This document shows positions 1 through 64,000 of a stretch of DNA of 64,000 nucleotides, one piece after another (position 1 is the first letter of the stretch; the number at the start of each line of letters is the position of its first letter). Where the stretch lies: NCBI GenBank assembly GCA_021731145.1, contig JAKFXX010000007.1, forward strand, positions 72,108-136,107. The letters run 5' to 3'. A model generated the notes under the pieces. That model ran no database searches. It saw nothing but the letters and a program-made list of their open reading frames with translations, and was not told the origin of the DNA. The stretch comes from Gammaproteobacteria bacterium (GTDB lineage Bacteria; Pseudomonadota; Gammaproteobacteria; Ga0077554; Ga007554). Both the position numbers and the translations under genes were made by a program.

Positions 1-2
1 CC

Positions 3-602
3 GGTTATAACATGGGTTTTGGGCCGGATGCGTTGCTGACGAGTTTTCTGGGTGGCACTGCATCCGCAAACTTTTCCAATCTGCGCTGGAACGTGGCAGC
101 GGTTGATTCCAGCGGCCGTGACCGCGTGCTGGTTACTTCTAGAGATGGGTTGCCCCTGCCCATTAATGCTGACTTCAGAAAATGGTCACAGAATGGTGGG
201 GACGCCTTCCTTGGCGCAGTGAATGTGTTGCCTGGGCATGTGGGTGGTGTGGGTGTAAACGGCTCAAGTATTGCCACGCTTGCGGATGGCAGCGCGCTGG
301 CCAGCAAATCTTGGGGTGATAATTTTGGTGCGCGATCGGGTGCAATGAATGTTGCCGGAAACATCGGCGAAAAACTCAATTTTTATCTGCTTGCCGAAAA
401 TGGCACGGGTACTGTTACCACAGTCTTGAATCACCAGTATGTCAATGCTGTTGATCCCACGCAGTCGGCCTTCTGGCAGTTGGGCAACGATGGCACATTG
501 ACGTATCAAGTGGCCGCCGTGCCTGAGGCGGAGACCTGGGCGATGATGGCGGCAGGCTTGCTGATGATCGGCGCGGTTGCCCGTCGCCGCATGTCGGCCT
601 GA
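3..602 (+). CDS. PEP-CTERM sorting-domain secreted protein (5' end cut by window edge)
   Basis: The reading frame is open to the window start, and the first residues do not look like a signal peptide. The C-terminus VPEAETWAMMAAGLLMIGAVARRRMSA shows a PEP motif, a hydrophobic helix and an Arg cluster. Confidence 0.8.
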   Translation, partial: GYNMGFGPDALLTSFLGGTASANFSNLRWNVAAVDSSGRDRVLVTSRDGLPLPINADFRKWSQNGGDAFLGAVNVLPGHVGGVGVNGSSIATLADGSALASKSWGDNFGARSGAMNVAGNIGEKLNFYLLAENGTGTVTTVLNHQYVNAVDPTQSAFWQLGNDGTLTYQVAAVPEAETWAMMAAGLLMIGAVARRRMSA

Positions 603-609
603 TGTATTC

Positions 610-764
610 CACTCTGGCCGCCGTATCGCAGGGGGCCAGAGTCAATGCTGTTCACTTAACACACTTCCGTTCGCCCTGAGCTTGTCGAAGGGCTCTGGGT
701 GAGTGACTGGTGGTTCGACAAGCTCACCACGAACGGTTAAGTGAACAGTATTGGGGCCAGAGTG
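610..764. repeat. Nested inverted-repeat (REP/MITE-like) element
   Basis: Outer arms ccactctggcc (610-620) and ggccagagtgg (754-764). Middle arms ctgttcacttaac / gttaagtgaacag. Inner palindrome cgttcg..gagcttgtcgaa...ttcgacaagctc..cgaacg. Confidence 0.7.
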
Positions 765-821
765 GGCTTAAATGGTTTTTGATGTTTGGTTTTTTGTTTC
801 CACATTAAGAGGAACAGAGTA

Positions 822-2348
822 ATGAAATTGAATAAGCTTAATGTTGCATGCGCCCTGGCACTGACGGGTGTTTCTGGCCAGGCGCTGGCGCTGGGTGCGT
901 ATGATGCCCAGACCATCGGTTTGGTCAATGGCAAGGATTATGTGTATCTGTCGGGTGCTTCGGCCCCGCAAAATTTCCTGGGCACACTGGCTGGCCAGCT
1001 ATTTGAGACGGGCTATATCACCTATTACGACAACAACGGCACCGCCAGTGACTTCACCGATGATGGCAAGCTGTACCGTGCCTACTTCGGTCAGGTCAAA
1101 AATGATTCCAGCATCCCCGCCGCGTTCGCTGCTTTGAAGGGCAAAACCGTGCGCTTGCTGGATCGTGCCAAGGGTGGTTCGGTATGGGGTGTGAACCCCG
1201 TGGCGCGTGCCGAGGCCGTGGCCACGCTGAAGATGGATGCCGCCAGTTGCGTGCTGAACGCCGGTATATACCGTTGCGCCGAGGCGGGTGTGGATCCGGG
1301 TACGGCGGCTGACCCCACCAATCCCTTGTCTAATGCCAGTTACAACAAGGTGCCTGACGCTGGTGTCTCTGACGTGGCTCCTAACATGTTTAAAGGCCCC
1401 TTTAACGTGGAGTTTGGTTTTTCCGAGTTAAGCAGCGGGGAGGCCGCCAAGCTCACTTCGTTCCCCGTCAACACGCTGATGATGGGCCTGGCGGTAACCA
1501 ATGCCGTGCCAAACACCACCCATCTGAGCCGCGCCGCCTATGGCGGGATGTTGTCCGGACTGGTTCAGGATTGGACGCAGGTCAAGTCCAGCCTGGCGCC
1601 TGCCGCCGGCCCCCAGGTGGTGGTGTGCCGCCGGGTGCCCGGTTCGGGCACCCAGTCCAGCTATAACTGGTTCTTTAACAACTTCCCCTGCACCACGGAA
1701 TCTAAGGCAGGCAGCGGCGATACCGCGCCGGCACGCATGAGCGACAGCGCAAGCGGTGTTGTGAGCGGTTCAGGCACGGCGGCGGATCCTTTTGTGATCG
1801 ACCCCGCTGCGGGTTATACCGTGATCGAAAACTCCACTTCCGGCAACGTGCGTGATTGCTTGCAGAAGGCAAGCATCGGTGGCGTGCATACCTTTAAGGA
1901 TGAAGAAGGCAAGTTCTATAAGGTCGATTTCGGCGCGGGCGGTTACGGTGCGGTGGGCGTGCTGTCGTTAGACAGTTTTGGCAAGGAGTCGGGCTGGAGC
2001 TTCCGCAATATGGATGGCGCGGGTGACTATAAGCTGGTGTCTGGCAGCCCTGTCGTTACCGGCACGGGTGTCGCCCCCAGCAAGGCCAACCTGGTCGAAG
2101 GCAATTATGATTTTGCGGCGGAGCTCTCCATGCAATACCGTAATGCCACCGTCAACGGGGTTCCTGCATTGTCTGGTAATGCCAAGCTCTTTATGGACCT
2201 GTTCATTCAGCGCGGCGGTCATCCTGACTTCAACACCTCGGCCTGGACGGCGGCGCTGCCACCGACCTATAACCCTGCCACCAGCCCCAATGTCAGCAAG
2301 GCGACACGCGGTGGCAATATGTGCCAACCGCTGCAGCGCTTCTTCTAA
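822..2348 (+). CDS. Secreted protein of unknown function with a periplasmic-binding-protein-like (PstS/PBP-like) region
   Basis: ATG at 822 follows an aagagga RBS. Signal peptide MKLNKLNVACALALTGVSGQALA. SGASAPQNFL and RRVPGSGTQSSYNWFF resemble PstS-type binding-protein motifs. The functional call is weak. Confidence 0.6.
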   Translation: MKLNKLNVACALALTGVSGQALALGAYDAQTIGLVNGKDYVYLSGASAPQNFLGTLAGQLFETGYITYYDNNGTASDFTDDGKLYRAYFGQVKNDSSIPAAFAALKGKTVRLLDRAKGGSVWGVNPVARAEAVATLKMDAASCVLNAGIYRCAEAGVDPGTAADPTNPLSNASYNKVPDAGVSDVAPNMFKGPFNVEFGFSELSSGEAAKLTSFPVNTLMMGLAVTNAVPNTTHLSRAAYGGMLSGLVQDWTQVKSSLAPAAGPQVVVCRRVPGSGTQSSYNWFFNNFPCTTESKAGSGDTAPARMSDSASGVVSGSGTAADPFVIDPAAGYTVIENSTSGNVRDCLQKASIGGVHTFKDEEGKFYKVDFGAGGYGAVGVLSLDSFGKESGWSFRNMDGAGDYKLVSGSPVVTGTGVAPSKANLVEGNYDFAAELSMQYRNATVNGVPALSGNAKLFMDLFIQRGGHPDFNTSAWTAALPPTYNPATSPNVSKATRGGNMCQPLQRFF

Positions 2349-2427
2349 AAACGGGTATTCAGTGCCTGCGTAGTGGTGAATGTGCTGCACTCTGACGCAA
2401 TGTCAGTGTGTTGTATGATGTAAATGG

Positions 2428-2462
2428 CCGGCTCTTTTCGCAATGAGAAGAGCCGGTTTTTA
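2428..2462 (+). terminator. Rho-independent terminator
   Basis: Stem ccggctctt (2428-2436) pairs with aagagccgg (2448-2456) and is followed by a ttttt run, 80 bp after the stop at 2348. Confidence 0.7.
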
Positions 2463-2575
2463 TTTGGGTGTAGTGCGGGCCTTTTAAGCTCAGCGCCCTT
2501 TATTTTTCCTTTTAACTCATTTGTAACATTACCGTGTGAAAATCCCACCTTTAAATAAAACCAGAATATTACTCA

Positions 2576-4186
2576 ATGAAGCGTATTTTTTGTGCGGTGT
2601 TGTACGCCAGTTTTTTTTTCTGGTTTCCGGCGATGGCGCAAGAACAGGCCCCGGCCCCGGCAGAAGAGCAGCCGGTGGTGTTCGATGTGATGGAATACCG
2701 TGTGGAGGGCAACACGGTGTTGCCTGCCATAGTGATCGAGAAGGTGCTTTATCCGCATTTGGGCACGGCAAAAAAGATCGAGGACGTGGAAAAGGCGCGC
2801 GTTGATCTGGAGAAGGCCTACCGCGATGAAGGTTATCCCACCGTGCTGGTGGATATCCCCGAGCAGGATGTGAACAACCGGATGGTGCGCTTGCGCGTGA
2901 CGGAGAGCAAGGTCGAGAAGGTGCGTGTTGTCGGCTCCCGTTACTATTCGCAGGGGCGGATCCTGGAAAAATTCCCGGCGCTGACGCAGGGCGGTGTGCT
3001 GTATCTGCCGGATGTGCAGAAAGGCTTGAGCCGAGTCAACCGCAGCGCGGACCGGCGCGTGACGCCGATACTCAGGCCGGGCAAGACGCCAGGCACCGTG
3101 GAGGTTGATTTCAAGGTTGAAGACAAGCTGCCGCTGCATGCAAGCCTGGAATTGAATGACCGTTACAGCGGCAATACCAGCCCATTGCGGATGATCGGCA
3201 TGGTGCGCTATGACAATCTGTGGCAGCGAGAGCACAGCTTGAGTGTGCAATATCAGACCGCGCCGGAAAAGACCAGCGAAGTCAGTGTATTTTCCGCGTC
3301 TTATTTGTTGCCGGTGCCGGATTCCGACAGGTTGATCGCGATGTACGCCGTGCGTTCACGCAGCGATGTGGCGGCGGTGGGGAATATATCGGTGCTGGGT
3401 CAGGGTGATATTTTCGGCGTGCGCGCCATCCTGCCGCTGCCGCAGCGTGATCGCTTTTTTCATTCCTTGTCATTGGGCTTCGATTACAAGGATTTCAAGG
3501 AAAACGTGACACTGCTTGGCGCGGATTCCATCCGTACCCCGATCAGCTATTTGCCATTTACAGTGCAGTATAACTCGACTTTGCAGGGTGATAGCGGCGT
3601 GACGCAGGCGGATGTGGGGCTGAATTTTTCTGTCCGCGGCCTCGCCGACAACAGGATTGACTGTTTCGGGCAGCACGTTAACGAATTCGAATGCAAGCGC
3701 TATAACGCCAAGCCCAGTTATCTGTATCTGAAGGCCGGTTTGCAGCGCGTGCAACAGTTGCCGCTGGGTCTGCGGCTGATCGCGAGGATCGACGGTCAAT
3801 TGACGGGCCAGCCCCTGATCAGCAATGAGCAATTCGGCGCAGGCGGTGTTGAAAGCGTGCGCGGTTATCTGGAGTATGAGCGATTGGCGGATAACGGCGT
3901 GCGTGGCAGCGTGGAATTGCGCAGCCCCTCGGTTGCCGCGAAGTTGTCAAAGAAATTCGACGACCTGTATTTTCTCGGATTTGCGGAGGGCGCAAAGCTG
4001 CGTGTTAGTGAGCCCCTGCCGGGCCAGGTGTCACGTTTCAGTTTGTCCAGCGCGGGTGTTGGCGTGCGCTTTAAAGGTTGGCGTTACTGGAATGCGTCGC
4101 TCAATGTGGCGGTGCCGTTCGAGAATGCAGCCTTCACAAAGGCCGGGGATGTACGGGTGCATTTCCGGATGGCGTATGAATTTTAG
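2576..4186 (+). CDS. TpsB transporter (ShlB/FhaC/HecB-family outer-membrane hemolysin activation/secretion protein)
   Basis: Signal peptide MKRIFCAVLYASFFFWFPAMA. POTRA-type start VFDVMEYRVEGNTVL. Size 536 aa. Beta-barrel-like C-terminus ending in YEF. Lies immediately upstream of a TPS-domain exoprotein. Confidence 0.9.
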   Translation: MKRIFCAVLYASFFFWFPAMAQEQAPAPAEEQPVVFDVMEYRVEGNTVLPAIVIEKVLYPHLGTAKKIEDVEKARVDLEKAYRDEGYPTVLVDIPEQDVNNRMVRLRVTESKVEKVRVVGSRYYSQGRILEKFPALTQGGVLYLPDVQKGLSRVNRSADRRVTPILRPGKTPGTVEVDFKVEDKLPLHASLELNDRYSGNTSPLRMIGMVRYDNLWQREHSLSVQYQTAPEKTSEVSVFSASYLLPVPDSDRLIAMYAVRSRSDVAAVGNISVLGQGDIFGVRAILPLPQRDRFFHSLSLGFDYKDFKENVTLLGADSIRTPISYLPFTVQYNSTLQGDSGVTQADVGLNFSVRGLADNRIDCFGQHVNEFECKRYNAKPSYLYLKAGLQRVQQLPLGLRLIARIDGQLTGQPLISNEQFGAGGVESVRGYLEYERLADNGVRGSVELRSPSVAAKLSKKFDDLYFLGFAEGAKLRVSEPLPGQVSRFSLSSAGVGVRFKGWRYWNASLNVAVPFENAAFTKAGDVRVHFRMAYEF

Positions 4187-4209
4187 CCAGTGCTGAATCA
4201 ATAGTGGAT

Positions 4210-4262
4210 TGTAGGGTGCGTCCTACGCACCACAATCATTGGTGCGTAGGACGCACCCTACA
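4210..4262. repeat. Perfect 22-bp-stem REP-type hairpin (tgtagggtgcg family)
   Basis: tgtagggtgcgtcctacgcacc (4210-4231), loop acaatcatt, then ggtgcgtaggacgcaccctaca (4241-4262). Each arm is itself internally palindromic. Confidence 0.85.
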
Positions 4263-4283
4263 TAGAGCTGGGTTCAGTGCCAT

Positions 4284-4315
4284 TGTTGGGTCCGCTTCGC
4301 TTGACCCAACCTACA
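4284..4315. repeat. Second REP-type hairpin (tgttgggtc...gacccaacctaca family)
   Basis: gttgggtc (4285-4292) and gacccaac (4303-4310) form a perfect 8-bp inverted repeat around cgcttcgctt. Confidence 0.6.
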
Positions 4316-4346
4316 TTTTCTACTCTATTTTTCGGGGTATCACCAC

Positions 4347-7300
4347 ATGAATGCAAACTTGTTCCGGTTGGTTTTCAGTGCGCGGCTTGGCGCGCTGGTG
4401 CCGGCGTGGGAGGGCGCGCGGGCGCGTCGTGCGGGCAAGGGTGGGCAGCGTGGCCGGGCCGGCAAGCATGCCGCGTTGTTTGCAGGGGCGGCGGGTGTTT
4501 TGTTGTGCGTATTTCCAGTCCATGCAGAGTTGCCGATGCCGTGTGGCGGTGGTGCATGCGGTACGAATCCGATCAATACCCTGCCGTTTGCGAGCAGTGG
4601 CCGCGCCGATTTTTCCAGCAACGGCGTCAGTGCGATTATCAATCAGCTTGACCAAAGAGTCGTGCTGAACTGGCAAAGTTTCAATATCGGGGCCGGTAAC
4701 AGTGTTGAATTCAGGCAGCCGGATGCCGGTTCGGCGGCGCTGAACCGTATATGGCAGGGGTCGCCGAGCGAAATTCTTGGCAACCTGAAAGCCAATGGTC
4801 AGCTTTATCTGATCAATCAGAACGGTATTATTTTCGGCAAGGATGCTCAGGTGAATGCCAGCTCGCTGGTGGCATCGGCGCTGAATATCAGCGACGATGT
4901 TTTCAAAAATGGCGGTATTTACGGCGAGTCGTCGGGCGCAAACCCTGTGTTTACCTGGGAAGATGGCAGCGGGGTGGAATATTCCGCCAGCTTCATCCGG
5001 GTGGATAACGGCGCGAAAATCGCGTCCGCGTCCGGTGGCGTGGTCATGATGCTGGCACCCAAGGTGGAAAATCATGGCAGCATCTCCGCGCCGGGAGGGC
5101 AGGCGGTGCTTGCCGCCGGCGCCAAGGTGTACCTGAGCCTGTTGTCCGACAATGAGGTCAATGGCCTCCCCGCAGGTTCATCGCTGCGTGGCTTTGCCGG
5201 GTTGCTGGTGGAGGTTGACCCGCATGCCTCGGGGCTGGGCGGTGAAGTGACCAATATTGGCCAGATTGTCGCCGAGCGCGGCAATATTACCTTGGCTGGG
5301 CTGGCGGTAAACCAGATGGGGCGGGTTACCGCCACGACGTCGCTGCGGCAAAAGGGTTCGATCATGCTGCTGGCCGCCGATACCAAGGCGGGCGGTGACA
5401 AGACAAAGATTCCTGTCGGGCAGCGCACCGGTGCATTGGTGCTGGGCAAGGACAGCGTAACCGAGGTGTTGCCGGAGACGAATGATGCCACTACCAATTT
5501 CGACGGGCAGGGATTCAGTCCGTCCACGGTGGATCTGGCGGGCAAGAGTATTGAGATGCGGGAGAACGCCGCGATTGTCGCACCGGGCGGAAAAGTCAGT
5601 CTTGTTGCCCGTGAGGATCAGCGGTTACCCGTGCCCAGTGAAAGCAAGATTTATATGGCGCCCGGCAGCCGTATTGATGTATCCGGTACGAAAGATGTCG
5701 ATGTGCCCATGGAGCGCAACTTCATTGAGGTGGAGCTGCGTGGTAACGAGCTGAAGGATTCACCGCTGCAGCGCGATGGCGCGTTGCGCGGCAAAAAAGT
5801 GTGGATTGATATTCGCAAAGGCACACCGCTTGCAGATGTCTCCGGTTATACCGCCCAGGTGGGGAGAACGGTCGCGGAGCGTACCGCGGAAGGTGGTGAG
5901 GTGTCGCTGGTGTCCGCAGGCGATATCGTGATGCGTGAAAATGCTGTGATCGATGTCTCCGCGGGCGGGTTGCGTTATCGTGATGGGCAAGGCAAAACGA
6001 CGCAGTTGGTGTCGCAGGGCAGGGTGTATGACATAGGCGATGCGCCGGCCGATGTCATTTACGATGGCATTGCCAGTTTCACCAAGGAATCAAGAAAGTG
6101 GGGGATTACATCCACCTGGAGTGCCTTTGGTGGAGATGGCTCGCTGAGCCGGTTTGAGCAGGGCTATTACGAAGGCAAGAATGCAGGGTCGGTGACGTTT
6201 CTTGCGAGTGGGCTGGCACTGGATGGCACCTTGACGGGCAAGGCAGCCGCGGGCGTGCATCAGCGCGGCAGTGGCGTGCTGCCCCTGGGCGGGAAGTTTA
6301 CGCTAGGCGATGTCAGTCAGGCCGGGGCGTCTACGCCTGATTTCAGGATTCCGGATGTGCTCTTTTCCGCACAAAAAAATCCGTTGCCTGATGATTTTAC
6401 TTTCGATGAACTCAAGGCGAAGGGTTTGCCTGAAAGTTTCAGGAATCGCGTGACACTCTCCACCGGCGTGTTGCAAGCAGGGGGATTCAACCGTATTGGC
6501 GTATACAGCAACGGGCGCATCGAGGTGCCTAAAGGCGTGTCGATCAGTCTCGCGCCCGGCAGTTGGCTCGGAAAGGACGAGGAGGGGAAGGACAAGATAT
6601 ACACCGCCTCGCTGACACTGACCGGCAGAAAGCTGGATATCCTGGGCGATATCGATGTGCCGGCGGGCAAGATTACGCTGGCGAGCAAGAGAACGCTCGG
6701 CTCCGAGCTACTACAACAGGCGGAAGATTTTCGCGTCAATGTGGGCGCGGACGCCGGCATCACTGCCCGTGGTTTGTGGGTGAATGACTCGCGCTGGGTT
6801 ACGCCGGTAACGGGTGCGGACCCGTTGCTGATCAACGGCGGGTCGATTTCAGTAAGCGCCTTTTCAGATGTCGCACTGAGTTCCGGCAGCGTGCTGGATG
6901 TTTCCGGTGGGGGATGGGTGAAGCCCAATAACCGGCTACAGGTGGGCAACGCCGGTACCCTCAGTTTGGCAAGCGGCTCTTTTGTAAATATAAATAGACC
7001 TGATCGATTTGAATCAACACTCTATCTCGATGGCGAGCTCTACGGCTACGCACTGAGCAGCGGTAACACCGTGGGTAAGGGTGGCACGCTCTCGCTCAGC
7101 ACCTCCAGCGTAAAGATTGGCGGCACGCCTTCCCCTGTCCCCGGCGTATTATCACTTGCCACTGGCGTGTTTCAATCCGGCGGTTTCAAGGACTACACCA
7201 TTACCGGCATGGAGGGCGTTACCGTGAGCCGTGGCGCGCAAGTCGCTCCGCTTGCCGAGAGCCGGGTGCTGACGCCGGATTTTGTGACACGCCGCAGCGG

Positions 7301-10300
7301 TGCGGATATTGGCGGCTTCAGCCGGCGCCAGGTGTTGCTGCCAGAGCAGCGTGCGCCCGGCACCATCACCTTTGCCGCCGGAAGTTCCTTGTGGGGAGCT
7401 ATTTCGGTTGAGGAAGGCGCGCAGGTGCGCACCGATCCAGGGGGAACGATTACGCTCAGTGCAGGCAGCCAGATCAGCCTTTTTGGCGCGCTGGAAGCGC
7501 CCGCCGGGAAGATTTTGCTGGATATAAAAGGCTATGCCGTGAACGGGACATTCGAGCCTAACCGTTTCGTTTGGCTGGGGGGCAACAGCCGCTTATTGGC
7601 GCAGGGTTTCGCCAGAACCCAGACCAATAACCAGGGGCTGCTTCAGGGCGAGGTTCTGGCTGGCGGTGAGATTAACGTCAGCGCCCCGCAAGATACATAT
7701 CTTGTCGCCGAGGCGGGTTCGGTGATGGATGTTTCAGGGGTCAGCGCCACGCTGGATATTCCTCAGCAAAACAATGCCGGCGTGAGCTATCGCCGTGACA
7801 CGATTGCCGGGGATGCGGGCGTTGTTAATCTTGCCATGTCCAACATGTTGCTTGACGGCACATTAAAGGGTGCGGCCGCCGGGGAGCATGCGCGTGGTGG
7901 TTCGCTTATTCTGTCATCCCCCGTGATGGTGGTGAAAGAGGATGGCGCGTCGTTGCCGCAGGGTTTGACGCCCGGCCAGAATATCGCTGCCAAAATGCTT
8001 GAGCCTGCGGCAAGCGCCCTCCAGGGGAAGTCTTTCGTTACGGCAAAGTCGGTGCGTGATGGCGGCTTTGATCAGATCACCTTGACGAGCCTGAACACCA
8101 TTGAATTTGATGGCGATGTCAGCCTTGCGCTGCGGCGCAGCATCACGCTCGATGCGCCAACGATTGCGGCAAAGGAGAATGCCAAGGTTGATCTCGCGGC
8201 CAGTTATGTGTCTGTGGGCAATAGCTCGATTGTGAAGTCGGCATCATCGGGTGGCGGTGGAACGTTAGACGTCGATGCGCGCCTGATTGATCTGGAAGGT
8301 AATGTTGCGCTACAGGGTTTTGGCAATGTTAATTTGGCCAGCACCGGTGATATCCGGCTCAAGGGCGTGTTGCAGGGCAGCGATTTTCTTGCACGCACGC
8401 TGGAAGGCTCGCTTGTCACCGGCGGCAACCTGACGCTACAGGCTGACCAGATTTATCCCACCACCTTGAGTCAATTCCGGCTGGCCGTTGAAAATAATCC
8501 AACGGGCAGCGTGACGATCCTCGGTGGAGGCGCGCCCAGCCCGGTGTTGTCGGCGGGCGGCAAACTTACCGTGAATGCGCCAAACATTGTGCAGCAAGGG
8601 GTACTCAAGGCGCCGCTGGGTGACATCACGCTGGCAGCGGAAGATACGCTGACCTTGGGCGATGGCAGTATCACGTCGGTTTCGGCGGAGGGGCAGATCA
8701 TTCCCTTCGGCAAGACCGATCTGAACGGCAGCGATTATCTCTACCCGCTGGCAGCCGTCGATCTTCGGCTGGATGCGCCGCCTGAAAAGCGTATCCGGTT
8801 GAATGGCAAGGCGATCACGGTTTCAGAAAATGCCGTAGTGGATATCTCCGGCGGGGGCGATCTTTACGCCTATGAATTCATTCCGGGGCCGGGTGGATCC
8901 AGGGATGTGCTTGATGCGGCGAATGCGGGTGATGTTTTCGCCATTCTGCCGGGACGTGCATCTGAATTTGCACCCTATGACAGCCATTATTATCAGGGTA
9001 ACAAGGGAATCAAGCCGGGCGATAGTGTTTATCTATCCGGCGTGGAGGGCTTGCCGGCAGGTTTTTATGCCATGATGCCTGCCCGTTATGCCTTGTTGCC
9101 CGGCGCCTTTCTGGTGAAACCGGTCTCAGGGTATCAGGATATGTCGCCTGGCCAGGCTGTGAAATTGACCGATGGCGCAACCATTGTGTCAGGCTACCAC
9201 GCGGCCGTGGGCCTGGACGGCAGCATCCTGCGTGATGCCAGAACATCGGGTTTTGCCGTGCGCCCTGGCGCATCTGCGCGCACCCAATCGGAGTATCTGG
9301 ATAGCACCGCGAGCGGATTCTTCGCCAACAGCCCGGGCACCCAGCTATCGGGCGATGCAGGCAATCTCTCCATCGCCGCTACCCAGTCCTTAACGCTGAA
9401 TGGTGTGCTGAAAGGTGATCATGCCGCTGGGCGTAACGGCTCGGAAGTGGACATTACCGCCGACCGGCTGGCCATCGTAGGCGCAGGGGCAGACACGTCT
9501 GGTCTGGAGGGCTTCATGCAGCTTGATGCCGCCAGCCTGAACAAATTCAGCGCGTCCAGCCTGTTGTTGGGCGGTACCCGCAAGCGCACTGAAAAAGGCA
9601 TGGAAATCCGCATGGATGCACGGCAGGTTGTGGTCGCCAACACGGCATCCAGCGCGCTGCGTGGCCCTGAGGTTTTATTGGCCGCCAAGGATGAGGTCAG
9701 GGTAAAGGCGGGCAGCGTAGTGGAAGGCAAGGGCGCCGCTTCCGGCAAGCCCCAGGATATTGCCATCGGGTTCACGATCAGGGATACCGACAACGACGGC
9801 GTTATCGGCAAGGCGGACACCAATCGCGGTGATGTGAATCATGATGGCGTGATTGATGGGCAGGACAATGTGGACGGCAATGGCGCGCTGTTGCGCGTGG
9901 CGTCCGGTGAAGCGGTGGCGATAACGCGCGAGAGCGTTGATCGCAGCCAGGGTGATCTGGTGGTGGAGGCCGGCGCGGTGTTGCGGGCAGACAAGTCCAT
10001 GATATTGGACGCTACGCGTGACAACCGTTCAGAGGGCACGCTTGCATTGGGCGAAGGGGGCGCTTTGAGCGTGGGCGCGCAGCGCATCAGCCTGGGCGAG
10101 GCGGGCGATGTGCGGGAAGGGTTGGTGTTTTCCAATGCGCAGCTTGCCGCGCTGAATAACCTTGGCAGCCTGACACTGCGCAGTTATAGCGCGGTGGATA
10201 TTTATGGCGGGGGCGATTTCGGCAGCAAGGCACTGAAGAACCTTTCTATCGAAGCGGCGGGTTTCGGAGGTTATCAAAACGCAGGACAAACAGCGACGCT

Positions 10301-13300
10301 GCGCGCGGAAACGGTTTCGCTGTCAAAACCGAACAACGCGGTCTCTGACGTGGCCGTGCCCGTGGGCACCGGCAAGCTGAATATCGACGCGCAACGGGTG
10401 ATGCTGGGCAAGGGCAAAACCGCACAGAGCAGTGACAACACGGAAGCGGGTTTTGCTGACGTCAAAGGTTTTACCATCAAAGGCTTTGATGGTGGCGTGA
10501 AGCTCGCTGCCGCGCAGGAGATCGTCGCCCAGGGACGCGGCAAACTCGATGTCGATGGCGATCTTGCCCTGGAGTCCTCCCGCATTACGGCGGCGGGCGG
10601 CGCCCGGCAGGCAATAACGGCCACTGGCGCAGTGAATATCACCCAACCCACGGTCGTGGCGAATCTTGGACAAGCCACCGCCCTGGCCGGGCGCCTGGAT
10701 TTCGTGGGCAAAAGCATCAATCATCAAGGCCGGATCGACCTCCCCACGGGCGTGGTGACAATGACCGCCAAGGGCGCGGATGCAACAGACAGCGTTACCC
10801 TTGCGGCAGGTTCGCAAATCAATGCGCCTGGATTCGTCAAGCGTTTCGACGACGTCGCCGCGTATGCGGCCGGGGGCAGCGTCACGCTGGTCTCGGAGCA
10901 CGGTGATGTGAATGTCAATTCAGGCGCATTGGTGGATGTGTCAGGCACGGCGCAGAGCGATGCGGGCCGTTTGACGCTCCGTGCGGCGCAAGGGCGGGCG
11001 AATATTGAAGGGAGCCTGAAGGGAGCCGCAGGCAGCACCTCACGCAAGGGTACTTTCACGCTGGATGCGGGTAAGATTTCTGACTTTAGCGCGCTGAACA
11101 ATACCCTGAACGCCGCCGAATTTGGCGAGGCGCGCAACATCCGCGTGCGCGGTGGCGACATCGCCGTGGCTGAGGGTGACACCATCAAGGCGCACCAGGT
11201 CAGCCTCGTCGCGGATGATGGCAGGATAGACGTGAAAGGCACAGTGGATGCCTCTGGCGACACCGGCGGAAGAATCGGGCTGTATGCGCAAAAAGACGTA
11301 ATGCTGCATAAAGGCGGCAGGCTTGATGCCCGCGCCATGGCTGCGGACAAAAAGGGCGGCAGTGTCACGCTGGCAACCAGCGCGGGCGAGATCGACCTGG
11401 AGTCGGGTGCGAGCATCGATGTTTCCGGCGGGGGCAAAGACAAAGGCGGCACAGTGCTGCTACGCGCGCCGCGCATCGACACTGACAATGACCAGAAAGA
11501 TGATAATGTCGCTATTAACCGCAAAGCAGGCACGGAGATCGCCATTCCCAGCGCATCCAGTGTTGTTATCGAAGGGGTTAAGGTGTACGACGCCACTACC
11601 ATTGCCGCGACAGGGGCCAAGGTGGCCACCGCTGCGGCAGCAAGCAATAAGTTGTACAGCGACACCAAGGGCTTCGCGCAGAACGCTGATGCCATCAAGG
11701 CGGGCCTCGGCAAAGGCGGTGATGCTAGCGTCCATGTGCGTGCGGGTGTGGAAATCCGCAGCCCCGGCGATTTGACCCTTGCTGCGGACTGGGATCTTTT
11801 TAATTGGCGTTTCAATGGTGAGCCTGGCGTACTTACCCTGCGCGCGCAAGGTGACCTGAAGCTTGATAAATCGATCAGTGATGGTTTTGCTTTTGCTTTT
11901 ACCAAGACGGGGGTCGATAAAGAGAAATCGCTGCTGCAAGCGGGAGACTCCTGGTCTTATCGTCTGGTGGCAGGGGCGGATCAAGGCAGTGCGGACCCCC
12001 TGGCCTTGCAGCTTCCGGGAGACGATACGGTGGGTGATGTTTTGCTTGCCGGCAAAACCATTGTTCGCACAGGCAACGGGACGATAGATATTGCCGCCGC
12101 GCGCGATGTTACCTTGGTCAGCGCGGAGTCGGTGATCTACACGGCGGGTGTGCCTGGGGGTCCTTTGAGTGATTTCACCCCTCCCCGTATGGGAGCGGAT
12201 GCTGCGGCAGTTACCGCTGCGTATCCCACGGCGGGCGGCGATATTCGCATCACCGCGCAAGGCAACATCGAGGCCAAGCAGCCGTCTCCCCAGCTCATCA
12301 CGGATTGGCTGTTCCGCCAAGGCAGCCTCAATGCCGACGGCACATTGGCGTCAAACTCATCTGTAAACGCCAATCACAAACAACCGGCCTGGCGGCCGGT
12401 GTTTAGCCAGTTCAAGCAGGGGATAGGCGCGCTGGGTGGCGGTGATATTTCCATTACAGCCGACGGTGATATTGACAACCTTTCGGCGGTCATCCCCACC
12501 AATGGCCGGCTGGGGGGAGCCAATGGCTCGATCCCCGATCCATCCAAACTGGTAGTGCAGGGTGGCGGCAATCTGAGCGTGACGGCGGGCGGCGATATTC
12601 GCAGCGGTATTTTCTATGTCGGCAAGGGCGTGGGCGACATCAAGGCCGGTGGTGCGCTGGGTTCGGCGCGTTCCGCGGATGGCAAGCCCTTATATACCTT
12701 GCTGGCGCTGGGCGAGGGCAGCTATAACGTCGCCTCTGGCGGTGAGTTGGCAGTGCAGCATGTGTTTAACCCTACCGTCGTGGCGCAAGCGGGTGGAAAT
12801 TTGAGTGGCACATCGAAGGATAAAAAATCTCAATTCTTTACCTATGACGCCGATAGCAAGGTGGCAATGACCTCGCTTTCCGGCGATGTGCGCTTTATCA
12901 ATGATTCGGCAAGCACGAAGAGTGTCTTTGGCAAAAATTCCGAGGGTATGTTTAACATCTATCCAGGCACGTTGTCCGCGTCGGCCTTGCAGGGAGGCAT
13001 TAGCTTGCATGGGCCTTTGGCGTTGTTCCCTGCGCCGCAAGGTAACTTGACCTTGCTTGCGGAAAAGTCGATCGATCTGAGCAGTAACACAGCGACGATC
13101 AATATGTCGGATGTGGCGCCTTCACGTTTGCCAAGCCCGCTTCATCCGCAGTCTGCTGACACTCTTGGGTTATATAAAGATGGGAACATCACAGCGCTGG
13201 TTTCAGCGGCGGACCTGGAAGGGCTCGATTATCACGACCCCGCCATCCTGCATCGTAACGACGCAGAGCCGGTGCGAATCTATGCGCAAACCGGGAGTAT

Positions 13301-14711
13301 CACCGGTGGCAACGCTCAGCGTTTTGCCATTCTACCCAAGCGGGCGTTACTCAGCGCCGGTGTGGACATTAAAAATGTTTCGCTCGCCGGGCAAAACCTG
13401 CGTGATACGGACGTGACCCGCCTTCAGGCCGGGCGCGATGTCATATTCCAGATCCAGCGTAATGATTCAGATGGTAAAATTATTTTTAGCCCAGGCCTCG
13501 AAGATCTCCCCATGAGCGGCCCCGGACGGGTGGAGGTGATTGCCGGGCGCGATGTGGATCTGGGCAGTTCCAGCGGCATCGTCACCAAGGGCAACCTCTA
13601 CAACCCCTTTCTCCCGGAACAGGGCGCCTCAGTGCTGGTATACGCGGGGGCGTCCGCGCCGGCGGATTACGCCGCATTCACCGCGCGCTACATCGAGCCG
13701 CGCGGCGCGGCAACAGGCGGGCGTGACTATATCCCCGAGCTTGCCAGTTACATGCGTGGCCAGAGTGGCGATTTGGGTCTCACTGAGGATGCGGCACTCG
13801 CTCAATTCAAGGCCTTGCCGCAAGAATCGCAGGCCGCGTTCATCAACCGTGTGTTCTTCGCCGAACTCAGATCCTCCGGCCGCGCCGCAGCCGATGTAAA
13901 AGGCCCGGAATACCGTAACTACAGCCATGGCAGAGCGCTCATTGCCACCCTGTTCCCAGCCGTCGAGGGTTCCGCAGGCCAGCCTGAAGGGGACATCAGG
14001 CTATATTTCAGCCAGATCAAAACCGAACAAGGCGGAGATATTGATTTGCTCGCGCCCCATGGTTTGGTCAATGCGGGGCTTGCCACTGCCAAGGGTGTAA
14101 ACAAAACAGCCGCAAACCTCGGTATCGTCAGCGTGCGTGGCGGCAATATAAACGCTTTTGTGCGCGACGATTTTCTGGTCAACCAGTCACGGGTGTTTAC
14201 CATGGCGGGTGGCGATATTCTGATCTGGTCCGACAAGGGCGATATCGACGCCGGCAAAGGCTCAAAAACCGCCAGCGCCACACCGCCGCCACGGCTGAGA
14301 TTGAACAAGGATGGTAGACTCTTTTTTGATATCACCGACTCGGTGACGGGCAGCGGCATCGGCACATTGCTCAGCAAGGAAGGCGTCAGGCCGGGCGATG
14401 TCGATTTGATAGCGCCCGCAGGCGTGGTGAACGCGGGTGATGCGGGCATCCGTGCCAAGGGTGACATCTTCATCCCTGGTTTGGTAGTGGGTGGGGATAA
14501 TATCCGGGCGGGGGGTACCATCACCGGCGTACCCGTCAGCGATAGTGGCGCATTCGCCGGTGCCCTGAGCGGCGTCAGCAACCTTGGCGCCGACACCAGC
14601 AAAATTGCCGAAAAGGCCACCCAGGATCTCTCCGCGTCGGCCGCCAATCCAGTGAAAAACACCTTCCGGCCTTCATTCCTGACGGTGGAGGTGATCGGAT
14701 TCGGTGATTGA
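4347..14711 (+). CDS. Giant TpsA exoprotein, filamentous-hemagglutinin family (3454 aa)
   Basis: ESPR-like extended signal peptide MNANLFRLVFSARLGALVPAWEGA...VFPVHA. TPS/hemagglutination-activity domain NWQSFNIGAGNSVEFRQP...LNRI...GNLKANGQLYLINQNGIIFG. Long Gly/Ala/Val/Asp-rich beta-helix-like repeats. FHA-family C-terminal region ending FLTVEVIGFGD. Paired with TpsB. Confidence 0.95.
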   Translation: MNANLFRLVFSARLGALVPAWEGARARRAGKGGQRGRAGKHAALFAGAAGVLLCVFPVHAELPMPCGGGACGTNPINTLPFASSGRADFSSNGVSAIINQLDQRVVLNWQSFNIGAGNSVEFRQPDAGSAALNRIWQGSPSEILGNLKANGQLYLINQNGIIFGKDAQVNASSLVASALNISDDVFKNGGIYGESSGANPVFTWEDGSGVEYSASFIRVDNGAKIASASGGVVMMLAPKVENHGSISAPGGQAVLAAGAKVYLSLLSDNEVNGLPAGSSLRGFAGLLVEVDPHASGLGGEVTNIGQIVAERGNITLAGLAVNQMGRVTATTSLRQKGSIMLLAADTKAGGDKTKIPVGQRTGALVLGKDSVTEVLPETNDATTNFDGQGFSPSTVDLAGKSIEMRENAAIVAPGGKVSLVAREDQRLPVPSESKIYMAPGSRIDVSGTKDVDVPMERNFIEVELRGNELKDSPLQRDGALRGKKVWIDIRKGTPLADVSGYTAQVGRTVAERTAEGGEVSLVSAGDIVMRENAVIDVSAGGLRYRDGQGKTTQLVSQGRVYDIGDAPADVIYDGIASFTKESRKWGITSTWSAFGGDGSLSRFEQGYYEGKNAGSVTFLASGLALDGTLTGKAAAGVHQRGSGVLPLGGKFTLGDVSQAGASTPDFRIPDVLFSAQKNPLPDDFTFDELKAKGLPESFRNRVTLSTGVLQAGGFNRIGVYSNGRIEVPKGVSISLAPGSWLGKDEEGKDKIYTASLTLTGRKLDILGDIDVPAGKITLASKRTLGSELLQQAEDFRVNVGADAGITARGLWVNDSRWVTPVTGADPLLINGGSISVSAFSDVALSSGSVLDVSGGGWVKPNNRLQVGNAGTLSLASGSFVNINRPDRFESTLYLDGELYGYALSSGNTVGKGGTLSLSTSSVKIGGTPSPVPGVLSLATGVFQSGGFKDYTITGMEGVTVSRGAQVAPLAESRVLTPDFVTRRSGADIGGFSRRQVLLPEQRAPGTITFAAGSSLWGAISVEEGAQVRTDPGGTITLSAGSQISLFGALEAPAGKILLDIKGYAVNGTFEPNRFVWLGGNSRLLAQGFARTQTNNQGLLQGEVLAGGEINVSAPQDTYLVAEAGSVMDVSGVSATLDIPQQNNAGVSYRRDTIAGDAGVVNLAMSNMLLDGTLKGAAAGEHARGGSLILSSPVMVVKEDGASLPQGLTPGQNIAAKMLEPAASALQGKSFVTAKSVRDGGFDQITLTSLNTIEFDGDVSLALRRSITLDAPTIAAKENAKVDLAASYVSVGNSSIVKSASSGGGGTLDVDARLIDLEGNVALQGFGNVNLASTGDIRLKGVLQGSDFLARTLEGSLVTGGNLTLQADQIYPTTLSQFRLAVENNPTGSVTILGGGAPSPVLSAGGKLTVNAPNIVQQGVLKAPLGDITLAAEDTLTLGDGSITSVSAEGQIIPFGKTDLNGSDYLYPLAAVDLRLDAPPEKRIRLNGKAITVSENAVVDISGGGDLYAYEFIPGPGGSRDVLDAANAGDVFAILPGRASEFAPYDSHYYQGNKGIKPGDSVYLSGVEGLPAGFYAMMPARYALLPGAFLVKPVSGYQDMSPGQAVKLTDGATIVSGYHAAVGLDGSILRDARTSGFAVRPGASARTQSEYLDSTASGFFANSPGTQLSGDAGNLSIAATQSLTLNGVLKGDHAAGRNGSEVDITADRLAIVGAGADTSGLEGFMQLDAASLNKFSASSLLLGGTRKRTEKGMEIRMDARQVVVANTASSALRGPEVLLAAKDEVRVKAGSVVEGKGAASGKPQDIAIGFTIRDTDNDGVIGKADTNRGDVNHDGVIDGQDNVDGNGALLRVASGEAVAITRESVDRSQGDLVVEAGAVLRADKSMILDATRDNRSEGTLALGEGGALSVGAQRISLGEAGDVREGLVFSNAQLAALNNLGSLTLRSYSAVDIYGGGDFGSKALKNLSIEAAGFGGYQNAGQTATLRAETVSLSKPNNAVSDVAVPVGTGKLNIDAQRVMLGKGKTAQSSDNTEAGFADVKGFTIKGFDGGVKLAAAQEIVAQGRGKLDVDGDLALESSRITAAGGARQAITATGAVNITQPTVVANLGQATALAGRLDFVGKSINHQGRIDLPTGVVTMTAKGADATDSVTLAAGSQINAPGFVKRFDDVAAYAAGGSVTLVSEHGDVNVNSGALVDVSGTAQSDAGRLTLRAAQGRANIEGSLKGAAGSTSRKGTFTLDAGKISDFSALNNTLNAAEFGEARNIRVRGGDIAVAEGDTIKAHQVSLVADDGRIDVKGTVDASGDTGGRIGLYAQKDVMLHKGGRLDARAMAADKKGGSVTLATSAGEIDLESGASIDVSGGGKDKGGTVLLRAPRIDTDNDQKDDNVAINRKAGTEIAIPSASSVVIEGVKVYDATTIAATGAKVATAAAASNKLYSDTKGFAQNADAIKAGLGKGGDASVHVRAGVEIRSPGDLTLAADWDLFNWRFNGEPGVLTLRAQGDLKLDKSISDGFAFAFTKTGVDKEKSLLQAGDSWSYRLVAGADQGSADPLALQLPGDDTVGDVLLAGKTIVRTGNGTIDIAAARDVTLVSAESVIYTAGVPGGPLSDFTPPRMGADAAAVTAAYPTAGGDIRITAQGNIEAKQPSPQLITDWLFRQGSLNADGTLASNSSVNANHKQPAWRPVFSQFKQGIGALGGGDISITADGDIDNLSAVIPTNGRLGGANGSIPDPSKLVVQGGGNLSVTAGGDIRSGIFYVGKGVGDIKAGGALGSARSADGKPLYTLLALGEGSYNVASGGELAVQHVFNPTVVAQAGGNLSGTSKDKKSQFFTYDADSKVAMTSLSGDVRFINDSASTKSVFGKNSEGMFNIYPGTLSASALQGGISLHGPLALFPAPQGNLTLLAEKSIDLSSNTATINMSDVAPSRLPSPLHPQSADTLGLYKDGNITALVSAADLEGLDYHDPAILHRNDAEPVRIYAQTGSITGGNAQRFAILPKRALLSAGVDIKNVSLAGQNLRDTDVTRLQAGRDVIFQIQRNDSDGKIIFSPGLEDLPMSGPGRVEVIAGRDVDLGSSSGIVTKGNLYNPFLPEQGASVLVYAGASAPADYAAFTARYIEPRGAATGGRDYIPELASYMRGQSGDLGLTEDAALAQFKALPQESQAAFINRVFFAELRSSGRAAADVKGPEYRNYSHGRALIATLFPAVEGSAGQPEGDIRLYFSQIKTEQGGDIDLLAPHGLVNAGLATAKGVNKTAANLGIVSVRGGNINAFVRDDFLVNQSRVFTMAGGDILIWSDKGDIDAGKGSKTASATPPPRLRLNKDGRLFFDITDSVTGSGIGTLLSKEGVRPGDVDLIAPAGVVNAGDAGIRAKGDIFIPGLVVGGDNIRAGGTITGVPVSDSGAFAGALSGVSNLGADTSKIAEKATQDLSASAANPVKNTFRPSFLTVEVIGFGD

Positions 14712-14949
14712 TTATCTTTGAATGTATGCGCTGTGCCCATGAAGGGGGCAATGTGCGCACCGGAGCAAGCAGCCTGGGCGACGTGGAACGGAATCCAGGC
14801 TGCGCACTTCATTTGATCAAACTGTCTGCTATTAACAATTCTGCAACATTTGGCGGGTAAAGTACCCCCTTCCTAAGCAAGCTCATCCCGTTGATGGGGT
14901 GGACGACAGCATATTCCTTCGATCAACCGGATTCACGAATAAAAACGTC

Positions 14950-16743
14950 ATGAAATTGCAATCCAACAAAAAGATATCGCGCATTTTTTTATTACTGGCG
15001 GGTTTGATGACGCTTGTCCCAGGTGTTTCCCACGCCTGGTGGAGTGACGATTGGTCGTATCGCAAAAAGATAACCCTCAATACCACGGAAAGTGGAGCAA
15101 GTATCAAGGAGAGTTTGGCGTCCGTGCCGGTCTTGGTGCGTCTGCACAGCGGCAATTTCGATTTTTTGAGCAGCAAGGAAGACGGATCGGACCTGCGTTT
15201 TGTCAGTGGCGATGACAAAACACCGCTCAAATATCACATCGAAAAATTCGATGGGCTGAATGAGCTTGCCGTGATCTGGGTACAGGTGCCGGCGCTGTCG
15301 GCACAATCCAGCGCCGACGCAATGTGGCTGTATTACGGCAATGAAAAGGCGGCCGCAGGCGATGACGCCAAAGGCACTTACGACGTTAATCAGGTGGTTG
15401 CCTATCATTTTGGCGGCCAGGGCGCACCCAAGGATCAAACCGCCTATGCCAACAGTGCAGCACAGTCCACGGCGAGCGAAGCCGCTGCATCATTGATCGG
15501 CGCAGGCGCAATATTCAATGCTACAAGCACCATAACCATACCGGCATCACCTTCACTCAACTTTACCGCAGAGAAGGGCTTCACGTTTTCCGCATGGATC
15601 AAGACTGCTGCGACGCAGGCGAATGCCGTAATTTTTTCCCAGCAGGAGGGCGCGGCGTCGCTGGTTATCGGCATGGATCAAGCGGGGGTGTATGCCCGCA
15701 TGCCCGGTGCGGAAACAAAACGTGTCGCGTTGGCGCCAGGCGCATGGCACCACGTGGCGGTAAGCGCCGGTAAGCGCCTGGTTGTTTATGTCGATGGCGT
15801 TGAGGCAGCAGCGGCGGATGCCGCCCTGCCGCCGCTGGGTGGGAATATCACGCTGGGCACCTCATTTACCGGTGAGATGGATGAGGTGCAGATATCAAAC
15901 GTTGCCCGTTCCGCGGACTGGATTAAAGCAGCGGCGCAAGGGGAAGGCGTTGATGCGAAGTTGATCGCCTACGGCGCGGATGAACAAACAGAGGGCGGCG
16001 ACTCATCTTATTTTAAGACTATCCTGCAATCCGTTACGCTCGATGGCTGGGTGGTGATCGCGATTTTGATGGTGATGGCCGTCATAAGCTGGATCGTGAT
16101 GGTGAACAAGGCTGTCGTCATCGGCAGAATGACCAGGGATAATGAAAAATTTATCACGTCTTTCCAGAAAGTCGCGGCTGATCCAGGCGTGCTGGACAGG
16201 GATGATGATCAGGATGATAACGCCAATAAAGAGACGCCTTTTGCCGCAGCATTGTTCGGGCGGCACGATCATTACCAAAGCTCGCCGATTTACCGCATCT
16301 ATCATGTTGGTGTGCAGGAAATCAAACACCGCTTTGGCAACACCGATCCCAAACTTGTAGGCAAGGCGCTCTCGCCGCAAGCCATCGGTGCGATTCGTGC
16401 CAGCCTCGATGGGGCATTGGTCAGGGAAAATCAGAAGCTCTCCAGCCAGATGGTGTTGCTCACCATCGCCATCAGTGGTGGGCCGTTCCTTGGTTTGCTC
16501 GGCACCGTGGTGGGCGTGATGATCACCTTCGCCGCGATTGCCGCCAGTGGTGACGTCAACGTCAATGCCATTGCGCCCGGTATTGCCGCAGCGCTGGTGG
16601 CTACCGTGGCGGGTCTGGCCGTGGCGATTCCAGCACTGTTTGGCTACAACTACCTGATCAGTAAAATCAAGAATATCACTGCGGATATGCATGTATTCGT
16701 CGATGAGTTTGTTCACAAGCTGGCTGAGAACTACGGAACTTAG
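14950..16743 (+). CDS. DUF2341/LamG-domain fusion to a MotA/TolQ/ExbB proton channel
   Basis: Signal peptide MKLQSNKKISRIFLLLAGLMTLVPGVSHA. WWSDDWSYRKKITLNT...VIWVQVP...WLYYGN (DUF2341-like). FTFSAWIKT...GAWHHVAVS...VVYVDG (LamG/concanavalin-like). Then three TM helices with an ExbB-type C-terminal pair (GGPFLGLLGTVVGVM / ALVATVAGLAVAIPALFGYN). Confidence 0.85.
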   Translation: MKLQSNKKISRIFLLLAGLMTLVPGVSHAWWSDDWSYRKKITLNTTESGASIKESLASVPVLVRLHSGNFDFLSSKEDGSDLRFVSGDDKTPLKYHIEKFDGLNELAVIWVQVPALSAQSSADAMWLYYGNEKAAAGDDAKGTYDVNQVVAYHFGGQGAPKDQTAYANSAAQSTASEAAASLIGAGAIFNATSTITIPASPSLNFTAEKGFTFSAWIKTAATQANAVIFSQQEGAASLVIGMDQAGVYARMPGAETKRVALAPGAWHHVAVSAGKRLVVYVDGVEAAAADAALPPLGGNITLGTSFTGEMDEVQISNVARSADWIKAAAQGEGVDAKLIAYGADEQTEGGDSSYFKTILQSVTLDGWVVIAILMVMAVISWIVMVNKAVVIGRMTRDNEKFITSFQKVAADPGVLDRDDDQDDNANKETPFAAALFGRHDHYQSSPIYRIYHVGVQEIKHRFGNTDPKLVGKALSPQAIGAIRASLDGALVRENQKLSSQMVLLTIAISGGPFLGLLGTVVGVMITFAAIAASGDVNVNAIAPGIAAALVATVAGLAVAIPALFGYNYLISKIKNITADMHVFVDEFVHKLAENYGT

Positions 16744-16783
16744 TACATGAACACATAAATTGTGCAGCGTAATGCCGCACGAT

Positions 16784-16831
16784 TGTAGGTCGGCCTTCAG
16801 GCCGACATATCCGGCTAAAGCCAGACCTACA
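16784..16831. repeat. REP-type element (tgtaggtcggccttcaggccgaca family)
   Basis: tgtaggtc...gacctaca termini with an internal ggccttcaggcc hairpin, located between the exbB-like gene and exbD. Confidence 0.6.
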
Positions 16832-16892
16832 TGGGGTTCGGATCATGTTTCGTAATTTATAATTTCATGTGCTAGGACTGGAGGATAAAACG

Positions 16893-17297
16893 ATGCAAGT
16901 GCAGTCCGAAGATAAACCGTACGATGACATCAACGTCACGCCCATGCTCGATCTGGCGTATGTGTTGCTGGTAATTTTCATCATCATGACCACCGCTTCG
17001 GTACAGGGTATCAAGGTCAATCTGCCCAAGGCCAGCGCCACACCAAGCCTGGCTAAACCGACCACCAAGGCGATTACGATCACCGATGCCGGGCAAATAT
17101 TTCTCGACACCTATCCGGTGACGATGTCGGAGCTGGAAACACAGTTGCGCAGTTACAAGGCAGCCAACCCAAGTTTTCCCGTGGTCATCAAGGGCGACGC
17201 CAAGGTTCAGTATGAAAAGGTGATTGACGTGCTGGACTTGATGGGCAAGCTCGATATTACGCAATTGGGTTTGGTTACACAGAAAATTGTCAAATAA
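16893..17297 (+). CDS. exbD: ExbD/TolR-family biopolymer transport protein
   Basis: A ggagga RBS lies 8 nt upstream of ATG 16893. N-terminus DDINVTPMLDLAYVLLVIFIIM is the typical ExbD TM segment. Size 134 aa. Confidence 0.9.
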   Translation: MQVQSEDKPYDDINVTPMLDLAYVLLVIFIIMTTASVQGIKVNLPKASATPSLAKPTTKAITITDAGQIFLDTYPVTMSELETQLRSYKAANPSFPVVIKGDAKVQYEKVIDVLDLMGKLDITQLGLVTQKIVK

Positions 17298-17336
17298 GAG
17301 CGCTATGCCAGGCTCGATTTTGTTGGGATGTAACGT

Positions 17337-18032
17337 GTGAGTGCCGACAAGCAGTTTCTGTTCCGCTGGGCGCCCAGGCTGATAGTGGTGGCGTTCCTCC
17401 TGCTGTTTCTTGTGGCGGCGGTCTATTTTCTGAGAGATATCATCTTTGCTGATGATAGCCACAAAAAAAATGTGATCCATGAGATCTCGCTGATAAAGCC
17501 GCCGCCGCCTCCCAAGCCAGAGGAAAAACCACCGGAGCCGGAGGTGAAAAAAGAAGAGGTAAAAATCCCCGAGCCGGAAACGCCGCCTCCTCCTGCTGAT
17601 CAGCCTGATAATGCCAAGCAAGACGAACCACCGCCCGCAAACGACTTGGGGCTGGATGCTGATGGTCAGGCGGGTTCTGATTCCTTTGGCTTGGGTGCCA
17701 ACAAAGGGGGAAGAAGCATCATCGGAGGGGGGGGCGGTAACGGCGGTGGTGGAAATCGCTACGGCTGGTATGCGGGAATGATTGAAAAGGGAATTCAGGA
17801 TGTTTTGGACAAGAATAAAGAGCTTGCCAAAGATAACTATAAGGTTGTCATAAAAGTCTGGGTCAACAAGGACGGGAGCGTCGAGCGCTTTGATCTTGGC
17901 GGTTCTTCCGGGAATCCAGAGACGGATAAGGCGATAAGGACGGCACTGAAAGAAATGACACGGGTGAAAGAACCGCCTCCAGACGGAATGCCGCAACCTG
18001 TAAAGCTGCGCATCACTTCGCGTTTGTTGTAA
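17337..18032 (+). CDS. tonB: TonB-family energy transducer
   Basis: GTG start. N-terminal TM LIVVAFLLLFLVAAVYFL. Pro/Glu/Lys-rich spacer KPPPPPKPEEKPPEPEVKKEEVKIPEPETPPPP. C-terminal TonB-like domain VIKVWVNKDGSVERFDL...PVKLRITSR. Confidence 0.8.
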   Translation: MSADKQFLFRWAPRLIVVAFLLLFLVAAVYFLRDIIFADDSHKKNVIHEISLIKPPPPPKPEEKPPEPEVKKEEVKIPEPETPPPPADQPDNAKQDEPPPANDLGLDADGQAGSDSFGLGANKGGRSIIGGGGGNGGGGNRYGWYAGMIEKGIQDVLDKNKELAKDNYKVVIKVWVNKDGSVERFDLGGSSGNPETDKAIRTALKEMTRVKEPPPDGMPQPVKLRITSRLL

Positions 18033-18037
18033 GTCGG

Positions 18038-18058
18038 CAGGTAATGCCGGATTACCTG
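18038..18058 (+). terminator. Small hairpin after tonB (weak terminator candidate)
   Basis: caggtaat / attacctg forms a perfect 8-bp stem with a 5-nt loop. No clean T-run follows. Confidence 0.3.
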
Positions 18059-18121
18059 ATGATTTTCATCCCTCTGGGGTGAGGATTGAGATGAAAAATT
18101 CACAGTGAGAAGAACCTGGAA

Positions 18122-19660
18122 ATGGCAATTAAGAAATTAGGTGTTACCGTCTTATCTCTCGCATTGTTCAATCCATCCGCGTGGGCTGGAGAAAAAGAAG
18201 ATCTTGAAAAACTGCGCGGAACTACCAAAGGACTGATTCAAATTCTGGTGGAGCAGGGCGCGATTACCAAGGAAAAGGCCGGGGAGTTAATACGCGAGAT
18301 CGAGAAATCTCCCACGGAAACGGAAACACCGGAAGAAGAAGTAGATAAGAAAACCGTGCGCGTGCCTTACGTGTCTGAAACGGTCAAGCAGGAAATGACG
18401 GAGCAGATCCGGATGGATGTGCTGGCACAAGCCAAGCGGGAACAGTGGGGCAAGCCCGGCGCAATCCCTGAGTGGGCACAGAAAATAAGGTGGGAAGGCG
18501 ATTTTCGCTTGCGTTCACAGAGCGATATGTTTCAGAGCGACAACTTTAACCTCCTGCCAAACTATCTGGAGATTAACCGGGTTGGCGGTCCGGCGAATAC
18601 GGATAATCCCTTTCTGAATACTACTAATGACCGGGAGCGTTTACGGTTGCGGGCAAGGCTGAGCATGCTCGCCGAAGTCACGCAAGGGGTCACGGCGGCA
18701 TTCCGTCTGGCCACCGGTAGTGCCAATGATCCTGTTTCGACCAACCAGACATTGGGCAATATGGGCAATCGTTTTAATTTTATGCTTGATCAAGCCTACA
18801 TCAAGCTGGAGCCTTATCAATGGTTGACGCTGGTGGGTGGCAAGATACCCAATCCCTGGTTTGGCACCGACCTGGTGTGGGACGAGGATCTTAACTTCGA
18901 TGGCGCCGCCGTGCAATTCAAACCGCGCATCGGCAACGAACTGGTATGGTTCTCAACGCTGGGTGCTTTTCCGTTGCAGGAAATCGAGCTGTCGAAAAAG
19001 GACAAATGGCTATACGGTGCGCAGACCGGTGTCGATTGGAATCGAAGCCAGTTCAGGGCGAGATTTGGCGTGGCTTATTATGACTACCAGAATATCACCG
19101 GGCAAAGAAAAGCGCCCAATGATCCTTCTCAGGATTTTACCGCGCCGCAGTTTATGCAGAAAGGTAATACCTTGTTTGATATTTCACAAACTCAAAACAG
19201 TGGCAGGTACGCGCTTGCATCTGAATACAAAGAATTGAACATAACCGCCAACCTCGATATATACACATTTTCCCCGGTACACATCACGCTGACAGGCGAT
19301 TATGTCAAGAATATTGGGTTTAAAAAAGAAGACATAGTGCAGCGTACCGGGAGAGATGTCGACCAGCAGAATCAGGCATATTTGGGCAGGGTTGCTGTCG
19401 GCATGCCGAGGATCAAGCATCGCCACGACTGGCAGGTGTTCGGTGGTTATAAACACCTGGAAAGCGACGCCGTATTGGATGCCTTCACAGATTCCGATTT
19501 CCATCTGGGGGGCACCAATGCCAAAGGCTGGATCGCGGGCGGTAGCTATGGTGTTGCCACCGATACCTGGCTGACACTGCGCTGGTTGAGCGCGGATCAG
19601 ATAGTTGGGCCGCCGCTTGCCATCGACGTTATGCAACTTGATTTGAACGTGAGATTTTGA
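18122..19660 (+). CDS. Putative porin-like outer-membrane beta-barrel with an N-terminal charged/coiled segment
   Basis: Signal peptide ...LFNPSAWA. About 90 aa of Glu/Lys-rich helix. Alternating beta-strand-like sequence follows. The terminal LDLNVRF carries an OMP-type C-terminal Phe. Confidence 0.65.
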   Translation: MAIKKLGVTVLSLALFNPSAWAGEKEDLEKLRGTTKGLIQILVEQGAITKEKAGELIREIEKSPTETETPEEEVDKKTVRVPYVSETVKQEMTEQIRMDVLAQAKREQWGKPGAIPEWAQKIRWEGDFRLRSQSDMFQSDNFNLLPNYLEINRVGGPANTDNPFLNTTNDRERLRLRARLSMLAEVTQGVTAAFRLATGSANDPVSTNQTLGNMGNRFNFMLDQAYIKLEPYQWLTLVGGKIPNPWFGTDLVWDEDLNFDGAAVQFKPRIGNELVWFSTLGAFPLQEIELSKKDKWLYGAQTGVDWNRSQFRARFGVAYYDYQNITGQRKAPNDPSQDFTAPQFMQKGNTLFDISQTQNSGRYALASEYKELNITANLDIYTFSPVHITLTGDYVKNIGFKKEDIVQRTGRDVDQQNQAYLGRVAVGMPRIKHRHDWQVFGGYKHLESDAVLDAFTDSDFHLGGTNAKGWIAGGSYGVATDTWLTLRWLSADQIVGPPLAIDVMQLDLNVRF

Positions 19661-19717
19661 CCTGTGTATTTTTTAGAGTCACGGAACACGGCCGGGACCA
19701 GACAGGAGGTGAATGTC

Positions 19718-20416
19718 ATGATCCGTCATAAAGGATGGCTTCTGCTTGTAATGTTCACTCTAGGGTTGGCCGGAAATGCCGCTGCGGATTCCGGTGACAA
19801 AAAAGAACGCGAGGCGCTAAGAAAAATGCGCCTCATGATACAGACGTTTGAACAGGAAAAATCGGCGCTGCAGCAGGAAAACAATAGCCTGAACGAGAAA
19901 GTGAAGGCACTGGGTAGCCAGGTCGGTGACATCAAAAGCGCTTCCACAGGCCAGATCAGGAAAAAAGATGCTCGTTTGGGCGAGGTTGAAAAGGAACTGG
20001 TTGCTGTCAAACAGGAAAATCAGTTTCTGGTAGCCAAGCTGCAAAGTACCCAGCAGAGTCTGGAAGAATTGACGCTGAAGCACAAGGAGGTTGTTCAGGC
20101 CGCGCAAAACAGTCTTCAGGACGGCGTCAAGCAAGGCGAGGAGTATAACAATAAGATAAAAGAGGCTGAAGTCAAAATTTCTCAGCAGTCTCAAGCTATT
20201 GACATGTGCGAGAAGAAGAATCTGGCGCTTTACAATCTCAATATGGAGATTCTGGAGAAATACAAGAGTAAGGGTGTTTGGGGATCATTTATTCAGGCTG
20301 AGCCCTTTACGCAAATAAAGCGCGTTGAAATTGAGAATACACTGCAAGAATATAAGGACAAGCTTGACAGCCAAAAAATGGAAAAATCTGGACCCGGCAC
20401 CGGCAAGGGAGGATAG
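19718..20416 (+). CDS. Secreted/periplasmic coiled-coil protein
   Basis: An aggagg RBS precedes ATG 19718. Signal peptide MIRHKGWLLLVMFTLGLAGNAAA. The remainder is heptad-like and rich in Glu/Lys/Gln/Leu. Confidence 0.7.
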   Translation: MIRHKGWLLLVMFTLGLAGNAAADSGDKKEREALRKMRLMIQTFEQEKSALQQENNSLNEKVKALGSQVGDIKSASTGQIRKKDARLGEVEKELVAVKQENQFLVAKLQSTQQSLEELTLKHKEVVQAAQNSLQDGVKQGEEYNNKIKEAEVKISQQSQAIDMCEKKNLALYNLNMEILEKYKSKGVWGSFIQAEPFTQIKRVEIENTLQEYKDKLDSQKMEKSGPGTGKGG

Positions 20417-20472
20417 GAAACGCTGGGGGTAAGTGGCATAATCCCTTGCCGCTACTCTAATAAAATGCATCC

Positions 20473-21162
20473 ATGAGTCCAATTTCACGCCCTGCCTTTA
20501 GCCGTATTTTCCCCTTTGCGATTTATATTGCCTTTTTGGCCATTGCCTCCGGCATGTCCACCTTGCAGGATATGGGCTATATCAAAGACTGGGATTTGCG
20601 CTGGCTCTATCCTGTCAAGGTGGGTTTGGTGTTGCTGGCGCTGCTAGGGTTATGGCGCCATTATTCTGAACTTTCCAGGCCAGCCAATGTAAAGGCGGGG
20701 GACTGGATCGTTGCCGGGATCACGGGTGTTGTGGTTTTTGTGATCTGGATTAACCTGGACCAGGCGTGGGCGACAATGGGCAGCGAGTCACGCGGCTTCA
20801 GTCCGGTATCAGAAGGGGGCGAAATTGACTGGATACTGGTGGCATTCCGTCTGATAGGCGCGGCTATGATAGTGCCTGTCATGGAGGAGTTGTTCTGGCG
20901 TTCGTTTGTGATGCGCTGGATAGATAACCCGGATTTTCTTCGCATCAATCCAGCTCAAATCAGCATTAAGTCGTTTGTTATAGCTTCGGTACTTTTTGGT
21001 ATCGAACACAATCTGTGGCTGGCGGGCATCATTGCCGGGATTGCCTATGGTTGGCTATACAAGCGCAGTGCCAATCTTTGGGTTCCTGTATTTTCACATG
21101 CCGTCACCAACGGCCTGCTTGGCATCTGGGTGATCTATTCCGGAAATTGGCAGTTCTGGTGA
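20473..21162 (+). CDS. CPBP (CAAX-type) intramembrane metalloprotease, resembling the PEP-CTERM-associated subfamily
   Basis: Multi-TM protein with the motifs EELFWRSF, FGIEH and HAVTN. Confidence 0.85.
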   Translation: MSPISRPAFSRIFPFAIYIAFLAIASGMSTLQDMGYIKDWDLRWLYPVKVGLVLLALLGLWRHYSELSRPANVKAGDWIVAGITGVVVFVIWINLDQAWATMGSESRGFSPVSEGGEIDWILVAFRLIGAAMIVPVMEELFWRSFVMRWIDNPDFLRINPAQISIKSFVIASVLFGIEHNLWLAGIIAGIAYGWLYKRSANLWVPVFSHAVTNGLLGIWVIYSGNWQFW

Positions 21163-21359
21163 AACATCCTTAGCAGTCCTTCCTCTCGGGAAAGCCGCGC
21201 CTTTTTACCCCCTCCTCCTTTGGCTGATAGCCCATAAATTATTCGGCCGCTGTACGTAATCAGATTGTCATATTGACGGACTATTATTGCCCCCAGGTTA
21301 CATAGCTTTTAACGCCAGCGCATCCTTAATAACCGGCACTGCATTCTACGGAGATTAAC

Positions 21360-22133
21360 TTGAGAAAAATATTGTGTCTCATGGCGTGCGCCATTCTTGC
21401 TGCGTGCTCGGTAAATCCGCCAGCACATACCGGCAATGAAGAAATTCTCAATAAACTTGGGGAAATGAGCAAGCAGATCACTACGCTGAGTGATGATGTC
21501 AGCGTGATCAAGAAAGCGTTGGCCGTTGCGATGGGCGGCGCACCTGAGCAGCCGAAACCACCCGTTATTACTACGATTGATCTCGATGACGCCTCCCCTG
21601 TGAGGGGTGATGAAAATGCCACGGTGGCAATTGTTGAGTTTTCAGATTACCAGTGCCCATTTTGCGGCCGCTTTCATGCGCAGGTTCTACCCAGCCTGAA
21701 GAAAGCATATATAGATGCCGGGAAAGTCCGGCATATTTTTCGTGATTTTCCGCTTGATTTTCACCCTCAAGCAAAGGATGCGAGCATTGCTGCGAACTGT
21801 GTTGGTGAGCAGAAGGCCTATTGGGAGATGCACGACAGTTTGTTTGCAAATCAAAATCGCCTTGGCGCCGCTTTATATGAAGAGCTTGCTAAAAAGATGA
21901 ATCTTGATATGGCCTCTTTTCAAGCATGCCTGAAGAATGCGAAGCAGGCGGAAAAAATTGAGAAAGACCTGTCTTATGGGCAAAGCCTTGGGATAGACGG
22001 AACCCCCAGCTTTTTCATTGGACGCATTGAAGGCAAGAAGCTTGTGGATGTTAAGCAGATAGTAGGCGCACAGCCCCCGGCAGTGTTTGCCCAGGCAATT
22101 GAGGCTGCCTTGGGGGGCGCGCCTAAAAATTGA
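21360..22133 (+). CDS. DsbA-family thiol:disulfide oxidoreductase lipoprotein
   Basis: Lipobox LAACS (TTG start 21360; alternative ATG 21381). Thioredoxin active site YQCPFCGRF. Confidence 0.85.
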   Translation: MRKILCLMACAILAACSVNPPAHTGNEEILNKLGEMSKQITTLSDDVSVIKKALAVAMGGAPEQPKPPVITTIDLDDASPVRGDENATVAIVEFSDYQCPFCGRFHAQVLPSLKKAYIDAGKVRHIFRDFPLDFHPQAKDASIAANCVGEQKAYWEMHDSLFANQNRLGAALYEELAKKMNLDMASFQACLKNAKQAEKIEKDLSYGQSLGIDGTPSFFIGRIEGKKLVDVKQIVGAQPPAVFAQAIEAALGGAPKN

Positions 22134-22185
22134 TGGCTGTTTTACTTACGAGATGAGTCCTCAGAGTAAGTGATATTTGATTTGT

Positions 22186-23382
22186 ATGCCCATTTACCAT
22201 TATAGCGCCTTGACAGAACGCGGCGTTTTGGCCGCAGGCGAGGGGGTTGCCACCTCGAGCGAAGCTTTACGCCAGGAATTGGTGGCGAAGGGTCTGCTGG
22301 TACAAGACATCCGTCAAAAAAACTCTGGATTGGGCTTGCGCCTAAAGCGCATCAAAGCGGAGGAATTTCTGCTGTTTAACCAGGAGTTTGTGGCACTCAT
22401 ACGCGCGGGTTTGACAATACCCGACGCCTTGAAAATAGCGGCGGATCGTCCTGATAGCCCGATGTTGGCCAGCCTCCTGCGGCACGTGAATGAAGAGGTG
22501 CATGGTGGTGCGTTACTTTCCGAAGCCTGCTCCAGGCACCCCGAGGTATTCGATGGTCTTTACGTCTCTGCGATAAAAACCGGCGAAAAGACCGGCGTGC
22601 TGGCGACGGTTCTGGAGAAATATCAAGCCTACCTCAAACGCCGGGTTGGTTTGCAGAAAACCATTTCACATGCGCTGACCTATCCGGTGTTTTTGTTGCT
22701 GGTGTTAGGCACGGTGCTGGGTGTGCTGTTTTTGTTTGTCATGCCGCGTTTTGTTGCGATGTATACCGATTTTGGCGCTGAACTGCCGCTACCCACACAA
22801 ATTCTCGTTACCTTGGTAAATAATTTGCCTTTTTATTTACCCGTGGTGTTATTGCTGGGCACGCTCGGATGGTTCGCCATCCAAGCCTGGGTAAAGACCG
22901 ATGCAGGGCGTCTGCGGGCAGATCATTTGAAGGGACGGCTGCCGATACTGGGGAAGGTCTATCAGGATATTGCCATCGTGCAACTGGTGCGGACGCTTGC
23001 CACCCTGCTCTCCGGTGGTACGCCCTTGGTCGAGGCCATGCGCATCACGCAGGATTCACTTACCAATCGCGCCAAGGCGCGTGCGTTGGCTCAGGCCGAA
23101 AACCTGGTGATGGGGGGGCAAAGCCTGGCGTCTGCCATGCGCAATACGCAACTCATGCCGGGAACGGCAATAAAGATGATTGAGGTGGGCGAGGCGTCGG
23201 GTGGGCTTGATGCCATGCTGGAGGAAATCGCCCAGTTCTATGAGGAAGTACTGACTAATAAACTTGCACGCATGACAGCATTGATTGAGCCTTTATTGAT
23301 GCTGATCATGGGCGTCATGATAGGCGGCACGATCATCGTGATGTATTTGCCGATCTTTCAGATTGCGGACATCGTCAAATGA
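22186..23382 (+). CDS. gspF: Type II secretion / type IV pilus platform protein (GspF/PilC family)
   Basis: About 400 aa with a duplicated T2SS-F architecture and three TM segments. Its stop overlaps the next start (ATGA). Confidence 0.9.
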   Translation: MPIYHYSALTERGVLAAGEGVATSSEALRQELVAKGLLVQDIRQKNSGLGLRLKRIKAEEFLLFNQEFVALIRAGLTIPDALKIAADRPDSPMLASLLRHVNEEVHGGALLSEACSRHPEVFDGLYVSAIKTGEKTGVLATVLEKYQAYLKRRVGLQKTISHALTYPVFLLLVLGTVLGVLFLFVMPRFVAMYTDFGAELPLPTQILVTLVNNLPFYLPVVLLLGTLGWFAIQAWVKTDAGRLRADHLKGRLPILGKVYQDIAIVQLVRTLATLLSGGTPLVEAMRITQDSLTNRAKARALAQAENLVMGGQSLASAMRNTQLMPGTAIKMIEVGEASGGLDAMLEEIAQFYEEVLTNKLARMTALIEPLLMLIMGVMIGGTIIVMYLPIFQIADIVK

Positions 23383-25097
23383 GCCATCCCTTCAGTTACC
23401 GGAGGTTAGGAGAAATCCTGCTGGGCAAGCAGTATGTCAGCCATCATCAGATAGATGCCGTCCTGACAGGCAAAAAGGGCCGGCTGGGCGAGGTGTTGCT
23501 TGATGAAGGCCGCATTACGCCAGCGCAGTTGGCCGAGGCTCTGGCAGAACAGTGCGGCTTACCCTATGTTGACCTGGAGGGATTTGTTATTTCGCCAGAG
23601 TTGTACAGCTTGATATCTGCAACGCACGCCTATCAGTATGGGGTTGTTCCCTACCAGAGAGACGGAGAAGTGTTGATCGTTGTTGTTTCTCCCCCCTGCG
23701 ATATTACTTTGGCCGACCGCCTGGAATGTTTGAGCGGTTTACAGGTGCGCCTATTTGCCAGCAGTCCACAAGCGATTGCAGCGGTGTTGAAGCGCAGCGA
23801 AGGGAATTCCGAGGTACTGAAAGGCGTCTCCGAGGATTTCAAGCTTGCCATCGTCAAGGAGAATGACGATGGCAAGGAGCAATACGTGTCATTGGATGCG
23901 GCCAATGAAGATGCCGCAAGCCCGGTTATAAAGCTCATTAACAGCATGCTGTCGGCGGCCATTCAAAAGCGTGTCAGTGACGTACATATAGAGACCTACG
24001 AAAAAGGCATCTCGGTCAATTACCGTATCGATGGTGTTTTATACCCCGCGACCGATACGCTCGACCGGCGCCATCAGAGCGCGTTGGTGTCGCGCCTCAA
24101 GGTGATGGCGGAGTTGGATATCGCCGAAAAAAGGGTACCCCAGGATGGACGATTCAAGTTGCGCTTTGGTTCGCGTGACATAGATTTCAGGGTATCCATC
24201 CTGCCCAGTGTGTTCGGTGAAGATGTGGTTATCCGGATTCTGGACAAATCATCCATCACCGATGGGATGAAGAATCTACGTCTGGAAAGCTTGGGAATGG
24301 CACCTGAAATCCTGAAAAAATTTCGCAAGAGTATCCATGAACCCTATGGCATGGTGCTGATTACCGGCCCCACGGGCAGTGGAAAAACGACCACGCTGTA
24401 TGCGGCGCTCAGCGAATTGAATACCGGTGATGAAAAGATCATTACCATCGAAGATCCGGTCGAATATCAATTGCACGGCATCGTGCAAATCGCGGTAAAC
24501 GAGAAAAAAAATCTTACCTTTGCCAAGGGGCTGCGTTCCATACTGCGGCATGATCCTGACAAGATCATGGTAGGTGAAATACGCGATGGAGAAACAGCGC
24601 AGATTGCCGTTCAATCGGCGCTGACGGGGCATCTGGTGTTCACAACGGTGCATGCTAATAGTGCTTTCGATGTGCTCGGGCGCTTCAGCCATATGGGAGT
24701 GGATACGTATAACTTTGTTTCGGCGCTCAATTGCGTCATGGCACAACGCCTGGTTCGAATCATTTGCCCGAAATGCAAGCGTCAAACCGCGGTTGATGAT
24801 GACATTCTGGAGCTGTCCGGGCTCGATCCTGCACAATATCAAGATCAAGCATGGTACGAAGGCGCCGGCTGTGATTACTGCCACGGCACGGGTTATCGCG
24901 GCCGTGCCGCCGTTACCGAGTTTCTCGCTTTGTCGCCATCCATCCGCCAGATGATCATAGAACGGCGTCCGATCAATGAGATGCAGGCGGCGGCGGTGCA
25001 GAATGGGATGGTCACATTACGTCAATCCGCACTGGCGCTGGTGCTTTCAGGCCAGGCGACGCTGAAAGAGATTAATCGTGTCACTTTCGTTGAATAA
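23379..25097 (+). CDS. gspE: Type II secretion / type IV pilus assembly ATPase (GspE/PilB family)
   Basis: N-terminal T2SS-E N-domain (LGEVLLDEGRITPAQLAEALAEQ). Walker A GPTGSGKTTT. Tetracysteine CPKC...CDYC. Confidence 0.95.
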   Translation: MSHPFSYRRLGEILLGKQYVSHHQIDAVLTGKKGRLGEVLLDEGRITPAQLAEALAEQCGLPYVDLEGFVISPELYSLISATHAYQYGVVPYQRDGEVLIVVVSPPCDITLADRLECLSGLQVRLFASSPQAIAAVLKRSEGNSEVLKGVSEDFKLAIVKENDDGKEQYVSLDAANEDAASPVIKLINSMLSAAIQKRVSDVHIETYEKGISVNYRIDGVLYPATDTLDRRHQSALVSRLKVMAELDIAEKRVPQDGRFKLRFGSRDIDFRVSILPSVFGEDVVIRILDKSSITDGMKNLRLESLGMAPEILKKFRKSIHEPYGMVLITGPTGSGKTTTLYAALSELNTGDEKIITIEDPVEYQLHGIVQIAVNEKKNLTFAKGLRSILRHDPDKIMVGEIRDGETAQIAVQSALTGHLVFTTVHANSAFDVLGRFSHMGVDTYNFVSALNCVMAQRLVRIICPKCKRQTAVDDDILELSGLDPAQYQDQAWYEGAGCDYCHGTGYRGRAAVTEFLALSPSIRQMIIERRPINEMQAAAVQNGMVTLRQSALALVLSGQATLKEINRVTFVE

Positions 25098-26034
25098 TCT
25101 GTTTGACAGTATTGCACCGCGCTCTAAAGCCGTTTTTGGAATCGGCATCGGCAGGGATCGTCTTTCTGCCGCGCATGTTGTTACTACAAAACAGGCGAGA
25201 CATATCGAACGGATCAGGCAGATAAATCTGCCTTTCACACTATTCAGTGGCACCCCTACGCCCGAGATAGGTCATGGGCTTTCATCCTTGTTGGGCGAGT
25301 TATGCGGTGAAGTCAAAAGGTCGCATATTCCCATTCAGATCGCATTGCCTGACCCGGTGGTGAGCTTGCGTGTCTTCGAGTTGGGTGCCATTCCTAAAAC
25401 CAGAAAAGAGCAACTGGCGCTTGTCCACTGGCGGTTCAACAAGGAGTTGAATTTGGGGGGGCGCGCCATTGAATGCAGTTGCCAGCCTTTGGGCGTGGAT
25501 AACGACAAACATCTCTTGTTGGCGATGGCTATCGATCAGGCTTGGTTGGATTGCCTGAAGGAGGCGTGCCGGGACGCGGGTGTGATCAGTACGGTCATCG
25601 ACATGGCGGCGTGTTATCGCTCTAACCGTTTTTACGAACGCTTCTCTTGCGATGGCGCCGATGTAGTTGTTATTTCATTGGATGACGACGCCTGGACAGT
25701 GTCCATTTCGGACGCGCAAGGCCGTTTACGCTTTGTCCGCTCGCGTTGGCGTGAAACCATGCCGGAGCGGGAGAGGGAATATCAGGAAATAGCCGCCGAG
25801 TCAGAAAAGATGGTGCGCCTCTATGCGCATGCCGCCCCTGGCCGGAGCATAAAAAACATACACGCAATAGGTGATGCCAAGGATGTCTCTGGGGTCGCGG
25901 ATTTATTGGATCAACGCATGGCGGGGAAATGTATCAGGGTGGCCGGAGGAGTCGAGTTTATATCTAAGCAAGGCGTGTCCGGAAATACTGTAGACAGTAT
26001 GGTGTCAACCCTGTCGGCAACGGTGTTGCGATGA
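25078..26034 (+). CDS. PilM/GspL-like cytoplasmic assembly protein (actin-like fold inferred)
   Basis: Position and size fit. N-terminus AVFGIGIGRDRLSAAHVV resembles the PilM phosphate-1 strand. GTG start overlaps the gspE end. Confidence 0.45.
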   Translation: MSLSLNNLFDSIAPRSKAVFGIGIGRDRLSAAHVVTTKQARHIERIRQINLPFTLFSGTPTPEIGHGLSSLLGELCGEVKRSHIPIQIALPDPVVSLRVFELGAIPKTRKEQLALVHWRFNKELNLGGRAIECSCQPLGVDNDKHLLLAMAIDQAWLDCLKEACRDAGVISTVIDMAACYRSNRFYERFSCDGADVVVISLDDDAWTVSISDAQGRLRFVRSRWRETMPEREREYQEIAAESEKMVRLYAHAAPGRSIKNIHAIGDAKDVSGVADLLDQRMAGKCIRVAGGVEFISKQGVSGNTVDSMVSTLSATVLR

Positions 26035-26573
26035 AAATCATAACGAATTTTTCGACGTCATCCGCTGGCATGGCGCCGCGGATCATGATGATATTGTGGG
26101 CAACGGCGTTGCTGGCCGCGCTGTTAGCCGCTGGGATGGCTATGCAAACATCCCAATTGAAACAGACGAAGCTGGACTTGGAGCGTCAATTGTCAAAACT
26201 CCAAAACAGGCACGTCGCTGGGATCCCGAAAGTATTTCCCCGTCATGAAGAGCTTGTCACGTTAAAGAAGCGCATAGACGCTGTTTCATCCATATCAAAT
26301 AGTGGGGAAGGGTCACTATCCGCGTTCCTGAGAAAAATAGAGCTGCTATTGCCTGACGAAGCCTATCTTGTGACACTTCACTACAAGGGAGATACCAGGG
26401 AGGCTCAGATTACGGCTGAGGCAGGCAGCGCAAAAATACTTACCGGTTTTTTGCGTGATCTTGAAAAAGAGAAAAGCTTCCTTGAAGTTTTGCTGACAAA
26501 ACAGTCGCAGCGCACATTGAACGATAAGCAGATTGTTCAGTTCGATCTGCGTATAAAGGAGCGTCTTTCATGA
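26031..26573 (+). CDS. PilN/GspL-C-like bitopic inner-membrane assembly protein
   Basis: Single TM IMMILWATALLAALLAAGMA followed by a coiled segment and a ferredoxin-like-sized periplasmic domain. 4-bp overlap with neighbours on both sides. Confidence 0.5.
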   Translation: MKIITNFSTSSAGMAPRIMMILWATALLAALLAAGMAMQTSQLKQTKLDLERQLSKLQNRHVAGIPKVFPRHEELVTLKKRIDAVSSISNSGEGSLSAFLRKIELLLPDEAYLVTLHYKGDTREAQITAEAGSAKILTGFLRDLEKEKSFLEVLLTKQSQRTLNDKQIVQFDLRIKERLS

Positions 26574-27139
26574 AGGCGACGCATCCTTTTGCGGAAAACA
26601 TATGGTATTCGCTACGCCATCCCCTGATCAAGGCGGGGATGGCGGCTAGCGGGGCCGCCATAACCCTGGCCATTGTAGTCTGTTTTGGATATTGGATGCC
26701 CGTGCGTAACGATATCAACAGCCTCTCTGAATCGGTTAATCTCGAACGTAAGCGGATTGTTGATGATACGCGTTCCGTGCAAATTTATAACGCATATTTG
26801 AGCGCTATAAAACAGCTTTCGGCCATTGATAAAAAAATTAACAGCCCTGCCGGTCATGCAGATCTTGTGAATAATATTGATAGTATCGCAATACAAAGAA
26901 AAGTAACGATTATTTCTGAATCCTACGATGAGGGTAAAGAAAGGAATGGTTACACGTCGCTGTATATGGAGTTGGCATTACAGGGAGACTATCAGGGGCT
27001 GAATGAATTTCTTGTTGATATTCGTGGCCTGCCAACCTGGACTGTTGTTGGGGAAGGGTCGATAAGCCGCTTGGCAGGACAGCAGGATTTGGTTAAGGCG
27101 CAATTGCGTTTAATAACTTATCACAAGACGGGAATATGA
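26570..27139 (+). CDS. PilO/GspM-like bitopic inner-membrane assembly protein
   Basis: Single TM AASGAAITLAIVVCFGYW, a coiled segment and a periplasmic domain. Translationally coupled to neighbours. Confidence 0.5.
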   Translation: MKATHPFAENIWYSLRHPLIKAGMAASGAAITLAIVVCFGYWMPVRNDINSLSESVNLERKRIVDDTRSVQIYNAYLSAIKQLSAIDKKINSPAGHADLVNNIDSIAIQRKVTIISESYDEGKERNGYTSLYMELALQGDYQGLNEFLVDIRGLPTWTVVGEGSISRLAGQQDLVKAQLRLITYHKTGI

Positions 27140-27768
27140 AAAGTTACAAGGAAGTAGCCATCAGACATCGCAATGCAATATTGCTGGTGATGGCTTTTGT
27201 CTTGATGGCCGCCAACGTATTGAATTGGGGCGCATGGGGTCAGGTCAATTCTCGGGAAGCGCCTGGAAGGGGATCAACGGCAGGGGGGTTCCAGGTTTCT
27301 GATTTTCAGATAAAAAATATGAATGTGCCTGAGGAGAAAGATAGCGCGATTGGCCGTGACTTGTTCTATCCTGTTTTTGAAGAATATTCAGAACCTGTTA
27401 AAGAAATAACATCCATTGCGGAGGATAATGAAAATATTAAACAAATAACTGATGCCGAGATACCTCCTCCCCTTCCGCAAAAAACTCCTGAACAACTTGA
27501 AGAGGAGATCGCACGGTCCGATGCCGCTAATTTTAAATATATTGGTACGATTTGGCGTGGAGGACAAGGCCAGGCGCTTTTGGTGAACACGGACAAGCGT
27601 TATTTCGTCTTTTCTGGAGACAAGGCAGGCAGCCGATTCGTTGTTGAAATGATAACGAACGACGCGGTCTCTCTAAGAGACCCTGTCACAAACGTGACGG
27701 CTCAAGTACTAATATCGGGAGGACCCGCATTAAAAGCGGCTCAAGAGACAAGTGACATTGAAAGATAG
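27136..27768 (+). CDS. PilP/GspC-HR-like protein
   Basis: N-terminal TM AILLVMAFVLMAANVL. C-terminal beta-sandwich-like FKYIGTIWRGGQGQALLVN...GDKAGSRFVVEMITNDAVSLRD. Lies immediately upstream of the secretin. Confidence 0.45.
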   Translation: MKSYKEVAIRHRNAILLVMAFVLMAANVLNWGAWGQVNSREAPGRGSTAGGFQVSDFQIKNMNVPEEKDSAIGRDLFYPVFEEYSEPVKEITSIAEDNENIKQITDAEIPPPLPQKTPEQLEEEIARSDAANFKYIGTIWRGGQGQALLVNTDKRYFVFSGDKAGSRFVVEMITNDAVSLRDPVTNVTAQVLISGGPALKAAQETSDIER

Positions 27769-27774
27769 CGTAAA

Positions 27775-30057
27775 ATGAAACCGATAAAAAAAATAATATG
27801 TTATTTCATGGTGGTAGTGTTGTGCCTGTTGGTTGCATCTTGTGCCGGTCCGATTCGAAAGGCGGAAAACTATGAGGATAAACAGGAATGGATAAATGCG
27901 GTAATTGAGTACCGAAAGGCCTATAACGATGAGCCAAGGAACGTGGAATATAAGTCACGTCTGAAGCATGCCGAATTCAAGGCGGCCGACTATTATTACC
28001 ATCAAGGTATGCTACTTTTGGAGCGGGAAAAAATCGATGAAGCCATAGTTCAACTCCAGCAGGGCTTGACTGCAATGCCCGGTGATGAGCGGCTAATGCA
28101 GGCGATGAACAAAGCGCTTTCAAAAAGAGAGGCCAACAATCTTTATCAAGAAGGAGTTCTGATAGAAGGCGCGGGCAATGCCGACGAAGCGAAGCGCATA
28201 TTCCAAAGGGCCGTAAATGTCTATCCTGATCACAAAGCGGCATCAGAGGCCCTTGCCAATCTTGAAAATAAAAAAATCAAGGAGCGTGATACCGAGAAAT
28301 TCTCGTTGACTTCAGCATCCCCCATTTCGCTGAATTTCCGTCAAGCCGATATGCGCTCAGTTTTTGAGTTCGTTGCCAAATCATTTGGCATAAATATCAT
28401 ATTTGATGAGGCCATCAAGACCATATCCCCCGTCACGGTATTTGCCAAGGATGTTTCCTTCGAGCAAGCTTTGGCCCTGATTAATGTGGCAACCAAAACC
28501 TTCTATAAGAAAATCAGCAAAAATACCATCATAATTGTGCCGGATTCAAAGGACAAGCGTGGTCAATATGAAGATCATATGATGCGTACCTTTTATTTGA
28601 GCACTGTCCGGGCCAAGGAGGCGGCGGATATCCTGAGAGGTGTGATGACAATAAGGAAAATGATCGTCAACGAACCGTTAAATACGCTGGTTGTCCGTGA
28701 TACCGAGGAAGTTATCAGGCAGGTGGAAAAGATTATTGATGTAAACGACAGAAAGCCCGCTGAAATAGTTCTGGAAGTTGAGATCCTGGAGATGAATCGC
28801 ACCAAGGCAGAGCGTCTTGGCCTTGATCTTGGGTCGTATCAAATCAGCGCTGCGGTTCCGTCAGCCATCGCCCTGAGTGGATCCATTAGCGGCGCGATTG
28901 AGAAGGCTTCGCTACTTACGCTTCCTTCGGCGACCTTCAGGTTTTTTAAGCAGGATGTAGATGCCAGGACGCTTGCCAATCCCAAGGTAAGGGTTGTGAA
29001 CGGAAAATCCGCAAAAATCCATATTGGCGACCGTGTGCCGTTACGTGTTTCCACGATCATCAATACGACGGGGCAGGTGAACACAACTTATGATTACAAA
29101 GACATTGGTATAAAGCTTAGCGTTGAACCAACCATAAATCTGGACAATTCATCATCAGTAAAGCTTGGTTTGGAAGTGAGCTCCCTGGGGGCTAATCTGG
29201 GAACGGCGACAGAGCCGGCATTCCTTATCGGTAGCCGAAATGCTGAAACTTTTATGCTGTTGCGTGATGGTGAAACAGCGATTCTGGGCGGTCTTATTCG
29301 TGATGAGGATCGCAAGACGGTAGTAAGGGTTCCATTACTGGGAGACATTCCTGCCGCAGGTTCTCTATTTAGTTCTTACGATATGTCGAAGGGGCGCACC
29401 GACGTGTTGTTGACCATCACGCCTCGTGTTGTGCGAGGCTGGGATCTGCCCGCCAAGGAAGTCCGCCAGTTTTATTCTGGCACCGAAGATAAATATCTTG
29501 ATCAAGCGCCCTTTCAGAGCCTCGCTTCTCCATCATCGGCTGCGGTAAAGGAGGATGCCGGGATTCAGGAGTCCCCGCAGGCACCTGTTAACGAAAGTCC
29601 GGCGGCACCCCCATTGCCAGGCCAGTCGATTGCGCCAGGTATTGGGGGGAATGTTATCCAGTCTCCCGCGCTCGGCTTTTCTAAGCCAGCTTATATGGTC
29701 ATCAATCAAGATGAGGTGGATGTTCAGATTCTTTTTGACAACCTCGCAAAAAACAGGGAGATCGCCACGGAAATACAATTCAATTCAAAGGTGCTGGAAT
29801 TTGTCGGGGGTGATGCGGGCGAATTCAAAGTTGGTTTTTTTCAGGCCGACAAAAATGAGGCAGGAGATGCTGTACGTCTAAGCGCCGGGCTTGCAAATGA
29901 TGCCGTCTCGAAAGAGAAAGGTATTCTGGCAACCCTCCGGTTCCGTGCCTTGAAGCCAGGTGTTTCTGCTCTCACGTATGGTGCCTCATCGGTCAAAAAT
30001 GCGGCGGGTGACATCATTAATCCACAGTCAAATATCTCACGTGTCATTGTACGCTAG
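27775..30057 (+). CDS. gspD: Secretin (GspD/PilQ family) lipoprotein with N-terminal TPR module and C-terminal cohesin-like domain
   Basis: Lipobox LLVASCAG. TPR-like repeats (YRKAYNDEPRN..., AKRIFQRAVNVYPDHKAA). N-domain ISLNFRQADMRSVFEFVAKSFGINIIFDE. Secretin core RVPLLGDIPAAGSLFS. Pro-rich linker. C-terminus EIQFNSKVLEFVGGDAGEF...GILATLRFRALKPGVSAL. Confidence 0.9.
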   Translation: MKPIKKIICYFMVVVLCLLVASCAGPIRKAENYEDKQEWINAVIEYRKAYNDEPRNVEYKSRLKHAEFKAADYYYHQGMLLLEREKIDEAIVQLQQGLTAMPGDERLMQAMNKALSKREANNLYQEGVLIEGAGNADEAKRIFQRAVNVYPDHKAASEALANLENKKIKERDTEKFSLTSASPISLNFRQADMRSVFEFVAKSFGINIIFDEAIKTISPVTVFAKDVSFEQALALINVATKTFYKKISKNTIIIVPDSKDKRGQYEDHMMRTFYLSTVRAKEAADILRGVMTIRKMIVNEPLNTLVVRDTEEVIRQVEKIIDVNDRKPAEIVLEVEILEMNRTKAERLGLDLGSYQISAAVPSAIALSGSISGAIEKASLLTLPSATFRFFKQDVDARTLANPKVRVVNGKSAKIHIGDRVPLRVSTIINTTGQVNTTYDYKDIGIKLSVEPTINLDNSSSVKLGLEVSSLGANLGTATEPAFLIGSRNAETFMLLRDGETAILGGLIRDEDRKTVVRVPLLGDIPAAGSLFSSYDMSKGRTDVLLTITPRVVRGWDLPAKEVRQFYSGTEDKYLDQAPFQSLASPSSAAVKEDAGIQESPQAPVNESPAAPPLPGQSIAPGIGGNVIQSPALGFSKPAYMVINQDEVDVQILFDNLAKNREIATEIQFNSKVLEFVGGDAGEFKVGFFQADKNEAGDAVRLSAGLANDAVSKEKGILATLRFRALKPGVSALTYGASSVKNAAGDIINPQSNISRVIVR

Positions 30058-30538
30058 GAAATACAAACTCCTGGGAGTCACCTTCGTCGAGTTGCTGGTG
30101 ACGCTGGTGATTCTTTCGATTCTCGCGGCGGTTGCATTGCCTTATGCAGAAATTACGGTGCGCCGCAATAAGGAGATTGAATTGCGCCAGGCACTGCGTG
30201 ATATGCGCAGTGCCATTGACCGTTTTCATCTGGACTGGGAAACGGCAAAAATATCGAAATTGGATAATGATGTTAGCGAAAATGGTTACCCAAAAAAATT
30301 GCAAGTATTGGTTGAAGGAGTGGGGTCTGCCCAGGCCAAAGGGACAAAGATTAAATACTTGCGCCGAATTCCTGCCGACCCGTTCTCCGGCCCTGACAAG
30401 CCGTCACTGGAGCACTGGGTGCTGCGCGGTTATCAGGATGCGTCCGATGCCACCTCGTGGGGAGGAACGGATGTTTACGATGTACGGTCATTAAGCCGTC
30501 GCAAGGCGATTGACGGCAGCTTCTACAAGGATTGGTGA
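30041..30538 (+). CDS. GspG-like pseudopilin 1
   Basis: Prepilin motif KLLG/VTFVELLVTLVILSILAAVALP with Glu at +5. GTG at 30041 gives a 12-aa leader; the ATG at 29960 would give an implausible 39-aa leader inside the secretin gene. GspG-like YPKKL...RRIPADPFSG. Confidence 0.7.
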   Translation: MSLYARKYKLLGVTFVELLVTLVILSILAAVALPYAEITVRRNKEIELRQALRDMRSAIDRFHLDWETAKISKLDNDVSENGYPKKLQVLVEGVGSAQAKGTKIKYLRRIPADPFSGPDKPSLEHWVLRGYQDASDATSWGGTDVYDVRSLSRRKAIDGSFYKDW

Positions 30539-30539
30539 C

Positions 30540-30917
30540 ATGCGCCGCAGTATTGTCCACAAGGCGCGCGGCTTTACCTTGGTGGAGCTGATGGTGGTGC
30601 TGGTTTTGATTGTTATACTTGCCAGTCTCGCAGCACCCTTGGTAACCAGCTCAATACAGCGCGGCCGTGAAGCTGTGCTCAAGGAAGATTTATTAGTGAT
30701 GCGTAAAGCAATTGATGATTACTATGCGGATACGGGAAATTATCCGGAGGATATCAAGCAACTGATGGAAAAACGTTATCTGAGGAAAATTCCTGTTGAT
30801 CCTTTAACTGAACGCAGTGATACGTGGCGTGAGGTTCGTGATGATGCGGGGATTGTTGATATAAAAAGTGGAGCGGATGGAAAATCCGCCAATGATGAGT
30901 CATACAGCGAATGGTAG
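30540..30917 (+). CDS. GspG-like pseudopilin 2
   Basis: Leader MRRSIVHKARG/FTLVELMVVLVLIVILASLAAP with Glu at +5. AIDDYYADTGNYPEDIKQL...RKIPVDPLT. Confidence 0.85.
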   Translation: MRRSIVHKARGFTLVELMVVLVLIVILASLAAPLVTSSIQRGREAVLKEDLLVMRKAIDDYYADTGNYPEDIKQLMEKRYLRKIPVDPLTERSDTWREVRDDAGIVDIKSGADGKSANDESYSEW

Positions 30918-30957
30918 TTTATTGTCTTAATCTTAATTTGATGTGAGAGGCTGGTCT

Positions 30958-31392
30958 ATGAAAAAGAGCATGAGATGGTCTTCGGGTTTTACCATGATGG
31001 AGTTGCTGATTGTTCTGGTTATTATCGGATTGTTAGCGGCTTTGGTGGGTCCTGCATTGTTCCAGCGCATCAATCCGGCAAAACAATCGGCGGCGCGCAG
31101 TCAGATTGAAAATTTCATGACAGCTCTCGACACCTATTTTGTAGATAACGGACACTTTCCAACGACACAACAGGGTTTTTTGGCGCTTCGTGTTAAACCG
31201 GAAGGTGATGAAAAGTGGGCGGGGCCTTATCTTAAAAAAGACGTGCCAAACGATCCATGGGGAAATCCATACCAATACCGCGCTCCTGGACACAATGGTG
31301 GCTACGATATTTTATCTCTGGGCGCGGATGGTAAAGAGGGTGGCGAAAATGAAAATATGGATATCAATAGCTGGGAGATCGACAAGAAATAA
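30958..31392 (+). CDS. gspG: Type II secretion major pseudopilin GspG
   Basis: A gagagg RBS precedes the start. MKKSMRWSSG/FTMMELLIVLVIIGLLAALVGP. Canonical GspG body ARSQIENFMTALDTYFVDNGHFPT...GPYLKK..PNDPWGNPYQYRAPGHNGGYDILSLGADGKEGG. Confidence 0.95.
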   Translation: MKKSMRWSSGFTMMELLIVLVIIGLLAALVGPALFQRINPAKQSAARSQIENFMTALDTYFVDNGHFPTTQQGFLALRVKPEGDEKWAGPYLKKDVPNDPWGNPYQYRAPGHNGGYDILSLGADGKEGGENENMDINSWEIDKK

Positions 31393-31897
31393 TCATGATG
31401 GATTTACCTATATCATGGTGCTGGTCGCGGTTGTAATAACCGGCCTGATGGCAGGTGTTGCAGCCACCATCGCATCGCGGGTTATGCAGGCCGAGAGAGA
31501 GAAGGAATTGCTTTTCCGTGGCATGGCTTATCAGAATGCGATAAAAAGCTATTATCAGGCTGGCGCGCAACTTAATACGTTTATCTTTCCGCGCTCGTTA
31601 AACGATTTGCTGAATGACCCGCGCTTTCCCGGCAAACATCATATTCGTGCTCTGTATGTGGACCCAATGGGGAAAGGACGGCGGGAGTGGCGCGTGATCC
31701 GTTCAATTGATGGCGGTATCGCCGGCGTTGTCAGCTCAAGCAAACAAAAATCTTTAAAGACCGCCAACTTCCCCGCTGGACTGGAATCTCTGGCGGGCAA
31801 GAAGTCCTATGCGGAATGGGTTTTTCAGTACAACGCTCCCGCAGCAATCCAAACTCCACGTTCCGTCATGCCACGTGTACCTGTGCAGCAGAAATAG
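31349..31897 (+). CDS. Atypical pseudopilin lacking Glu5
   Basis: Candidate leader MKIWISIAGRSTRNNHDG/FTYIMVLVAVVITGLMAGVAA has Met, not Glu, at +5. GspG-like AIKSYYQAG...LNDPRFPG. The start is uncertain and overlaps the gspG end. Confidence 0.6.
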   Translation: MKIWISIAGRSTRNNHDGFTYIMVLVAVVITGLMAGVAATIASRVMQAEREKELLFRGMAYQNAIKSYYQAGAQLNTFIFPRSLNDLLNDPRFPGKHHIRALYVDPMGKGRREWRVIRSIDGGIAGVVSSSKQKSLKTANFPAGLESLAGKKSYAEWVFQYNAPAAIQTPRSVMPRVPVQQK

Positions 31898-31899
31898 AT

Positions 31900-34236
31900 T
31901 CAAGATTCCGCCGCCTCTCCCGCCTCTCCCGCCTCTCCCGCCTCTCCCGCCTCATACGGTTCGGCATAGCCACATTCCTTTTGCGGACAGACCTTTTCCG
32001 TGCCACGACGCTTGGTGGTTTTGATGGTCATCACCGGCCATTGGCATTTTGGGCAAGGCTCGCTGAGGGGCTCATTCCACACCGCGTAGTTGCAATCCGG
32101 ATAGGTTGCACAGGAGTAGAAGATCTTGCCGTAGCGTGACTTGCGCTTGAGCAGGGTGCCCTTGTGACACTGCGGGCAGTCCACGCCGGTGTCGGCGGGC
32201 TTCTCCAGGGGTTCTATGTGTTTGCAGGCAGGGTAATTGCTGCAACCGATGAACTTGCCGTAGCGGCCCTGGCGGAAGATAAGCGGAGATTCACACTTGG
32301 GGCAGGTGCGGCCTTCCACGACTTCGGGCTCTGTCGCAGCGCCCGCTTCCTCATTGAGGTTGCGGGTGTAATCGCACTCCGGGTAGGTGGTGCAGCCGAT
32401 GAACCGTCCGCGTTTTCCGAGGCGGATCGAGAGCGGTTTGCCGCATTTGGGGCAGGCTTCGTCCAACGCCTCCTGGGTGACATCCTGGCGCTTAACGTTC
32501 TCTTCGGTAGTGTCGACCTGAGTCTTGAAGGGCGTCCAGAAATCGCGCAGGAGCGGAACCCAGTCTTTTTCACCGCGCGACACCGCATCGAGCTCGTCTT
32601 CGAGATGGGCGGTGAAGTCGTAATCCACATAACGCGTGAAATATTCGGTGAGGAACTTGTTGACAATGCGTCCCACGTCGGTGGGTTTGAAGCGCCGCTT
32701 GTCCAGCTCTACATACTCACGCTGCTGGAGCGTGGAGATGATGCTCGCATAGGTGGAGGGGCGGCCGATGCCGTGTTCTTCGAGCGCCTTGATCAGGCTG
32801 GCTTCGCCATAACGCGGGGGTGGCTCGGTGAAATGCTGTTCGGGCTGGATGCCAAGGAGGTCAATTTTTTCCCCTGCCAGCAGCACGGGCAGGCGGCGTT
32901 CATCCTCGCCTTCTTTACCTTCTTCTTTGCTGTCGTCCACGCTTTCCTGGTACACCGCCATGAAGCCGGGGTGGACTATGGTGGAGCCGTTGGCGCGGAA
33001 CAGATTGCCTTCGCCGGCGCTCATGTCGACGCTCACGGTGTCGAGGGTGGCGTGGATCATCTGGCAGGCGATGGTGCGCTTCCAGATCAGGTCATACAGC
33101 TTGTACTGGTCAGCGGTCAGACTGTCCTTGATAGACTCCGGTGCGCGTTCCGCAGCAGTGGGGCGTATCGCCTCGTGGGCCTCCTGGGCATTTTTGGATT
33201 TTGTTTTGTAAACATGCGGTTGCTCGGGCACGTTGTCGCTGCCGAAACGGGTGGCAATGAGGCTACGGATATCGTCCAGCGCCTCGTTTGCCAGGCTCAC
33301 CGAGTCGGTACGCATATAGCTGATCAAACCCACTGCGCCACCGCCGATGTCGATACCCTCATAGAGCTGCTGGGCGAGGCGCATGGTGCGCTGAGCGGTA
33401 AAGCCCAGTTTGCGCGATGCCTCCTGTTGCAGTGTCGAGGTGGTAAACGGCGGTGAAGGATTGCGTTTACGCTGCTTCTTGTCCACCTTGGCGACCACCA
33501 GGGCGCCCGCTGCGGCGCGCAGCAATTCCTCCTCGATTTTGGCGGCCTGCTCGCCATCGGTGACGCTGAACTGGCTGACTTTTTCACCTTGATACTGGAT
33601 GAGTTTGGCGCTGAAGCGGTCGCCTTTTTTGGCGAGGTTGGAGAGTATCGTCCAGTATTCGCGCGTTACGAATTTTTCGATCTCTTCCTCGCGCTCGACG
33701 ATCATGCGCAGCGCCGGGCTTTGCACGCGCCCGGCGGAGAGGCCACGGCGGATTTTTTTCCACAGCAGCGGGGAGAGGTTGAAGCCCACCAGGTAATCCA
33801 GCGCGCGGCGCGCCTGCTGGGCGTTGACCAGCTCCATGGATACCTCGCGCGGATTCGCCACGGCCTCGTTCACGGCGCGTTTGGTGATCTCGTAGAACAC
33901 CACGCGATGCACGGGCTTGTCCTTGAGGAGCTTCTTTTCCTTGAGTATTTCCAGGAGATGCCAGGAGATGGCCTCGCCTTCACGGTCCGGATCGGTTGCC
34001 AGATAGAGCACATCGGCCTTTTTCATGGCGCTGACGATGGCGTCGACGTGCTTTTCATTCCTTTCAATAGTCTGGTACTTCATGGCGAAGCTGTGCTCTG
34101 TATCGACAGCGCCCTCTTTGGGCAGCAGGTCACGCACATGGCCGTAGGAGGCGAGGATGTCGAAGTCCTTGCCCAGGTATTTTTTCAAGGTCTTGGCCTT
34201 GGCGGGCGATTCAACGATAAGGAGATTTTTGGTCAC
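31900..34236 (-). CDS. topA: DNA topoisomerase I
   Basis: Toprim start LLIVESPAKAKTLKKYLG. Active-site region ISYMRTDS. Four C-terminal CxxC zinc-ribbon repeats. Size 778 aa. Confidence 0.97.
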   Translation of the reverse strand: MTKNLLIVESPAKAKTLKKYLGKDFDILASYGHVRDLLPKEGAVDTEHSFAMKYQTIERNEKHVDAIVSAMKKADVLYLATDPDREGEAISWHLLEILKEKKLLKDKPVHRVVFYEITKRAVNEAVANPREVSMELVNAQQARRALDYLVGFNLSPLLWKKIRRGLSAGRVQSPALRMIVEREEEIEKFVTREYWTILSNLAKKGDRFSAKLIQYQGEKVSQFSVTDGEQAAKIEEELLRAAAGALVVAKVDKKQRKRNPSPPFTTSTLQQEASRKLGFTAQRTMRLAQQLYEGIDIGGGAVGLISYMRTDSVSLANEALDDIRSLIATRFGSDNVPEQPHVYKTKSKNAQEAHEAIRPTAAERAPESIKDSLTADQYKLYDLIWKRTIACQMIHATLDTVSVDMSAGEGNLFRANGSTIVHPGFMAVYQESVDDSKEEGKEGEDERRLPVLLAGEKIDLLGIQPEQHFTEPPPRYGEASLIKALEEHGIGRPSTYASIISTLQQREYVELDKRRFKPTDVGRIVNKFLTEYFTRYVDYDFTAHLEDELDAVSRGEKDWVPLLRDFWTPFKTQVDTTEENVKRQDVTQEALDEACPKCGKPLSIRLGKRGRFIGCTTYPECDYTRNLNEEAGAATEPEVVEGRTCPKCESPLIFRQGRYGKFIGCSNYPACKHIEPLEKPADTGVDCPQCHKGTLLKRKSRYGKIFYSCATYPDCNYAVWNEPLSEPCPKCQWPVMTIKTTKRRGTEKVCPQKECGYAEPYEAGEAGEAGEAGEAAES
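31909..31953. repeat. 9-bp tandem repeat (cgcctctcc, about 4.5 copies) inside the 3' end of topA
   Basis: Read directly from the sequence. On the minus strand it encodes the C-terminal EAGEAGEAGEAGEA tail of TopA. Confidence 0.9.
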
Positions 34237-34341
34237 TTGTGCCCTTCAGGGTATAAGTTATGTAGCTATAGAAAACAGCCGCAAAAAGCCACAGGCAGCA
34301 AGCGATGGCCGAAAGCCGCACTTGCTGCCTGCAACGCGCTA

Positions 34342-34821
34342 TTAATGTAAATTGTTGGGCATCTCGTCGAACACGAGGTCTTCCATCCAGGCGAAAGCCG
34401 CTTCCTGGCCGGGCTGATTGAACAGCACCATGAGGATCACCCACTTGAGCTGGGCGAGATCAATTTCCTCGCTCTCCAGGGCCATGATGCGGTCGATCAC
34501 GAGTTCGCGGTTGGCCGGATCAAGCACGCCGAGCTGTTCCAGGAACATCAGAAAGCCGCGGCACTCCAGATCGAGCCGGTTCGTCTCCTGATGGGTGAAG
34601 ACACGAATCGAGTGGCTGGTGGTGAGCATGATCGGCGCGGCGTTTTCCCGCATCTGCGCCATGCCTTCCAGCCAGGTGAAGGCCTTGTCGATCTCGCCGT
34701 AGTGAAAGCCGGCCTCAATGAGTTCTTTCCTCAGCGCCTCCTGGTCAGGGGTAGTTTCCAGCTCGCCGTCGAGGTAGTTCTCGAACAGGTACATCAGGAC
34801 ATCCAACACATTTTCTTTCAT
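34342..34821 (-). CDS. smg: Smg (DUF494) protein
   Basis: MKENVLDVLMYLFENYLD... is the typical Smg N-terminus. Conserved position between dprA and topA. Confidence 0.9.
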   Translation of the reverse strand: MKENVLDVLMYLFENYLDGELETTPDQEALRKELIEAGFHYGEIDKAFTWLEGMAQMRENAAPIMLTTSHSIRVFTHQETNRLDLECRGFLMFLEQLGVLDPANRELVIDRIMALESEEIDLAQLKWVILMVLFNQPGQEAAFAWMEDLVFDEMPNNLH

Positions 34822-34838
34822 TTCAGGACCTCCTGCGC

Positions 34839-35993
34839 TTAGCCTTTAACCCGGCGGGTATAGCATCCGCCCGATGCCGATTCAACTATATTATGCAATT
34901 CCAATACCAAAAGCATGGAGGAAACCTGCTCCGGCGTCAATCCACTGCGTTCCACCAATGTGTCTATGGAAGTGGGGGAGAAGTCGACGCAATCAAGCAA
35001 TTTCAATGAGTTATCGTCAAGATTAAGTCCAATGCCAGAGTTTTCACCGGAACATAATACAGTGTTATACGCCACGTCCGATACCATTGGGCCGAGTTCT
35101 TCAAGGATATCCTGGACATTTTCGACCAGTTTTGCCCCTAGTCGAATCAGGGAATGACAGCCGCGCGCCAGGGGATTATGGATGGAGCCGGGAATGGCGA
35201 AGACCTCGCGGCCTTGCTCCGCCGCCAGACGTGCGGTGATCAGTGAGCCGCTGGCGAGTGCGGCCTCCACTACCAGCGTACCCAGGCTCAGGCCGCTGAT
35301 AATTCGATTGCGGCGCGGGAAGTGTTCGGCCAGCGGCGGGGTGCCGGGCACAAATTCAGAGACCAGTGCGCCGCGTTGGGCAATGCGGTGCGCCAAATCA
35401 CGGTGCCGGGCTGGATAGACGCGGTCCAGGCCAGTGCCCGTGACGGCGATGGTGAGACCCTCTCCATCAAGCGCCCCCTGGTGGCTGGCGGCGTCGACGC
35501 CCAGCGCCAGACCACTGGTGACGGTTAATCCCGCGCCGCACAGATGTCTTGCAAAGTCGTGAGCGGTCTCCCGTCCGGCGGCAGAGGGGTTGCGGCTGCC
35601 CACCAGCGCCAATTGCGGGGTTGCCAACACAGCCGGGTTGCCATGTACGAACAGGAGCGGCGGCGGATCAGCGATTTCGCGCAGTTGTGCCGGGTAGGCA
35701 GGATCATGGAGCGCGAGTATGTGGTTGCCGGGCAGCGCCCCCCAGGCAAGGTCTTTTTCCACGGCGGCCCAATCGGGTTTGCGCAGATAAGCGGCGAGCG
35801 CCGCCGCACCGCGCATGCCGGATGATGCCACTTGCTCCGGGGTGGCCTCGAAAATGGCGCGGGGCGTCGCATAATGATCGAGCAACGCCATGAATGTGAC
35901 GGGGCCTACGCCCGGCGCCCTCAGCAGGGCCAGCCAATAGCCTAGATCGTTTTTGTCGCTGGGATAAGTCATTGGCTGGTAGTCACTTGTCAT
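34839..35993 (-). CDS. dprA: DNA-processing protein DprA (Smf)
   Basis: Rossmann-like core ALVGSRNPSAAG...TVTSGLALGVDAASHQGAL...AVTGTGLDRVYP...FPRRNRIISGLS...VVEAALASGSLITA. Confidence 0.95.
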   Translation of the reverse strand: MTSDYQPMTYPSDKNDLGYWLALLRAPGVGPVTFMALLDHYATPRAIFEATPEQVASSGMRGAAALAAYLRKPDWAAVEKDLAWGALPGNHILALHDPAYPAQLREIADPPPLLFVHGNPAVLATPQLALVGSRNPSAAGRETAHDFARHLCGAGLTVTSGLALGVDAASHQGALDGEGLTIAVTGTGLDRVYPARHRDLAHRIAQRGALVSEFVPGTPPLAEHFPRRNRIISGLSLGTLVVEAALASGSLITARLAAEQGREVFAIPGSIHNPLARGCHSLIRLGAKLVENVQDILEELGPMVSDVAYNTVLCSGENSGIGLNLDDNSLKLLDCVDFSPTSIDTLVERSGLTPEQVSSMLLVLELHNIVESASGGCYTRRVKG

Positions 35994-36036
35994 TTGTTGC
36001 CAGGGTCAGAGCAAGTCCACCATCACCGGGTTATGG

Positions 36037-37107
36037 CTACGGATTTTTCACCATATCATACAGCCGGATATCCCGTTCCGCCTGCATGACCAGTGCATAG
36101 CTCACGCGCTCGAAGGTGCGAAACACCATGAGCAGACCGGCGCGCTCATCAGGCAGCTTTACCATATTGTTCGCGCCAGGATTGATCGTGTCGCGCACGG
36201 TGGTGCCGGACTGAAGGACGGCCAGCACATGGCCCGGCTCCATGCCATTCTGCGTGCCCAGGTTGAGCGCTACCACCTGATTCCGGCCGATTTTGGAGAC
36301 GCCGTCGGCTACCGCAATGATATTGCCAGAGGTTGCCTTTTCCGGTGCATGAGGGAAAAAATCCCGGCTGGCATCCTTTTCCTCTTGCGGGAACAGGTTA
36401 TCGCCAATCAAGGTCTCACGATAGGCGTTGGTGATGCGTAATGTTGTGGGATCGCCCGCGCGCTCCACGCTGGCATCGGCGACCTGGATGGTCTCATAGC
36501 CCAGGATGTCTTCTTTTTTGGCGCCGGGGTTGCGGTACGCCTTGCCGCGGTGAAATACGCCAAAGCGGGGGGTAATCGCGTCCGCCATCTTGCGCGCATA
36601 TATCTTGCTCCCGGTGCCGACTGCCTGGCGGCCTTCCTCAAATGCAACGACATAAGGCGCATTTTCGATCTCGCTCGCACTGACCACGCGTGCGCGCAAC
36701 AGGAAGGGTTCGATGGCATCCATGGCGATGGCGGGGATGGCACTGTTCAGGCCGGAAACGCGGATCTGGGGAGACAGCTTTACCGTCGGCAGGTTTGATG
36801 TGGACTGCGCGGTGCGTTCGATTTGCAGTACCGGCTTGCCGTCCTGCACACCCAGCACAATCACATCGCCCGGATAGATCAGGTGCGGGTTTTTGATCTC
36901 TGGGTTGATATGCCATACATCCGGCCAGCGCCAGGGGTCACGCAGGAAGCGCGCGGAGATGTCCCACAGCGTGTCGCCCTTGACCACCTTGTGGCGGTTG
37001 GGATGATCAGGGTTGAGTGCTACGGTATCCGCCAGCGCGGCTGACACGGTGGCGGCGCTGGCCAGAAGCGCGAAACACAGGCCCACCAAGGTCTTTTTGG
37101 TCAACAT
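36037..37107 (-). CDS. LysM-domain peptidoglycan-binding protein
   Basis: Signal peptide, then LysM HKVVKGDTLWDISARFLRDPWRWPDVWHINPEIKNPHLIYPGDVI. Conserved neighbour of dprA/def. Confidence 0.85.
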   Translation of the reverse strand: MLTKKTLVGLCFALLASAATVSAALADTVALNPDHPNRHKVVKGDTLWDISARFLRDPWRWPDVWHINPEIKNPHLIYPGDVIVLGVQDGKPVLQIERTAQSTSNLPTVKLSPQIRVSGLNSAIPAIAMDAIEPFLLRARVVSASEIENAPYVVAFEEGRQAVGTGSKIYARKMADAITPRFGVFHRGKAYRNPGAKKEDILGYETIQVADASVERAGDPTTLRITNAYRETLIGDNLFPQEEKDASRDFFPHAPEKATSGNIIAVADGVSKIGRNQVVALNLGTQNGMEPGHVLAVLQSGTTVRDTINPGANNMVKLPDERAGLLMVFRTFERVSYALVMQAERDIRLYDMVKNP

Positions 37108-37200
37108 AATCGTCCTTATTGCATGTGGCGCCGGGAGCGCCTATCTATTATGATCATTCCTTATATCGGACTCACATCGCATTAAGTTAACGGTTATCTG

Positions 37201-37704
37201 ATGGCTATTCTTCCAATTTTGCATTATCCCGACCCGCGGTTGCGCAACAAGGCTGCTCCAGTCGCCAAGGTTGATGGTAAACTCCGCGCCCTGATCGACG
37301 ATATGTTCGAGACCATGTATCAGGCGCCGGGCATCGGCCTGGCGGCGCCCCAGGTTGATGTTGCCCTGCGTGTGCTCGTTATTGATATCTCGGAGCAGCG
37401 CAATGCGCCATTATGCCTGATTAATCCGGAAATCCTGCACATGGAAGGCGTAGAGCAGATGGAGGAAGGCTGTCTCTCGGTGCCGGGAATTTACGAGCCG
37501 GTGCAGCGTGCCAAGTATATCAAGGTGCGTGCGCTGGACCGCAATGGCGCATCATTTGATCTGGATGCCGACGATCTGCTGGCCGTGTGCATCCAGCACG
37601 AGATGGATCACCTGGACGGCAAGTTGTTTGTCGATTATTTGTCTGAATTAAAACGGCAGCGCCTCCGCAAAAAGCTGGAAAAAGTGCGCCGCCAGACCTT
37701 ATAA
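37201..37704 (+). CDS. def: Peptide deformylase
   Basis: Motifs [17 protein letters not shown] and QHEMDHLDG. Confidence 0.97.
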
Positions 37705-37721
37705 ATAAAAAGTAGAAAATC

Positions 37722-38711
37722 TTGAAATCCAGTCTCAATATCATCTTTGCCGGCACACCCGAATTCGCCGTCGCGCCGCTGCGGGCATTGCTCGCGACGG
37801 AACATACCGTGTGCGCGGTCTATACCCAGCCGGATCGCCCGGCAGGCAGGGGCCGCAAGCTCACTGCCAGCCCGGTCAAGTGTGTGGCGCTTGAACACGG
37901 CATCCCGGTGTATCAGCCGGTCAGTCTCAAGTCCGCGGAAGAGCAGGCGCGGCTACAGGCATTGCAGGCTGATCTGATGGTGGTGGTTGCCTATGGCCTG
38001 ATACTGCCGTCCCCGGTGCTGGAGGCGCCGCGCCTGGGCTGCGTGAATATTCACGCCTCGCTGCTGCCGCGCTGGCGCGGCGCCGCGCCGCTCCAGCGCG
38101 CCATCCTGGCGGGTGATACCGAGACAGGTATTACCATCATGCAAATGGATGTGGGTCTGGATACCGGCGCCATGCTGGTGCGTGCATCCTGCCCCATCCT
38201 GCCGGATGACACCACGCAAACCCTGCACGACCGGCTGGCGGCGCTGGGCGCGCAAACGCTGCTGCCAGTGCTGGAACAGCTTGACAATGGCACGGCGCAC
38301 GCCACCCCGCAGGATGACAGCCTGGCTTGTTACGCCGCCAAGATTGACAAGACTGAGGCGGTGATAGATTGGTCACGGCCTGCCGTGGAGCTGGAACGCA
38401 AGGTGCGCGCATTCAATCCCTGGCCGGTGGCGCGTACACTTTTGGGTGAGACACCGCTGCATGTCTGGGGGGCACAGGTGGTGGCAGGCGATGCGGGCCA
38501 GCCGCCGGGGACCATCCTGTCTGCCGGAAAGGAAGGCATTGATGTCGCCACAGGCAGCGGCATTCTGCGCCTGCTGCAACTCCAGGTGCCGGGCGGCCGT
38601 CCCATGTCGACCGCCGATTTTTTGAACGCCCATCGTAATTTGGTGACTATAGGCATCACGCTTACCCTGAAGGACAGCGCGCAGCCTCCCCTCCGGGGGA
38701 CAAGCAAATGA
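37722..38711 (+). CDS. fmt: Methionyl-tRNA formyltransferase
   Basis: TTG start. IIFAGTPEFA, NIHASLLPRWRGAAPLQRAI. Follows def. Confidence 0.95.
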   Translation: MKSSLNIIFAGTPEFAVAPLRALLATEHTVCAVYTQPDRPAGRGRKLTASPVKCVALEHGIPVYQPVSLKSAEEQARLQALQADLMVVVAYGLILPSPVLEAPRLGCVNIHASLLPRWRGAAPLQRAILAGDTETGITIMQMDVGLDTGAMLVRASCPILPDDTTQTLHDRLAALGAQTLLPVLEQLDNGTAHATPQDDSLACYAAKIDKTEAVIDWSRPAVELERKVRAFNPWPVARTLLGETPLHVWGAQVVAGDAGQPPGTILSAGKEGIDVATGSGILRLLQLQVPGGRPMSTADFLNAHRNLVTIGITLTLKDSAQPPLRGTSK

Positions 38712-40147
38712 AATCAAGAACCGCCGCCGCGAAGGTATTGGCTCAGGTAGTGGGCAAAGGGCGTTCGCTGGGCGGGATTCTTGCGCCCACGCTTGCTCAG
38801 TTGCGTAAGGACGGGGATCGGGCATTGGCGCAGGAGTTGTGTTACGGCGTGCTGCGCTGGTATCCACGGTTGGCCGCGCTATTGGAGCGGTTGTTGAGCA
38901 AACCGCTGAAAGAGCGCGATGAGGATGTGCGCGGCCTGTTGCTGCTGGGCTTGTATCAAATTATCTACATGCGCGTGCCGGATCATGCCGCAGTGGGCGA
39001 GACGGTGGCAGCGGCCAGGGACTTGGGTAAGCCGTGGGCGGGTGGGCTGGTGAATGCCGTTTTGCGCAATTATTTGCGCGATAGCGCCCATTTGCTGGAA
39101 GAGGTGGATCAAAACGAGGCGGCGGCGCTGGCCCATCCCGCATGGTTGCTGGAATTGCTCAAGAACGCCTGGCCGGGTGACTGGCAGGCTATCGTCACGG
39201 CCAATAACCAGCGCCCGCCGATGGCGCTGCGCGTCAACGCCCGGCATATGGAGCGCGACGCCTATCTGCGCATGCTGGTAGGTGACGGGATCGCCGCGCA
39301 TCCGGCGCCGCATACCACGCACGGGGTCATTCTGGAACAGCCCACCGATGTTGAACGCCTGCCCGGATTCAACGAGGGGTGGGTGTCGGTGCAGGATAGC
39401 GCGGCCCAGCTCGCGGCAACGTTGCTCGATGTCCAGCCCGGCCAGCGCGTGCTCGACGCCTGCGCGGCACCCGGCGGCAAGGCGGCGCATATCCTGGAGT
39501 CACAGCCCGGCGTTGATCTGACGGCGCTGGATAACGATGCCGCACGCCTGAAGCGTGTGGACGGGAATTTGCGGCGCTTGCGACCGCCAGGGATGGCGGC
39601 CGTTCCTGCGCATCCGGCAACTGCTCCCCGCGTTGCTCTACCTCCGGCATCCATGCCGTCGCCTGCGCCCACGGCACTTGTGCATCCCTGCACGGCGGAA
39701 GTACTGGAAAGGCAGGAGCAGTTTCCAGTGCAGGTTCGCCTGATCGAGGGTGATGCCGCCCAGCCTGCCGCGTGGTGGGATGGCGTCATGTACGATCGCA
39801 TCCTGCTTGATGCGCCGTGCTCGGCGACCGGTGTGATACGCCGCCACCCCGATATCAAAATCCTGCGCAGGCCAGGCGATATTGCCGCGCTGGCGGAGCT
39901 GCAAGGGCGTATGCTGCAGGCGCTATGGCCCTTGCTGAAGCCGGGGGGGGTGTTTTTGTACGCCACCTGCTCCATACTGCCACAGGAAAATGAGCAGCAG
40001 GTAACGCGCTTTCTGGCGGCGCAAACGGACGCCTGCGAAAAGGTTATCGATGCTTCATGGGGAAATCCAAGGGAGGCGGGGCGGCAGATCCTGCCTGGCG
40101 AGAACGGCATGGACGGGTTTTATTATGCGTGTTTGCAAAAAACATAG
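38708..40147 (+). CDS. rsmB: 16S rRNA (cytosine967-C5)-methyltransferase RsmB, carrying an internal Pro/Ala-rich insertion
   Basis: NusB-like N-domain. SAM motif VLDACAAPGGKAAHI. Catalytic DAPCSATGVIRRHPDIK and YATCSILPQENE. Confidence 0.93.
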   Translation: MKSRTAAAKVLAQVVGKGRSLGGILAPTLAQLRKDGDRALAQELCYGVLRWYPRLAALLERLLSKPLKERDEDVRGLLLLGLYQIIYMRVPDHAAVGETVAAARDLGKPWAGGLVNAVLRNYLRDSAHLLEEVDQNEAAALAHPAWLLELLKNAWPGDWQAIVTANNQRPPMALRVNARHMERDAYLRMLVGDGIAAHPAPHTTHGVILEQPTDVERLPGFNEGWVSVQDSAAQLAATLLDVQPGQRVLDACAAPGGKAAHILESQPGVDLTALDNDAARLKRVDGNLRRLRPPGMAAVPAHPATAPRVALPPASMPSPAPTALVHPCTAEVLERQEQFPVQVRLIEGDAAQPAAWWDGVMYDRILLDAPCSATGVIRRHPDIKILRRPGDIAALAELQGRMLQALWPLLKPGGVFLYATCSILPQENEQQVTRFLAAQTDACEKVIDASWGNPREAGRQILPGENGMDGFYYACLQKT

Positions 40148-40168
40148 GGCTTCGTTGCTAAAAGCCTT

Positions 40169-40753
40169 ATGAGAAACCGGAACGGCAACGCGTTCTTATC
40201 AACACTGGCCATGTTCATGGCCGGCCTGATGTGTTTCGGCACTGCCTGGGGTGAAAACTCAAATGGCGAATTTACCGTGCGCGGCGTGGAGACAGAGCTG
40301 GTCGACAAGGTGTACCGGCTTGACGCGCGCATCGACTATCAGCTCAGCGACCGGATGCTGGATGCGTTGCATAAAGGCATACCGCTGACCATCGCGATGG
40401 ACATCGAGGTGTGGCGCAAGCGGCAATATCTCTGGAACGAGCAACTCGCCGCAGTAACGCAACGCTATCAGCTTTCCTATCACGCGCTGACGCGTCAATA
40501 CCAGATCAAAAACCTCAATACCGGCATACAAAATGGTTTTCCAACGCTGCATGCGGCCTTGGAGATGCTGGGCACGGTTGATGATTTTCCGATGCTGGAC
40601 CAGCAATTGCTGCGGGCGGGTGAAACATACGAGGCGCGCTTGCGTACTCGTCTGGATATCGAGGCGCTGCCGGTGCCGATCCGTTTGTTGGCCTATATCT
40701 ACGCCGGATGGCGCGTAAGCAGCGAGTGGCATACATGGTCATTGCGGCTCTAA
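40169..40753 (+). CDS. DUF4390-domain periplasmic protein
   Basis: Signal peptide. Conserved position between rsmB and ntrY. The family assignment is from recall of this synteny. Confidence 0.6.
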   Translation: MRNRNGNAFLSTLAMFMAGLMCFGTAWGENSNGEFTVRGVETELVDKVYRLDARIDYQLSDRMLDALHKGIPLTIAMDIEVWRKRQYLWNEQLAAVTQRYQLSYHALTRQYQIKNLNTGIQNGFPTLHAALEMLGTVDDFPMLDQQLLRAGETYEARLRTRLDIEALPVPIRLLAYIYAGWRVSSEWHTWSLRL

Positions 40754-42924
40754 AACGCACCGGCTCGGGCATTGCGCCGGTGGTAGTGCTGTTTGTGCTG
40801 CTGCTGGCGTCGCTCTACATGATGAGCAGCGCGACGCAAAATTCAGCGGAGTTTGGCCGCCTCTATTCTGTCCTGCTGGTGGTCAACATCCTGGAGCTGG
40901 TGCTTCTGGTGGGCCTGATTACCGCCAATCTTTATCGCCTGGTGCGCCAGTACCGGGCCGGCGTGGTGGGGTCACGGCTCACCGCGCGGCTGGTGGTCAT
41001 ATTCGTGATCCTCTCAGTGGTGCCGGTATCGCTGGTGTATTATTTCTCGCTGGATTTTTTGCGGCGCGGGATTGATAGCTGGTTTGACGTGCGCATCGAA
41101 AAGGCGCTGGGTGACGCGCTGGAATTGAGCCGCACCGCACTTGATGCGCGCATGCGCGACCTGCTGCGGCAAACCGAGTTGATGGCGCGGGAGATGGAAG
41201 ACATCCCCAATGGCCAGGTCATCTTTGATATGGACAAATTGCGCCAGCGTAGCGGGGCCTCTGATCTTACCTTGCTGACCCCGCAAGGCCACATTCTCGC
41301 CATTAGCAGCGATGACCCCACCATGGCCTCCCCTACCCAGCCCAGTGAGGCGATATTGCAACGGGTGCGGCAGGGGATCACCTATGTCGGGCTTGATCCG
41401 ATCCGCGACACAGGCCTCTATGTGCGGACGGTGGTCACAGTGCCTGGCCTCGATCCCGGCAGTCCGCCGCGCCTGCTGCAGGGGCTGTTCCCGGTCGCGG
41501 GGCGCATGAGTGAGCTGGCCGAGGGGGTGCAATCCGTTTATGCCCGGTACCAGGAGTTGGGCTATATGCGCGAGCCGCTCAAGCTCAGTTTTACCCTGAC
41601 CTTGTCGCTGGTGTTGTGGCTCAGCGTGCTGATGGCGGTATGGGCCGCGTTTTTTTCGGCGCGGCGTTTGACGGAGCCGGTGCGGGTGCTGGCGCTGGGT
41701 ACGCGTGCGGTGGCGGCAGGCGACTATGACCAGCGGCTGCCGTTGCTGCCCAGCCATGACGAGCTGGGCTTTCTGGTACAGTCATTCAACGATATGACGC
41801 GCAAGATATCGCTCGCCCGCGACGAGGCCCAACGCAGCCATCAACAGGCCGAAACTCAGCGCGCCTATCTGGAAGCGGTGCTGGACCGGCTGTCTTCCGG
41901 TGTACTGACATTGGATGGGCAACACATTCCGCGCACGGCAAACATCGCCGCAAGCCAGATTCTTGGCGCGGATCTCGATAATAATATTATTGGCGAACCT
42001 CTCGATCAGCTTGGCGGCGTCTATCCTCATCTTAGCGGTTTTGCCAAGGCTCTTGCGCCGCATTTGACGGGCGCGCCGCGGGAATGGCGCGAGGAAGTGG
42101 TTTTGTTTGGCGCGGGCGGACGGCAGGTATTGATGTGCCGTGGTGCACCGCTGTCCGACACGGCAGGCGAGACGGGAGGACATGTGGTCGTGTTCGATGA
42201 CATCACAAACCTGATCCAGGCGCAGCGTGATGCGGCGTGGGGCGAGGTGGCCCGGCGTCTGGCGCACGAGATCAAGAACCCGCTCACACCTATCCAGCTT
42301 TCCGCCGAGCGTCTGCGGCATAAATACCTCAAAACCATGAACGCAGAGGACGCGGACGTACTGGACCGCTCCACCCATACCATCATCCAGCAGGTGCAGA
42401 CCATGCAGGAAATGGTCAAGGCCTTTTCCGATTATGCGCGCGCGCCGAAGCTGATGCTGCATCCGCTGGATCTGAATCGCCTGATCAACGAGGTGCTGGA
42501 TCTCTATCGCGGAGATGCAAGGGTGCGGACCAAGGCGCGCCTCGATCCGCAACTGCCGCGCATCGAGGCCGATGCAGGGCGCTTCCGGCAATTGCTGCAC
42601 AACCTCATCAAAAACGCCCTTGATGCCATTGGTGAAAACGCCGGGTGTTGCGTTACCATCACCACACAATGGCTACACGAACCGGATTTTCAGAGCATCG
42701 AACTGCGCGTGCAGGACAATGGCCCAGGCATCACGCCGGAGATTCTTGCCCGCCTTTTTGAGCCCGGCGTCAGCAGCAAAGCCAAGGGCGGCGGGCTGGG
42801 GCTGGCGATTGTGAAAAAGATCGTTGAAGAACACGGCGGCGTGGTGTGGGCGGAAAATGTCCCCGGCGACGGCGCCTGTATCGTGGTGCGTCTCCCGCTG
42901 CAAAGCGCTGGAGCAGCCGCGTGA
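40735..42924 (+). CDS. ntrY: NtrY-like PAS/HAMP sensor histidine kinase
   Basis: N-terminal TM bundle. HAMP LTEPVRVLALGTRAVAAGDY. H-box LAHEIKNPLTPIQLSAERL. N/G boxes LHNLIKNALDA, GGGLGLAIVKKIVEEHGG. The alternative ATG at 40708 has no RBS. Confidence 0.85.
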   Translation: MVIAALKRTGSGIAPVVVLFVLLLASLYMMSSATQNSAEFGRLYSVLLVVNILELVLLVGLITANLYRLVRQYRAGVVGSRLTARLVVIFVILSVVPVSLVYYFSLDFLRRGIDSWFDVRIEKALGDALELSRTALDARMRDLLRQTELMAREMEDIPNGQVIFDMDKLRQRSGASDLTLLTPQGHILAISSDDPTMASPTQPSEAILQRVRQGITYVGLDPIRDTGLYVRTVVTVPGLDPGSPPRLLQGLFPVAGRMSELAEGVQSVYARYQELGYMREPLKLSFTLTLSLVLWLSVLMAVWAAFFSARRLTEPVRVLALGTRAVAAGDYDQRLPLLPSHDELGFLVQSFNDMTRKISLARDEAQRSHQQAETQRAYLEAVLDRLSSGVLTLDGQHIPRTANIAASQILGADLDNNIIGEPLDQLGGVYPHLSGFAKALAPHLTGAPREWREEVVLFGAGGRQVLMCRGAPLSDTAGETGGHVVVFDDITNLIQAQRDAAWGEVARRLAHEIKNPLTPIQLSAERLRHKYLKTMNAEDADVLDRSTHTIIQQVQTMQEMVKAFSDYARAPKLMLHPLDLNRLINEVLDLYRGDARVRTKARLDPQLPRIEADAGRFRQLLHNLIKNALDAIGENAGCCVTITTQWLHEPDFQSIELRVQDNGPGITPEILARLFEPGVSSKAKGGGLGLAIVKKIVEEHGGVVWAENVPGDGACIVVRLPLQSAGAAA

Positions 42925-42962
42925 GCGCATCCATCGGACATTTGTACAAAGGATAACAGCGC

Positions 42963-44333
42963 ATGAGCATGGCCTATATTCTGGTGGTGGACGACGAGCG
43001 CGACATCCGCGAACTGGTCAAGGAAATCCTGGTTGACGAGGGATACGAGGTCGCTATCGCGGAGAACGGTGAGGCGGCGCAGCGCGCGCGGCGCGAACGC
43101 CGTCCTGATCTGGTGCTGCTGGATATCTGGATGCCGGACATCGACGGTATCTCGCTGCTCAAGGAGTGGGGGGCCGAAGAGGGCGATGCGTTGCCGCCGG
43201 TCATCATGATGTCCGGACACGGCACTGTGGAAACTGCGGTGGAGGCCACCCGTTTAGGCGCCTACGACTTTCTGGAAAAACCCTTGTCCATGGCCAAGCT
43301 GCTGTTGACCATCAAACGCGCGCTGGAGGCCGACCGGCTGCGCCGGGAAAACCTCGGGTTGCGGCGCCACGATCAGACGGTAACGGAACCCGTGGGCCAC
43401 GGCACGGTAATGCACCATCTGCGCGAACAGGCCAGGCGCATCGCCCAGCACGACGCCTGGGTTCTGATCACTGGCGAGCCGGGCAGCGGCAAGGAGTTGT
43501 TTGCCCGTTATCTGCACGCCAACAGTGCGCGTCGCAATGGTCCGTTTATTGATGCCGGTATTCCGCAGGGCAATCCGGCTATCGAATTGTTTGGCAGTGA
43601 AGAAAGCGGAAAGATTCATTACGGGCGCTTTGAGCAAGCCAACGGCGGCACCCTGTTCCTGGATGAGATCGGCGATATGGATGCCGCGTTGCAGGCGCGC
43701 CTGCTACGCGCCCTGCAAAGCCGCTCCTTCACGAGGGTGGGCGGCAGCGAGCCGGTGAAGCTCGACGCGCGCGTTCTCGCAGCCACGCATCACGATCTGG
43801 CGCAGGATGTCCAGGCCAAGCGCTTCCGTGAAGACCTTTATTATCAGTTAAACGTAGTGCCGCTACGCGTACCCCCGTTACGCGAACATTGCGAAGACGT
43901 TCCCGAATTGCTCAACTATTACATGAACGTTTTCGTCAATCAGGACAACATGCCCTACCGCCGCTTCAGCATGGCGGCGCAAAACCGCCTGCGCAATTAT
44001 CCATGGCCGGGCAACGTCCGCGAATTGAAAAACCTGGTGCAGCGCCTGCTGATTCTCGGGACAGGCGCCGAAATCGGCGTCGATGAAGTGGAGGCCGCGT
44101 TGGGCGAGGCGCCCGCCAGCGTAACTGCGACATCAACACTGGGCTTTGATTTACCCTTGCGCGAGGCGCGCGACCGTTTTGAAAAGGCCTATCTGGAATA
44201 TCAATTGCGCGAGACGGGCGGCAACATTACCAAGGTGGCCAAGCTGGCGGGCATGGAACGCACCCATTTGTACCGCAAAATGCGGGCTTTGGGCATAAGC
44301 ATCGGCGATGTACAAGAAACAGCGGATCAGTGA
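42963..44333 (+). CDS. ntrX: NtrX-like response regulator (receiver + AAA+ + Fis HTH) lacking the GAFTGA loop
   Basis: Receiver ILVVDDE...DLVLLDIWMPD. Walker A GEPGSGKE. C-terminal HTH NITKVAKLAGMERTHLYRKM. ELFGSEESGKIHYGRFE sits where GAFTGA is expected. Confidence 0.85.
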   Translation: MSMAYILVVDDERDIRELVKEILVDEGYEVAIAENGEAAQRARRERRPDLVLLDIWMPDIDGISLLKEWGAEEGDALPPVIMMSGHGTVETAVEATRLGAYDFLEKPLSMAKLLLTIKRALEADRLRRENLGLRRHDQTVTEPVGHGTVMHHLREQARRIAQHDAWVLITGEPGSGKELFARYLHANSARRNGPFIDAGIPQGNPAIELFGSEESGKIHYGRFEQANGGTLFLDEIGDMDAALQARLLRALQSRSFTRVGGSEPVKLDARVLAATHHDLAQDVQAKRFREDLYYQLNVVPLRVPPLREHCEDVPELLNYYMNVFVNQDNMPYRRFSMAAQNRLRNYPWPGNVRELKNLVQRLLILGTGAEIGVDEVEAALGEAPASVTATSTLGFDLPLREARDRFEKAYLEYQLRETGGNITKVAKLAGMERTHLYRKMRALGISIGDVQETADQ

Positions 44334-44369
44334 TAAGATTGCCGCCCTTGTTTTGGATTGTGAACTGAC

Positions 44370-45743
44370 ATGAAGATCATCATCCTCGGCGCAGGCCAGG
44401 TAGGTTCGTCGGTAGCCGCCAATCTGGTCAGCGAGGCCAACGATATCACGGTGGTGGATACCAACCAGGATCTCCTGCAAAATCTCCAGGACCGTTTCGA
44501 CCTGCGCACCGTGTGCGGCGAGGCCTCCCATCCCGAGGTGCTGCGGCGCGCCGGAGCAGAGGATGCGGACATGATCCTCGCCGTCACCAACAGTGATGAA
44601 ACCAACATGGTAGCGTGCCAGGTAGCGTACACGCTGTTTCACACCCCCACCAAAATCGCGCGCGTGCGTTCCAACGAATATCTTAGCCATCCCCAGCTAT
44701 TCACCAATGATGCGCTCCCTGTCGATTTTCTGATCAGTCCCGATCAGGCAGTGACAGATTATATCCAGCGCCTTATAGAATACCCCGGCGCGCTCCAGGT
44801 GCTCGATTTTGCTCATGGCAAGGTGCGGCTGGTGGCGGTGCGTGCCTATCATGACGGACCACTGGTAGGGCGTGAACTGCGCGCCCTGCGCGAGCACATG
44901 CCGGGTGTTCAGACGCGCGTTGCCGCCATCTTCCGCCGTGATGCGCCTATCGTTCCCGAGGGCAATACCGTCATCGAAGTGGATGACGAAGTATTTTTCA
45001 TTGCCGCCAGCAAAGACATCCGCGCGGTGATGGGAGAGCTGAGGCGGCTGGACAGCCCCATCAAGCGCGTGATGATCGCGGGCGGCGGCAACATCGGAAA
45101 ACGTCTGGCCAAGGCGCTGGAAAATGACTACCAGATCAAGGTTATCGAACACAACCAGAAGCGTGCGCGCGCCCTGTCGGAAGAGCTGAAAAAGGCCATC
45201 GTCCTGCTGGGCGATGCCACCGATGAAGATCTATTGCGCGAAGAAAATATCGAGGCCACTGATATATTCTGCGCGCTGACCAATGACGACGAAGATAATA
45301 TCCTCTCCGCGATGCTTGCCAAGCGCCTTGGCGCACGCAAGGTGATGGCGTTGATCAATCGCTCTGCCTATGTCGATCTGGTGGAGAGCGGCACGATAGA
45401 CATCGCAATATCCCCCCACCAGGCGATGATCGGCAGCCTGTTGGCTCATGTGCGGCGTGGTGATGTTGCGGCAGTTCACTCGTTGCGGCGCGGCGCAGCG
45501 GAAGCACTGGAGGCGGTGGCGCACGGCGACCGCAAATCATCAAAAGTGGTGGGGCGCGCCATCCAGGACATCAAACTGCCGCCGGGCGCCAGCATTGGCG
45601 CCATGTTGCGTGGCGATGAGGTCATAATCGCCCATCACGATACCGTGATCGAAGCGGAGGATCACGTCATCCTGTTTCTGGTCGACAAAACCCGTATCCG
45701 CGACGTGGAACGCCTGTTTCAGGTGAGCGCGACGTTTCTTTAA
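44370..45743 (+). CDS. trkA: Trk potassium uptake protein TrkA
   Basis: Two Rossmann folds: [16 protein letters not shown] and [14 protein letters not shown]. Size 457 aa. Confidence 0.95.
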
Positions 45744-45827
45744 AAGTAACAATAATCAAAAATGAAGAGGCATGGTATGGCGTTCCACCGGTTTTCTGAC
45801 TTACTGCTCGTTTCCTGCTGCTGAAAA

Positions 45828-47279
45828 ATGCAACTCTCCGCCATACAACGCATACTCGGTCTTCTGTTGATGCTGTTCAGTATCACCATGCTGCCGCCGG
45901 TAGCGGTGTCCTTTTGGTACGACGACCACACCGCACAATCCTTTCTTCTGGGCTTTGTGTTGACGCTGTTGGCAGGTTTTCTGTGTTGGCTGCCGGTGCG
46001 CGCGTATCGCAAGGAGTTACGCCTGCGCGACGGCTTTCTGATCGTGGTGATTTTCTGGACCGCGTTGAGTATGGTCAGCGCTCTGCCGTTCATGCTCGCC
46101 GAGCATCCGCACATGTCGTTCACAGACTCGGTTTTTGAGTCGGTGTCGGGCTTCACCACCACCGGCGCAACGGTGATGGTCGGCCTCGATCACATGCCGC
46201 AATCCATCCTCTACTACCGGCAGCAACTGCAATTCCTCGGTGGCATGGGAATCGTGGTTCTGGCGGTGGCCATTTTCCCCATGCTCGGCATCGGCGGTAT
46301 GCAGCTCTATCGTGCCGAGACGCCGGGGCCGATGAAAGACAACAAACTTACCCCCCGCATTACCGAAACAGCGCGGGCCTTGTGGTACATCTACCTGGGT
46401 TTGACGGTGGCCTGCGCGCTGGCCTACTGGCTGGCCGGGATGAGCCTGTTCGACGCCATCGGTCACAGCTTTTCCACCATCTCCACCGGCGGTTTTTCCA
46501 CGCATGACGCCAGCCTTGGTCACTTCAACAGCGCACTCATCGACGCTATTGCTACCGTGTTCATGCTGCTTGGCGGGTTCAGCTTCGCGGTGCATTTCAT
46601 GGCATGGCGGGAGAGGGACATCCGCCACTATTGGCGCGACGCGGAGGCGCTCGCCTTCATCGGTATCGTCGCCGCGATAATAGCGATTGTCGTCGTGGTG
46701 CTGATGGTCACGCAAAAGTATCCGGACTTTTGGAGCGCATTGCGCTATGGCTCTCTCCAGGTAGTCACCATGATTACCAGTACCGGTTTCCTGACGGCGG
46801 ACTTCGCATCCTGGCCGCTGTTCCTGCCCGCATTGCTGATTGCCATCGGCTTCATCGGCGGCTGCGCCGGTTCAACTGCAGGCGGCATGAAAGTAGTGCG
46901 TATCCTGCTACTCTACAAGCAGGGCACCCGCGAGATCATGCGCCTGATCCATCCCAGCGCCATTATTCCCGTCAAAATCGGCGAGCGTTCGCTGCCGGAC
47001 CGTATCGTTGAAGCCGTGTGGGGATTCTCCGTCCTTTACATCACCAGCTTTGTTGTTCTGTCGCTGGCTTTGATGGGCACCGGGTTGGACATAGTCACCG
47101 CCTTCTCCGGCGTCGCCACCTGCCTCAACCTCGGTGGCCCTGGCCTCGGTGCAGTGACGATGAATTTTACCATCGTCAATGATGTTGGCATCTGGATACT
47201 GAGCTTCGCCATGCTCCTGGGGCGCCTTGAGGTGTTCACGCTACTGGTGCTGCTGACCCCGGCGTTTTGGCGGAAGTAA
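45828..47279 (+). CDS. trkH: TrkH-family potassium transporter
   Basis: Polytopic membrane protein with SGFTTTGATV, STGGFSTHD, TSTGFLTAD and GCAGSTAGGMKV selectivity-filter-like repeats. Confidence 0.95.
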   Translation: MQLSAIQRILGLLLMLFSITMLPPVAVSFWYDDHTAQSFLLGFVLTLLAGFLCWLPVRAYRKELRLRDGFLIVVIFWTALSMVSALPFMLAEHPHMSFTDSVFESVSGFTTTGATVMVGLDHMPQSILYYRQQLQFLGGMGIVVLAVAIFPMLGIGGMQLYRAETPGPMKDNKLTPRITETARALWYIYLGLTVACALAYWLAGMSLFDAIGHSFSTISTGGFSTHDASLGHFNSALIDAIATVFMLLGGFSFAVHFMAWRERDIRHYWRDAEALAFIGIVAAIIAIVVVVLMVTQKYPDFWSALRYGSLQVVTMITSTGFLTADFASWPLFLPALLIAIGFIGGCAGSTAGGMKVVRILLLYKQGTREIMRLIHPSAIIPVKIGERSLPDRIVEAVWGFSVLYITSFVVLSLALMGTGLDIVTAFSGVATCLNLGGPGLGAVTMNFTIVNDVGIWILSFAMLLGRLEVFTLLVLLTPAFWRK

Positions 47280-47450
47280 TGGCGTTGGTGAGTTGGGATT
47301 TGCTCTGATGTGAATTATCCCGAGTACTTTCGGGAGTGGAAGATGAATATTCTTGCAGGTTAATGCACAAGATATGGTGTTTTTGGCTGGCGTAGCCAAG
47401 CGAGTGCATCTTGCTGAATATTAATGCGTTTTCTAGTGTCAACCATTTTT

Positions 47451-47467
47451 AATGATATTATATCATT
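47451..47467. promoter_or_regulatory. 17-bp perfect AT-rich palindrome upstream of the nrdJ promoter
   Basis: aatgatat-t-atatcatt, read directly from the sequence. Function unknown. Confidence 0.3.
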
Positions 47468-47514
47468 GTTTTTTATACATTAAAAAATATAACCCCATGC
47501 ATGCCCCATGCCTG

Positions 47515-47543
47515 TTGACACAGGCTGGGGTGGGCGTTAATCT
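47515..47543 (+). promoter_or_regulatory. Sigma70-type promoter of nrdJ
   Basis: TTGACA (47515-47520), 17-bp spacer, TAATCT (47538-47543). Confidence 0.5.
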
Positions 47544-47554
47544 TCCCATCACAG

Positions 47555-47568
47555 CACAATATATTGTG
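47555..47568. promoter_or_regulatory. NrdR box
   Basis: Perfect palindrome cacaatatattgtg matches the NrdR operator core (acaCwAtATaTwGtgt). It lies just downstream of the -10 and about 100 bp upstream of the nrdJ ATG. Confidence 0.7.
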
Positions 47569-47668
47569 TTTGTCCGAATTCAACCAAACAAGCCATAGTC
47601 AAACAACCCCATGCGCAATGTGGTTGCCGTGACGTGCGAAAAACAAACGACAAAGGGAGCATGCGTCC

Positions 47669-49822
47669 ATGAAGGTTACCCATCTCAAGGCTGTCTCGAA
47701 TGCCGATACCATCATCGAGCTTCAGCCCGCATCTTTTGACATCTGGGATAAAAAGTACCGCCTGAAGAAGAAAGACGGCACCGTCATCGACGAAACCCTC
47801 GATCACACCTACCGGCGCGTCGCCCGTGCCGTGGCCGATGTGGAAGATACCGAAGAGAAGCGCGCCGAGTGGTATGACAAGTTTCTGTGGGCGCTGCGCC
47901 GTGGCGCGATTCCTGCCGGCCGTATCGTTTCCAACGCCGGTGCCCAGGCCTACAAGCCCGCAACCTCCACGATCAACTGCACGGTGTCCGGCACCATTCA
48001 AGACTCCATGGACAACATCCTGGGGAAGGTGCACGAGGCGGGTCTTACCCTGAAGGCTGGTTGCGGTATTGGTTATGAATTTTCCACCCTGCGCCCCAGG
48101 GGCGCGTTCGTCGCCGGTGCTGGTGCGTACACCTCCGGTCCGCTGTCGTTCATGGATATCTACGACAAGATGTGTTTCACCGTCTCCTCCGCTGGTGGTC
48201 GTCGCGGCGCGCAGATGGCGACTTTTGACGTAAGCCACCCGGACGTGCTCGATTTCATCCGCGCCAAGCGCGAAAACGGACGCCTGCGTCAGTTCAATCT
48301 GTCGCTGCTGGTGACGCGGGAATACATGGAGGCCGTCAAGAATGACACGGACTGGCCGCTGGTGTTCCCGCTCGACGCCAAGGAAGTCGAGAGCGACGGC
48401 ATCGACGTCAACGACCCCAAGCAGGTAGTTTGGCGCGAATGGCCCACCAAGGATAAATACCTGTCCAACGACCAGGGCCTGGTCGCATGCAAGATCTATC
48501 GCACCATCCGCGCGCGCCGCTTGTGGGACGCGATCATGACCTCCACCTATGACTTCGCCGAGCCGGGCTTCATCCTGATCGACAACGTCAACGAGATGAA
48601 CAATAACTGGTTCTGCGAAAGCATCCGCGCTACCAATCCCTGTGGTGAGCAGCCACTTCCCCCCTACGGCGCCTGTCTGCTGGGCTCGATCAACCTGACC
48701 AATTTCGTGCGCAATGCGTTCACGTCCAAGGCCAGCTTTGATTGGGACGAATACCGTCGCGCCGTGGCGATCTTCACCCGTATGCTGGATAACGTGGTGG
48801 AGATCAGCGGCCTGCCCCTGGAGCAGCAGCGCGAAGAGATCAAGAGCAAGCGCCGTCACGGCATGGGTTATCTGGGCTTGGGCTCCGCCATAACCATGCA
48901 GTGCATGCGTTACGGCTCGAAAGAGTCGCTGGAATTCACCGAACAGGTCACCCGCGAAATGGCGCTGGTGGGCTGGCAGGTGGGCGCCGAACTGGCCCAG
49001 GAAAAAGGCGCGGCCCCGGTGTTGAATCAGGAGTTCACGGTAACGGGCGAGATGCTGCGCAAGCGGCCGGAAATGGCGAAAGACGGCTTCAAGATAGGCG
49101 ATAAGGTGCCGGGCAAGGTGCTGCTGGCCAAATACAGCCACTACATGCAGCGCATAGCCGGGATTGCCCCCGAACTGGTGGACGCCATCGCCGAACACGG
49201 CGCGCGCTTCACCCATCACAGCTCCATCGCCCCCACCGGAACCATCTCGTTGTCGTTGGCCAATAACGCCAGTAACGGTATCGAGCCCAGCTTCGCGCAC
49301 CACTATGCGCGTAACGTGATCCGTGAAGGCAAGAAGTCCAAAGAGAAGGTCGACGTTTATTCCTATGAACTGCTGGCCTACCGCTCCTTGATCAACGACA
49401 AGGCCATGCCTTACTCCGACAAGGAAGACGAGCAACTGCCGGAGTATTTTATCACCGCCGATGACGTTACGCCGAAAGAACATGTAGACGTGCAGGCCGC
49501 CGCGCAGAAATGGATCGACTCGTCCATCTCCAAAACCGCCAACGTGCCGACGGATTATCCCTACGACGATTTCAAGGGCATCTACCTCTACGCCTACGAG
49601 CAAGGCCTGAAGGGTTGCACCACCTTCCGTTTCAATCCCGAAGCGTTCCAGGGCGTGCTGGTGAAAGAGAGTGATCTGGAGAGCACCACCTACCGCTTCA
49701 CCCTGGAAGACGGCACCGTGCTGGAGGTCAAGGGTAACGAGGAGATTGAATACGACGGAGAAATCCACACCGCCGCCAACCTGTTCGATGCCCTGAAAGA
49801 AGGCTACTACGGCAAGTTCTAA
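47669..49822 (+). CDS. nrdJ: Class II (adenosylcobalamin-dependent) ribonucleotide reductase, large N-terminal part (NrdJa)
   Basis: NCTVSG, ATNPCGEQPLPPYGACLLGSINL, SIAPTGTISL, SISKTANVP. Confidence 0.93.
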   Translation: MKVTHLKAVSNADTIIELQPASFDIWDKKYRLKKKDGTVIDETLDHTYRRVARAVADVEDTEEKRAEWYDKFLWALRRGAIPAGRIVSNAGAQAYKPATSTINCTVSGTIQDSMDNILGKVHEAGLTLKAGCGIGYEFSTLRPRGAFVAGAGAYTSGPLSFMDIYDKMCFTVSSAGGRRGAQMATFDVSHPDVLDFIRAKRENGRLRQFNLSLLVTREYMEAVKNDTDWPLVFPLDAKEVESDGIDVNDPKQVVWREWPTKDKYLSNDQGLVACKIYRTIRARRLWDAIMTSTYDFAEPGFILIDNVNEMNNNWFCESIRATNPCGEQPLPPYGACLLGSINLTNFVRNAFTSKASFDWDEYRRAVAIFTRMLDNVVEISGLPLEQQREEIKSKRRHGMGYLGLGSAITMQCMRYGSKESLEFTEQVTREMALVGWQVGAELAQEKGAAPVLNQEFTVTGEMLRKRPEMAKDGFKIGDKVPGKVLLAKYSHYMQRIAGIAPELVDAIAEHGARFTHHSSIAPTGTISLSLANNASNGIEPSFAHHYARNVIREGKKSKEKVDVYSYELLAYRSLINDKAMPYSDKEDEQLPEYFITADDVTPKEHVDVQAAAQKWIDSSISKTANVPTDYPYDDFKGIYLYAYEQGLKGCTTFRFNPEAFQGVLVKESDLESTTYRFTLEDGTVLEVKGNEEIEYDGEIHTAANLFDALKEGYYGKF

Positions 49823-49879
49823 ACTATATTACGGGACGGGTGCAGCCCGCTGGGGTATCCCCGTCACTGGAGAAACAAC

Positions 49880-50572
49880 ATGGCTATCAAGATAGAAAAG
49901 AAGATTGTGAAGTACAGCGTGGTCAAGGATGAGGAGAAGGCTGCTGCCGCCCCTGCCGAGGAATCCACCGTTGCCAAGGTAGTGCAGATGCACGAAAAGC
50001 TTGAGCGGCCCGAGGTGCTGATCGGCTCCACCTACAAGATCAAAACCCCGCTCACCGAGCATGCCCTGTATGTCACCGTCAATGATGTCGTGCTCAACCC
50101 CGGCACCGACGACGAGTTGCGCCGCCCCTTCGAAGTCTTCATTAACTCGAAGAACATGGACCACTTCCAGTGGATCGTCGCCCTCACCCGCATCATCTCC
50201 GCCGTGTTCCGCAAGGGTGGTGATGTCACCTTCCTGGTGGAAGAGCTGCGTTCCGTGTTCGACCCGCGCGGCGGCTACTTCAAGAAGGGTGGCAAATACA
50301 TGCCTTCACTGGTCGCCGAGATCGGTGACGTGATCGAGCGCCATATGCGCATGATAGGCCTGCTGAAAGACGACACCCTCGACGAGCACCAGAAAAAACT
50401 GATCAACGAAAAACGCGCCGAGTTCGAATCCATGCTGCACAGGGCCGAAGATAGCGAAAGCGGCAGCTTCCCCACCGGCGCCCAGCTCTGTGCCAAATGC
50501 AACACCAAGGCCATGATCAAAATGGATAATTGCATGACTTGCTTGAATTGTGGCGATTCAAAGTGTGGCTAA
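49880..50572 (+). CDS. Class II ribonucleotide reductase C-terminal part (NrdJb)
   Basis: Follows nrdJa after 57 bp. Contains GSTYKIKTP...LYVTVND...PFEVFINSKN and the C-terminal Cys cluster CAKCNTKAMIKMDNCMTCLNCGDSKCG. The same split is known in Pseudomonas aeruginosa. Confidence 0.8.
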   Translation: MAIKIEKKIVKYSVVKDEEKAAAAPAEESTVAKVVQMHEKLERPEVLIGSTYKIKTPLTEHALYVTVNDVVLNPGTDDELRRPFEVFINSKNMDHFQWIVALTRIISAVFRKGGDVTFLVEELRSVFDPRGGYFKKGGKYMPSLVAEIGDVIERHMRMIGLLKDDTLDEHQKKLINEKRAEFESMLHRAEDSESGSFPTGAQLCAKCNTKAMIKMDNCMTCLNCGDSKCG

Positions 50573-50777
50573 AGGGCGTGTGACGCCTTCCCCGCCGGGT
50601 AGAGGGGAAGCGCGAACGCAGTGAGAAGTAGGGTTCTGGCGCAGTGATGATTTAACGTTGGACTTGACTGGAAGTGCGTAGCGCCGTCCAGGCGGACGAA
50701 TCGCTTGCTTTGCATGGCGAGTTCCAAGCCCATCACCGGCAATCATCAACCCACCACACTGGAATCCTCAAGTCCAA

Positions 50778-50877
50778 TGTAGGGTGGACACGCTTTTTGT
50801 GTCCACCAGGCGTTGCGCAGCAACACAATGCCCAATTCCATTCGGCGCAATGCGCTGTCGCTTATTGGCGCCCTACA
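50778..50877. repeat. Composite REP element (tgtagggtggacac...ccaccaggcgttgcgcagcaacacaat...ggcgccctaca)
   Basis: Internal hairpin ggtggacacgctttttgtgtccacc. Shares the ccaccaRgcgttgcgYagcaacacaat core with 56191-56246. Confidence 0.65.
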
Positions 50878-51117
50878 TAGTGCGCGTTACCGCGTTGATG
50901 GGTATCAGACAGGAAGCAGTCGTAGAATTTGAATCAAAGCTATCGGCTTATCAGGCAGCAGTCTGCCACGATCTTCTAGTCGCGCCGCACCTTTGGTTTT
51001 TCCAATAGCGGTCGCTCTGGCAGAAAAATCATAGATTGATCTTGCGCGTGCCAAGTCAGTTATTCATCCTTCGGTTTATCATAACGCCAAATAGAGATTT
51101 CGTTAGAAAGCGCTATA

Positions 51118-51494
51118 TGAAAATAATATCACTGCAATTGTCTAACATTCTGAGCTTCAGATACTTCGACAACGTTGGAAATGCCGAGAGCATCAGTTTT
51201 GATGATGATCTCAATATCATTATCGGGGAAAACGGATCAGGTAAATCAACGGCTCTGGAGGTCGTAAACTTCCTGTTCAGGCGCGTACTCTATAAACAGT
51301 ACAACCTCAATCAAGACCTATACACTCAGCGGAACAGTATCAACACTGATCAGCGCAAACAAATTCTCCTACCTGAGCATGTCGGCTGGCGGGTTTCATC
51401 AGAACATGCAAACCAGCAGTGGCAGGTAAGGCATCGCATATCGAGAAAAAAGCAATGTCAGAGCATGTGCGCGTGTCATGGGGCGGCTATTTAA
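51118..51494 (+). pseudogene. Truncated N-terminal fragment of an SMC/OLD/ABC-like P-loop ATPase
   Basis: MKIISLQLSNILSFRYF...LNIIIGENGSGKSTALEVVNF (Walker A). Recognisable sequence stops after about 90 aa near 51380. The rest of the ORF is unrelated read-through and collides with a convergent gene. Confidence 0.55.
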
Positions 51495-52503
51495 CAGCTA
51501 AAGCACGAACTATCATTTGCTGTACTTCTGTTGTGGCGTGAAGTGGGTTCAATTCAACCTCTGGGTGCGATGAAGCGAACACCCTAAAAATTTCGTCAGC
51601 AAAAGCTTGGCCGATTTCTTCCACTCCAGTGAAATCCAGAACTACAGTCTTGAATTTCTCAAAGCGAGATACCAGACGCTTTGCCTGTGAGCGTGAAACA
51701 AGCTTCTCACCTTCATGGCGAGCCAATCGAACCGGAACAATAGTTTTGCTGAAAGTAAATTCGTCTGGTTCAGAAAACTGTGCGTAGACCGAATTAAGCG
51801 TACGCTGGCTATCGTTATCCAGCTTCAATAACACGCGCGTCCCCGGAATATCCCTGTCGCCATCTATTAGCCAGTCACCCTGCTCTGCCATGTGCGAGAA
51901 ATTAAGCGTACGCGACATAATTACGAATGAATCAAAAGCCCGAGAGGTAAAAAATATACCCTCACCAGAATGGTTGGCTGGATCTGTTGTGAACTTTCCT
52001 TTTGCCAGTTCCAGGATCGCCTCTCTAGCATCGTAAAGTTTTGCTAGCCGTTGAATACGATAAAAAATGCCTTCCCCGTCATCGTTAATCCAAATCTCTA
52101 CATCGAGCGCGGTGCGTTCGAAGTGAACCGTAAGCATAGTCCCTTCGGAATGATCTATGGCATTATTGATCATCTCCGTGACGCCGTAATGCCACATATT
52201 GCGCACATTTTCTGGCAGGTCGGCCAGGAGTGGCGCCAGCTTTTCAAGCCAAACTATATCCTCCCTCAAGCCAGCCAAGGGGAATTCCCAAGATTTCTCA
52301 ATTAATGGGATAAGCCATGAAGCCTTTATGTTTCCTTTGCCAGAAGAACTAATCAACTTTTCGCTCTCAAGAGCGTGAAGATGACGGCTTGCGGCTTGCT
52401 TTGAAATGCCAAAATGCCGTGCTGTTTCAGAAGCAACATTGCGCGCCTTGTTTCGGCACATTTTCAGCATGAATTGTCTAATTTCGGATGTTTTCGTTCT
52501 CAT
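51487..52503 (-). CDS. wHTH + GHKL (SpoIIAB-like) ATPase + STAS-like DUF4325 fusion protein
   Basis: N-terminal HTH ARHFGISKQAASRHLHALESEKLI. N-box EMINNAIDHSEG. G-box-like HSGEGIFF. C-terminus VVLDFTGVEEIGQAFADEIFRVF is typical of DUF4325. Confidence 0.7.
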   Translation of the reverse strand: MRTKTSEIRQFMLKMCRNKARNVASETARHFGISKQAASRHLHALESEKLISSSGKGNIKASWLIPLIEKSWEFPLAGLREDIVWLEKLAPLLADLPENVRNMWHYGVTEMINNAIDHSEGTMLTVHFERTALDVEIWINDDGEGIFYRIQRLAKLYDAREAILELAKGKFTTDPANHSGEGIFFTSRAFDSFVIMSRTLNFSHMAEQGDWLIDGDRDIPGTRVLLKLDNDSQRTLNSVYAQFSEPDEFTFSKTIVPVRLARHEGEKLVSRSQAKRLVSRFEKFKTVVLDFTGVEEIGQAFADEIFRVFASSHPEVELNPLHATTEVQQMIVRALAVK

Positions 52504-52563
52504 GGCTCGTCAACAAGATATGTATCCTCCGGCAAAGCCGGGAGGCTCCGCAAATGAACACTA

Positions 52564-52616
52564 TCGACAACAATTTTACACTATATCGACAACATTAGAA
52601 GAATTTTTCGACAACA
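52564..52616. promoter_or_regulatory. Three direct repeats of tcgacaaca at exact 22-bp spacing
   Basis: Copies at 52564-52572, 52586-52594 and 52608-52616, lying 60-115 bp upstream of the minus-strand start at 52503. Confidence 0.5.
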
Positions 52617-52717
52617 TTTGAAGTCCCGTAGAAATTTGGCGTCAAACCGCCCAATCTCTTGGTAAAGCTGTTCTCTGAAATAAAGCTGGATCTTCTATTG
52701 TGAGAATGTAACGCCAG

Positions 52718-53485
52718 TCATGATTTTCCGCCAAAATAACCCAACCGTGCGGAGAGCCGCTTTCCGGCGGTAATCGTCACTGCTATCCATTCGTCGCTGC
52801 GCCGCGCGATGGGTGCGGAGACCGATAGGCCTGCGACCATTTTGCCGCTGGCGTCCAGCACCGGAACGCCGATACAGCCGACGCCGGTTTCGGCTTCTTC
52901 GTTATCCAGCGCGTAGCCTTGTTCCAATGAGTGTTTTGCTTCATTCCATAGCTGCTCGGGCTGGGTGAGGGTGGTGGGGGTGTAGGCGGGCAGGCGGGTG
53001 CGCCGGGCATAGGCAAGGCAGTCTGTTTTTCCGTCAAATGCAAGAAACAGCTTGCCCACCGCCGTGACGTGCAGCGGGGCATGGCCGCCGATGACTTGTT
53101 CGACCCGGATCATCTTGTGGCTGGAGACCCGTTCCACGTAGACCACCTCATCGCCGTCGCGCACGGTGAGGTTCACTGTTTCACCCAGTTCGCTGCGCAG
53201 CCATTCCATAATCGGTAATGCCTCGCGTTTGAGATCCACCCGCTGCTCCACCCGGCTGGCAAGGCCGAGCAATTTGATGCCCAACCGGTAATGGCCGGCC
53301 TCGGTGCGCTCCACCAGTCCATGCTCGCCTAATGCCGCCAGTATGCGGTGCGCTGTGGAGGGGTGCAGACCGGTCTCGGCGGAGAGAATCTTCAGACTGA
53401 CGGGGCCGTGGCCTTGGGCGATGGCGTCCAGTAGCTGGGCCATGCGGTCTATGACTTGAATGGAGCTGGTAGTTTTTTCTTTCAT
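52718..53485 (-). CDS. IclR-family transcriptional regulator
   Basis: N-terminal wHTH IQVIDRMAQLLDAIA...LKILSAETGLHPSTAHRILAAL. C-terminal IclR effector domain. Size 255 aa. Confidence 0.92.
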   Translation of the reverse strand: MKEKTTSSIQVIDRMAQLLDAIAQGHGPVSLKILSAETGLHPSTAHRILAALGEHGLVERTEAGHYRLGIKLLGLASRVEQRVDLKREALPIMEWLRSELGETVNLTVRDGDEVVYVERVSSHKMIRVEQVIGGHAPLHVTAVGKLFLAFDGKTDCLAYARRTRLPAYTPTTLTQPEQLWNEAKHSLEQGYALDNEEAETGVGCIGVPVLDASGKMVAGLSVSAPIARRSDEWIAVTITAGKRLSARLGYFGGKS

Positions 53486-53507
53486 TTCACATTATGAAAA
53501 CTATTAC

Positions 53508-53550
53508 ATATTGCGAAATAATATACAGAAGGATAATATCTTTGCAATAT
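53508..53550. promoter_or_regulatory. Imperfect inverted repeat in the divergent IclR/transketolase-like promoter region (candidate IclR operator)
   Basis: atattgc (53508-53514) and gcaatat (53544-53550), with partially symmetric AT-rich flanks. Confidence 0.3.
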
Positions 53551-53577
53551 TCTTTTGTATAACTTAGGAGCGTCGCC

Positions 53578-55785
53578 ATGGATATCCCAACCGCAACCAG
53601 CACCCCGGCTTTCTGTGAAGGCATTCAATATTTCGCGGAAGCCCTGCCCGGTTCCGATGAATATGCCACACAGCCAGCCATCGCCGCAGGACAGAACGCC
53701 GTGGCTGATCCCAGTGATTCGCGCGCGGTATTCCAAACCCTGCTGGGGGCGGATGCGTTGCGCTACCTCACCCTGCAAATGACGGGCGCCAAGGCCTCCG
53801 GCCATCCGGGCGGGTTTGCCAGCAGCGCCGAGGCCTACGCCTCGCTGGTGATGCTGGGACACACCAACATCGTCACCGAAGTGGGACACCATGCCCCCGG
53901 TTTTTACAGCGCCATGTTCATGGATTCCTCGCTGGAGGAGATGGGCATCAACACGGTGCAAGACCTGCGTGCGCGCTTCCGTGAGAAGCACGGTTTGCTG
54001 GGCCACCTCTCTGGCGCCATCCCCGGCATTCTCGCTCCTGCGGGGCCGCTGGGGCAGGGCCAGCATTTCGCCATGGCGGGTGCGATGCTGCACCCCGGCA
54101 CGTTGTTCCCCTTCACGCTCGGTGATGGCGGCATGGGCGAGCCGTATATCCTGAATGCCATGATGCACTTCCATGTTGCTTTTCCCACCATCACCAACTT
54201 CCTGCCGGTGCTGATCTGGAATGGCTATAGCCAGGAACATCACGCAATGGTCTCTTTGTTCACCGACGAGGAGATGATTGCTTACTGGAAGGGACACGGC
54301 TTTGAATCCGTATATCTGGTGGACGCCAAGAATTTTGATGACGCGGGCCAGAGTGGTGCGTTTGTGGACAGCACCCGTTTCTCGATGGGTAATCGTCTGG
54401 CCTTCACGCGCGCCATGCTGGAAACCATGAACGAGGCGGCGCAGTCCGCGCTGGGCGGCAAGCTCACAGCCTTTATAGTCAAGCAGCTCAAGGGTTCGGG
54501 TGTGCATGCGCTGGGTGCGAAATCACACAATCTTTATCCCCAGCACACTCTTGAAAACGTCGATGTTGTGGAAGGCCTCAAGCGCCGCGCGCTCGCCCCG
54601 CAGGCGTGGCAGATTGTGCGTGACAACTTCAGCCGCGCCGGTGGTGGCCCTGCCGCGCGCACCGTAGTGACAGAATCGGTGTTGGCGCTGACGCCTATTA
54701 CCAATCTGCCTGTGCAGGAGTTTGCGCTGGGTGAGAACAAGCCGCCGACCACGGCGATGGGTGCGATGGTGGGTGCGGTGGGCAAGCAGGACGCGCGCTT
54801 TCTGGTGACCAACGCCGATGGCAACGAGGCCTCCGGCATCGGCAACATCAATGAGGCGCTGAAGATTCGTCACCCCACGGAAGATGCGCTGTATCACCAG
54901 ACGCCTAACGGTCAGGTATACGAGCCGCTCAATGAAGACGCCTGTGCAGGTCTGGCGGTGGGGTTGGCGCTGTTCGGCAGCCGCAGCCTGTGGTGCTCGT
55001 ATGAGAGTTTTGCCATCAACGGCCTGCCGATTCTTCAGACCGTGACCCAGGCCATGGCCGAACTGCGCCGCAAGACGCCCAGCGTTGTCACGCTGTTCAC
55101 CGCCGGCGCGCTGGAGCAGGGCCGTAACGGCTGGACGCATCAGCGTCCGGAGATCGAGGCCTATTTCGCCGCCATGATGCGCAACGGCAACCTGTTCCCG
55201 GTGTTTCCGGTGGACGCCAACATGATCCAGGCCGCCTACGCCTGGGCGCTGGACAGCTATAACAAGGGCATCATCATCACTGCGTCGAAGAGTCCGTTGC
55301 CGATCCGCACCACGCTGGAACAAAGTCGCCGTGCATTGGCGGACGGTGCCATTACTCTGTTTGATCACCCTGGCGCGAAGACCGTGGTGTTCGCGGTGGT
55401 GGGCGACATGATCCTGCTGCCTGTGTTCGAGGCGGCGGAAAAATTGAAGGCTGCGGGCTTTGGCGTGAAGATCGTCGCCGTGGTCAACCCGCGCCGCCTC
55501 TATCGCCCCACCGATGTGGCCTGGGACACCTGCTCGGAGCCGGACAATCTGTTCCTTGACGACGATCATTTCAACGCACTGTTCGATGGCGATGTGCTGT
55601 TGGGCGTGAGCGGCGGACCCAGTGGCACGCTGGAGCCTGTCATGCTGCGCACCCGTGCGCCGAAGCGCGATGTGTTCGCCTGGAAGCGCGGCGAGACTAC
55701 TGCCTCGCCCGCCGAGATTATGAGCTTTAACGGTCTGTCGGGCGATAATCTGGCGCAACGGGCGCGGGAGTTGGCAGGGGTTTGA
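53578..55785 (+). CDS. Divergent thiamine-diphosphate enzyme of the transketolase superfamily (735 aa)
   Basis: ASGHPGGFASSAE, GPLGQGQHFAMAGA and GDGGMGEP align by eye with transketolase SGHPG / GPLGQG / GDG(x)MxEG motifs. It does not show the phosphoketolase or canonical TktA sequence elsewhere. Confidence 0.6.
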   Translation: MDIPTATSTPAFCEGIQYFAEALPGSDEYATQPAIAAGQNAVADPSDSRAVFQTLLGADALRYLTLQMTGAKASGHPGGFASSAEAYASLVMLGHTNIVTEVGHHAPGFYSAMFMDSSLEEMGINTVQDLRARFREKHGLLGHLSGAIPGILAPAGPLGQGQHFAMAGAMLHPGTLFPFTLGDGGMGEPYILNAMMHFHVAFPTITNFLPVLIWNGYSQEHHAMVSLFTDEEMIAYWKGHGFESVYLVDAKNFDDAGQSGAFVDSTRFSMGNRLAFTRAMLETMNEAAQSALGGKLTAFIVKQLKGSGVHALGAKSHNLYPQHTLENVDVVEGLKRRALAPQAWQIVRDNFSRAGGGPAARTVVTESVLALTPITNLPVQEFALGENKPPTTAMGAMVGAVGKQDARFLVTNADGNEASGIGNINEALKIRHPTEDALYHQTPNGQVYEPLNEDACAGLAVGLALFGSRSLWCSYESFAINGLPILQTVTQAMAELRRKTPSVVTLFTAGALEQGRNGWTHQRPEIEAYFAAMMRNGNLFPVFPVDANMIQAAYAWALDSYNKGIIITASKSPLPIRTTLEQSRRALADGAITLFDHPGAKTVVFAVVGDMILLPVFEAAEKLKAAGFGVKIVAVVNPRRLYRPTDVAWDTCSEPDNLFLDDDHFNALFDGDVLLGVSGGPSGTLEPVMLRTRAPKRDVFAWKRGETTASPAEIMSFNGLSGDNLAQRARELAGV

Positions 55786-55832
55786 TGTAGGGTATAAAGT
55801 ATCAGGCGCAGGCTCCGTGCGCTGCGCCTGAT
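55786..55832. repeat. REP-like hairpin after the transketolase-like gene
   Basis: tgtagggt head, then stem atcaggcgcag (55801-55811) pairing with ctgcgcctgat (55822-55832). No T-run follows. Confidence 0.5.
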
Positions 55833-55867
55833 ATATCACTCCATCAACGTCTACGAAAGGAAATCAA

Positions 55868-56167
55868 ATGAAAAAATTATTTTCCGCACTCGTGTTCTCT
55901 GCGCTGGCCGTCCTCAGCGTTAATGTTTCTTTTGCCGCTGATGCGGCCAAGCCCGCTTCCGTCCAGGCAACCACCACGGAAAAGCTCGACATCAACACGG
56001 CCACCGAACAGCAGTTGACTACCTTGTCCGGCGTAGGTGAAGCCAGGGCCAAGGACATTATTAAGGGGCGCCCTTACAAGGCCAAGGATGATCTGGTGAA
56101 AAACAAAATCATTCCCCAATCAGTCTATGACAAGATCAAAGAAAAAATTATCGCCAAGCAGAAATGA
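55868..56167 (+). CDS. ComEA-like periplasmic helix-hairpin-helix DNA-binding protein
   Basis: Signal peptide. LDINTATEQQLTTLSGVGEARAKDIIKGRPYKAKDDL. Confidence 0.85.
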   Translation: MKKLFSALVFSALAVLSVNVSFAADAAKPASVQATTTEKLDINTATEQQLTTLSGVGEARAKDIIKGRPYKAKDDLVKNKIIPQSVYDKIKEKIIAKQK

Positions 56168-56190
56168 TTCGGCAATAAAGCAGCCAAATG

Positions 56191-56246
56191 TGGTGGTTTC
56201 GCGCTTTTTGCGCAACCCACCAAGCGTTGCGTAGCAACACAATAGC
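56191..56246. repeat. REP element, same family as 50778-50877
   Basis: tggtggtttcgcgctttttgcgcaacccaccaagcgttgcgtagcaacacaat. Confidence 0.6.
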
Positions 56247-56268
56247 TTGAGTTTCCAAAGGCCGCGCA

Positions 56269-57576
56269 ATGACCACAACCAAAATCATCGTCCTTGACGA
56301 CGACCCCACCGGTTCACAGACAGTTCACGGTTGCCTGTTGCTTACGCGTTGGGATGTCGATGCCCTCAAAGAGGCGCTGGCCGATGCCGCGCCGCTGTTC
56401 TTCGTGCTTACCAACACGCGAGGCATGAGTGCCGAGCGTGCTGCGCAAGTGACGCGTGATGTGTGCCGCAATCTGAAAATAGCGTTGGATGGAACGGGTA
56501 TCAACCCGGTGCTGGTGAGCCGCTCCGATTCAACGCTGCGCGGACACTACCCGGTCGAAACCGATGTGATCGCCGCAGAACTCGGGCCATTCGACGCGCA
56601 TTTTCTTGTGCCTGCTTTCTTTGAGGGCGGGCGCGTTACCCGCGACAGCATTCATTACCTCAAAGTGAATGGCGTGGATGTCCCCGTGCATGAAACCGAG
56701 TTTGCACGCGACTCGGTGTTCGGCTACCGCCACAGCTACCTGCCCGATTATGTGGAAGAGAAGACGGGCGGCCGTATTTTCGCAGGCGAAGTTGAGCGTT
56801 TTCTGCTGGCGGATATCCGTCATGGCGTACTTGACAGGTTGCTGGCCCTGGAAGGCAATCGTTGTGGCGTGGTGGATGCCGAGAATTACGACGACCTGGC
56901 GCGCTTCACGGCGGATGTGCGCGTGGCGGCAGGTCAGGGCAAGCGATTCCTGTTCCGTAGCGCGGCGAGTCTGGTGAAGGCGCTGGCTGATTTGCCGCCC
57001 CAGCCTGTGGCTGCCGAGGCGATGAGCCGTTTCACGCGCAACCATCGTCCTGGTGCCGTGATTGTTGGCTCACACGTAGACAAGAGCAGCCGCCAGTTGG
57101 CACGGCTGTTGGAAGAGACCGGCGTGAGAGGTGTTGAGGTCGATGTGCGCCGCATTCCCCATGAGAGCGCGGCAGTACTGCAAGATGCGCTGCGTGAGGC
57201 CGAGGCCGCCTTCGTTACCGGTAAGACAGCGGTGATTTACACCCGTCGCGGCGAGGTGCAATTCCCCGGTCAGGCCGCGCGCCTGGCCTTCGGCGAGGCC
57301 GTATCAGCGCTGTTAATGGACGTGATACGCAACCTGCCACAAGATCTGGGTTTCCTGATCGGCAAGGGCGGCATCACCTCCAACGACATGCTGAGCACCG
57401 GCCTCGCATTACGCGCTGCTCGCGTGCTCGGCCAGGTCGCGCCCGGTGTTTCGGTGGTGCGCTGCCCTGCCGATCATCCACGTTTTCCGGATATGCCGGT
57501 GGTGATTTTTCCGGGGAATGTGGGGGATGACGATACGCTGGCGCTGGTGTGTCGGCGGTTTATGTTGCCCGGCTAA
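56269..57576 (+). CDS. Four-carbon acid sugar kinase family protein (DUF1537)
   Basis: N-terminal IIVLDDDPTGSQTVHG (DD-x-TG motif). About 430 aa. C-terminal nucleotide-binding-like LIGKGGITSND. Confidence 0.65.
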   Translation: MTTTKIIVLDDDPTGSQTVHGCLLLTRWDVDALKEALADAAPLFFVLTNTRGMSAERAAQVTRDVCRNLKIALDGTGINPVLVSRSDSTLRGHYPVETDVIAAELGPFDAHFLVPAFFEGGRVTRDSIHYLKVNGVDVPVHETEFARDSVFGYRHSYLPDYVEEKTGGRIFAGEVERFLLADIRHGVLDRLLALEGNRCGVVDAENYDDLARFTADVRVAAGQGKRFLFRSAASLVKALADLPPQPVAAEAMSRFTRNHRPGAVIVGSHVDKSSRQLARLLEETGVRGVEVDVRRIPHESAAVLQDALREAEAAFVTGKTAVIYTRRGEVQFPGQAARLAFGEAVSALLMDVIRNLPQDLGFLIGKGGITSNDMLSTGLALRAARVLGQVAPGVSVVRCPADHPRFPDMPVVIFPGNVGDDDTLALVCRRFMLPG

Positions 57577-59045
57577 TGAAAACATTGGCGTCAGATACTC
57601 AGGCATTAATCACTGCCTTGCACCGCATCCTGCCTTCCAGTGCCGTTTTGTCCGACGCGGAAGATCTGCGCCCTTACGAATGTGACGGTCTATCCGCTTA
57701 CCGTGAACTGCCGCTGGCGGTGTGCCTGCCGGAGACGGTGGAGCAGGTGCGCGCGGTGTTGCGTGTATGCCATGACATGAACGTGCCTGTGGTGGCGCGC
57801 GGTGCGGGCACGGGTTTGTCGGGCGGGGCGCTGCCGCTGGCCAATGGCGTGGTGTTGAGCCTGGCTAAATTCATGCGCATTCTTGAAGTTGACCCTGCAA
57901 ACCGCATTGCCCGCGTACAGCCGGGAGTGAGGAATCTCGCCATCTCGCAAGCCGCCGCGCCCTATGGATTGTATTACGCACCCGACCCTTCCTCGCAAAT
58001 CGCCTGCACCATTGGTGGCAATGTGGCGGAAAATTCCGGCGGGGTGCATTGCCTGAAATACGGCCTCACAGTGCATAACGTGCTGGGGTTGAAGGTGCTG
58101 ACCATGGACGGCGAGTTGCTGGAAATCGGCGGTGCCGCACTGGATGCCCCAGGCTACGATCTGCTTGCGCTGATGACCGGTTCAGAAGGGCTGTTGGGGG
58201 TGATCGTGGAAGTCACCGTGAAGTTGTTGCCCAAGCCCGAGCGTGCCCAGGTGGTGCTGGCGGCCTTCGACGATGTGGTGAAGGCGGGCGAGGCGGTGGG
58301 CAGCATCATTGGTGCGGGCATCGTCCCTGGCGGCCTGGAGATGATGGACAATCTGGCGATCCGTGCCGCTGAAGACTTCATTCACGCAGGCTATCCGGTG
58401 GACGCCGCCGCGATTCTGTTGTGCGAGGTGGACGGCGCGAACGAAGAAGTGTCCGATCAGATACTCAAGGTGCGCGAGATATTGAAGCAGGCGGGCGCGA
58501 CCGAGGTGCGTACTGCGCGCGGTGAGGCCGAGCGCCTCAAGTTCTGGGCGGGGCGCAAGGCCGCGTTTCCGGCAGTGGGGCGCATCTCGCCTGATTATTA
58601 CTGCATGGATGGCACTATCCCGCGCAAGCGTCTTTCCGAGGTGCTCTCGCGTATCGCCGAACTCTCGAAAGAATACGGCCTGCCGGTTGCCAATGTCTTT
58701 CACGCCGGAGACGGCAATTTGCACCCATTGATCCTGTATGACGCCAACAAGCCCGGCGAGCTGGAGCGCACCGAAGAATTCGGCGGCAAGATCCTCGACC
58801 TGTGCGTTGCAGTGGGCGGCACCATTACCGGCGAGCATGGCGTGGGCATGGAGAAGATCGGCCAGATGTGCCATCAATTCGCGCCCGCCGAGCTAACCCA
58901 GTTTCACGCAGTCAAACATGCGTTTGATCCGCAAGGTTTGCTCAACCCAGGCAAGGCTGTGCCCACCCTGCACCGCTGTGCCGAGTTCGGTGCCATGCAC
59001 GTGCATGGCGGCAAATTGTCTCATCCTGAATTGGAGCGGTTTTGA
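57576..59045 (+). CDS. glcD: Glycolate oxidase FAD-linked subunit GlcD
   Basis: The ATG overlaps the preceding TAA (TAATG). FAD-binding VVARGAGTGLSGGA. C-terminal GTITGEHGVG. Confidence 0.9.
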   Translation: MKTLASDTQALITALHRILPSSAVLSDAEDLRPYECDGLSAYRELPLAVCLPETVEQVRAVLRVCHDMNVPVVARGAGTGLSGGALPLANGVVLSLAKFMRILEVDPANRIARVQPGVRNLAISQAAAPYGLYYAPDPSSQIACTIGGNVAENSGGVHCLKYGLTVHNVLGLKVLTMDGELLEIGGAALDAPGYDLLALMTGSEGLLGVIVEVTVKLLPKPERAQVVLAAFDDVVKAGEAVGSIIGAGIVPGGLEMMDNLAIRAAEDFIHAGYPVDAAAILLCEVDGANEEVSDQILKVREILKQAGATEVRTARGEAERLKFWAGRKAAFPAVGRISPDYYCMDGTIPRKRLSEVLSRIAELSKEYGLPVANVFHAGDGNLHPLILYDANKPGELERTEEFGGKILDLCVAVGGTITGEHGVGMEKIGQMCHQFAPAELTQFHAVKHAFDPQGLLNPGKAVPTLHRCAEFGAMHVHGGKLSHPELERF

Positions 59046-59046
59046 C

Positions 59047-60114
59047 ATGACGCCTGATACCGACATCAGTGCCGCGCTCCAGGCCAATCTGCTGGAGGCC
59101 ATTGCACAAGGCAGCCCCGTGCAGATTGTGAGCGGCGGCAGCAAGACCTTTTATGGCCGCGCGCCACAGGGTGAACCTCTGTCCGTGACAGGGCACCGAG
59201 GCGTGATCAGCTATGAGCCGACCGAGTTGGTCATCACCGCCCGTGCGGGCACCCGGCTCGCCGATGTCGAGGCCTTGCTCGCCGAGCACAACCAGATGCT
59301 GCCTTTCGAGCCGCCCCATTTCACAGGTAACGCTACTTTGGGTGGCGCCATTGCCACCGGCCTGTCCGGCCCACGTCGGCCCTATGCAGGCAGTGCGCGC
59401 GATTTCGTGTTGGGTATCAAGGTGCTGACCGGCAAGGGCGAGATCCTGAGTTTCGGTGGACAAGTGATGAAAAATGTCGCGGGTTTTGATGTGTCGCGCT
59501 TCATGGCGGGTAGCCTGGGCACACTGGGCATTTTGCTGGAGATTTCTCTTAAAGTCCTGCCGCGTCCTGAGTCTGAACAGACCCTGCTATTCGAATGCTC
59601 AGCCCTTGAGGCTATCCAGCGCATGAACGCCTGGGCAGGCCAGCCGCTGCCTCTCTCCGGCGCGGTGTTTGATGGCGGGAGGCTGTATTTGCGCCTTTCA
59701 GGAAGCACGGCGGCGCTGAATGCCGCGCGTGAAAAGCTGGGGGGGGAATTATTTGCCGATGGTCCTGCCTTTTGGCGTGATGCGCGAGATCACACATGCA
59801 CCTTCTTTCAGGGCGATGCCCCGTTGTGGCGAGTATCGGTGCCCGCCGCAACACCGCCGCTCGACCTGCCTGGAGAATGGCTGATAGACTGGGGTGGCGC
59901 TCAGCGCTGGCTCAAGACAAGCTGCGCACCCGCGACGATCCGTGAGCTCACCGCCAAGGCAGGCGGCCATGCCACGCTGTTTCGTGGTGGCGACCGCCAG
60001 GGGGCAGTGTTTCACCCCTTGCCCCCGGCTTTAATGGCCCTGCACCGGCGGCTCAAGGCGGCGTTCGATCCTCACGGGATTCTCAACTTGGGTAGGATGT
60101 ATTCGGATTTGTGA
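59047..60114 (+). CDS. glcE: Glycolate oxidase FAD-binding subunit GlcE
   Basis: ATG lies 1 bp after the glcD stop. VSGGSKTFYG, GNATLGGAIATGLSGPRRP, VKNVAGFDVSR. Confidence 0.88.
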   Translation: MTPDTDISAALQANLLEAIAQGSPVQIVSGGSKTFYGRAPQGEPLSVTGHRGVISYEPTELVITARAGTRLADVEALLAEHNQMLPFEPPHFTGNATLGGAIATGLSGPRRPYAGSARDFVLGIKVLTGKGEILSFGGQVMKNVAGFDVSRFMAGSLGTLGILLEISLKVLPRPESEQTLLFECSALEAIQRMNAWAGQPLPLSGAVFDGGRLYLRLSGSTAALNAAREKLGGELFADGPAFWRDARDHTCTFFQGDAPLWRVSVPAATPPLDLPGEWLIDWGGAQRWLKTSCAPATIRELTAKAGGHATLFRGGDRQGAVFHPLPPALMALHRRLKAAFDPHGILNLGRMYSDL

Positions 60115-60147
60115 TCCAGTCATCAACGGTAAGCAAGGAGGTTGTGT

Positions 60148-60801
60148 ATGAGTGAACTGACTCTTGTTATCGGCAACAAAAACTATTCGTCCTGGTCACT
60201 GCGTCCCTGGTTGCTGTTGAGTCACGCCGGCATTCCTTTTAAGGAAATAAGAATCCCTTTGTATGTCGGGGACTGGCAGGCGGAAATGCTCAAATATTCG
60301 CCATCGGGCAAGGTGCCCGCCTTGCGGGATGGTGGCCTGACAGTATGGGATTCGCTGGCGATCTGTGAATACATTGCAGAGCAGCTTCCCGAACACCTGC
60401 TTTGGCCAAAGGACAAGGAAGCGCGCGCGGTGGCACGTTCGGTGAGTGCGGAGATGCACTCCGGCTTTGCCAACCTGCGCCAGAATATGACCATGAATTG
60501 CCGGAAACACTATCCTGGAAAGGGCCGTGCGCCCGGCGTGCAGGAGGACATCGACCGCATTACGGCCATTTGGAATGACTGCCGCGCCCGTTTCGGCACT
60601 GGCGGGGATTTTCTGTTCGGTCAATTCAGTATCGCCGACGCCATGTTCGCGCCGGTGACCACGCGCTTTATTACCTACGACGTGCCGCTCGATCCGGTAA
60701 GCGCCGCGTATGTCAAAGCGGTGCAGGCCTTGCCCGCCATGCAGGAGTGGTATGCCGCAGCACGCGATGAAACTGAAGTGATTGAGCAATACGAGCACTA
60801 A
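60148..60801 (+). CDS. Glutathione S-transferase family protein
   Basis: LVIGNKNYSSWSLRPWLLL...GKVPAL...VWDSLAICEYI (GST N-domain) plus a helical C-domain. Confidence 0.85.
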   Translation: MSELTLVIGNKNYSSWSLRPWLLLSHAGIPFKEIRIPLYVGDWQAEMLKYSPSGKVPALRDGGLTVWDSLAICEYIAEQLPEHLLWPKDKEARAVARSVSAEMHSGFANLRQNMTMNCRKHYPGKGRAPGVQEDIDRITAIWNDCRARFGTGGDFLFGQFSIADAMFAPVTTRFITYDVPLDPVSAAYVKAVQALPAMQEWYAAARDETEVIEQYEH

Positions 60802-60836
60802 ATTAGTAGATCGCAAGCAGGCAAATAAAATACCCC

Positions 60837-60893
60837 GTAGGGTGCGCCGTGCGCACCAATCTGCAAATACTGGTGCGCACGGCGCACCCTACA
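60837..60893. repeat. REP-type hairpin of the tgtagggtgcg family
   Basis: gtagggtgcgccgtgcgcacca ... tggtgcgcacggcgcaccctac. Related to 4210-4262. Confidence 0.8.
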
Positions 60894-60948
60894 TCTGACC
60901 CTCGCCCCTCTTGAGCAAAGAGGGGCATACGATTTTTGTGAACCATTC

Positions 60949-62172
60949 ATGCAAACCCAGCTTAGCGATTCCATCAAAAATACCCCACAAGGCCAGGAGG
61001 CCGACAGCATTCTGCGCGCCTGCGTGCATTGCGGTTTCTGCACGGCCACTTGTCCCACGTACCAATTGCTGGGCGATGAGCTGGATGGCCCGCGCGGCCG
61101 CATCTATCTCATCAAGGGGATGCTGGAAGGCGAGACGGTCAGCCGCAAGACCCAGCTCCATCTTGACCGCTGCCTGACCTGCCGCGCCTGCGAGACCACA
61201 TGTCCCTCGGGTGTGCAGTATGGCCGGTTGGTGGATATAGGGCGGGCCGTGGCAGAAGAGCGCGTGGCTCGCCCATGGCGGGAGCGCGTCACGCGCCGTT
61301 TGCTGCGTGCGGTGATTCCTTATTCCAGCCGTTTCGCTCCGCTTTTGAGGTTGGGTCAGGTGGTGCGGCCGTTGTTGCCGACAGCTATGCGCGCTTCCAT
61401 ACCGTCGCGTCAGCCCTCTACCCTCTGGCCCGCGCCTCGCCACACCCGGAAAATGATGGTGCTGGATGGCTGTGCGCAACCTGCCATCGCTCCCAACATC
61501 AACGCCGCCGCAGCGCGCGTGCTGGATCGTCTGGGCATCTCACTGCTACGCGCCGATAGGGCAGTCTGCTGTGGAGCGGTGAGTCATCATCTCAATGCTC
61601 ACGAAGAAGGCATGGATTTCATGCGCCGCAACATCGACGCCTGGTGGCCGCATGTCGAAGCGGGCGCGGAGGCCATAGTCATGACTGCCAGCGGCTGTGG
61701 CGCCCTGGTAAAGGAATACGGCCACATCCTGCGCCATGATCCGGCCTATGCCGAAAAAGCCGCGCGTGTTTCTACGCTTACCCGGGATATTTCCGAGATA
61801 CTGCTGGCTGAAAAGGACAGCCTGGCAAAACACTTCAGCAACTCTAAGAGCCAGAGGCTCGCTTTTCATTCGCCCTGCACCTTGCAGCATGGCCAAAAAC
61901 TGCCCGGCGTTGTGGAGGATATCCTGCAAACCTGTGGCTACCAGCTCACCCCCGTGCCTGACGCGCATCTGTGCTGCGGTTCGGCGGGCACCTATTCCAT
62001 CTTGCAAAAAGAGCTTTCCCAGCAACTGCTGCAAAATAAACTCACCGCGTTGCAGTCCGGCGCGCCCGCAGTCATCACCACTGCCAACATCGGTTGCCTG
62101 ACCCATTTGCAAAGCCGGTCGGATGTGCCGGTCAGGCATTGGGTTGAGTTATTGGACACTGGCGCAGAATAA
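60949..62172 (+). CDS. glcF: Glycolate oxidase iron-sulfur subunit GlcF
   Basis: Two ferredoxin clusters, CVHCGFCTATCP and CLTCRACETTCP, plus two CCG-type Cys-rich domains. Confidence 0.92.
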   Translation: MQTQLSDSIKNTPQGQEADSILRACVHCGFCTATCPTYQLLGDELDGPRGRIYLIKGMLEGETVSRKTQLHLDRCLTCRACETTCPSGVQYGRLVDIGRAVAEERVARPWRERVTRRLLRAVIPYSSRFAPLLRLGQVVRPLLPTAMRASIPSRQPSTLWPAPRHTRKMMVLDGCAQPAIAPNINAAAARVLDRLGISLLRADRAVCCGAVSHHLNAHEEGMDFMRRNIDAWWPHVEAGAEAIVMTASGCGALVKEYGHILRHDPAYAEKAARVSTLTRDISEILLAEKDSLAKHFSNSKSQRLAFHSPCTLQHGQKLPGVVEDILQTCGYQLTPVPDAHLCCGSAGTYSILQKELSQQLLQNKLTALQSGAPAVITTANIGCLTHLQSRSDVPVRHWVELLDTGAE

Positions 62173-62195
62173 CGATATTTCTTTTTGAGGCGTTT

Positions 62196-62238
62196 CCCAT
62201 TCAGCTTCGGTTCAGCTTGACCGAGGTAATCTGTACCC
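62196..62238 (+). promoter_or_regulatory. Shared promoter motif copy A (TTCAGC-N5-TTCAGC + TAATCT)
   Basis: cccATTCAGCttcgGTTCAGCttgaccgaggTAATCTgta. TTCAGC at 62200 and 62211. Lies about 120-160 bp upstream of the cytochrome c ATG. Confidence 0.5.
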
Positions 62239-62357
62239 AAGCTGGAAGAAAATCCAGCCAAGCTGAAGGAGCAATGAGCGTAGGCCAGCTCTCTATACGG
62301 TCGGTGAATACGTTGGGTCACCGGTATGTTACTCGGTAATTTGATTAGGAGAAGATA

Positions 62358-62690
62358 ATGAAAGTTCAAGCGCTTGTTCTGGGTGCCGCTCTGTCGGTTG
62401 CTGCGTTGCCGTCTTTTGCTGCTGAAGGCCTGGATCTGGCCAAGGCCAGTGGTTGCCTGGCGTGCCACAGCGTAGAGAAGAAAGTTGTTGGTCCTGCCTG
62501 GCAGGATGTTGCCAACAAGTACAAAGGTGATGCAGGCGCCAAGGCTGCCCTGATCGCCAAGGTTAAGGCTGGCGGCAAGGGCAACTGGACTGCCGTAACT
62601 GGCGGTGTACCAATGCCTCCCTACTCCCCTCGCGTTGCCGATGCGGATATCGAGAAGCTGGTAACCTTCGTGTTGGGTCTGGCCAAGTAA
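62358..62690 (+). CDS. Class I c-type cytochrome (c-551/c-552 family)
   Basis: Signal peptide. Heme site CLACH. GPAWQDVANKY...GNWTAVTGGVPMPP with Met as the sixth ligand. Confidence 0.93.
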   Translation: MKVQALVLGAALSVAALPSFAAEGLDLAKASGCLACHSVEKKVVGPAWQDVANKYKGDAGAKAALIAKVKAGGKGNWTAVTGGVPMPPYSPRVADADIEKLVTFVLGLAK

Positions 62691-62706
62691 TAGCCGGATA
62701 ACACCG

Positions 62707-62756
62707 CCTCCCTCGCGTAGCGCCTTTTCGGGCGCTGCGCGAGGGAGGTTTTTTTA
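62707..62756 (+). terminator. Rho-independent terminator
   Basis: Long GC stem cctccctcgcgtagcgcc / ggcgctgcgcgagggagg followed by ttttttta. Confidence 0.85.
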
Positions 62757-62825
62757 TGGCTGATGAAAAGGCCGACTGTTTATTATTTTCAATATCTTAC
62801 GATCAATTCACGGCTCCTTTTTGGC

Positions 62826-62868
62826 CCCATTCAGCCTCTGTTCAGCCTCGATGAGATAGCCTGTAATC
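62826..62868 (+). promoter_or_regulatory. Shared promoter motif copy B (TTCAGC-N5-TTCAGC + TAGCCT)
   Basis: cccATTCAGCctctGTTCAGCctcgatgagaTAGCCTgta. TTCAGC at 62830 and 62841. Lies about 45-85 bp upstream of the ATG at 62911. Confidence 0.5.
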
Positions 62869-62910
62869 GCCTGCAATAATCAGGCGTGCCAACTACCGGA
62901 GGAGATAACA

Positions 62911-63519
62911 ATGAAGCCCTCAATGCTTGTTCTAGGTCTGGCCTTATCATCCCTTGCCGTTTCGTCTAATGCCGTCGCCGGCGATGATAATGACCGCTAT
63001 GATCGTTCCTATGGCAGGGGCTATCATAATGGCGATTATGGGCGCCATGAGCGTCACGGCCATCATGGTCGTCGCTCTGATGATTTTGCCAGAGTGATTG
63101 ATGTCGATCCCATCATCGAAATTTCGCGCACGCCGTACAATCGGCAGCAATGTTGGGATGAGCAGGTAACTTATTCCGGACGCAGCCGCCATGATGCTGC
63201 GGGTGCGATGATTCTTGGCGGCATAGTGGGTGGCGTGGTTGGCAATCAGGTGGGCGAAGGGCGTGGCAGGGATGTCGCCACATTGCTTGGGACGCTGGTG
63301 GGCGCCTCCATCGGCCATGACATGAGCGGGAGAAACGCGCCCCCCACTCCCGTAGTGAACCAGCGCTGCCGCAACATCACCCAGTATGATGAAAGCGAGC
63401 GTGTTGCTGGTTACCGCGTGACGTACTCTTATAGGGGGCAAACCTATGTAACGCGCACCGACAGTCATCCCGGCTCGATGATCAGAGTCAGTTCGGCGGT
63501 TACGTCGTATGACGATTGA
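62911..63519 (+). CDS. Glycine-zipper (17-kDa-antigen/YMGG-like) secreted protein with a His/Arg/Asp-rich N-terminal region
   Basis: Signal peptide. GDDNDRYDRSYGRGYHNGDYGRHERHGHHGRRSDD. Glycine zipper GAMILGGIVGGVVGNQVGEG...LLGTLVGASIG. Confidence 0.8.
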   Translation: MKPSMLVLGLALSSLAVSSNAVAGDDNDRYDRSYGRGYHNGDYGRHERHGHHGRRSDDFARVIDVDPIIEISRTPYNRQQCWDEQVTYSGRSRHDAAGAMILGGIVGGVVGNQVGEGRGRDVATLLGTLVGASIGHDMSGRNAPPTPVVNQRCRNITQYDESERVAGYRVTYSYRGQTYVTRTDSHPGSMIRVSSAVTSYDD

Positions 63520-63808
63520 GATTTCGAGGTGGATTGCCCGTATATTACAAGGTGGTGTGCTGGCAGCACTATTGGTAGTGTGGGTAATGCCCGCCCACGC
63601 CGCCCTCCGGGTCGCGGATCATCAACGGCGGCAATTGACGCTCGATGATGCCGTCGCCGAGGTGCGTCAGGCAACGGCGGGGCGGGTGGTGTCGGCGGAT
63701 GCGGCGGAGATACAGGGACGAGCGATGTTTCGTATCAAGGTGCTCACCACCTCCGGGCAGGTGCGTATCTTCATGGTCGAGCCGGAGGGCGGTAAACGGT
63801 TTGAATAA
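63509..63808 (+). CDS. PepSY-domain protein
   Basis: The start overlaps the upstream stop. Signal/TM GVLAALLVVWVMPAHA. LDDAVAEVRQATAGRVVSADAAEIQGRAMFRIKVLTTSGQVRIFMV. Confidence 0.75.
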   Translation: MTIEISRWIARILQGGVLAALLVVWVMPAHAALRVADHQRRQLTLDDAVAEVRQATAGRVVSADAAEIQGRAMFRIKVLTTSGQVRIFMVEPEGGKRFE

Positions 63809-63828
63809 ACCTAAAAACCTCAGATGTA

Positions 63829-63960
63829 AGCCACAGAGTTCACAGAGAACACAGAGGTGATACGGGTTCTGCGTGTTTATTCTGATCACCGGGCGGGTGA
63901 GGAAAAAATCCACCGTAACTCATGAGTTTTTCTTCTGTGAACTCTGTGTTCTCTGTGGCT
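63829..63960. repeat. MITE/REP-like element with cacagag-module inverted termini
   Basis: Left agccacagag-ttcacagag-aacacagag (63829-63857). Right ttctgtgaa-ctctgtgtt-ctctgtggct (63933-63960). About 75-bp core. Confidence 0.65.
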
Positions 63961-64000
63961 AACCGCTTTTTTTAGAATAACGAGCGAAGGGTGGGCGATG

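Follow-up and report, generated by a model that had tools for sequence, protein, structure and literature searches.

A conserved TPS–Ton-like motor unit and an autonomous type IV filament-like cassette side by side in a 31-kb envelope gene block

Described relatives and layout of the block

In Pseudomonas aeruginosa the Hxc T2SS, LapA, PdtA/PdtB and ExbB2-ExbD2-TonB4-PA0696 are encoded next to one another in the region PA0674-PA0701 and belong to one regulon (PMC2729926, PMC7035377). The pdt locus itself comprises pdtA (PA0690), phdA, pdtB (PA0692), exbB2, exbD2, tonB4, PA0696, PA0697, PA0698 and PA0699, of which PA0696 is a putative porin, PA0698 a YbjN and PA0699 a PpiC protein, and it is regulated by PUMA3/PhoB and induced by phosphate starvation (PMC7035377). 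The genes equivalent to what we call module A below are co-transcribed and co-regulated in P. aeruginosa (PMC4971064, PMC7035377), and tpsB-exbBD-PA0696 homologues have been named in R. palustris and B. vietnamiensis (PMC2729926). The view of the initial annotation that no characterised system combines a TPS fibre, a Ton-like motor and a T2SS/T4P-like machine is contradicted by this region, which holds equivalents of all three side by side (PMC2729926, PMC7035377). A TPS pair is likewise coupled to a TonB-energised outer-membrane step in HxuA/HxuB/HxuC of Haemophilus influenzae (PMC4873976, PMC5422565).

The window analysed here, a stretch of 64,000 nucleotides, carries 21 plus-strand genes between 822 and 31897, with ORF positions and strand as first described. 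Gap sizes also agree with that description: proximal genes are 39-227 bp apart, and between GspF and the secretin the spacing is -4 to 6 bp, the PilMNOP-position genes overlapping by 4 bp except where GspE meets the PilM-position gene (20 bp). Homologue lengths suggest later start codons for several genes, and the starts of ExbB (14950), ExbD (16893), the coiled-coil protein (19715) and the pseudopilins (30008, 30540, 30958 and 31349) were fitted to them. Upstream, and outside the finding, lies a PEP-CTERM sorting-signal protein (12-602, plus strand; PF07589 22.7 bits against a cut-off of 20.7) whose C-terminus is matched by several NCBIfam PEP-CTERM models. Downstream, the last stop (psp4 end, 31897) is 2 bp from the stop of the convergent neighbour topA (31900-34236, minus strand), which is not part of the system; the flanking core of topA, smg and dprA with def, fmt and rsmB is borne out. 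The abutment on topA, present in the window, is not conserved: in contig L091 (87-88% identical) the match to the window breaks off precisely at the psp4 stop, without topA. The leading strand favours same-strand gene runs and cumulative GC skew rises steadily over 1-46 kb of the window, so orientation alone is weak evidence.

Profile-HMM annotation upheld most of the family labels, the exception being 'PBP-like' for the first gene (822-2348, plus strand). Its product, a secreted 508-aa protein with a signal peptide, belongs to no assigned family and resembles PBP_like_2 weakly, with PF12849 at a sub-threshold 22 bits (cut-off 27); by sequence it matched no PstS/DING structure and had no PDB relative, and the gene is absent from all related module-A loci examined. 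A strong intrinsic terminator follows it (2426-2458, plus strand; 15-bp stem, then a T-run; -23.9 kcal/mol, z -5.2), so that the 31-kb block is not one transcription unit and the first gene constitutes its own. A terminator scan of the coiled-coil gene/CPBP/Trx/GspF stretch at 19.6-22.2 kb gave no strong terminator, and modules A and B could be co-transcribed in this organism.

Module A, a TPS pair with a dedicated Ton-like motor

Module A (2576-20416, all genes on the plus strand) comprises TpsB, TpsA, an ExbB fusion, ExbD, a TonB-like protein, Porin_5 and a coiled-coil protein. TpsB, the outer-membrane transporter (2576-4186; POTRA_2 54 bits, ShlB 42 bits), is followed by a gap holding a REP-like hairpin (4210-4262; perfect 22-23-bp stem, -50.9 kcal/mol, z -9.8) with no T-run 3′ of the stem. 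TpsA (4347-14711; 3454 aa) runs from an extended signal peptide (ESPR) through a TPS domain and a long Gly/Ala-rich body to a C-terminal DUF3739; it is collinear over its full length with homologues of 3270-3580 aa at 37-39% identity, and a search for tandem DNA repeats in tpsA found none. In the motor subunit, the ExbB fusion (14950-16743; Pfam DUF2341, Laminin_G_3 and MotA_ExbB), a signal peptide precedes predicted periplasmic DUF2341/LamG β-sandwiches and a 3-TM TolQ/ExbB channel domain. The N-terminal β-sandwiches are recovered in its AF2 model (residues 50-365 at pLDDT 85-94), the C-terminal part of which matches E. coli TolQ with a Foldseek TM of 0.71-0.78, and relatives of the fusion are encoded in at least 581 species genomes. 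ExbD/TolR (16893-17297; PF02472 97.8 bits) has the TM Asp and is 60-86% identical between loci. The TonB-like protein (17337-18032; TonB_2 39 bits, TIGR01352 32.5 bits against a cut-off of 27.1) has an N-terminal TM helix, which lacks the His of E. coli TonB, joined by a Pro-rich linker to the TonB C-terminal domain. The Porin_5 outer-membrane protein (18122-19660; PF16930 583 bits, E 8e-175) has a helical N-terminal segment and, in the conservation profile, a conserved VRVPYV motif, while the coiled-coil protein at the PA0697 position (19715-20416), secreted by way of a signal peptide, gave no match in a family search.

The synteny of this unit is established in 80 species genomes with the ExbB fusion as the anchor, and the 62-65 informative loci among them span Beta-, Gamma- and Alphaproteobacteria, Verrucomicrobiota and Methylomirabilis. 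Downstream of the fusion, ExbD is encoded in 62/62 loci, TonB in 57/62, Porin_5 in 61/62 and the coiled-coil protein in 56/62, and in 51 of the 62 all four stand in this order; TpsB or TpsA is directly upstream of the fusion in 62/65. The neighbourhood comparison that had been called for thus returns one conserved unit, made up of the TPS pair with the genes for the Ton-like motor, the porin and the coiled-coil protein, in about 60 of the 62-65 loci. A lytic transglycosylase gene accompanies module A in 20 species loci, which fits trans-envelope assembly.

In Rhodopseudomonas (L057) the order is TpsB, DUF2341-ExbB, ExbD, TonB, Porin_5 (714 bits), coiled-coil, PpiC, YbjN, SLT and TpsA, and in Burkholderia (L058) a Phd_YefM-domain ORF lies upstream and the coiled-coil, YbjN and PpiC genes downstream; both of these bridging loci encode the DUF2341-ExbB fusion and Porin_5. 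Because these orders mirror PA0691-PA0699 (PMC7035377), module A appears to be the counterpart of pdtA/pdtB-exbB2-exbD2-tonB4-PA0696-PA0697, an equivalence based on gene order, domain content and a statement in the literature rather than on direct alignment. In module A as in the pdt locus, TpsB, ExbB, ExbD, TonB, a porin and a secreted protein are encoded in matching order and a giant TpsA is close by, and in P. aeruginosa, too, a T2SS (Hxc) is next door, with lapA upstream (PMC2729926, PMC7035377). The window differs in having no vreAIR sigma/anti-sigma genes, Pho box, phdA, YbjN or PpiC, in the placement of tpsA between tpsB and exbB, and in a neighbouring machine that is PilMNOP/MshE-type and not the classical Gsp-type of Hxc. 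With Tol-Pal/Ton (TolQRA, ExbBD-TonB) module A shares the TolQ/ExbB-like channel, the ExbD TM Asp, the Pro-rich linker and the TonB-type C-terminus. The equivalog models nevertheless all stay below cut-off (tolQ 134 against 221, exbB 69 against 206, tolR 94 against 127), a periplasmic DUF2341-LamG extension of ~350 residues is fused to the stator, and the cluster has neither TolB/Pal nor a TonB-dependent receptor.

An HxuCBA-like role, in which TpsA would bind an external resource, perhaps phosphate-containing or mineral, and the motor would open Porin_5 for its import, has a precedent in the operon of a TPS pair and a TonB-dependent receptor of which all three proteins are needed for haem uptake (PMC4873976, PMC5422565). 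In P. aeruginosa the counterpart is moreover induced by phosphate starvation and lies beside the genes for LapA and LapB, phosphatases of the PstS family (PMC7035377, PMC2225411, PMC9769906), and in the window the weakly PBP_like_2-like secreted protein is encoded upstream. HxuC is a canonical TonB-dependent receptor on the housekeeping TonB, whereas the window has its own ExbB-ExbD-TonB and a TpsA ~4 times larger. Capture and import we regard as unlikely: a profile search of Porin_5 found no Plug or TonB_dep_Rec domain. A Pho box scan of the whole window returned four matches against 4.2 expected, none of them at a promoter position, and the conservation of module A does not extend to the PBP-like gene. 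The common neighbours of module A, namely polysaccharide-export/PEP-CTERM loci, PpiC, YbjN and SLT, favour surface-matrix assembly over nutrient uptake.

Module B and the linker genes

Module B (22177-31897, plus strand) is an autonomous 11-gene type IV filament/T2SS-like cassette. It opens with the GspF/PilC platform protein (22177-23382; T2SSF 180 bits), also the first cassette gene in L088-L090, and the GspE/MshE-type assembly ATPase (23379-25097; T2SSE 435 bits, MshEN 58 bits, NF053729 43 bits against a cut-off of 38), which bears a Walker A motif and two RLGE(I/V)LL motifs in a predicted c-di-GMP-binding N-terminus. The PilM-position (318 aa), PilN, PilO and PilP-position (210 aa) genes (25078-27768; PilN 33 bits, PilO 21.6 bits) are translationally coupled. 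Next comes a lipoprotein (27775-30057) combining TPR, N0/secretin_N, secretin and a C-terminal cohesin, its lipobox Cys23 being invariant in 20 homologues; cohesin PF00963 scores 24.6 bits against the Pfam cut-off of 24.1 only in a scan restricted to the secretin C-terminus, and is precomputed for four homologues. Four prepilin-type proteins with N_methyl and T2SSG matches complete the cassette (30008-31897): pseudopilin 1 from ~30008, pseudopilin 2 from 30540, GspG from 30958 and the fourth from 31349. The third is a bona fide GspG (164.8 bits against a cut-off of 88.85), the sole subtype-specific model above cut-off in module B. Of 24 metagenome contigs long enough for the comparison, 19 carry all 11 genes in this order, and the cassette is found in rpoZ/spoT, trehalose and EamA contexts (L088-L090).

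Within the type IV filament superfamily (PMC6668835) module B shares with MSHA, T2SS and the type IVa pilus the MshEN ATPase, GspF, PilN, PilO, secretin and a GspG-type major pseudopilin with three minor ones. Other subtype models fall below cut-off (GspD 163/351, PilQ 151/284, MshL 83/250, GspE 540/630, PilB 559/676); GspC/L/M, PilT and a prepilin peptidase are missing from the cassette, and its secretin differs in the fused TPR and cohesin. The lipidated secretin is one we take to resemble the self-piloting HxcQ liposecretin.

Between the modules stand two genes that appear dispensable and lineage-specific. The Rce1-like CPBP intramembrane protease (20473-21162, plus strand; TIGR03008 241 bits against a cut-off of 81), with EExxxR, FxxxH and HxxxN motifs all intact, is of the type found in PEP-CTERM/exosortase polysaccharide loci; its gene is deleted in the 92%-identical relative L004, and in L021, L024 and L032 it adjoins EpsD/EpsL/EpsE/EpsF in XrtB/PEP-CTERM EPS loci. 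The window shares with such loci (EpsD-CPBP-EpsL-EpsE-EpsF), which adjoin module A in L021, L024, L032 and L084, the TIGR03008 protease and the PEP-CTERM protein at 12-602, but its 64 kb contain no exosortase, EpsL, EpsE or EpsF, and its CPBP gene gives the impression of a solitary edge or remnant. The thioredoxin/DsbA-like lipoprotein (21360-22133, plus strand; Thioredoxin_4 118 bits, lipobox, CPFC site) is encoded beside either module on the same strand only in L004 and L091, with a single opposite-strand match in L054.

One system or a mosaic of units

The proposed cooperation of three machineries holds for the TPS pair and the Ton-like motor as a conserved unit, and not for the T2SS/T4P-like machine. 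Among 19 module-B contigs with at least 8 kb of upstream DNA, module A precedes the cassette in one, the window's own lineage, and the other 18 carry it in unrelated contexts without any TPS or Ton gene. Within ~9-10 kb downstream of module A a GspE-type ATPase is absent from 52 of 58 loci and, in the remaining six, belongs to a different T2SS-like variant; in the closest outgroup (L086, 76% ExbB identity) T6SS genes follow module A and there is no module-B cassette. These results argue against one integrated system, with the T2SS/T4P-like machine helping to export, anchor or decorate a TpsA fibre that the Ton-like motor energises, a reading that we consider improbable. The single strand, the dense packing and the lack of a strong terminator at 19.6-22.2 kb would suit it, as would the DUF2341/LamG domains, which are also present in the MSHA pilus protein MshQ. 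A different T2SS-like set lies directly 3′ of module A in a Gallionellaceae clade, and the Hxc T2SS adjoins pdtAB-exbB2D2 and is co-regulated with it in P. aeruginosa (PMC2729926, PMC7035377). The Gallionellaceae PilMNOP-position proteins, however, have no detectable similarity to those of the window and GspF is only ~31% identical, the module-A loci with an adjoining T2SS-like set forming two separate clades with differing variants. Counting the window lineage, the Gallionellaceae clade and Hxc in Pseudomonas/Burkholderia (PMC2729926), a T2SS-type machine stands beside module A at least three times, which might point to some loose link in function.

It is very doubtful that the block as a whole came in recently as a genomic island beside topA, its modules mobile together: GC of 46-53% at 16-32 kb against 57-64% on both sides, the end of L091 synteny precisely at the psp4 stop and REP-like palindromes in the intergenic gaps would fit, but no integrase, transposase or tRNA is among the annotated window genes, the GC drop begins within module A (ExbD/TonB) and not at a module boundary, and in related Betaproteobacteria module A is widespread by vertical descent.

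The 31-kb block is probably a mosaic whose units were inherited independently and have only the cell-envelope theme in common. On this mosaic reading the first gene would be a stand-alone secreted-protein gene with its own terminator. In module B, working independently of module A, the c-di-GMP-binding MshE-type ATPase, GspF and PilMNOP-like alignment proteins would build a GspG-type pseudopilus under the self-piloting TPR-secretin-cohesin lipoprotein. In module A, TpsB would export the 3454-aa TpsA fibre, and a dedicated proton-driven TolQ/ExbB-ExbD stator, bearing a periplasmic DUF2341-LamG lectin-like crown, would transmit force through the Pro-rich TonB-like protein to the outer membrane, where the Porin_5 barrel and the periplasm-spanning coiled-coil protein are its likely partners. 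Gene content, the synteny of module A, the independence of module B and the domain folds are observed, and we infer the direction of energy flow, the TonB partner and the effect on TpsA; the energised step would act on the TpsA/TpsB complex in anchoring, release or remodelling of the fibre or, less likely, import something captured by it. It is this conserved coupling of a TPS pair to a motor that is the interesting part of the block.

The secretion pair and its motor

The six-frame ORF list gives an unbroken plus-strand series from 786/822 to 31897, which the initial annotation had read as a single-strand block of envelope genes; nearly every label is borne out by profile-HMM annotation of the ORFs with Pfam and NCBIfam, and the flanking topA-smg-dprA and def-fmt-rsmB genes are as claimed. 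In its architecture the block is probably a mosaic of modules. The first of these (module A, 2576-20416) encodes TpsB, TpsA, a DUF2341-LamG-ExbB fusion, ExbD, a TonB-like protein, a Porin_5 protein and a coiled-coil protein. Its first two products form a two-partner (type Vb) secretion pair, in which TpsA carries an N-terminal TPS domain (PF05860, 82.6 bits against a cut-off of 33.5) and an ESPR match (27.5 against 25), while TpsB, an Omp85-type protein (POTRA_2, 54.1 bits; ShlB, 42.1 bits), is encoded alongside and upstream, with 160 bp between the end of tpsB and the start of tpsA. TpsA has 3454 residues, with an extended signal peptide, the TPS domain and a C-terminal DUF3739, and is collinear over its full length with homologues of 3270-3580 aa at 37-39% identity; tpsA contains no tandem repeats of note. 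TpsA is an orthologous giant protein rather than a carrier of variable toxins.

A scan of one genome per species returned at least 581 relatives of the DUF2341-LamG-ExbB fusion, the best 80 of which were taken with 10-kb flanks and searched by tblastn with all window proteins. These 80 loci come from Beta-, Gamma- and Alphaproteobacteria, Verrucomicrobiota and Methylomirabilis, and include the genera Bradyrhizobium, Rhodopseudomonas, Methylosinus, Magnetospirillum, Burkholderia and Steroidobacter. Downstream of the fusion, ExbD is found in all 62 informative loci, Porin_5 in 61, the TonB-like gene in 57 and the coiled-coil gene in 56, with all four in the order of the window in 51 of the 62; directly upstream, TpsA or TpsB lies on the same strand in 62 of 65 informative loci. 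Synteny around the DUF2341-ExbB gene therefore holds for the TPS and motor genes, and the TPS, Ton-like, Porin_5 and coiled-coil genes form one conserved unit, probably a real functional one.

Several genes recur beside this unit. A gene for an SLT lytic transglycosylase joins it in 20 species loci (15428-16039 in the Gallionellaceae-type locus L001, 17401-18258 in the Rhodopseudomonas locus L057, and 18 more), which fits the assembly of a structure that crosses peptidoglycan, and alphaproteobacterial, Burkholderia and Verrucomicrobiota loci continue downstream of the unit with YbjN and PpiC genes; the window contains no SLT, YbjN or PpiC gene. An EpsE-like export gene follows in about 17 of the 80 loci and is commoner there than any T2SS-like machine. 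Export loci of the XrtB/PEP-CTERM type for EPS (EpsD, CPBP, EpsL, EpsE, EpsF) lie repeatedly directly downstream, as in Sulfuriferula (L021, 15970-21247), where the coiled-coil gene, EpsD isomerase, CPBP, EpsL, EpsE and EpsF stand in series, in L024 (15687-17581) and L032 (6991-8888), where CPBP is followed by EpsL, and in L084 (16988-21824), which has PEP-CTERM-type export genes. One Gallionellaceae locus (L027, 11733-15901) has two tandem ExbD genes, and its Porin_5 ORF has 874 aa against the usual 512-570 aa.

The initial annotation held that no characterised system combines all three of the machineries it saw, a statement overtaken by a published precedent in Pseudomonas aeruginosa. In that organism pdtA (PA0690) is transcribed from its own promoter and phdA-pdtB-exbB2-exbD2-tonB4-PA0696-PA0701 as one transcript (PMC4971064), and phosphate starvation switches on pdtA and the phdA-PA0701 genes by way of PhoB and of VreI, an ECF sigma factor (PMC4971064, PMC7035377, PMC9769906). 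PA0696 has been described as a putative porin of the outer membrane and PA0697 as secreted, while PA0698 belongs to the YbjN family and PA0699 is an isomerase of the PpiC type (PMC7035377). The window has the same ordered set as pdtAB-exbB2D2-tonB4-PA0696/PA0697, namely TpsB, ExbB, ExbD, TonB, porin and secreted protein, together with the giant TpsA (PMC7035377, PMC4971064). In P. fluorescens, P. entomophila, B. vietnamiensis, R. palustris and Janthinobacterium, Llamas et al. found homologues of TPS, ExbBD and PA0696 grouped together, and two of these also have Hxc-like T2SS genes in the vicinity (PMC2729926). Among our loci, that of Rhodopseudomonas (L057) reads TpsB, DUF2341-ExbB, ExbD, TonB, Porin_5 (714 bits), coiled-coil, PpiC, YbjN, SLT and then a TPS-domain protein, and in that of Burkholderia (L058) an ORF with a Phd_YefM domain lies upstream, while coiled-coil, YbjN and PpiC genes follow downstream in that order. 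A search seeded with the ExbB fusion of Ketobacteraceae (Pseudomonadales) gave no named Pseudomonas protein among its top 120 matches. Judged by gene order and content, it is well supported that module A is the counterpart of the P. aeruginosa locus; orthology at the level of sequence to PA0690 and PA0692-PA0697 is putative, with indirect support from the Rhodopseudomonas and Burkholderia loci and from PMC2729926. The phosphate control of that locus, with its Pho box, VreI-type ECF promoter and vreAIR genes, is not to be presumed for the window, since Pho-box matches stand at chance level (CTGTCATN4CTGTCAT with up to 3 mismatches, 4 matches against 4.2 expected), none of them upstream of a cluster gene or in a promoter position; the 64 kb also contain no gene for an ECF sigma factor or FecR.

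The motor fusion is composed of DUF2341, Laminin_G_3 and MotA_ExbB domains. MotA_ExbB (96.7 bits) and ExbD (97.8 bits) exceed their Pfam cut-offs, as expected of a Ton stator, and ExbD retains the transmembrane aspartate; none of the NCBIfam equivalogs for ExbB, TolQ, ExbD and TolR reaches its cut-off. A Tol-Pal assignment fails on the gene set (tolQ 134 against 221, tolR 94 against 127, no TolB or Pal in the block). The TonB-like protein scores 39.4 bits with TonB_2 and 32.5 against 27.1 with TIGR01352 and has a visible proline-rich linker. Window and Ton systems thus share ExbB/ExbD and TonB, but the adjacent outer-membrane protein lacks the domains of a TonB-dependent receptor: it matches Porin_5 (583 bits) and neither Plug nor TonB_dep_Rec. 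The transmembrane helices of E. coli TonB and TolA have a histidine. That of the TonB-like protein (N-terminus, 17337-17480) has none, and its coupling to the stator may differ from the E. coli type. Across 78 Porin_5 homologues the most conserved N-terminal element is a short strand-like VRVPYV motif after a helical segment, a candidate TonB-contact site. An AlphaFold model of the motor fusion built with 20 homologues (mean pLDDT 73.6) comprises a signal peptide, two beta-sandwich domains (residues 50-365, pLDDT 85-94) and a three-helix membrane domain. In Foldseek its C-terminal part matches TolQ of E. coli and Acinetobacter in TolQRA/TolQR cryo-EM structures (TM 0.67-0.78, normalised to the target), and the beta-sandwiches match generic lectin-like jelly rolls. 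DUF2341 proteins are absent from the lists in the supplements of the MotAB evolution paper, and nothing specific on DUF3739, Porin_5 or DUF2341 was found in the literature.

These features suggest a scheme in which TpsB would export TpsA as a fibre, while a step at the outer membrane would be powered by a proton-driven stator of the module's own, crowned in the periplasm by lectin-like domains and acting by way of the TonB-like protein, Porin_5 and the coiled-coil protein. We lean towards a motor that handles the fibre mechanically, in retention, release or remodelling, because SLT and PpiC genes and polysaccharide loci recur beside the module and because Porin_5 has no receptor features. Capture and import by module A, modelled on HxuCBA (PMC4873976, PMC5422565), is a serious alternative although an unlikely one.

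The type IV filament cassette and its adjacency to module A

The second module (module B, 22177-31897) is an 11-gene cassette in which Pfam and NCBIfam identify GspF, GspE with MshEN, PilN, PilO, a TPR-secretin and four prepilin-type proteins, among which GspG exceeds its curated cut-off. Scanned alone, the C-terminus of the secretin reaches 24.6 bits for cohesin against the Pfam threshold of 24.1, and cohesin is precomputed in four of its homologues; nothing specific on a cohesin-bearing secretin was found in the literature. The N-terminus of the secretin (27775-27850) has a lipobox (LVASC) whose Cys23 does not vary among 20 homologues, which suggests that the protein is lipidated and self-piloting. 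Many full-length homologues exist at 50-57% identity, and the three on long contigs lie in exactly the same 11-gene series: GspF, GspE (MshEN), a 305-315-aa protein, PilN, PilO, a 139-174-aa protein, the TPR-secretin, prepilins of 168-172 and 125-145 aa, GspG and a 176-183-aa protein. Their contexts are unrelated ones, with rpoZ-spoT, trehalose genes and EamA transporters, and no TPS or Ton gene lies within 10 kb. A metagenome scan anchored on the secretin added 80 loci; all 11 genes are in order in 19 of the 24 contigs that are long enough, and 10 of the 11 are present in three more.

The cassette fits none of the named subtypes, since GspG alone exceeds its cut-off, PilN and PilO replace GspC/L/M, PilT is missing, the ATPase is of the MshE type and the secretin is a lipidated TPR/cohesin protein. 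In comparison with the classical T2SS (Gsp), GspD, GspE and GspF fall below their cut-offs and GspC/L/M are absent. In comparison with the type IVa pilus, PilB (559 against 676) and PilQ (151 against 284) fall short, a second, PilT-type ATPase is missing and a GspG-type protein serves as the major subunit. With the MSHA-type pilus it shares the type of ATPase, with MshEN (PF05157) at 58.3 bits and the c-di-GMP-binding motif model NF053729 above its cut-off (43 against 38 bits), but MshL scores 82.8 against 250, the MshI/J/K/M/N set lacks its MshM-type ATPase, and the secretin itself carries the TPR region in place of a separate MshN. As a widespread type IV filament machine without a name, whose lipoprotein unites TPR, secretin and cohesin regions, the cassette remains a point of interest.

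Between the modules lie a CPBP protease gene (20473-21162) and a gene for a thioredoxin-like lipoprotein (21360-22133). The protease belongs to TIGR03008, the CAAX-protease family of PEP-CTERM loci (241 against 81 bits), and its catalytic motifs are intact; the window thus holds a PEP-CTERM protein and this protease, but not a PEP-CTERM/exosortase locus, with no exosortase, EpsL, EpsE or EpsF in its 64 kb. In a closely related MAG contig (L004, about 92% nucleotide identity) a clean 660-bp deletion removes CPBP, and the lipoprotein occurs beside either module on the same strand in the lineage of the window only; both genes are therefore accessory to both modules. The deletion maps to window 20536-21199 against 9511-9517 of L004 and is a presence/absence polymorphism among close relatives.

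Neighbourhoods separate the two modules further. Module-A genes are found in one of 19 cassette contigs with at least 8 kb upstream, and that contig (L091, 86% identical) belongs to the window's own lineage. Conversely, a GspE-family ATPase lies within about 9-10 kb downstream in six of 58 module-A loci, all of a Gallionellaceae-type clade. In these a T2SS-like set stands directly after module A and SLT (L001, 16355-21791; likewise L006, L007, L009, L010 and L027). It runs GspG-GspF-GspE and then small proteins, starting with GspG unlike the window; GspF is about 31% identical and the proteins in PilMNOP position are not detectably similar. In L086, sister of the pair formed by the window and L004 (76% ExbB identity), T6SS genes occupy that place. 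Having arisen at least twice with different machines and not been retained, the adjacency is a juxtaposition rather than an obligate partnership. Of the single three-machine system proposed in the initial annotation, the TPS and Ton-like part stands and the T2SS/T4P-like part is not supported (one of 19 cassettes, six of 58 loci); such an integrated system, which is improbable, draws its only support from the recurrence of non-orthologous T2SS neighbours and from a stretch, 19.6 to 22.2 kb, free of strong terminators. The supposed unprecedented combination dissolves into independent modules in this genome.

Block borders, base composition and repeats

Upstream of the block is the PEP-CTERM gene (12-602, plus strand; Pfam/NCBIfam), separated from the first gene by three nested inverted repeats (609-619/755-765, 643-660/736-753 and 667-689/714-736) that form an imperfect hairpin of about 157 nt (609-765) matching no Rfam family. 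The first gene (822-2348) is a secreted-protein ORF as labelled, but its 'PBP-like' label is sub-threshold (22 against 27 bits). A PDB sequence search gave no relevant match for a PstS-, DING- or LapA-like protein, and a single-sequence AlphaFold model was unusable (pLDDT 31), which leaves the label weak. A strong intrinsic terminator 3' of this gene (2426-2458) implies that the block is not one operon. Cumulative GC skew climbs steadily over 1-46 kb; the plus strand is likely to be the leading one, and shared orientation is then weaker evidence of functional unity. Matches in a sigma-70 promoter scan were not above shuffled expectation and are uninformative, and an Rfam scan of the whole window at gathering thresholds found no riboswitch or sRNA.

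The last stop codon of the block (31895-31897) adjoins the convergent topA ORF, which ends at 31900. This abutment, taken initially for a feature of note beside a conserved core, does not recur in L091, where nucleotide homology stops at 31897 and no topA, smg or dprA follows. The absence of topA after the stop of the last pseudopilin gene marks the junction as a recent rearrangement point, and the abutment is a property of this genome only. Synteny with L091 (87-88% identical) ends at window 31897 and L091 14122, exactly at that stop codon.

GC content is 46-53% at 16000-32000, against 55-60% upstream and 58-64% downstream, and is lowest in PilO, the 210-aa protein and the pseudopilins (GC3 0.42-0.47). 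The drop was rejected as proof of horizontal transfer because it begins within module A, at ExbD/TonB, and away from the module border. A second low-GC patch (about 50%) at 50000-52600 contains a minus-strand gene (51487-52503) whose product combines HATPase_c_2 with a STAS-like DUF4325 domain, flanked by ribonucleotide reductase/TSCPD and an IclR regulator. Between tpsB and tpsA lies a perfect 22-23-bp inverted repeat (4210-4262) without a T-run; its folding energy is -50.9 kcal/mol (z -9.8), and a related copy at 60872-60893 differs by 3 mismatches. A TGTAGG...CCTACA palindrome is found at about 16784-16830, between exbB and exbD. All three look like REP-type elements and may attenuate or stabilise transcripts.

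Implications for type V secretion

A bolder and more tentative proposal, which we consider possible though doubtful, is that module A is a single trans-envelope machine in which a dedicated proton-driven motor of the TolQR/ExbBD-TonB type, bearing a crown of five lectin-like DUF2341-LamG domains, would work through Porin_5 and the coiled-coil protein on the TpsA fibre, holding, tensioning, releasing or retracting it, and that the different T2SS/T4P machines and the PEP-CTERM polysaccharide loci, which have come to lie beside it repeatedly and independently, would belong to a common matrix-building programme. If true, type Vb secretion would exist in an energised form. In the textbook view the type V (two-partner) route is 'self-sufficient' and is held to require no energy at the outer membrane. 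Across several phyla, however, a TPS pair is tied firmly, in gene order, to a Ton/Tol-like motor of its own, to Porin_5 and to a coiled-coil protein. The one studied example, PdtAB of P. aeruginosa with ExbB2-ExbD2-TonB4 and PA0696-PA0699, is infection-relevant, and its ExbB2-ExbD2-TonB4 system is described as 'still uncharacterized' (PMC7035377). The window contributes an environmental member and clean limits of the conserved core, and no new three-machine system; the interest that remains lies in the breadth and rigidity of the coupling between TPS, motor and Porin_5 and in the DUF2341-LamG crown on the stator. If the effect of the motor on the fibre can be shown, new ground would be broken in the study of type V secretion and of Ton-like motors alike.

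Follow-up and report, generated by a model that had tools for sequence, protein, structure and literature searches.

A known counterpart of the locus analysed here is the P. aeruginosa cluster pdtA-phdA-pdtB-exbB2-exbD2-tonB4-PA0696-PA0697. Homologues of its two-partner secretion (TPS) proteins, of ExbBD and of PA0696 had already been seen travelling together by Llamas et al. in 2009 (PMC2729926); the exbB2-exbD2-tonB4 set is named in later papers (PMC4971064, PMC7035377) and was referred to in the literature of 2020 as "still uncharacterized". Under low phosphate, PphdA drives phdA, pdtB, exbB2D2, tonB4 and PA0696-0701, a control which runs through PhoB and sigma-VreI (PMC4971064), and PdtA, PA0696 and PA0698 rank with the most strongly enriched proteins when phosphate is limiting (PMC9769906). 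Hxc adjoins the pdt/exbB2 locus in both P. aeruginosa and P. fluorescens (PMC2729926, PMC7035377) and exports LapA and DING, which are PstS-family exoproteins (PMC2242829, PMC2225411).

In the window, that is, the whole 64-kb stretch of DNA that was analysed, positions 2576-20416 encode, all on the forward strand, TpsB, TpsA, a TolQ/ExbB-type channel subunit, ExbD, a TonB-like protein, a Porin_5 barrel and a coiled-coil protein. Open reading frame and domain searches found every element listed by the sequence-only reading at the coordinates it gave, and the linkage it described, in which a dedicated ExbB/ExbD/TonB-type set, a barrel of porin fold and a coiled-coil protein accompany a TPS pair, is real but not new, given the earlier description of such an association (PMC2729926). 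As that reading had also reported, the large ORFs scanned over the whole 64 kb include neither a TonB-dependent receptor (Plug or TonB_dep_Rec) nor a siderophore gene or an ABC importer.

The first gene of the pair (2576..4186) encodes a PdtB-like outer-membrane transporter (POTRA_2 E 1e-14, ShlB E 1e-10), 35-40% identical to the TpsB of Klebsiella and Burkholderia Pdt-type loci. The second (4347..14711) encodes a PdtA-like fibre protein of 3454 aa that matches ESPR, the TPS domain (E 5e-23), DUF3739 and TIGR01901, the domain search revealing no toxin domain and none besides ESPR, the TPS domain and DUF3739. The DUF3739 region (aa 3288-3397; 14208..14537; Pfam E 9e-34), in which beta-helix-like repeats can be seen by eye, is conserved across all aligned relatives, and TpsA ends in a strand motif, SFLTVEVIGFGD followed by the stop codon (14673..14708), whose pattern [ST]F[IL][ST][AV]E[VI][IVL]G[FHY]G[DE] recurs in about 40 relatives, at their C-terminus or close to it, and is common also to the Burkholderia arboris and Klebsiella plasmid loci. 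A family-specific C-terminal region with a strand-like end motif retained out to Klebsiella, which might add as a strand to a TonB or TolA C-domain, would suit a TpsA whose C-terminus stays periplasmic after export, where the TonB-like protein or the LamG domains of the channel subunit could hold it, pull it, put it under tension or let it go, with the porin and coiled-coil protein serving as outer-membrane anchor. We regard such handling of the fibre, an idea put forward by the sequence-only reading, as possible but doubtful, for reasons that emerge below.

The ExbB2-like, TolQ-type proton-channel subunit (14950..16743; the ORF opens at 14899 and 14950 is the probable start) consists of a signal peptide, periplasmic DUF2341 and LamG domains and three transmembrane helices (Pfam DUF2341 E 3e-18, Laminin_G_3 E 3e-17, MotA_ExbB E 1e-27), with invariant Thr and Pro residues in TM2 and TM3; its Klebsiella homologue has the identical three-domain architecture (DUF2341, LamG and MotA_ExbB). 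In the AF2 model (pLDDT 76) the C-terminal part matches the structure of E. coli TolQ (TM about 0.76-0.8) and the N-terminal domain is predicted to be a jelly-roll like clostridial neurotoxin Hc-N, a lectin-like periplasmic domain that would be suited to binding a partner such as the fibre. The ExbD2/TolR-like subunit (16869..17297; ExbD E 6e-28) carries, by eye, an Asp in the predicted transmembrane segment 'MLDLAYVLL'. The TonB4-like energy transducer (17337..18032) has an N-terminal transmembrane helix, a Pro-rich spacer, a Gly-rich segment and a TonB_2 C-terminal domain (E 7e-10); in an alignment of 46 sequences QEI[SA]L[IL]KPPPP is conserved after the helix, and no conserved His was found within it, in contrast with the conserved His in the helices of TonB and TolA.

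Against both models and structures, the channel and ExbD-like subunits score nearer to TolQ/TolR than to ExbB/ExbD, as would be expected of a Tol-Pal-like envelope module in which motor, TonB/TolA-like protein, stalked porin and coiled-coil protein act locally to tether or remodel the outer membrane, perhaps stabilising the envelope where a very large fibre and matrix (PEP-CTERM proteins, exopolysaccharide) exit, with no transport via the porin. Such a module seems to us improbable: both subunits miss the TolQ and TolR equivalog cut-offs (134 vs 221 bits for the channel, 94 vs 127 for the ExbD-like subunit), and neither TolB nor Pal is present alongside the motor.

The PA0696-like outer-membrane protein (18122..19660; 512 aa; full-length Porin_5 match, E 8e-175), which ends in LDLNVRF, is predicted to have a helical periplasmic N-terminus of about 100 aa followed by a barrel of 16 long strands. 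Within the former lies KKTVRVPYVSE (residues 76-86; 18347..18379), which the sequence-only reading had put forward as a possible TonB-box-like strand. Few stretches of the family are as well conserved as this segment (in alignment A1, R80, V81, P82, Y83, V84, P85 and E86 are either invariant or conserved to at least 90%). It is retained in homologues of about 34% identity, in Klebsiella and Burkholderia as V[RA]VPY[VI]P, and has its first half within a modelled linker of pLDDT below 50 (63-81), pLDDT climbing from residue 82; conservation and position thus fit a candidate TonB/TolA-binding linear motif. That the most conserved candidate binding motif is on the porin counts against the fibre as the motor's target.

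In the barrel itself, the sequence RERLRLRAR (18632..18658), on predicted strand 2, places R171, 173, 175, 177 and 179 on one face, with 93-99% R/K conservation over 70 sequences, and since the residues that alternate with them, L174, L176, A178 and L180, are hydrophobic, the arginine face probably lines the lumen. The 16 long strands and this conserved strand together make the porin a candidate channel; the predicted fold is that of the 16-stranded nutrient porins, here with the arginine-rich strand. The structure that it matches best, OmpM1, is a tether of the outer membrane with a stalk in the periplasm and not a specific channel, a likeness that weakens the case for a channel and would suit both a Tol-Pal-like module and anchorage of the fibre, although a pure tether has no need of a conserved arginine strand.

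At the position of PA0697, a secreted, heptad-rich coiled-coil protein of 232 aa with a signal peptide (19718..20416; ORF 19664-20416) matches no Pfam family; about 58 of 67 loci have a homologue 3' of the porin, and a C-terminal motif is common to proteins in this position (Burkholderia E 1e-8; Klebsiella by eye). The unit reaches past 2576-20416 on both sides. Upstream lie a PEP-CTERM-anchored protein of 196 aa (12..602; Pfam E 1e-4; NCBIfam PEP-CTERM families), with a 38%-identical homologue in the equivalent place, upstream of a PstS-like gene, in a Sulfuricella MAG (L086), and a conserved PstS-like secreted binding protein of about 508 aa (822..2348) with a weak PBP_like_2 match below the gathering score. 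The latter's family is small (389 cluster representatives), with a PBP_like_2 match in 19 of 37 members and a profile that matches PstS structures (4ecf E 2e-7), and its homologues adjoin TpsB/TpsA in L086 (46%), L084 and L007. A strong terminator-like hairpin (2426..2458; 15-bp stem, then a T run) before tpsB suggests that the PstS-like gene is its own transcription unit. Downstream come a PEP-CTERM-associated CAAX-type intramembrane protease (20473..21162; TIGR03008, 241 bits, above cut-off), accessory and outside the invariant core, and a type II secretion-like set (22177..31392), the positional analogue of Hxc, with GspF, GspE bearing an MshEN c-di-GMP-binding domain, PilM/N/O-like proteins, a TPR-secretin and pseudopilins including a GspG-type major pseudopilin, all these features being on the forward strand. 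A similar set adjoins the cassette in Sideroxydans (L001), L004, Thiobacillus (L046, L062) and Burkholderia arboris (L087).

Among related loci, 11 have Poly_export, 4 have XrtA, about 12 have the PEP-CTERM CAAX protease (downstream) and at least 12 have PEP-CTERM ORFs. A sizeable minority of the cassettes abut an exosortase/exopolysaccharide locus or contain PEP-CTERM genes, which speaks for an envelope role at sites of matrix exit, but the Pseudomonas, Klebsiella and Burkholderia versions are without PEP-CTERM context.

At least 580 species genomes encode a Porin_5 relative, and the 80 best of them share the gene order, which is preserved from 96% to about 34% identity in Beta- and Gammaproteobacteria, also on plasmids. 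The motor lies directly 5' of the Porin_5 gene in 59 of 60 loci and TpsA upstream of the motor in 49 of 54, so that the lack of conserved linkage allowed for by the sequence-only reading is not what relatives hold. A Ton set serving unlinked TonB-dependent receptors beside a porin that is an ordinary diffusion channel, mere coincidental neighbours, can be imagined, since genomes often hold several Ton sets and, to our knowledge, none of the cassette's proteins has been studied biochemically; this conservation and the family-specific periplasmic domain on the channel subunit make it highly improbable. The 49 of 54 loci also favour handling of the fibre, as do c-di-GMP receptors of the LapD type, which govern the retention of adhesins in other systems and adjoin the cassette in three loci, and the Salmonella SiiAB proton channel, which supports the giant adhesin SiiE. 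Against it, motor, porin and coiled-coil genes stay together with no TpsA within about 7 kb in L017, L026, L060 and L071; motor plus porin is the cassette's constant core.

Describing the locus as one with no uptake genes proves misleading, the Pseudomonas cluster belonging to the phosphate-starvation regulon and relatives having phosphatases and Pho-box-like sites. PhoX with a PEP-CTERM anchor is present in L021, six loci have a 5'-nucleotidase (in L025, the locus checked, it sits between TpsA and ExbB), and pstSCAB-phoU-psiE adjoins tpsB in L084. A Pho-box-like site is present 5' of exbB in 13 of 63 loci, whereas shuffling leads one to expect 1.36 such loci and gave no more than 4 in any of 100 shuffles. 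The embedded phosphatase genes and these sites support phosphorus scavenging, a context for which fibre mechanics alone do not account, and together with regulon membership and the porin fold with its arginine strand they make a nutrient-channel role of the barrel at least as likely as fibre handling.

The mechanism to which we would give an even chance is a Pdt-type cassette whose motor works the 16-stranded porin via VRVPYV and serves phosphorus scavenging at the fibre. TpsB exports the giant TpsA fibre, and the proton-driven motor would act through the TonB-like protein on the porin, gating or operating the barrel, with the invariant VRVPYV motif in the N-terminal extension as the probable contact site. 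The barrel would pass an anionic, phosphorus-bearing substrate, which the fibre, the PstS-like protein and surface phosphatases would capture or set free at the cell surface. Possible periplasmic adaptors are the LamG domain and the coiled-coil protein; the physiological setting is suggested by Pseudomonas regulation and related loci, not by the window. We know of no TonB system that acts on a plugless 16-stranded porin, and the TonB-like helix without the conserved His also weakens the mechanism, as do the resemblance to OmpM1, the absence of a Pho-box-like site from every intergenic region of the window's cassette and the presence of phosphate-related genes in only about 16 of 86 loci, some PstB matches among which may be generic ABC ATPases. 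Transposon mutants of P. aeruginosa tpsA, tpsB, tonB4 and PA0696 were likewise without phenotype in the single assay used, zebrafish virulence (PMC2729926).

In Pseudomonas and some other genera the cassette adjoins the PUMA3 genes vreA-vreI-vreR, VreA resembling only the N-terminal part of a TonB-dependent transducer (PMC2729926), so motor and porin might instead report an extracellular event at the fibre (contact, ligand binding) to a regulator. This we consider very unlikely: the cassette is regulated by sigma-VreI, not the reverse (PMC4971064), and no ECF sigma/anti-sigma pair was found in the window, nor does one figure in the gene families that recur across the 80 related loci.

The comparison with known systems is bridged by two loci. 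On a Klebsiella plasmid (L088; porin 35% identical over 98% of the query) the end of TpsA, TpsB, ExbB, ExbD, TonB, porin, a hypothetical protein, YbjN, PPIase, a hypothetical protein and LysR follow the published PA0690-PA0701 order (PMC7035377); Burkholderia arboris (L087) has TpsB, ExbB, ExbD, TonB, porin, coiled-coil protein, YbjN and PPIase, with GspF and GspG genes upstream. Together with published annotations, these two loci indicate that the region belongs with the Pdt-type cassettes, of which the P. aeruginosa cluster was the first to be seen. Where LapA/DING and Hxc flank the Pseudomonas cluster, the window has its PstS-like gene and type II-like set; as a gene association the cassette is not new, and is the counterpart of the known P. 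aeruginosa phosphate-starvation cluster.

The window carries a two-partner (type Vb) secretion pair, made up of TpsB (2576-4186, + strand), in which POTRA_2 (E 1e-14) and ShlB (E 1e-10) both exceed their gathering scores, and TpsA (4347-14711, +), a protein of 3454 aa with an ESPR, a TPS domain (82.6 bits against a cut-off of 33.5; TIGR01901 is also matched), a C-terminal DUF3739 region and no further domain. The pair is followed by a motor consisting of a proton-channel subunit (14899-16743, +, with a probable start at 14950) with a signal peptide, DUF2341, Laminin_G_3 and MotA_ExbB, an ExbD (16869-17297, +; E 6e-28) and a TonB-like protein (17337-18032, +) with a proline-rich spacer and a TonB_2 C-terminal domain. 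Next come a 512-aa barrel protein, hereafter the porin, which matches Porin_5 over its full length (18122-19660, +; E 8e-175), and a secreted coiled-coil protein belonging to no Pfam family, of 232 aa from the ATG at 19718 (ORF 19664-20416, +). The domain scans thus placed every part of the cassette where the sequence-only reading had put it and, among the large ORFs scanned in the 64 kb, yielded no plug, TonB-dependent receptor, siderophore gene or ABC importer, so that the observation of a motor beside a secretion pair and no uptake genes is confirmed. No pretoxin (VENN) or toxin Pfam domain of the CdiBAI type was found in TpsA, which ends in the conserved DUF3739 region and a strand motif, and the next gene, where CdiBAI has an immunity gene, encodes the channel subunit.

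The unit extends past 2576-20416 on both sides. Upstream lie a PEP-CTERM protein gene (12-602) and a PstS-like gene (822-2348), whose secreted product of about 508 aa is distantly related to binding proteins of the PstS type, with a strong terminator-like hairpin (15-bp stem, 2426-2458) on the 3' side of this gene. Downstream of the cassette there are a DsbA-like lipoprotein gene and a TIGR03008 PEP-CTERM-associated CAAX protease gene, then a complete type II secretion-like set (22177-31392), and from 31900 onward housekeeping genes (topA, smg, dprA, def, fmt, rsmB, ntrYX). Two inverted repeats were also seen: a long imperfect one at 640-745 (gttcacttaac...cgaacggttaagtgaac), between the PEP-CTERM gene and the PstS-like gene, which could serve as a terminator or regulatory hairpin or represent a repeat element, and a G+C-rich one at 14750-14810 (GTGCGCA...CCTGG...CCAGG...TGCGCAC), within the 240 bp that separate tpsA from the channel gene, which may function in attenuation or processing at the junction of fibre and motor genes. 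A scan for sigma-54 promoters gave 3 matches against 4 expected, none suitably placed. Further along, G+C falls to about 0.50 at 50000-52600, where a truncated AAA_15/AAA_23 ATPase ORF (51036-51494) adjoins a gene with HATPase_c_2 and a STAS-like DUF4325 (51487-52503, minus strand); this stretch may be a small foreign or defence-related insert.

Related loci were sought in one genome per species by a pattern scan with a Porin_5 alignment, by which at least 580 were confirmed, and linkage was counted by tblastn with the window proteins among the best 80 of these. The closest relative among the matches listed is the MAG "Gammaproteobacteria bacterium Ga0074134" (96% identity), and other relatives kept belong to Sulfuricella, Sulfuriferula, Thiobacillus, Hydrogenophaga, Rhodoferax, Methylophilaceae, Methylococcaceae, Chromatiaceae, Thiohalobacter and similar taxa. 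TonB, ExbD and both channel halves lie directly upstream of the porin in 59 of the 60 loci with enough DNA; TpsA is found upstream on the same strand in 49/54 loci, immediately so in 35 and otherwise with one or two genes inserted, and the coiled-coil gene follows downstream in about 58 of 67. The exception to the motor rule (locus L031) has TpsA and then the porin directly, with the channel genes downstream, while four loci (L017, L026, L060 and L071) keep motor, porin and coiled-coil gene with no TpsA within about 7 kb. Because of these counts and the TpsA-less loci, we regard motor, Porin_5 protein and coiled-coil protein as the invariant core and TpsA as a near-constant partner. The sequence-only reading was to fall if related genomes lacked a conserved linkage with TPS genes; the linkage is conserved, and its recurrence among related loci makes the original observation a non-random one. 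The same conservation contradicts a mere chance neighbourhood, which is scarcely credible.

Other neighbours are less constant. An ankyrin-repeat gene occurs in 38 loci, between the porin and the coiled-coil gene where its position was examined (for example 4101-4862 in locus L011); neither the window nor its closest relatives have it. PEP-CTERM and exopolysaccharide neighbours are common in Betaproteobacteria, with an exopolysaccharide or XrtA locus adjacent in 4-11 loci and the TIGR03008 protease gene also a frequent neighbour, but this context is absent from the Pseudomonas-type loci of Klebsiella and Burkholderia. A role of the motor in exosortase/PEP-CTERM export was accordingly set aside, and the link appears to be accessory rather than defining. 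Four related loci encode "choice-of-anchor I" PEP-CTERM proteins, between TpsA and the channel gene in three (L059, 4882-6345; L077, 5248-6801; L056) and downstream on the opposite strand in the fourth (L052); as candidate phosphatases they were left uncounted, a PDB sequence search having given nothing useful. Separately, a LapD-like c-di-GMP receptor (LapD_MoxY_N, GGDEF, EAL) is encoded a few kb downstream in locus L018 (13565-15640) and also in L060 and L075, and hints at c-di-GMP control of surface-protein retention.

The arrangement has a counterpart in Pseudomonas aeruginosa PAO1, where the hxc type II genes (PA0677-87) and lapA (PA0688) precede pdtA (PA0690, a TpsA), phdA, pdtB (PA0692, a TpsB), exbB2, exbD2, tonB4 (PA0695), PA0696, annotated as a 'putative outer membrane porin', PA0697, with a signal peptide and a helical fold, PA0698 (YbjN), PA0699 (PPIase) and PA0701 (LysR) (PMC2729926, PMC4971064, PMC7035377). 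Two loci bridge the distance to the window. The first, on the Klebsiella pneumoniae IncFIB/IncHI1B plasmid NZ_CP065459.1 (L088, 1-13800), is a Pseudomonas-type cassette with IS elements on its flanks, in which a degraded TpsA end and a degraded TpsB are followed by a 621-aa channel subunit (DUF2341, LamG, MotA_ExbB), ExbD, TonB, 'putative porin', hypothetical, YbjN, PPIase, hypothetical and LysR genes, exactly in the order PA0690-PA0701. The second, from Burkholderia arboris (L087), has TpsB, channel, ExbD, TonB, porin, a coiled-coil homologue (E 1e-8), YbjN and PPIase; genes for GspF and GspG lie some 11 kb upstream. Against the window, the Klebsiella proteins show 35% identity for the porin over 98% of its length, 35% for the channel N-domain (E 5e-72), 57% for ExbD, 35% for TpsB and 37% for the TpsA end; over both bridge loci the values are 34-35% (porin), 35-42% (ExbB N-domain, E 5e-72 to 4e-95), 57-73% (ExbD) and 35-40% (TpsB). 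The C-terminal motif of the coiled-coil protein is matched in Burkholderia (E 1e-8) and by eye alone in Klebsiella, where tblastn gave no match. In the plasmid cassette tpsA and tpsB are broken by frameshifts and the genes from channel to LysR are intact, which is evidence for horizontal transfer of the motor-porin part and for its capacity to survive the decay of the TPS genes.

The order of the window genes from tpsB to the small secreted protein, with tpsA adjacent, fits both the published order PA0690-PA0697 and the bridge loci, in which the ExbB with DUF2341 and LamG, the Porin_5 barrel and the DUF3739 end of TpsA were confirmed. With homology to PAO1 drawn through these two loci and the published annotation, the region is very probably a Pdt-type cassette: from tpsB to the protein at the PA0697 position its components and their order agree with the PAO1 locus, and a type II secretion set and a PstS-family gene stand alongside it. 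It differs from the PAO1 locus in that tpsB precedes tpsA on one strand, phdA is missing, and a PEP-CTERM CAAX protease and a DsbA-like gene take the place of YbjN, PPIase and LysR after the cassette; vreAIR was not seen in the window, nor was a Pho box detectable. The interpretation first offered is upheld in part, as regards conserved linkage and not as regards novelty, as the gene association is already reported in P. aeruginosa. There, exbB2-exbD2-tonB4 and PA0696-PA0697 have been carried as 'uncharacterized' within the phosphate-starvation/sigma-VreI regulon since 2009; the literature searched contained no later characterisation of them, and full-text searches on DUF2341, DUF3739 and PF16930/Porin_5 returned nothing about this cassette.

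The flanking genes extend the parallel. The profile of the PstS-like family, a small one of 389 cluster representatives with conserved cysteines, matches the PstS structure 4ecf (E 2e-7), and 19 of 37 members match PBP_like_2. The set at 22177-31392 comprises GspF, GspE, PilM/N/O-like proteins, a secretin with a TPR region at its N-terminus and pseudopilins. Its GspE ATPase bears an MshEN c-di-GMP-binding domain (NF053729, above cut-off), which had raised the possibility of an MSHA or type IV pilus; this was dropped and the cluster read as type II secretion-like because its major pilin scores well above the cut-off of the GspG model (165 bits against 89). A similar set stands beside the cassette in Sideroxydans, in two Thiobacillus MAGs (on the opposite strand) and in Burkholderia arboris, and Sideroxydans sp. 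CL21 shows the same cassette order followed by the type II secretion-like set. LapA of P. aeruginosa is a PstS-family protein secreted by Hxc, and the PstS-like DING proteins of P. fluorescens, with hxc genes on their flanks, are exported via Hxc (PMC2242829, PMC2225411). As these are Hxc-linked PstS-family proteins, the PstS-like gene and the secretion-like set of the window complete the Pseudomonas parallel, the former encoding a positional analogue of LapA and DING, putatively secreted, and the latter corresponding in position to Hxc.

In Pseudomonas the setting is one of phosphate starvation. At low phosphate the phdA promoter transcribes phdA, pdtB, exbB2D2, tonB4 and PA0696-0701, for which PhoB and sigma-VreI are needed (PMC4971064), and PdtA, PA0696 and PA0698 rank with the most strongly enriched proteins (PMC9769906). 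Among the related loci, at least one phosphate-type gene is present in about 16 of 86: one (L021) has a PhoX alkaline phosphatase with a PEP-CTERM anchor after the coiled-coil gene, six have a 5'-nucleotidase, located between TpsA and the channel gene in the locus where its position was checked (L025), and one (L084) has pstSCAB-phoU and psiE beside tpsB. A Pho-box-like site, defined as a pair of CTGTCAT-like repeats, four bases apart, in which up to 3 mismatches were allowed, was found upstream of the channel gene in 13/63 loci, against a mean of 1.36 and a maximum of 4 in 100 dinucleotide-shuffled controls; most sites share one orientation and most lie within ~100 nt of the channel gene start. 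In the window's intergenic regions no such site was found with the consensus, with relaxed criteria applied to all of these regions, or with a matrix made from the related sites. Phosphate control is therefore likely for the family as a whole and is not extended to the organism of the window. The PUMA3 neighbours of the Pseudomonas locus might suggest that the cassette is a signalling device, but such neighbours are missing from the window, whose 64 kb contain no ECF sigma/anti-sigma pair for control of the vreA-vreI-vreR kind, and we consider this a very improbable explanation.

With regard to the motor, the channel subunit and ExbD score best against TolQ and TolR, in both cases below the curated equivalog cut-offs (TolQ 134 bits against 221, TolR 94 against 127; TolA 23.5 against 59), and the ExbB model (68.9 against 206) and the ExbD models (53-65 against 123-216) likewise fall short; of the classical Ton models only the general TonB C-terminal domain passes (32.5 against 27.1). 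By these scores the motor proteins appear to be equivalogs neither of ExbB/ExbD/TonB nor of TolQ/TolR. The channel nevertheless looks functional, judging from the invariant Thr and Pro residues of TM2 and TM3 and from an Asp seen by eye within the predicted TM segment of ExbD. The TonB-like protein has no conserved His in its TM helix, while its QEI[SA]L[IL]KPPPP segment and its C-domain are conserved. In the structural model of the channel (pLDDT 76) the membrane part is TolQ-like, with a TM-score of about 0.76-0.8 to E. coli TolQ, and the N-domain is a confidently modelled jelly-roll resembling the lectin-like half of clostridial neurotoxin binding domains. This lectin-like domain is always carried by the channel subunit, in the window and its relatives alike. 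In the TolQ/ExbB family the N-terminus is periplasmic, and by this topology the DUF2341-LamG domain would be periplasmic as well. A Tol-like tether, to which the best matches (TolQ/TolR and OmpM1) would point, lacks TolB and Pal here and is improbable.

In the porin model (pLDDT 74) three helices at the N-terminus accompany 16 long strands. The Porin_5 profile matched no solved structure in a sequence search, the window porin has no match to Porin_O_P (the OprP/OprO family), and one Porin_5 family member (P0214) carries PF07396. The segment KKTVRVPYVSE (residues 76-86), singled out in the sequence-only reading as possibly TonB-box-like, has its first half in a low-confidence linker (63-81), and R80-E86 are invariant or at least 90% conserved; the window, Klebsiella and Burkholderia have in common the form V[RA]VPY[VI]P. 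Its core VRVPYV, nearly invariant and in or next to the linker, is thus a candidate TonB box-like motif. A predicted strand at 171-187 has arginines at 171, 173, 175, 177 and 179, at positions 93-99% basic over 70 sequences, which alternate with hydrophobic residues, and its basic face would probably line the lumen.

The C-terminal part of TpsA consists of a conserved region that looks beta-helix-like by eye, then a low-complexity tail and finally a strand-like motif, which reads SFLTVEVIGFGD in the window and is shared with the bridge loci. This terminal motif, along with the lectin-like domain of the channel, suits the earlier proposal that the motor holds, pulls or releases the fibre via the conserved TpsA C-terminus; the loci that keep the core without TpsA speak against it, and we consider it unlikely, if the most plausible of the alternatives. 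The reading we prefer adds contacts, a transport direction and a substrate of our own inference to observed parts, conservation, fold and motifs: the TonB-like protein would convey the action of the motor to the N-terminal motif of the Porin_5 barrel, and this barrel would let through a phosphorus-bearing anion that the fibre, the PstS-like protein and surface phosphatases harvest at the cell surface. As a whole, this mechanism has in our estimation an even chance of being correct. More tentative is the general proposition that the target of the motor is a stalked porin-fold protein with 16 strands and no plug (Porin_5/PA0696) instead of a plugged 22-stranded receptor. Such proteins might make up a second energised class in the outer membrane, devoted to a giant TpsA fibre for gated uptake of its harvest or for fibre handling, and several hundred proteobacterial species or more might have it.

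Far from being peculiar to Pseudomonas, the cassette is an old and widely spread unit in at least 580 species, among them groundwater and sediment bacteria that oxidise iron, sulfur or methane. The linear motif of the porin, its arginine-rich strand and the lectin-like channel domain turn a vague annotation into questions open to experiment in a tractable bacterium. Should the motor indeed energise a protein with a porin fold, the rule by which TonB systems work on plugged receptors would have to be broadened, and a new route for acquiring phosphorus, or for controlling surface fibres, would come into view.

Among known systems, Tol-Pal resembles the cassette in its channel subunits, for which TolQ and TolR are the best matches in sequence and structure, and in its long transducer spacer, and the periplasmic coiled-coil protein recalls CpoB. 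The window system stays below the Tol equivalog cut-offs, has no TolB or Pal gene and possesses in addition the DUF2341-LamG domain, the TPS pair and the porin linkage. OmpM1 of Veillonella and DcaP of Acinetobacter have an N-terminal helical periplasmic extension, as does the window porin, whose conserved basic strand also recalls the arginine ladder of the Pseudomonas phosphate porin OprP (so named in the title of PDB 2o4v). The window porin differs in that it matches no solved structure by sequence, has no SLH domain and is genetically tied strictly to a Ton/Tol-like motor. In motor-assisted surface adhesins, namely SiiAB with SiiE in Salmonella, AglRQS-Glt with CglB in Myxococcus and GldLM with SprB in Flavobacterium, a proton motor of the MotAB/ExbBD/TolQR type is likewise genetically tied to a very large surface adhesin, and the Myxococcus system also has TonB-like proteins and outer-membrane barrels. 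The likeness is one of gene linkage; those systems use other secretion routes (type I, Glt, type IX) with no TPS pair, and the window cassette has no linked motility genes. From classical TonB-dependent uptake the cassette differs in having no plug or 22-stranded receptor in the 64 kb, a 16-stranded barrel with a helical N-terminal extension, channel subunits nearer to TolQ and TolR and a TonB-like TM helix without the conserved His; it is alike in its proton-channel pair and in a TonB-type transducer with proline-rich spacer and C-terminal domain. In the Haemophilus haem system HxuCBA, HxuA sets a precedent for cooperation between a TPS exoprotein and an outer-membrane protein energised by a Ton system (PMC4873976, PMC5422565).

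Follow-up and report, generated by a model that had tools for sequence, protein, structure and literature searches.

We analyzed a DNA stretch of 64 kb, the whole of which is called the window below. It encodes a giant TpsA-type exoprotein of 3454 aa (Table 1). The protein consists of an ESPR signal (residues 1-49), a TPS domain (91-262), a long beta-helix shaft and a C-terminal DUF3739 domain (3288-3397). The ESPR signal, the N-terminal TPS domain and an adjacent TpsB with a POTRA domain and a ShlB barrel identify it as a two-partner secretion (TPS) exoprotein. The TpsA gene is followed by a cassette that is co-conserved with it, and synteny of TpsA with the ExbB/DUF2341/LamG-ExbD-TonB-Porin_5 genes is observed in many genera. 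A literature search for a link between DUF2341-ExbB and T2SS returned nothing relevant. Further downstream lies a T2SS/T4P-like operon that includes the gene of a secretin.

Table 1. Genes and sequence features of the window that are considered in this work
Feature	Position	Strand	Basis
TpsB transporter (POTRA_2 + ShlB), just upstream of TpsA	2576..4186	+	Pfam
TpsA-type giant exoprotein, 3454 aa	4347..14711	+	Pfam and NCBIfam matches, translation
Predicted Ca-loop 1, DTDNDGVIGKAD, TpsA residues 1813-1824	9783..9818	+	Strict Dx[DN]xDGx[ILV]xxx[DE] match
Linker TNRG, 4 residues	9819..9830	+	Sequence
Predicted Ca-loop 2, DVNHDGVIDGQD, TpsA residues 1829-1840	9831..9866	+	Strict motif match
NVDGNG, where the insert rejoins the shaft	9867..9884	+	Alignments
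Cassette co-conserved with TpsA: ExbB-DUF2341-LamG fusion, ExbD, TonB, Porin_5, coiled-coil protein	14899..20416	+	Pfam
T2SS/T4P-like operon: GspF, GspE (MshEN), PilM-like, PilN, PilO, PilP-like, secretin, three pseudopilins, fourth pseudopilin-like ORF	22177..31897	+	Pfam
Secretin, 760 aa: lipobox VASC, TPR repeats, N0/STN, Secretin_N, Secretin, Pro/Ala/Ser-rich linker, cohesin	27775..30057	+	Pfam, sequence
Cohesin-fold domain, secretin C-terminus, about residues 632-760	29668..30054	+	Pfam, AF2, Foldseek

The feature under study is a stretch of 34 residues in the TpsA shaft, DTDNDGVIGKAD-TNRG-DVNHDGVIDGQD-NVDGNG (residues 1813-1846). The first-pass annotation placed it at nt 9783-9884, which is exact, and read in it two consecutive 12-residue loops that looked unique within the 3454 residues. 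Both loops are present and have the form D-x-[DN]-x-D-G-x-I-x-x-x-D. We scanned all six frames of the window with the strict pattern D.[DN].[DN]G.[ILV]...[DE]. It occurs in two places only, both in the TpsA insert; the claimed uniqueness holds and extends from the protein to the whole window. The RGD reported for this stretch is also present (residues 1827-1829, nt 9825-9833) and is formed by the Arg-Gly of the linker and the first Asp of loop 2. GC3 of the insert is 0.65 compared with 0.66 for the gene, i.e., its composition is native to the TpsA gene, and a recent foreign insertion of the loop pair was rejected for this reason. A recent internal duplication of one loop was judged unlikely because the DNA stretches coding for the two loops are only ~56% identical (estimated by eye from the sequence).

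Alignment with TpsA relatives shows a clean insertion of ~30 residues between conserved blocks of the shaft (...GKPQDIAIGFTIR / insert / DGNGALLRVASGEAV...), so the loops do interrupt the shaft as originally described. The xDGxGALLRV block, at which NVDGNG returns into the shaft, is common to relatives that have no insert. Only near-identical relatives and one protein of 45% identity (P0001, from Logan ERR7599151) carry the insert; ~40 other TpsA relatives are without it. MAG LNFF01 (Ga0077554) has a TpsA that lacks the insert. The site itself is length-variable and accommodates from 0 to about 45 extra residues. Other inserts occupy it in relatives from Variovorax, Bradyrhizobium and Rhodoplanes. 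Two Variovorax TpsAs have a different insert with one strict loop (DDNRDGVIDQLD), and therefore Ca loops arose at this site more than once. A word-index search with the insert region returned 6 distant matches and missed TpsAs of 95% identity that were reached through the neighbouring genes; thus its match count is no gauge of the rarity of the insert. In a mid-cluster anchor scan of metagenome contigs, the loci stop ~150 aa short of the insert site.

We compared four variants of the loops: those of the window, of L004/L009, of L010 and of P0001. Positions 1, 5, 6, 8 and 12 are invariant in all four variants, and position 3 is either D or N. In loop 2 the invariant positions are 1, 3, 5, 6, 8, 9 and 12. 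Positions 2, 4, 7 and 10 all vary, and every within-clade substitution in the insert falls at a non-ligand position. The insert-carrying homologues conserve Dx[DN]xDG together with a hydrophobic position 8 and an acidic position 12. The RGD is kept in near-identical relatives only; P0001 reads GGR-DL.

These data bear on the idea that the insert is a neutral filler, that is, an Asp/Gly-rich hypervariable loop that drifted in composition towards Ca loops without being selected for any role. Two complete loops preserve six diagnostic positions at 45% identity while the intervening positions vary, which argues against drift. In 5000 shuffles of the TpsA protein a single strict motif appeared in 0.8% and a tandem pair in none. 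The length tolerance of the site would suit a filler, and passages of Rigden et al. (PMC3123361) state that the motif is easily reached by drift in Asp-rich regions. On balance, we regard drift as quite improbable.

Dockerins are autonomous modules. In them an alpha-helix comes after each loop, and these helices form the cohesin-binding face. The first-pass annotation described the TpsA loops as dockerin-like and added that the helices after them were short or absent. In loop sequence the insert does follow type I dockerins: both of its 12-residue loops carry D or N at positions 1, 3 and 5 and end on an acidic residue (position 12). An F-hand after each loop and a module length of ~60-70 aa are not found. 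In the AF2 model of TpsA residues 1700-1960 (pLDDT 86; 7-sequence alignment, no ions) beta-strands flank the insert. Within the model, the insert occupies residues 114-147 at pLDDT 74-83 and is coil apart from two 3-residue helical turns. These turns cover loop positions 10-12, where the chain leaves an EF-hand loop. The loops start 16 aa apart, compared with 33 residues in the dockerin 6kg9_A.

Pfam Dockerin_1, with a gathering threshold of 22.9 bits, has no match in the window insert at E<=10. Elsewhere it scores below the cut-off and covers loop columns only (10.7 bits in L010; 19.3 bits, E 0.0013, in P0001). EF-hand_1/5/6 reach 11-15 bits on the insert against cut-offs of about 25, also in loop columns only, and the helices that flank a canonical EF-hand are missing as well. 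Thrombospondin type-3 repeats were also named at first pass, and loop 2 fits their motif; Pfam TSP_3 (PF02412) gives no match on the insert even at E<=10, and the insert has no Cys. The best matches in a search of PDB sequences were dockerin Ca-loops, all non-significant (6kg9_A, loop 2, E 0.022). A fold search with the shaft model gave no significant match; the best, non-significant ones were right-handed beta-helix proteins, TpsA HpmA among them. What stands of the dockerin assignment is an EF-hand/dockerin-type loop sequence with conserved ligand positions. The insert is not a dockerin module.

The first-pass annotation also found the end of the secretin (about 29670-30054) cohesin-like, and here the profile and fold searches bear it out. 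Pfam Cohesin (PF00963) scores 26.4 bits on the C-terminus, above the cut-off of 24.1, and 28 of 35 diverse members of the secretin family match it individually. The domain is predicted by AF2 to be all-beta (pLDDT 91), and its best 50 PDB matches in Foldseek are all cohesins, with TM of 0.65-0.81 and E down to 1.8e-9. The fold search was needed because the cohesin family profile found no match among PDB sequences at E<=1; identity with solved cohesins is only 11-20%. The C-terminus of the secretin genuinely has the cohesin fold. Of 120 secretin relatives, 119 carry the cohesin, which was already annotated in only four. A literature search returned no paper linking a cohesin to a secretin.

Both observations had been combined in the proposal that the loop pair acts as a minimal dockerin, which would bind the C-terminal cohesin of the secretin and so tether the TpsA fibre to the outer membrane. 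The likeness of the loops to dockerin Ca-loops, sub-threshold as it is, and the genuine cohesin fold speak for such docking, and so does the location of both features within 20 kb of each other, in the window as well as in L004, a close relative. This is the only clade in which the TpsA insert site and the cohesin are readable on one contig. The same 11-gene module is found in four distant genomes (L079, L080, L082 and L083) and in L081, where its upstream end lies beyond the contig edge. None of the four has a TpsA cassette or a dockerin-type loop within 10 kb of the operon. A canonical dockerin is likewise missing from the window and from the 10 kb around four related operons. The presence of the cohesin in nearly the whole of a widespread secretin family, the stand-alone operons and the ~40 TpsAs without the insert are at odds with the co-occurrence expected of a dockerin and its cohesin. 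Homologous clusters that carry one domain without the other, named at first pass as evidence against docking, are seen from the cohesin side. Two Sideroxydans-type superclusters (L062, L063), in which an insert-less TpsA lies beside a T2SS-like operon, were dropped as further counter-examples because the secretins readable in clusters of this type (L069, L067) have no cohesin.

Structure and topology also argue against docking. The helices that would contact a cohesin are absent, and none of the Dockerin_1 scores reaches the cut-off. In solved GspD and PilQ secretins the C-terminus is on the periplasmic side. By analogy, the cohesin would face the periplasm, whereas the folded TpsA shaft is extracellular. 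The secretin cohesin belongs to an independently conserved T2SS/T4P-like operon and is most probably not the partner of the insert. The docking of the fibre is unsupported, and we consider it very improbable. A variant is that a helix-less 34-residue "mini-dockerin" of one clade was captured by the pre-existing secretin cohesin, which would couple a TPS fibre to a T2SS/T4P-like machine. The capture might be transient, in the periplasm during export, or might take place at the surface if the Pro/Ala-rich linker reaches outside. We give this variant a place, with a minimal probability, since the one clade in which both the insert and the cohesin can be read on one contig has the two together.

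The evidence against docking partners leaves an ordinary calcium-dependent stabiliser as the most likely function of the loops. This was the fallback of the first-pass annotation and is now the best-supported reading, with Ca2+ binding predicted from the motif. In our opinion, the insert is probably a lineage-specific, helix-less double Ca2+ site of EF-hand type that stiffens a knob on the surface of the extracellular beta-helix. According to passages of a survey of Dx[DN]xDG loops (PMC3123361), such loops are convergent in at least 16 structural contexts, most of them outside the cell and many with a narrow phyletic range. The part that the loops usually play is structural; in Tk-subtilisin it concerns folding.

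The stabiliser may work as follows. The loop pair would lie in a length-variable surface loop of the beta-helix shaft. Each loop would bind one Ca2+ by the side chains of positions 1, 3 and 5, the backbone carbonyl of position 7 and Asp 12, as in solved Dx[DN]xDG sites. TpsA is exported unfolded via TpsB and folds outside the cell, where Ca2+ is plentiful; therefore the double site would fold only after export. Ca2+ would then lock a floppy excursion of 30 residues, making it a rigid knob on the fibre that resists proteases.

Such a knob could also be a Ca-dependent adhesion epitope, contacting a surface, an acidic polysaccharide or a eukaryotic receptor by Ca2+ bridging or possibly by the RGD. 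FHA-type TpsA proteins are adhesins, the clade of the window has an RGD, and a surface-exposed length-variable hotspot with varied inserts in relatives is typical of ligand-facing or antigenic loops. However, the RGD is a trivial product of the junction between linker and loop 2 and is not kept in P0001. An integrin ligand is implausible, since the metagenomes in which the relatives occur are of drinking-water, activated-carbon and groundwater type. In addition, fully coordinated sites of EF type would leave little Ca2+ coordination for bridging. An adhesion epitope seems unlikely to us, though less so than neutral drift. A structural role is the default assignment for the loop pair; the knob may have a ligand-binding role.

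Taken as a calcium-loop insertion, the pair would extend the long list of structural contexts in which Dx[DN]xDG arose by one, the beta-helix shaft of TpsA. The insert also shows where a family of giant fibres of environmental Proteobacteria has a variable site exposed at the surface. This is of use in annotation, and perhaps in the engineering of insertions, but comes as no surprise. A by-product of the analysis is more consequential, namely a large uncharacterised family of TPR-bearing liposecretins that are encoded in a compact 11-gene operon and carry a bona fide cohesin, mostly missed by Pfam. The function of a cohesin on a Gram-negative secretin, with no dockerin partner visible nearby, is a testable question.

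The secretin domain shares the cohesin beta-sandwich fold with non-cellulosomal cohesins such as those of A. fulgidus (2xdh) and C. perfringens (2jh2/2vo8). Unlike solved cohesins, it is joined by a Pro/Ala/Ser-rich linker to a TPR-bearing liposecretin of a T2SS/T4P-like operon in Proteobacteria. Type I dockerins (PF00404; CaDoc0917 of C. acetobutylicum, 6kg9/6kgc) have duplicated 12-residue Ca2+ loops like those of TpsA: D/N occupies positions 1, 3 and 5, position 6 is Gly, position 8 is hydrophobic and position 12 is Asp. The dockerins differ in having helices and loops ~33 aa apart in a module of ~60-70 aa, while the TpsA loops are set 16 aa apart in a beta-helix.

TpsA of the window resembles FHA/FhaB-type adhesins in being a giant beta-helical fibre secreted by the TPS route and in having an RGD in the shaft, but its RGD is a by-product of the linker/loop junction that is confined to the immediate clade. 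Thrombospondin type-3 repeats, the "calcium wire", share with the insert contiguous Ca loops without regular secondary structure between them, and loop 2 fits their pattern D-x-D/N-x-D-G-x-x-D-x-x-D. In contrast to these repeats, the insert comprises two loops only, has no cysteines or disulfides and does not match TSP_3. The Dx[DN]xDG loops found outside EF-hands (PMC3123361) are similar in motif, in being lineage-restricted insertions and in having extracellular hosts, as far as passages of that survey describe them. The TpsA pair is directly tandem, unlike these loops, and the term "beta-helix" has no occurrences in the passages searched. In the same passages, the subtilisin of Thermococcus is described as having a 25-residue Ca-binding insertion in which Ca2+ has a structural or folding role.

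The first-pass annotation took the 3454-aa ORF for a TpsA protein. Our searches agree: the product has an ESPR and a TPS secretion domain, and a TpsB gene adjoins it; thus TpsA is a two-partner-secretion exoprotein. The insert in its shaft (aa 1813-1846, nt 9783-9884) reads DTDNDGVIGKAD-TNRG-DVNHDGVIDGQD-NVDGNG. Across the 64 kb window, in all six frames, these two TpsA sites are the only matches to the strict pattern D.[DN].[DN]G.[ILV]...[DE]. Shuffled TpsA sequences (n = 5000) gave a single strict match in 0.8% and never a tandem pair. The tandem loops are therefore non-random and, as had been suggested, unique within TpsA.

Features of the window and of three loci with stand-alone cohesin-type operons
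Feature	Position	Strand	Details
TpsB	2576..4186		ShlB-type with POTRA domain; just upstream of TpsA
TpsA	4347..14711	+	3454-aa ORF translation
ESPR extended signal peptide	TpsA aa 1-49		domain match
TPS secretion domain	TpsA aa 91-262		domain match, also NCBIfam TIGR01901
DUF3739	TpsA aa 3288-3397		domain match, C-terminal
TpsA cassette	786-20416		PBP-like, TpsB, TpsA (DUF3739), ExbB-DUF2341-LamG, ExbD, TonB, Porin_5, coiled-coil protein
T2SS/T4P-like module, 11 genes	22177..31897		GspF, GspE (MshEN), PilM-like, PilN, PilO, PilP-like, secretin-cohesin, three pseudopilins, fourth pseudopilin-like ORF
Secretin, 760 aa	27775..30057		lipobox, TPRs, N0/STN, Secretin_N, Secretin, linker, C-terminal domain
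ORF after GspG, ~180 aa	31352-31897		no Pfam match; weak pseudopilin resemblance
L079	16608-22337		Beta_helix_4 protein of 1220 aa and another of >2089 aa
L082	16911-22382		RHS/YD/PKD/CARDB protein of >2040 aa
L083	14590-22334		SpvB/TcdB/FG-GAP protein of >3406 aa

In alignments of TpsA with its relatives, the stretch is a clean indel flanked by the conserved shaft blocks ...GKPQDIAIGFTIR and DGNGALLRVASGEAV.... Near-identical relatives carry the insert: L004-L006 from Logan assemblies, L009 (the MAG "Gammaproteobacteria bacterium Ga0074134", 94% identity) and L010 (92%). The single distant carrier, P0001/L003 (45% identity), has DRNGDGRIDLAD-GGR-DLNGDGRIDAAD. The aligned L007 and L011 (47-49% identity), L001, L002 and P0003-P0005 lack the insert, as does every one of the approximately 40 other classifiable loci in a scan of 53 species-representative genomes, among them Thiobacillus, Methylotenera, Hydrogenophaga, Rhodoferax, Denitromonas, Steroidobacteraceae and Methylococcales. 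It is a rare embellishment on a widespread TpsA. How many matches this giant repetitive protein collects is no gauge of rarity, since close TpsA relatives were missed by a word-indexed protein search, yet the same collection holds 95%-identical 3442-aa proteins, which we reached through the neighbouring ExbB gene.

Among TpsA relatives the site itself varies in length, from 0 to ~45 extra residues, and one could regard the insert as neutral filler, a reading to which we give little credence. The four variants with tandem loops agree in both loops at positions 1, 5, 6, 8 and 12 and have D or N at position 3 throughout, with positions 2, 4, 7 and 10 all variable; every substitution in the insert within the close clade falls at a non-ligand position. 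A recent foreign origin was ruled out because GC3 of the insert matches that of the gene (0.65 vs 0.66). At this place in the shaft, two Variovorax TpsAs (L027, L034) have an unrelated, longer insert that holds a single strict loop, DDNRDGVIDQLD. To judge from these sequences, the hotspot appears to have acquired Ca loops in independent events. The Variovorax insert (TpsA match ~10001-11200) also has a DPDGQL half-motif, and both loci lack the ExbB/porin cassette.

The TpsA cassette amounts to a two-partner secretion system that includes a TonB-type motor and a porin of its own; its coiled-coil protein carries an AEPFTQ/EKYKSKG motif. It is conserved across many beta- and gammaproteobacterial genera (besides the window, cassette loci L009, L011-L013, L016-L020, L022, L030-L033, L035-L037, L039, L043, L046, L048, L051-L053, L062 and L063), and in many genera its TpsA lacks the insert. 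A literature search turned up no paper on this cassette. At L007 (15785-21800), as at L011, TpsA-ExbB-ExbD-TonB-Porin_5 is followed by the type VI secretion genes ImpA, TagF and IcmF. These genes take the place of the T2SS-like operon, so the module adjacency seen in the window is not fixed.

The C-terminal domain of the secretin (~130 aa, after a Pro/Ala/Ser-rich linker of ~55 residues) had been called cohesin-like, and it proves to be a true, if divergent, cohesin. Taken alone it scores 26.4 bits against Pfam Cohesin (threshold 24.1), and 28 of 35 diverse family members match on their own sequence. Its AlphaFold2 model is all-beta (pLDDT 91), and Foldseek finds only cohesins among its top 50 PDB matches (best E 1.8e-9, TM 0.65-0.81), including the non-cellulosomal cohesin of A. 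fulgidus. The N-terminus (window 27775-27850) has a lipobox, VASC, at aa 20-23 (Cys23); the protein, with its N-terminal TPRs, is thus probably a liposecretin that anchors itself. The domain is present in 119 of the best 120 of >1200 secretin relatives (50-93% identity), the exception being a truncated protein, and precomputed Pfam Cohesin annotation exists for four of these 120. This family of liposecretins with a cohesin is widespread and mostly lacks annotation; we found no mention of it in the searchable literature, and we consider it a more interesting lead than the TpsA insert.

The cohesin-type module is compact, self-contained and widespread. Four other loci (L079, L080, L082, L083) have the same 11 genes at ~4500-14300, with secretins of 52-57% identity; a fifth, L081, is cut upstream by a contig end. 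The ORF after GspG, 51-66% identical in L079, L080 and L081, probably encodes a fourth pseudopilin. Unrelated housekeeping genes precede all four complete modules (trehalose synthesis; relA and ridA; antiporter or NADH-dehydrogenase-type subunits; glycolysis). Three of the four have, within a few kb downstream, a gene whose product is a giant protein of extracellular type; these proteins are possible substrates or partners of the system. The L081 operon is followed by polysaccharide-export genes (11181-16530; Poly_export/SLBB, Wzz/GNVR, BcsQ-like), and the window starts with a PEP-CTERM protein gene (12-602), which suggests a possible connection with exopolysaccharide or PEP-CTERM biology.

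The insert and the cohesin were expected to occur together if the former docks on the latter. The cohesin is far wider in distribution than the insert and occurs in operons unconnected with any TpsA. At L079, L080, L082 and L083 there is no TpsA, ExbB or Porin_5 within 10 kb of the operon and no tandem dockerin-type loop in any ORF; the sole Dx[DN]xDG loops are FG-GAP-type, in the toxin-complex-like protein of L083. Given a domain constant in its secretin family and four operons with no TpsA nearby, the proposed co-variation does not hold from the cohesin side. The Sideroxydans-type superclusters L062 and L063, where an insert-less TpsA cassette lies directly upstream of a T2SS-like operon, were dropped as counter-examples because the readable, more distant secretins of this type (L069, 15742-17694; L067, 3312-5372, minus strand; ~36% identity) keep the Pro/Ala-rich tail and lack the cohesin. 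Established structures put the C-terminus of GspD/PilQ-type secretins at the periplasmic face of the outer membrane, and the folded TpsA shaft is extracellular, so a stable dock would be topologically awkward.

The likeliest reading of the insert is two EF-hand-type Ca2+ sites, without helices, on a surface loop of an extracellular beta-helix. AlphaFold2 with a small family alignment models TpsA aa 1700-1960 as a strand-rich shaft (pLDDT 86). A fold search with this model gave no significant match; right-handed beta-helix proteins, the TpsA HpmA among them, were the best of the weak ones. The insert (model residues 114-147, pLDDT 74-83) is coil except for two short helical turns (3 residues each, loop positions 10-12), the exit geometry of EF-hand loops. 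Both putative sites would load only after TpsB-mediated export and would then rigidify an otherwise floppy 30-residue excursion. By analogy, Ca2+ binding would stabilise the insert: in Rigden et al. (PMC3123361), the Dx[DN]xDG-type motif is convergent in at least 16 structural contexts, most extracellular and many of narrow phyletic range, its usual roles are structural, and one 25-residue insertion is essential for folding. The insert also contains the previously noted RGD (aa 1827-1829); it could instead be a Ca-dependent adhesion epitope, though we think this unlikely.

The loops had been called dockerin-like, and at the motif level the likeness is real. The top PDB sequence matches of the insert are dockerin Ca-loops, below significance (6kg9_A, E 0.022), and the P0001 insert reaches E 0.0013 against Pfam Dockerin_1 (19.3 bits). 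All Dockerin_1 scores of the variants stay under the 22.9-bit cut-off, with alignment confined to the 13 loop columns of the 57 in the profile; the window insert has no Dockerin_1 match whatever in the Pfam search, only sub-threshold EF-hand ones. As a domain the insert fails as a dockerin. The helices after dockerin loops form the cohesin-binding face in cohesin-dockerin complexes, and the model has no extended helix after either loop. With these helices absent and cohesin operons at four loci standing without a TpsA nearby, docking on the secretin is very improbable. The loops of a solved dockerin are 33 residues apart because a helix follows each, whereas those of TpsA are 16 apart, with a four-residue linker. 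The TpsA insert places a known Ca-binding motif in a host fold new to it.
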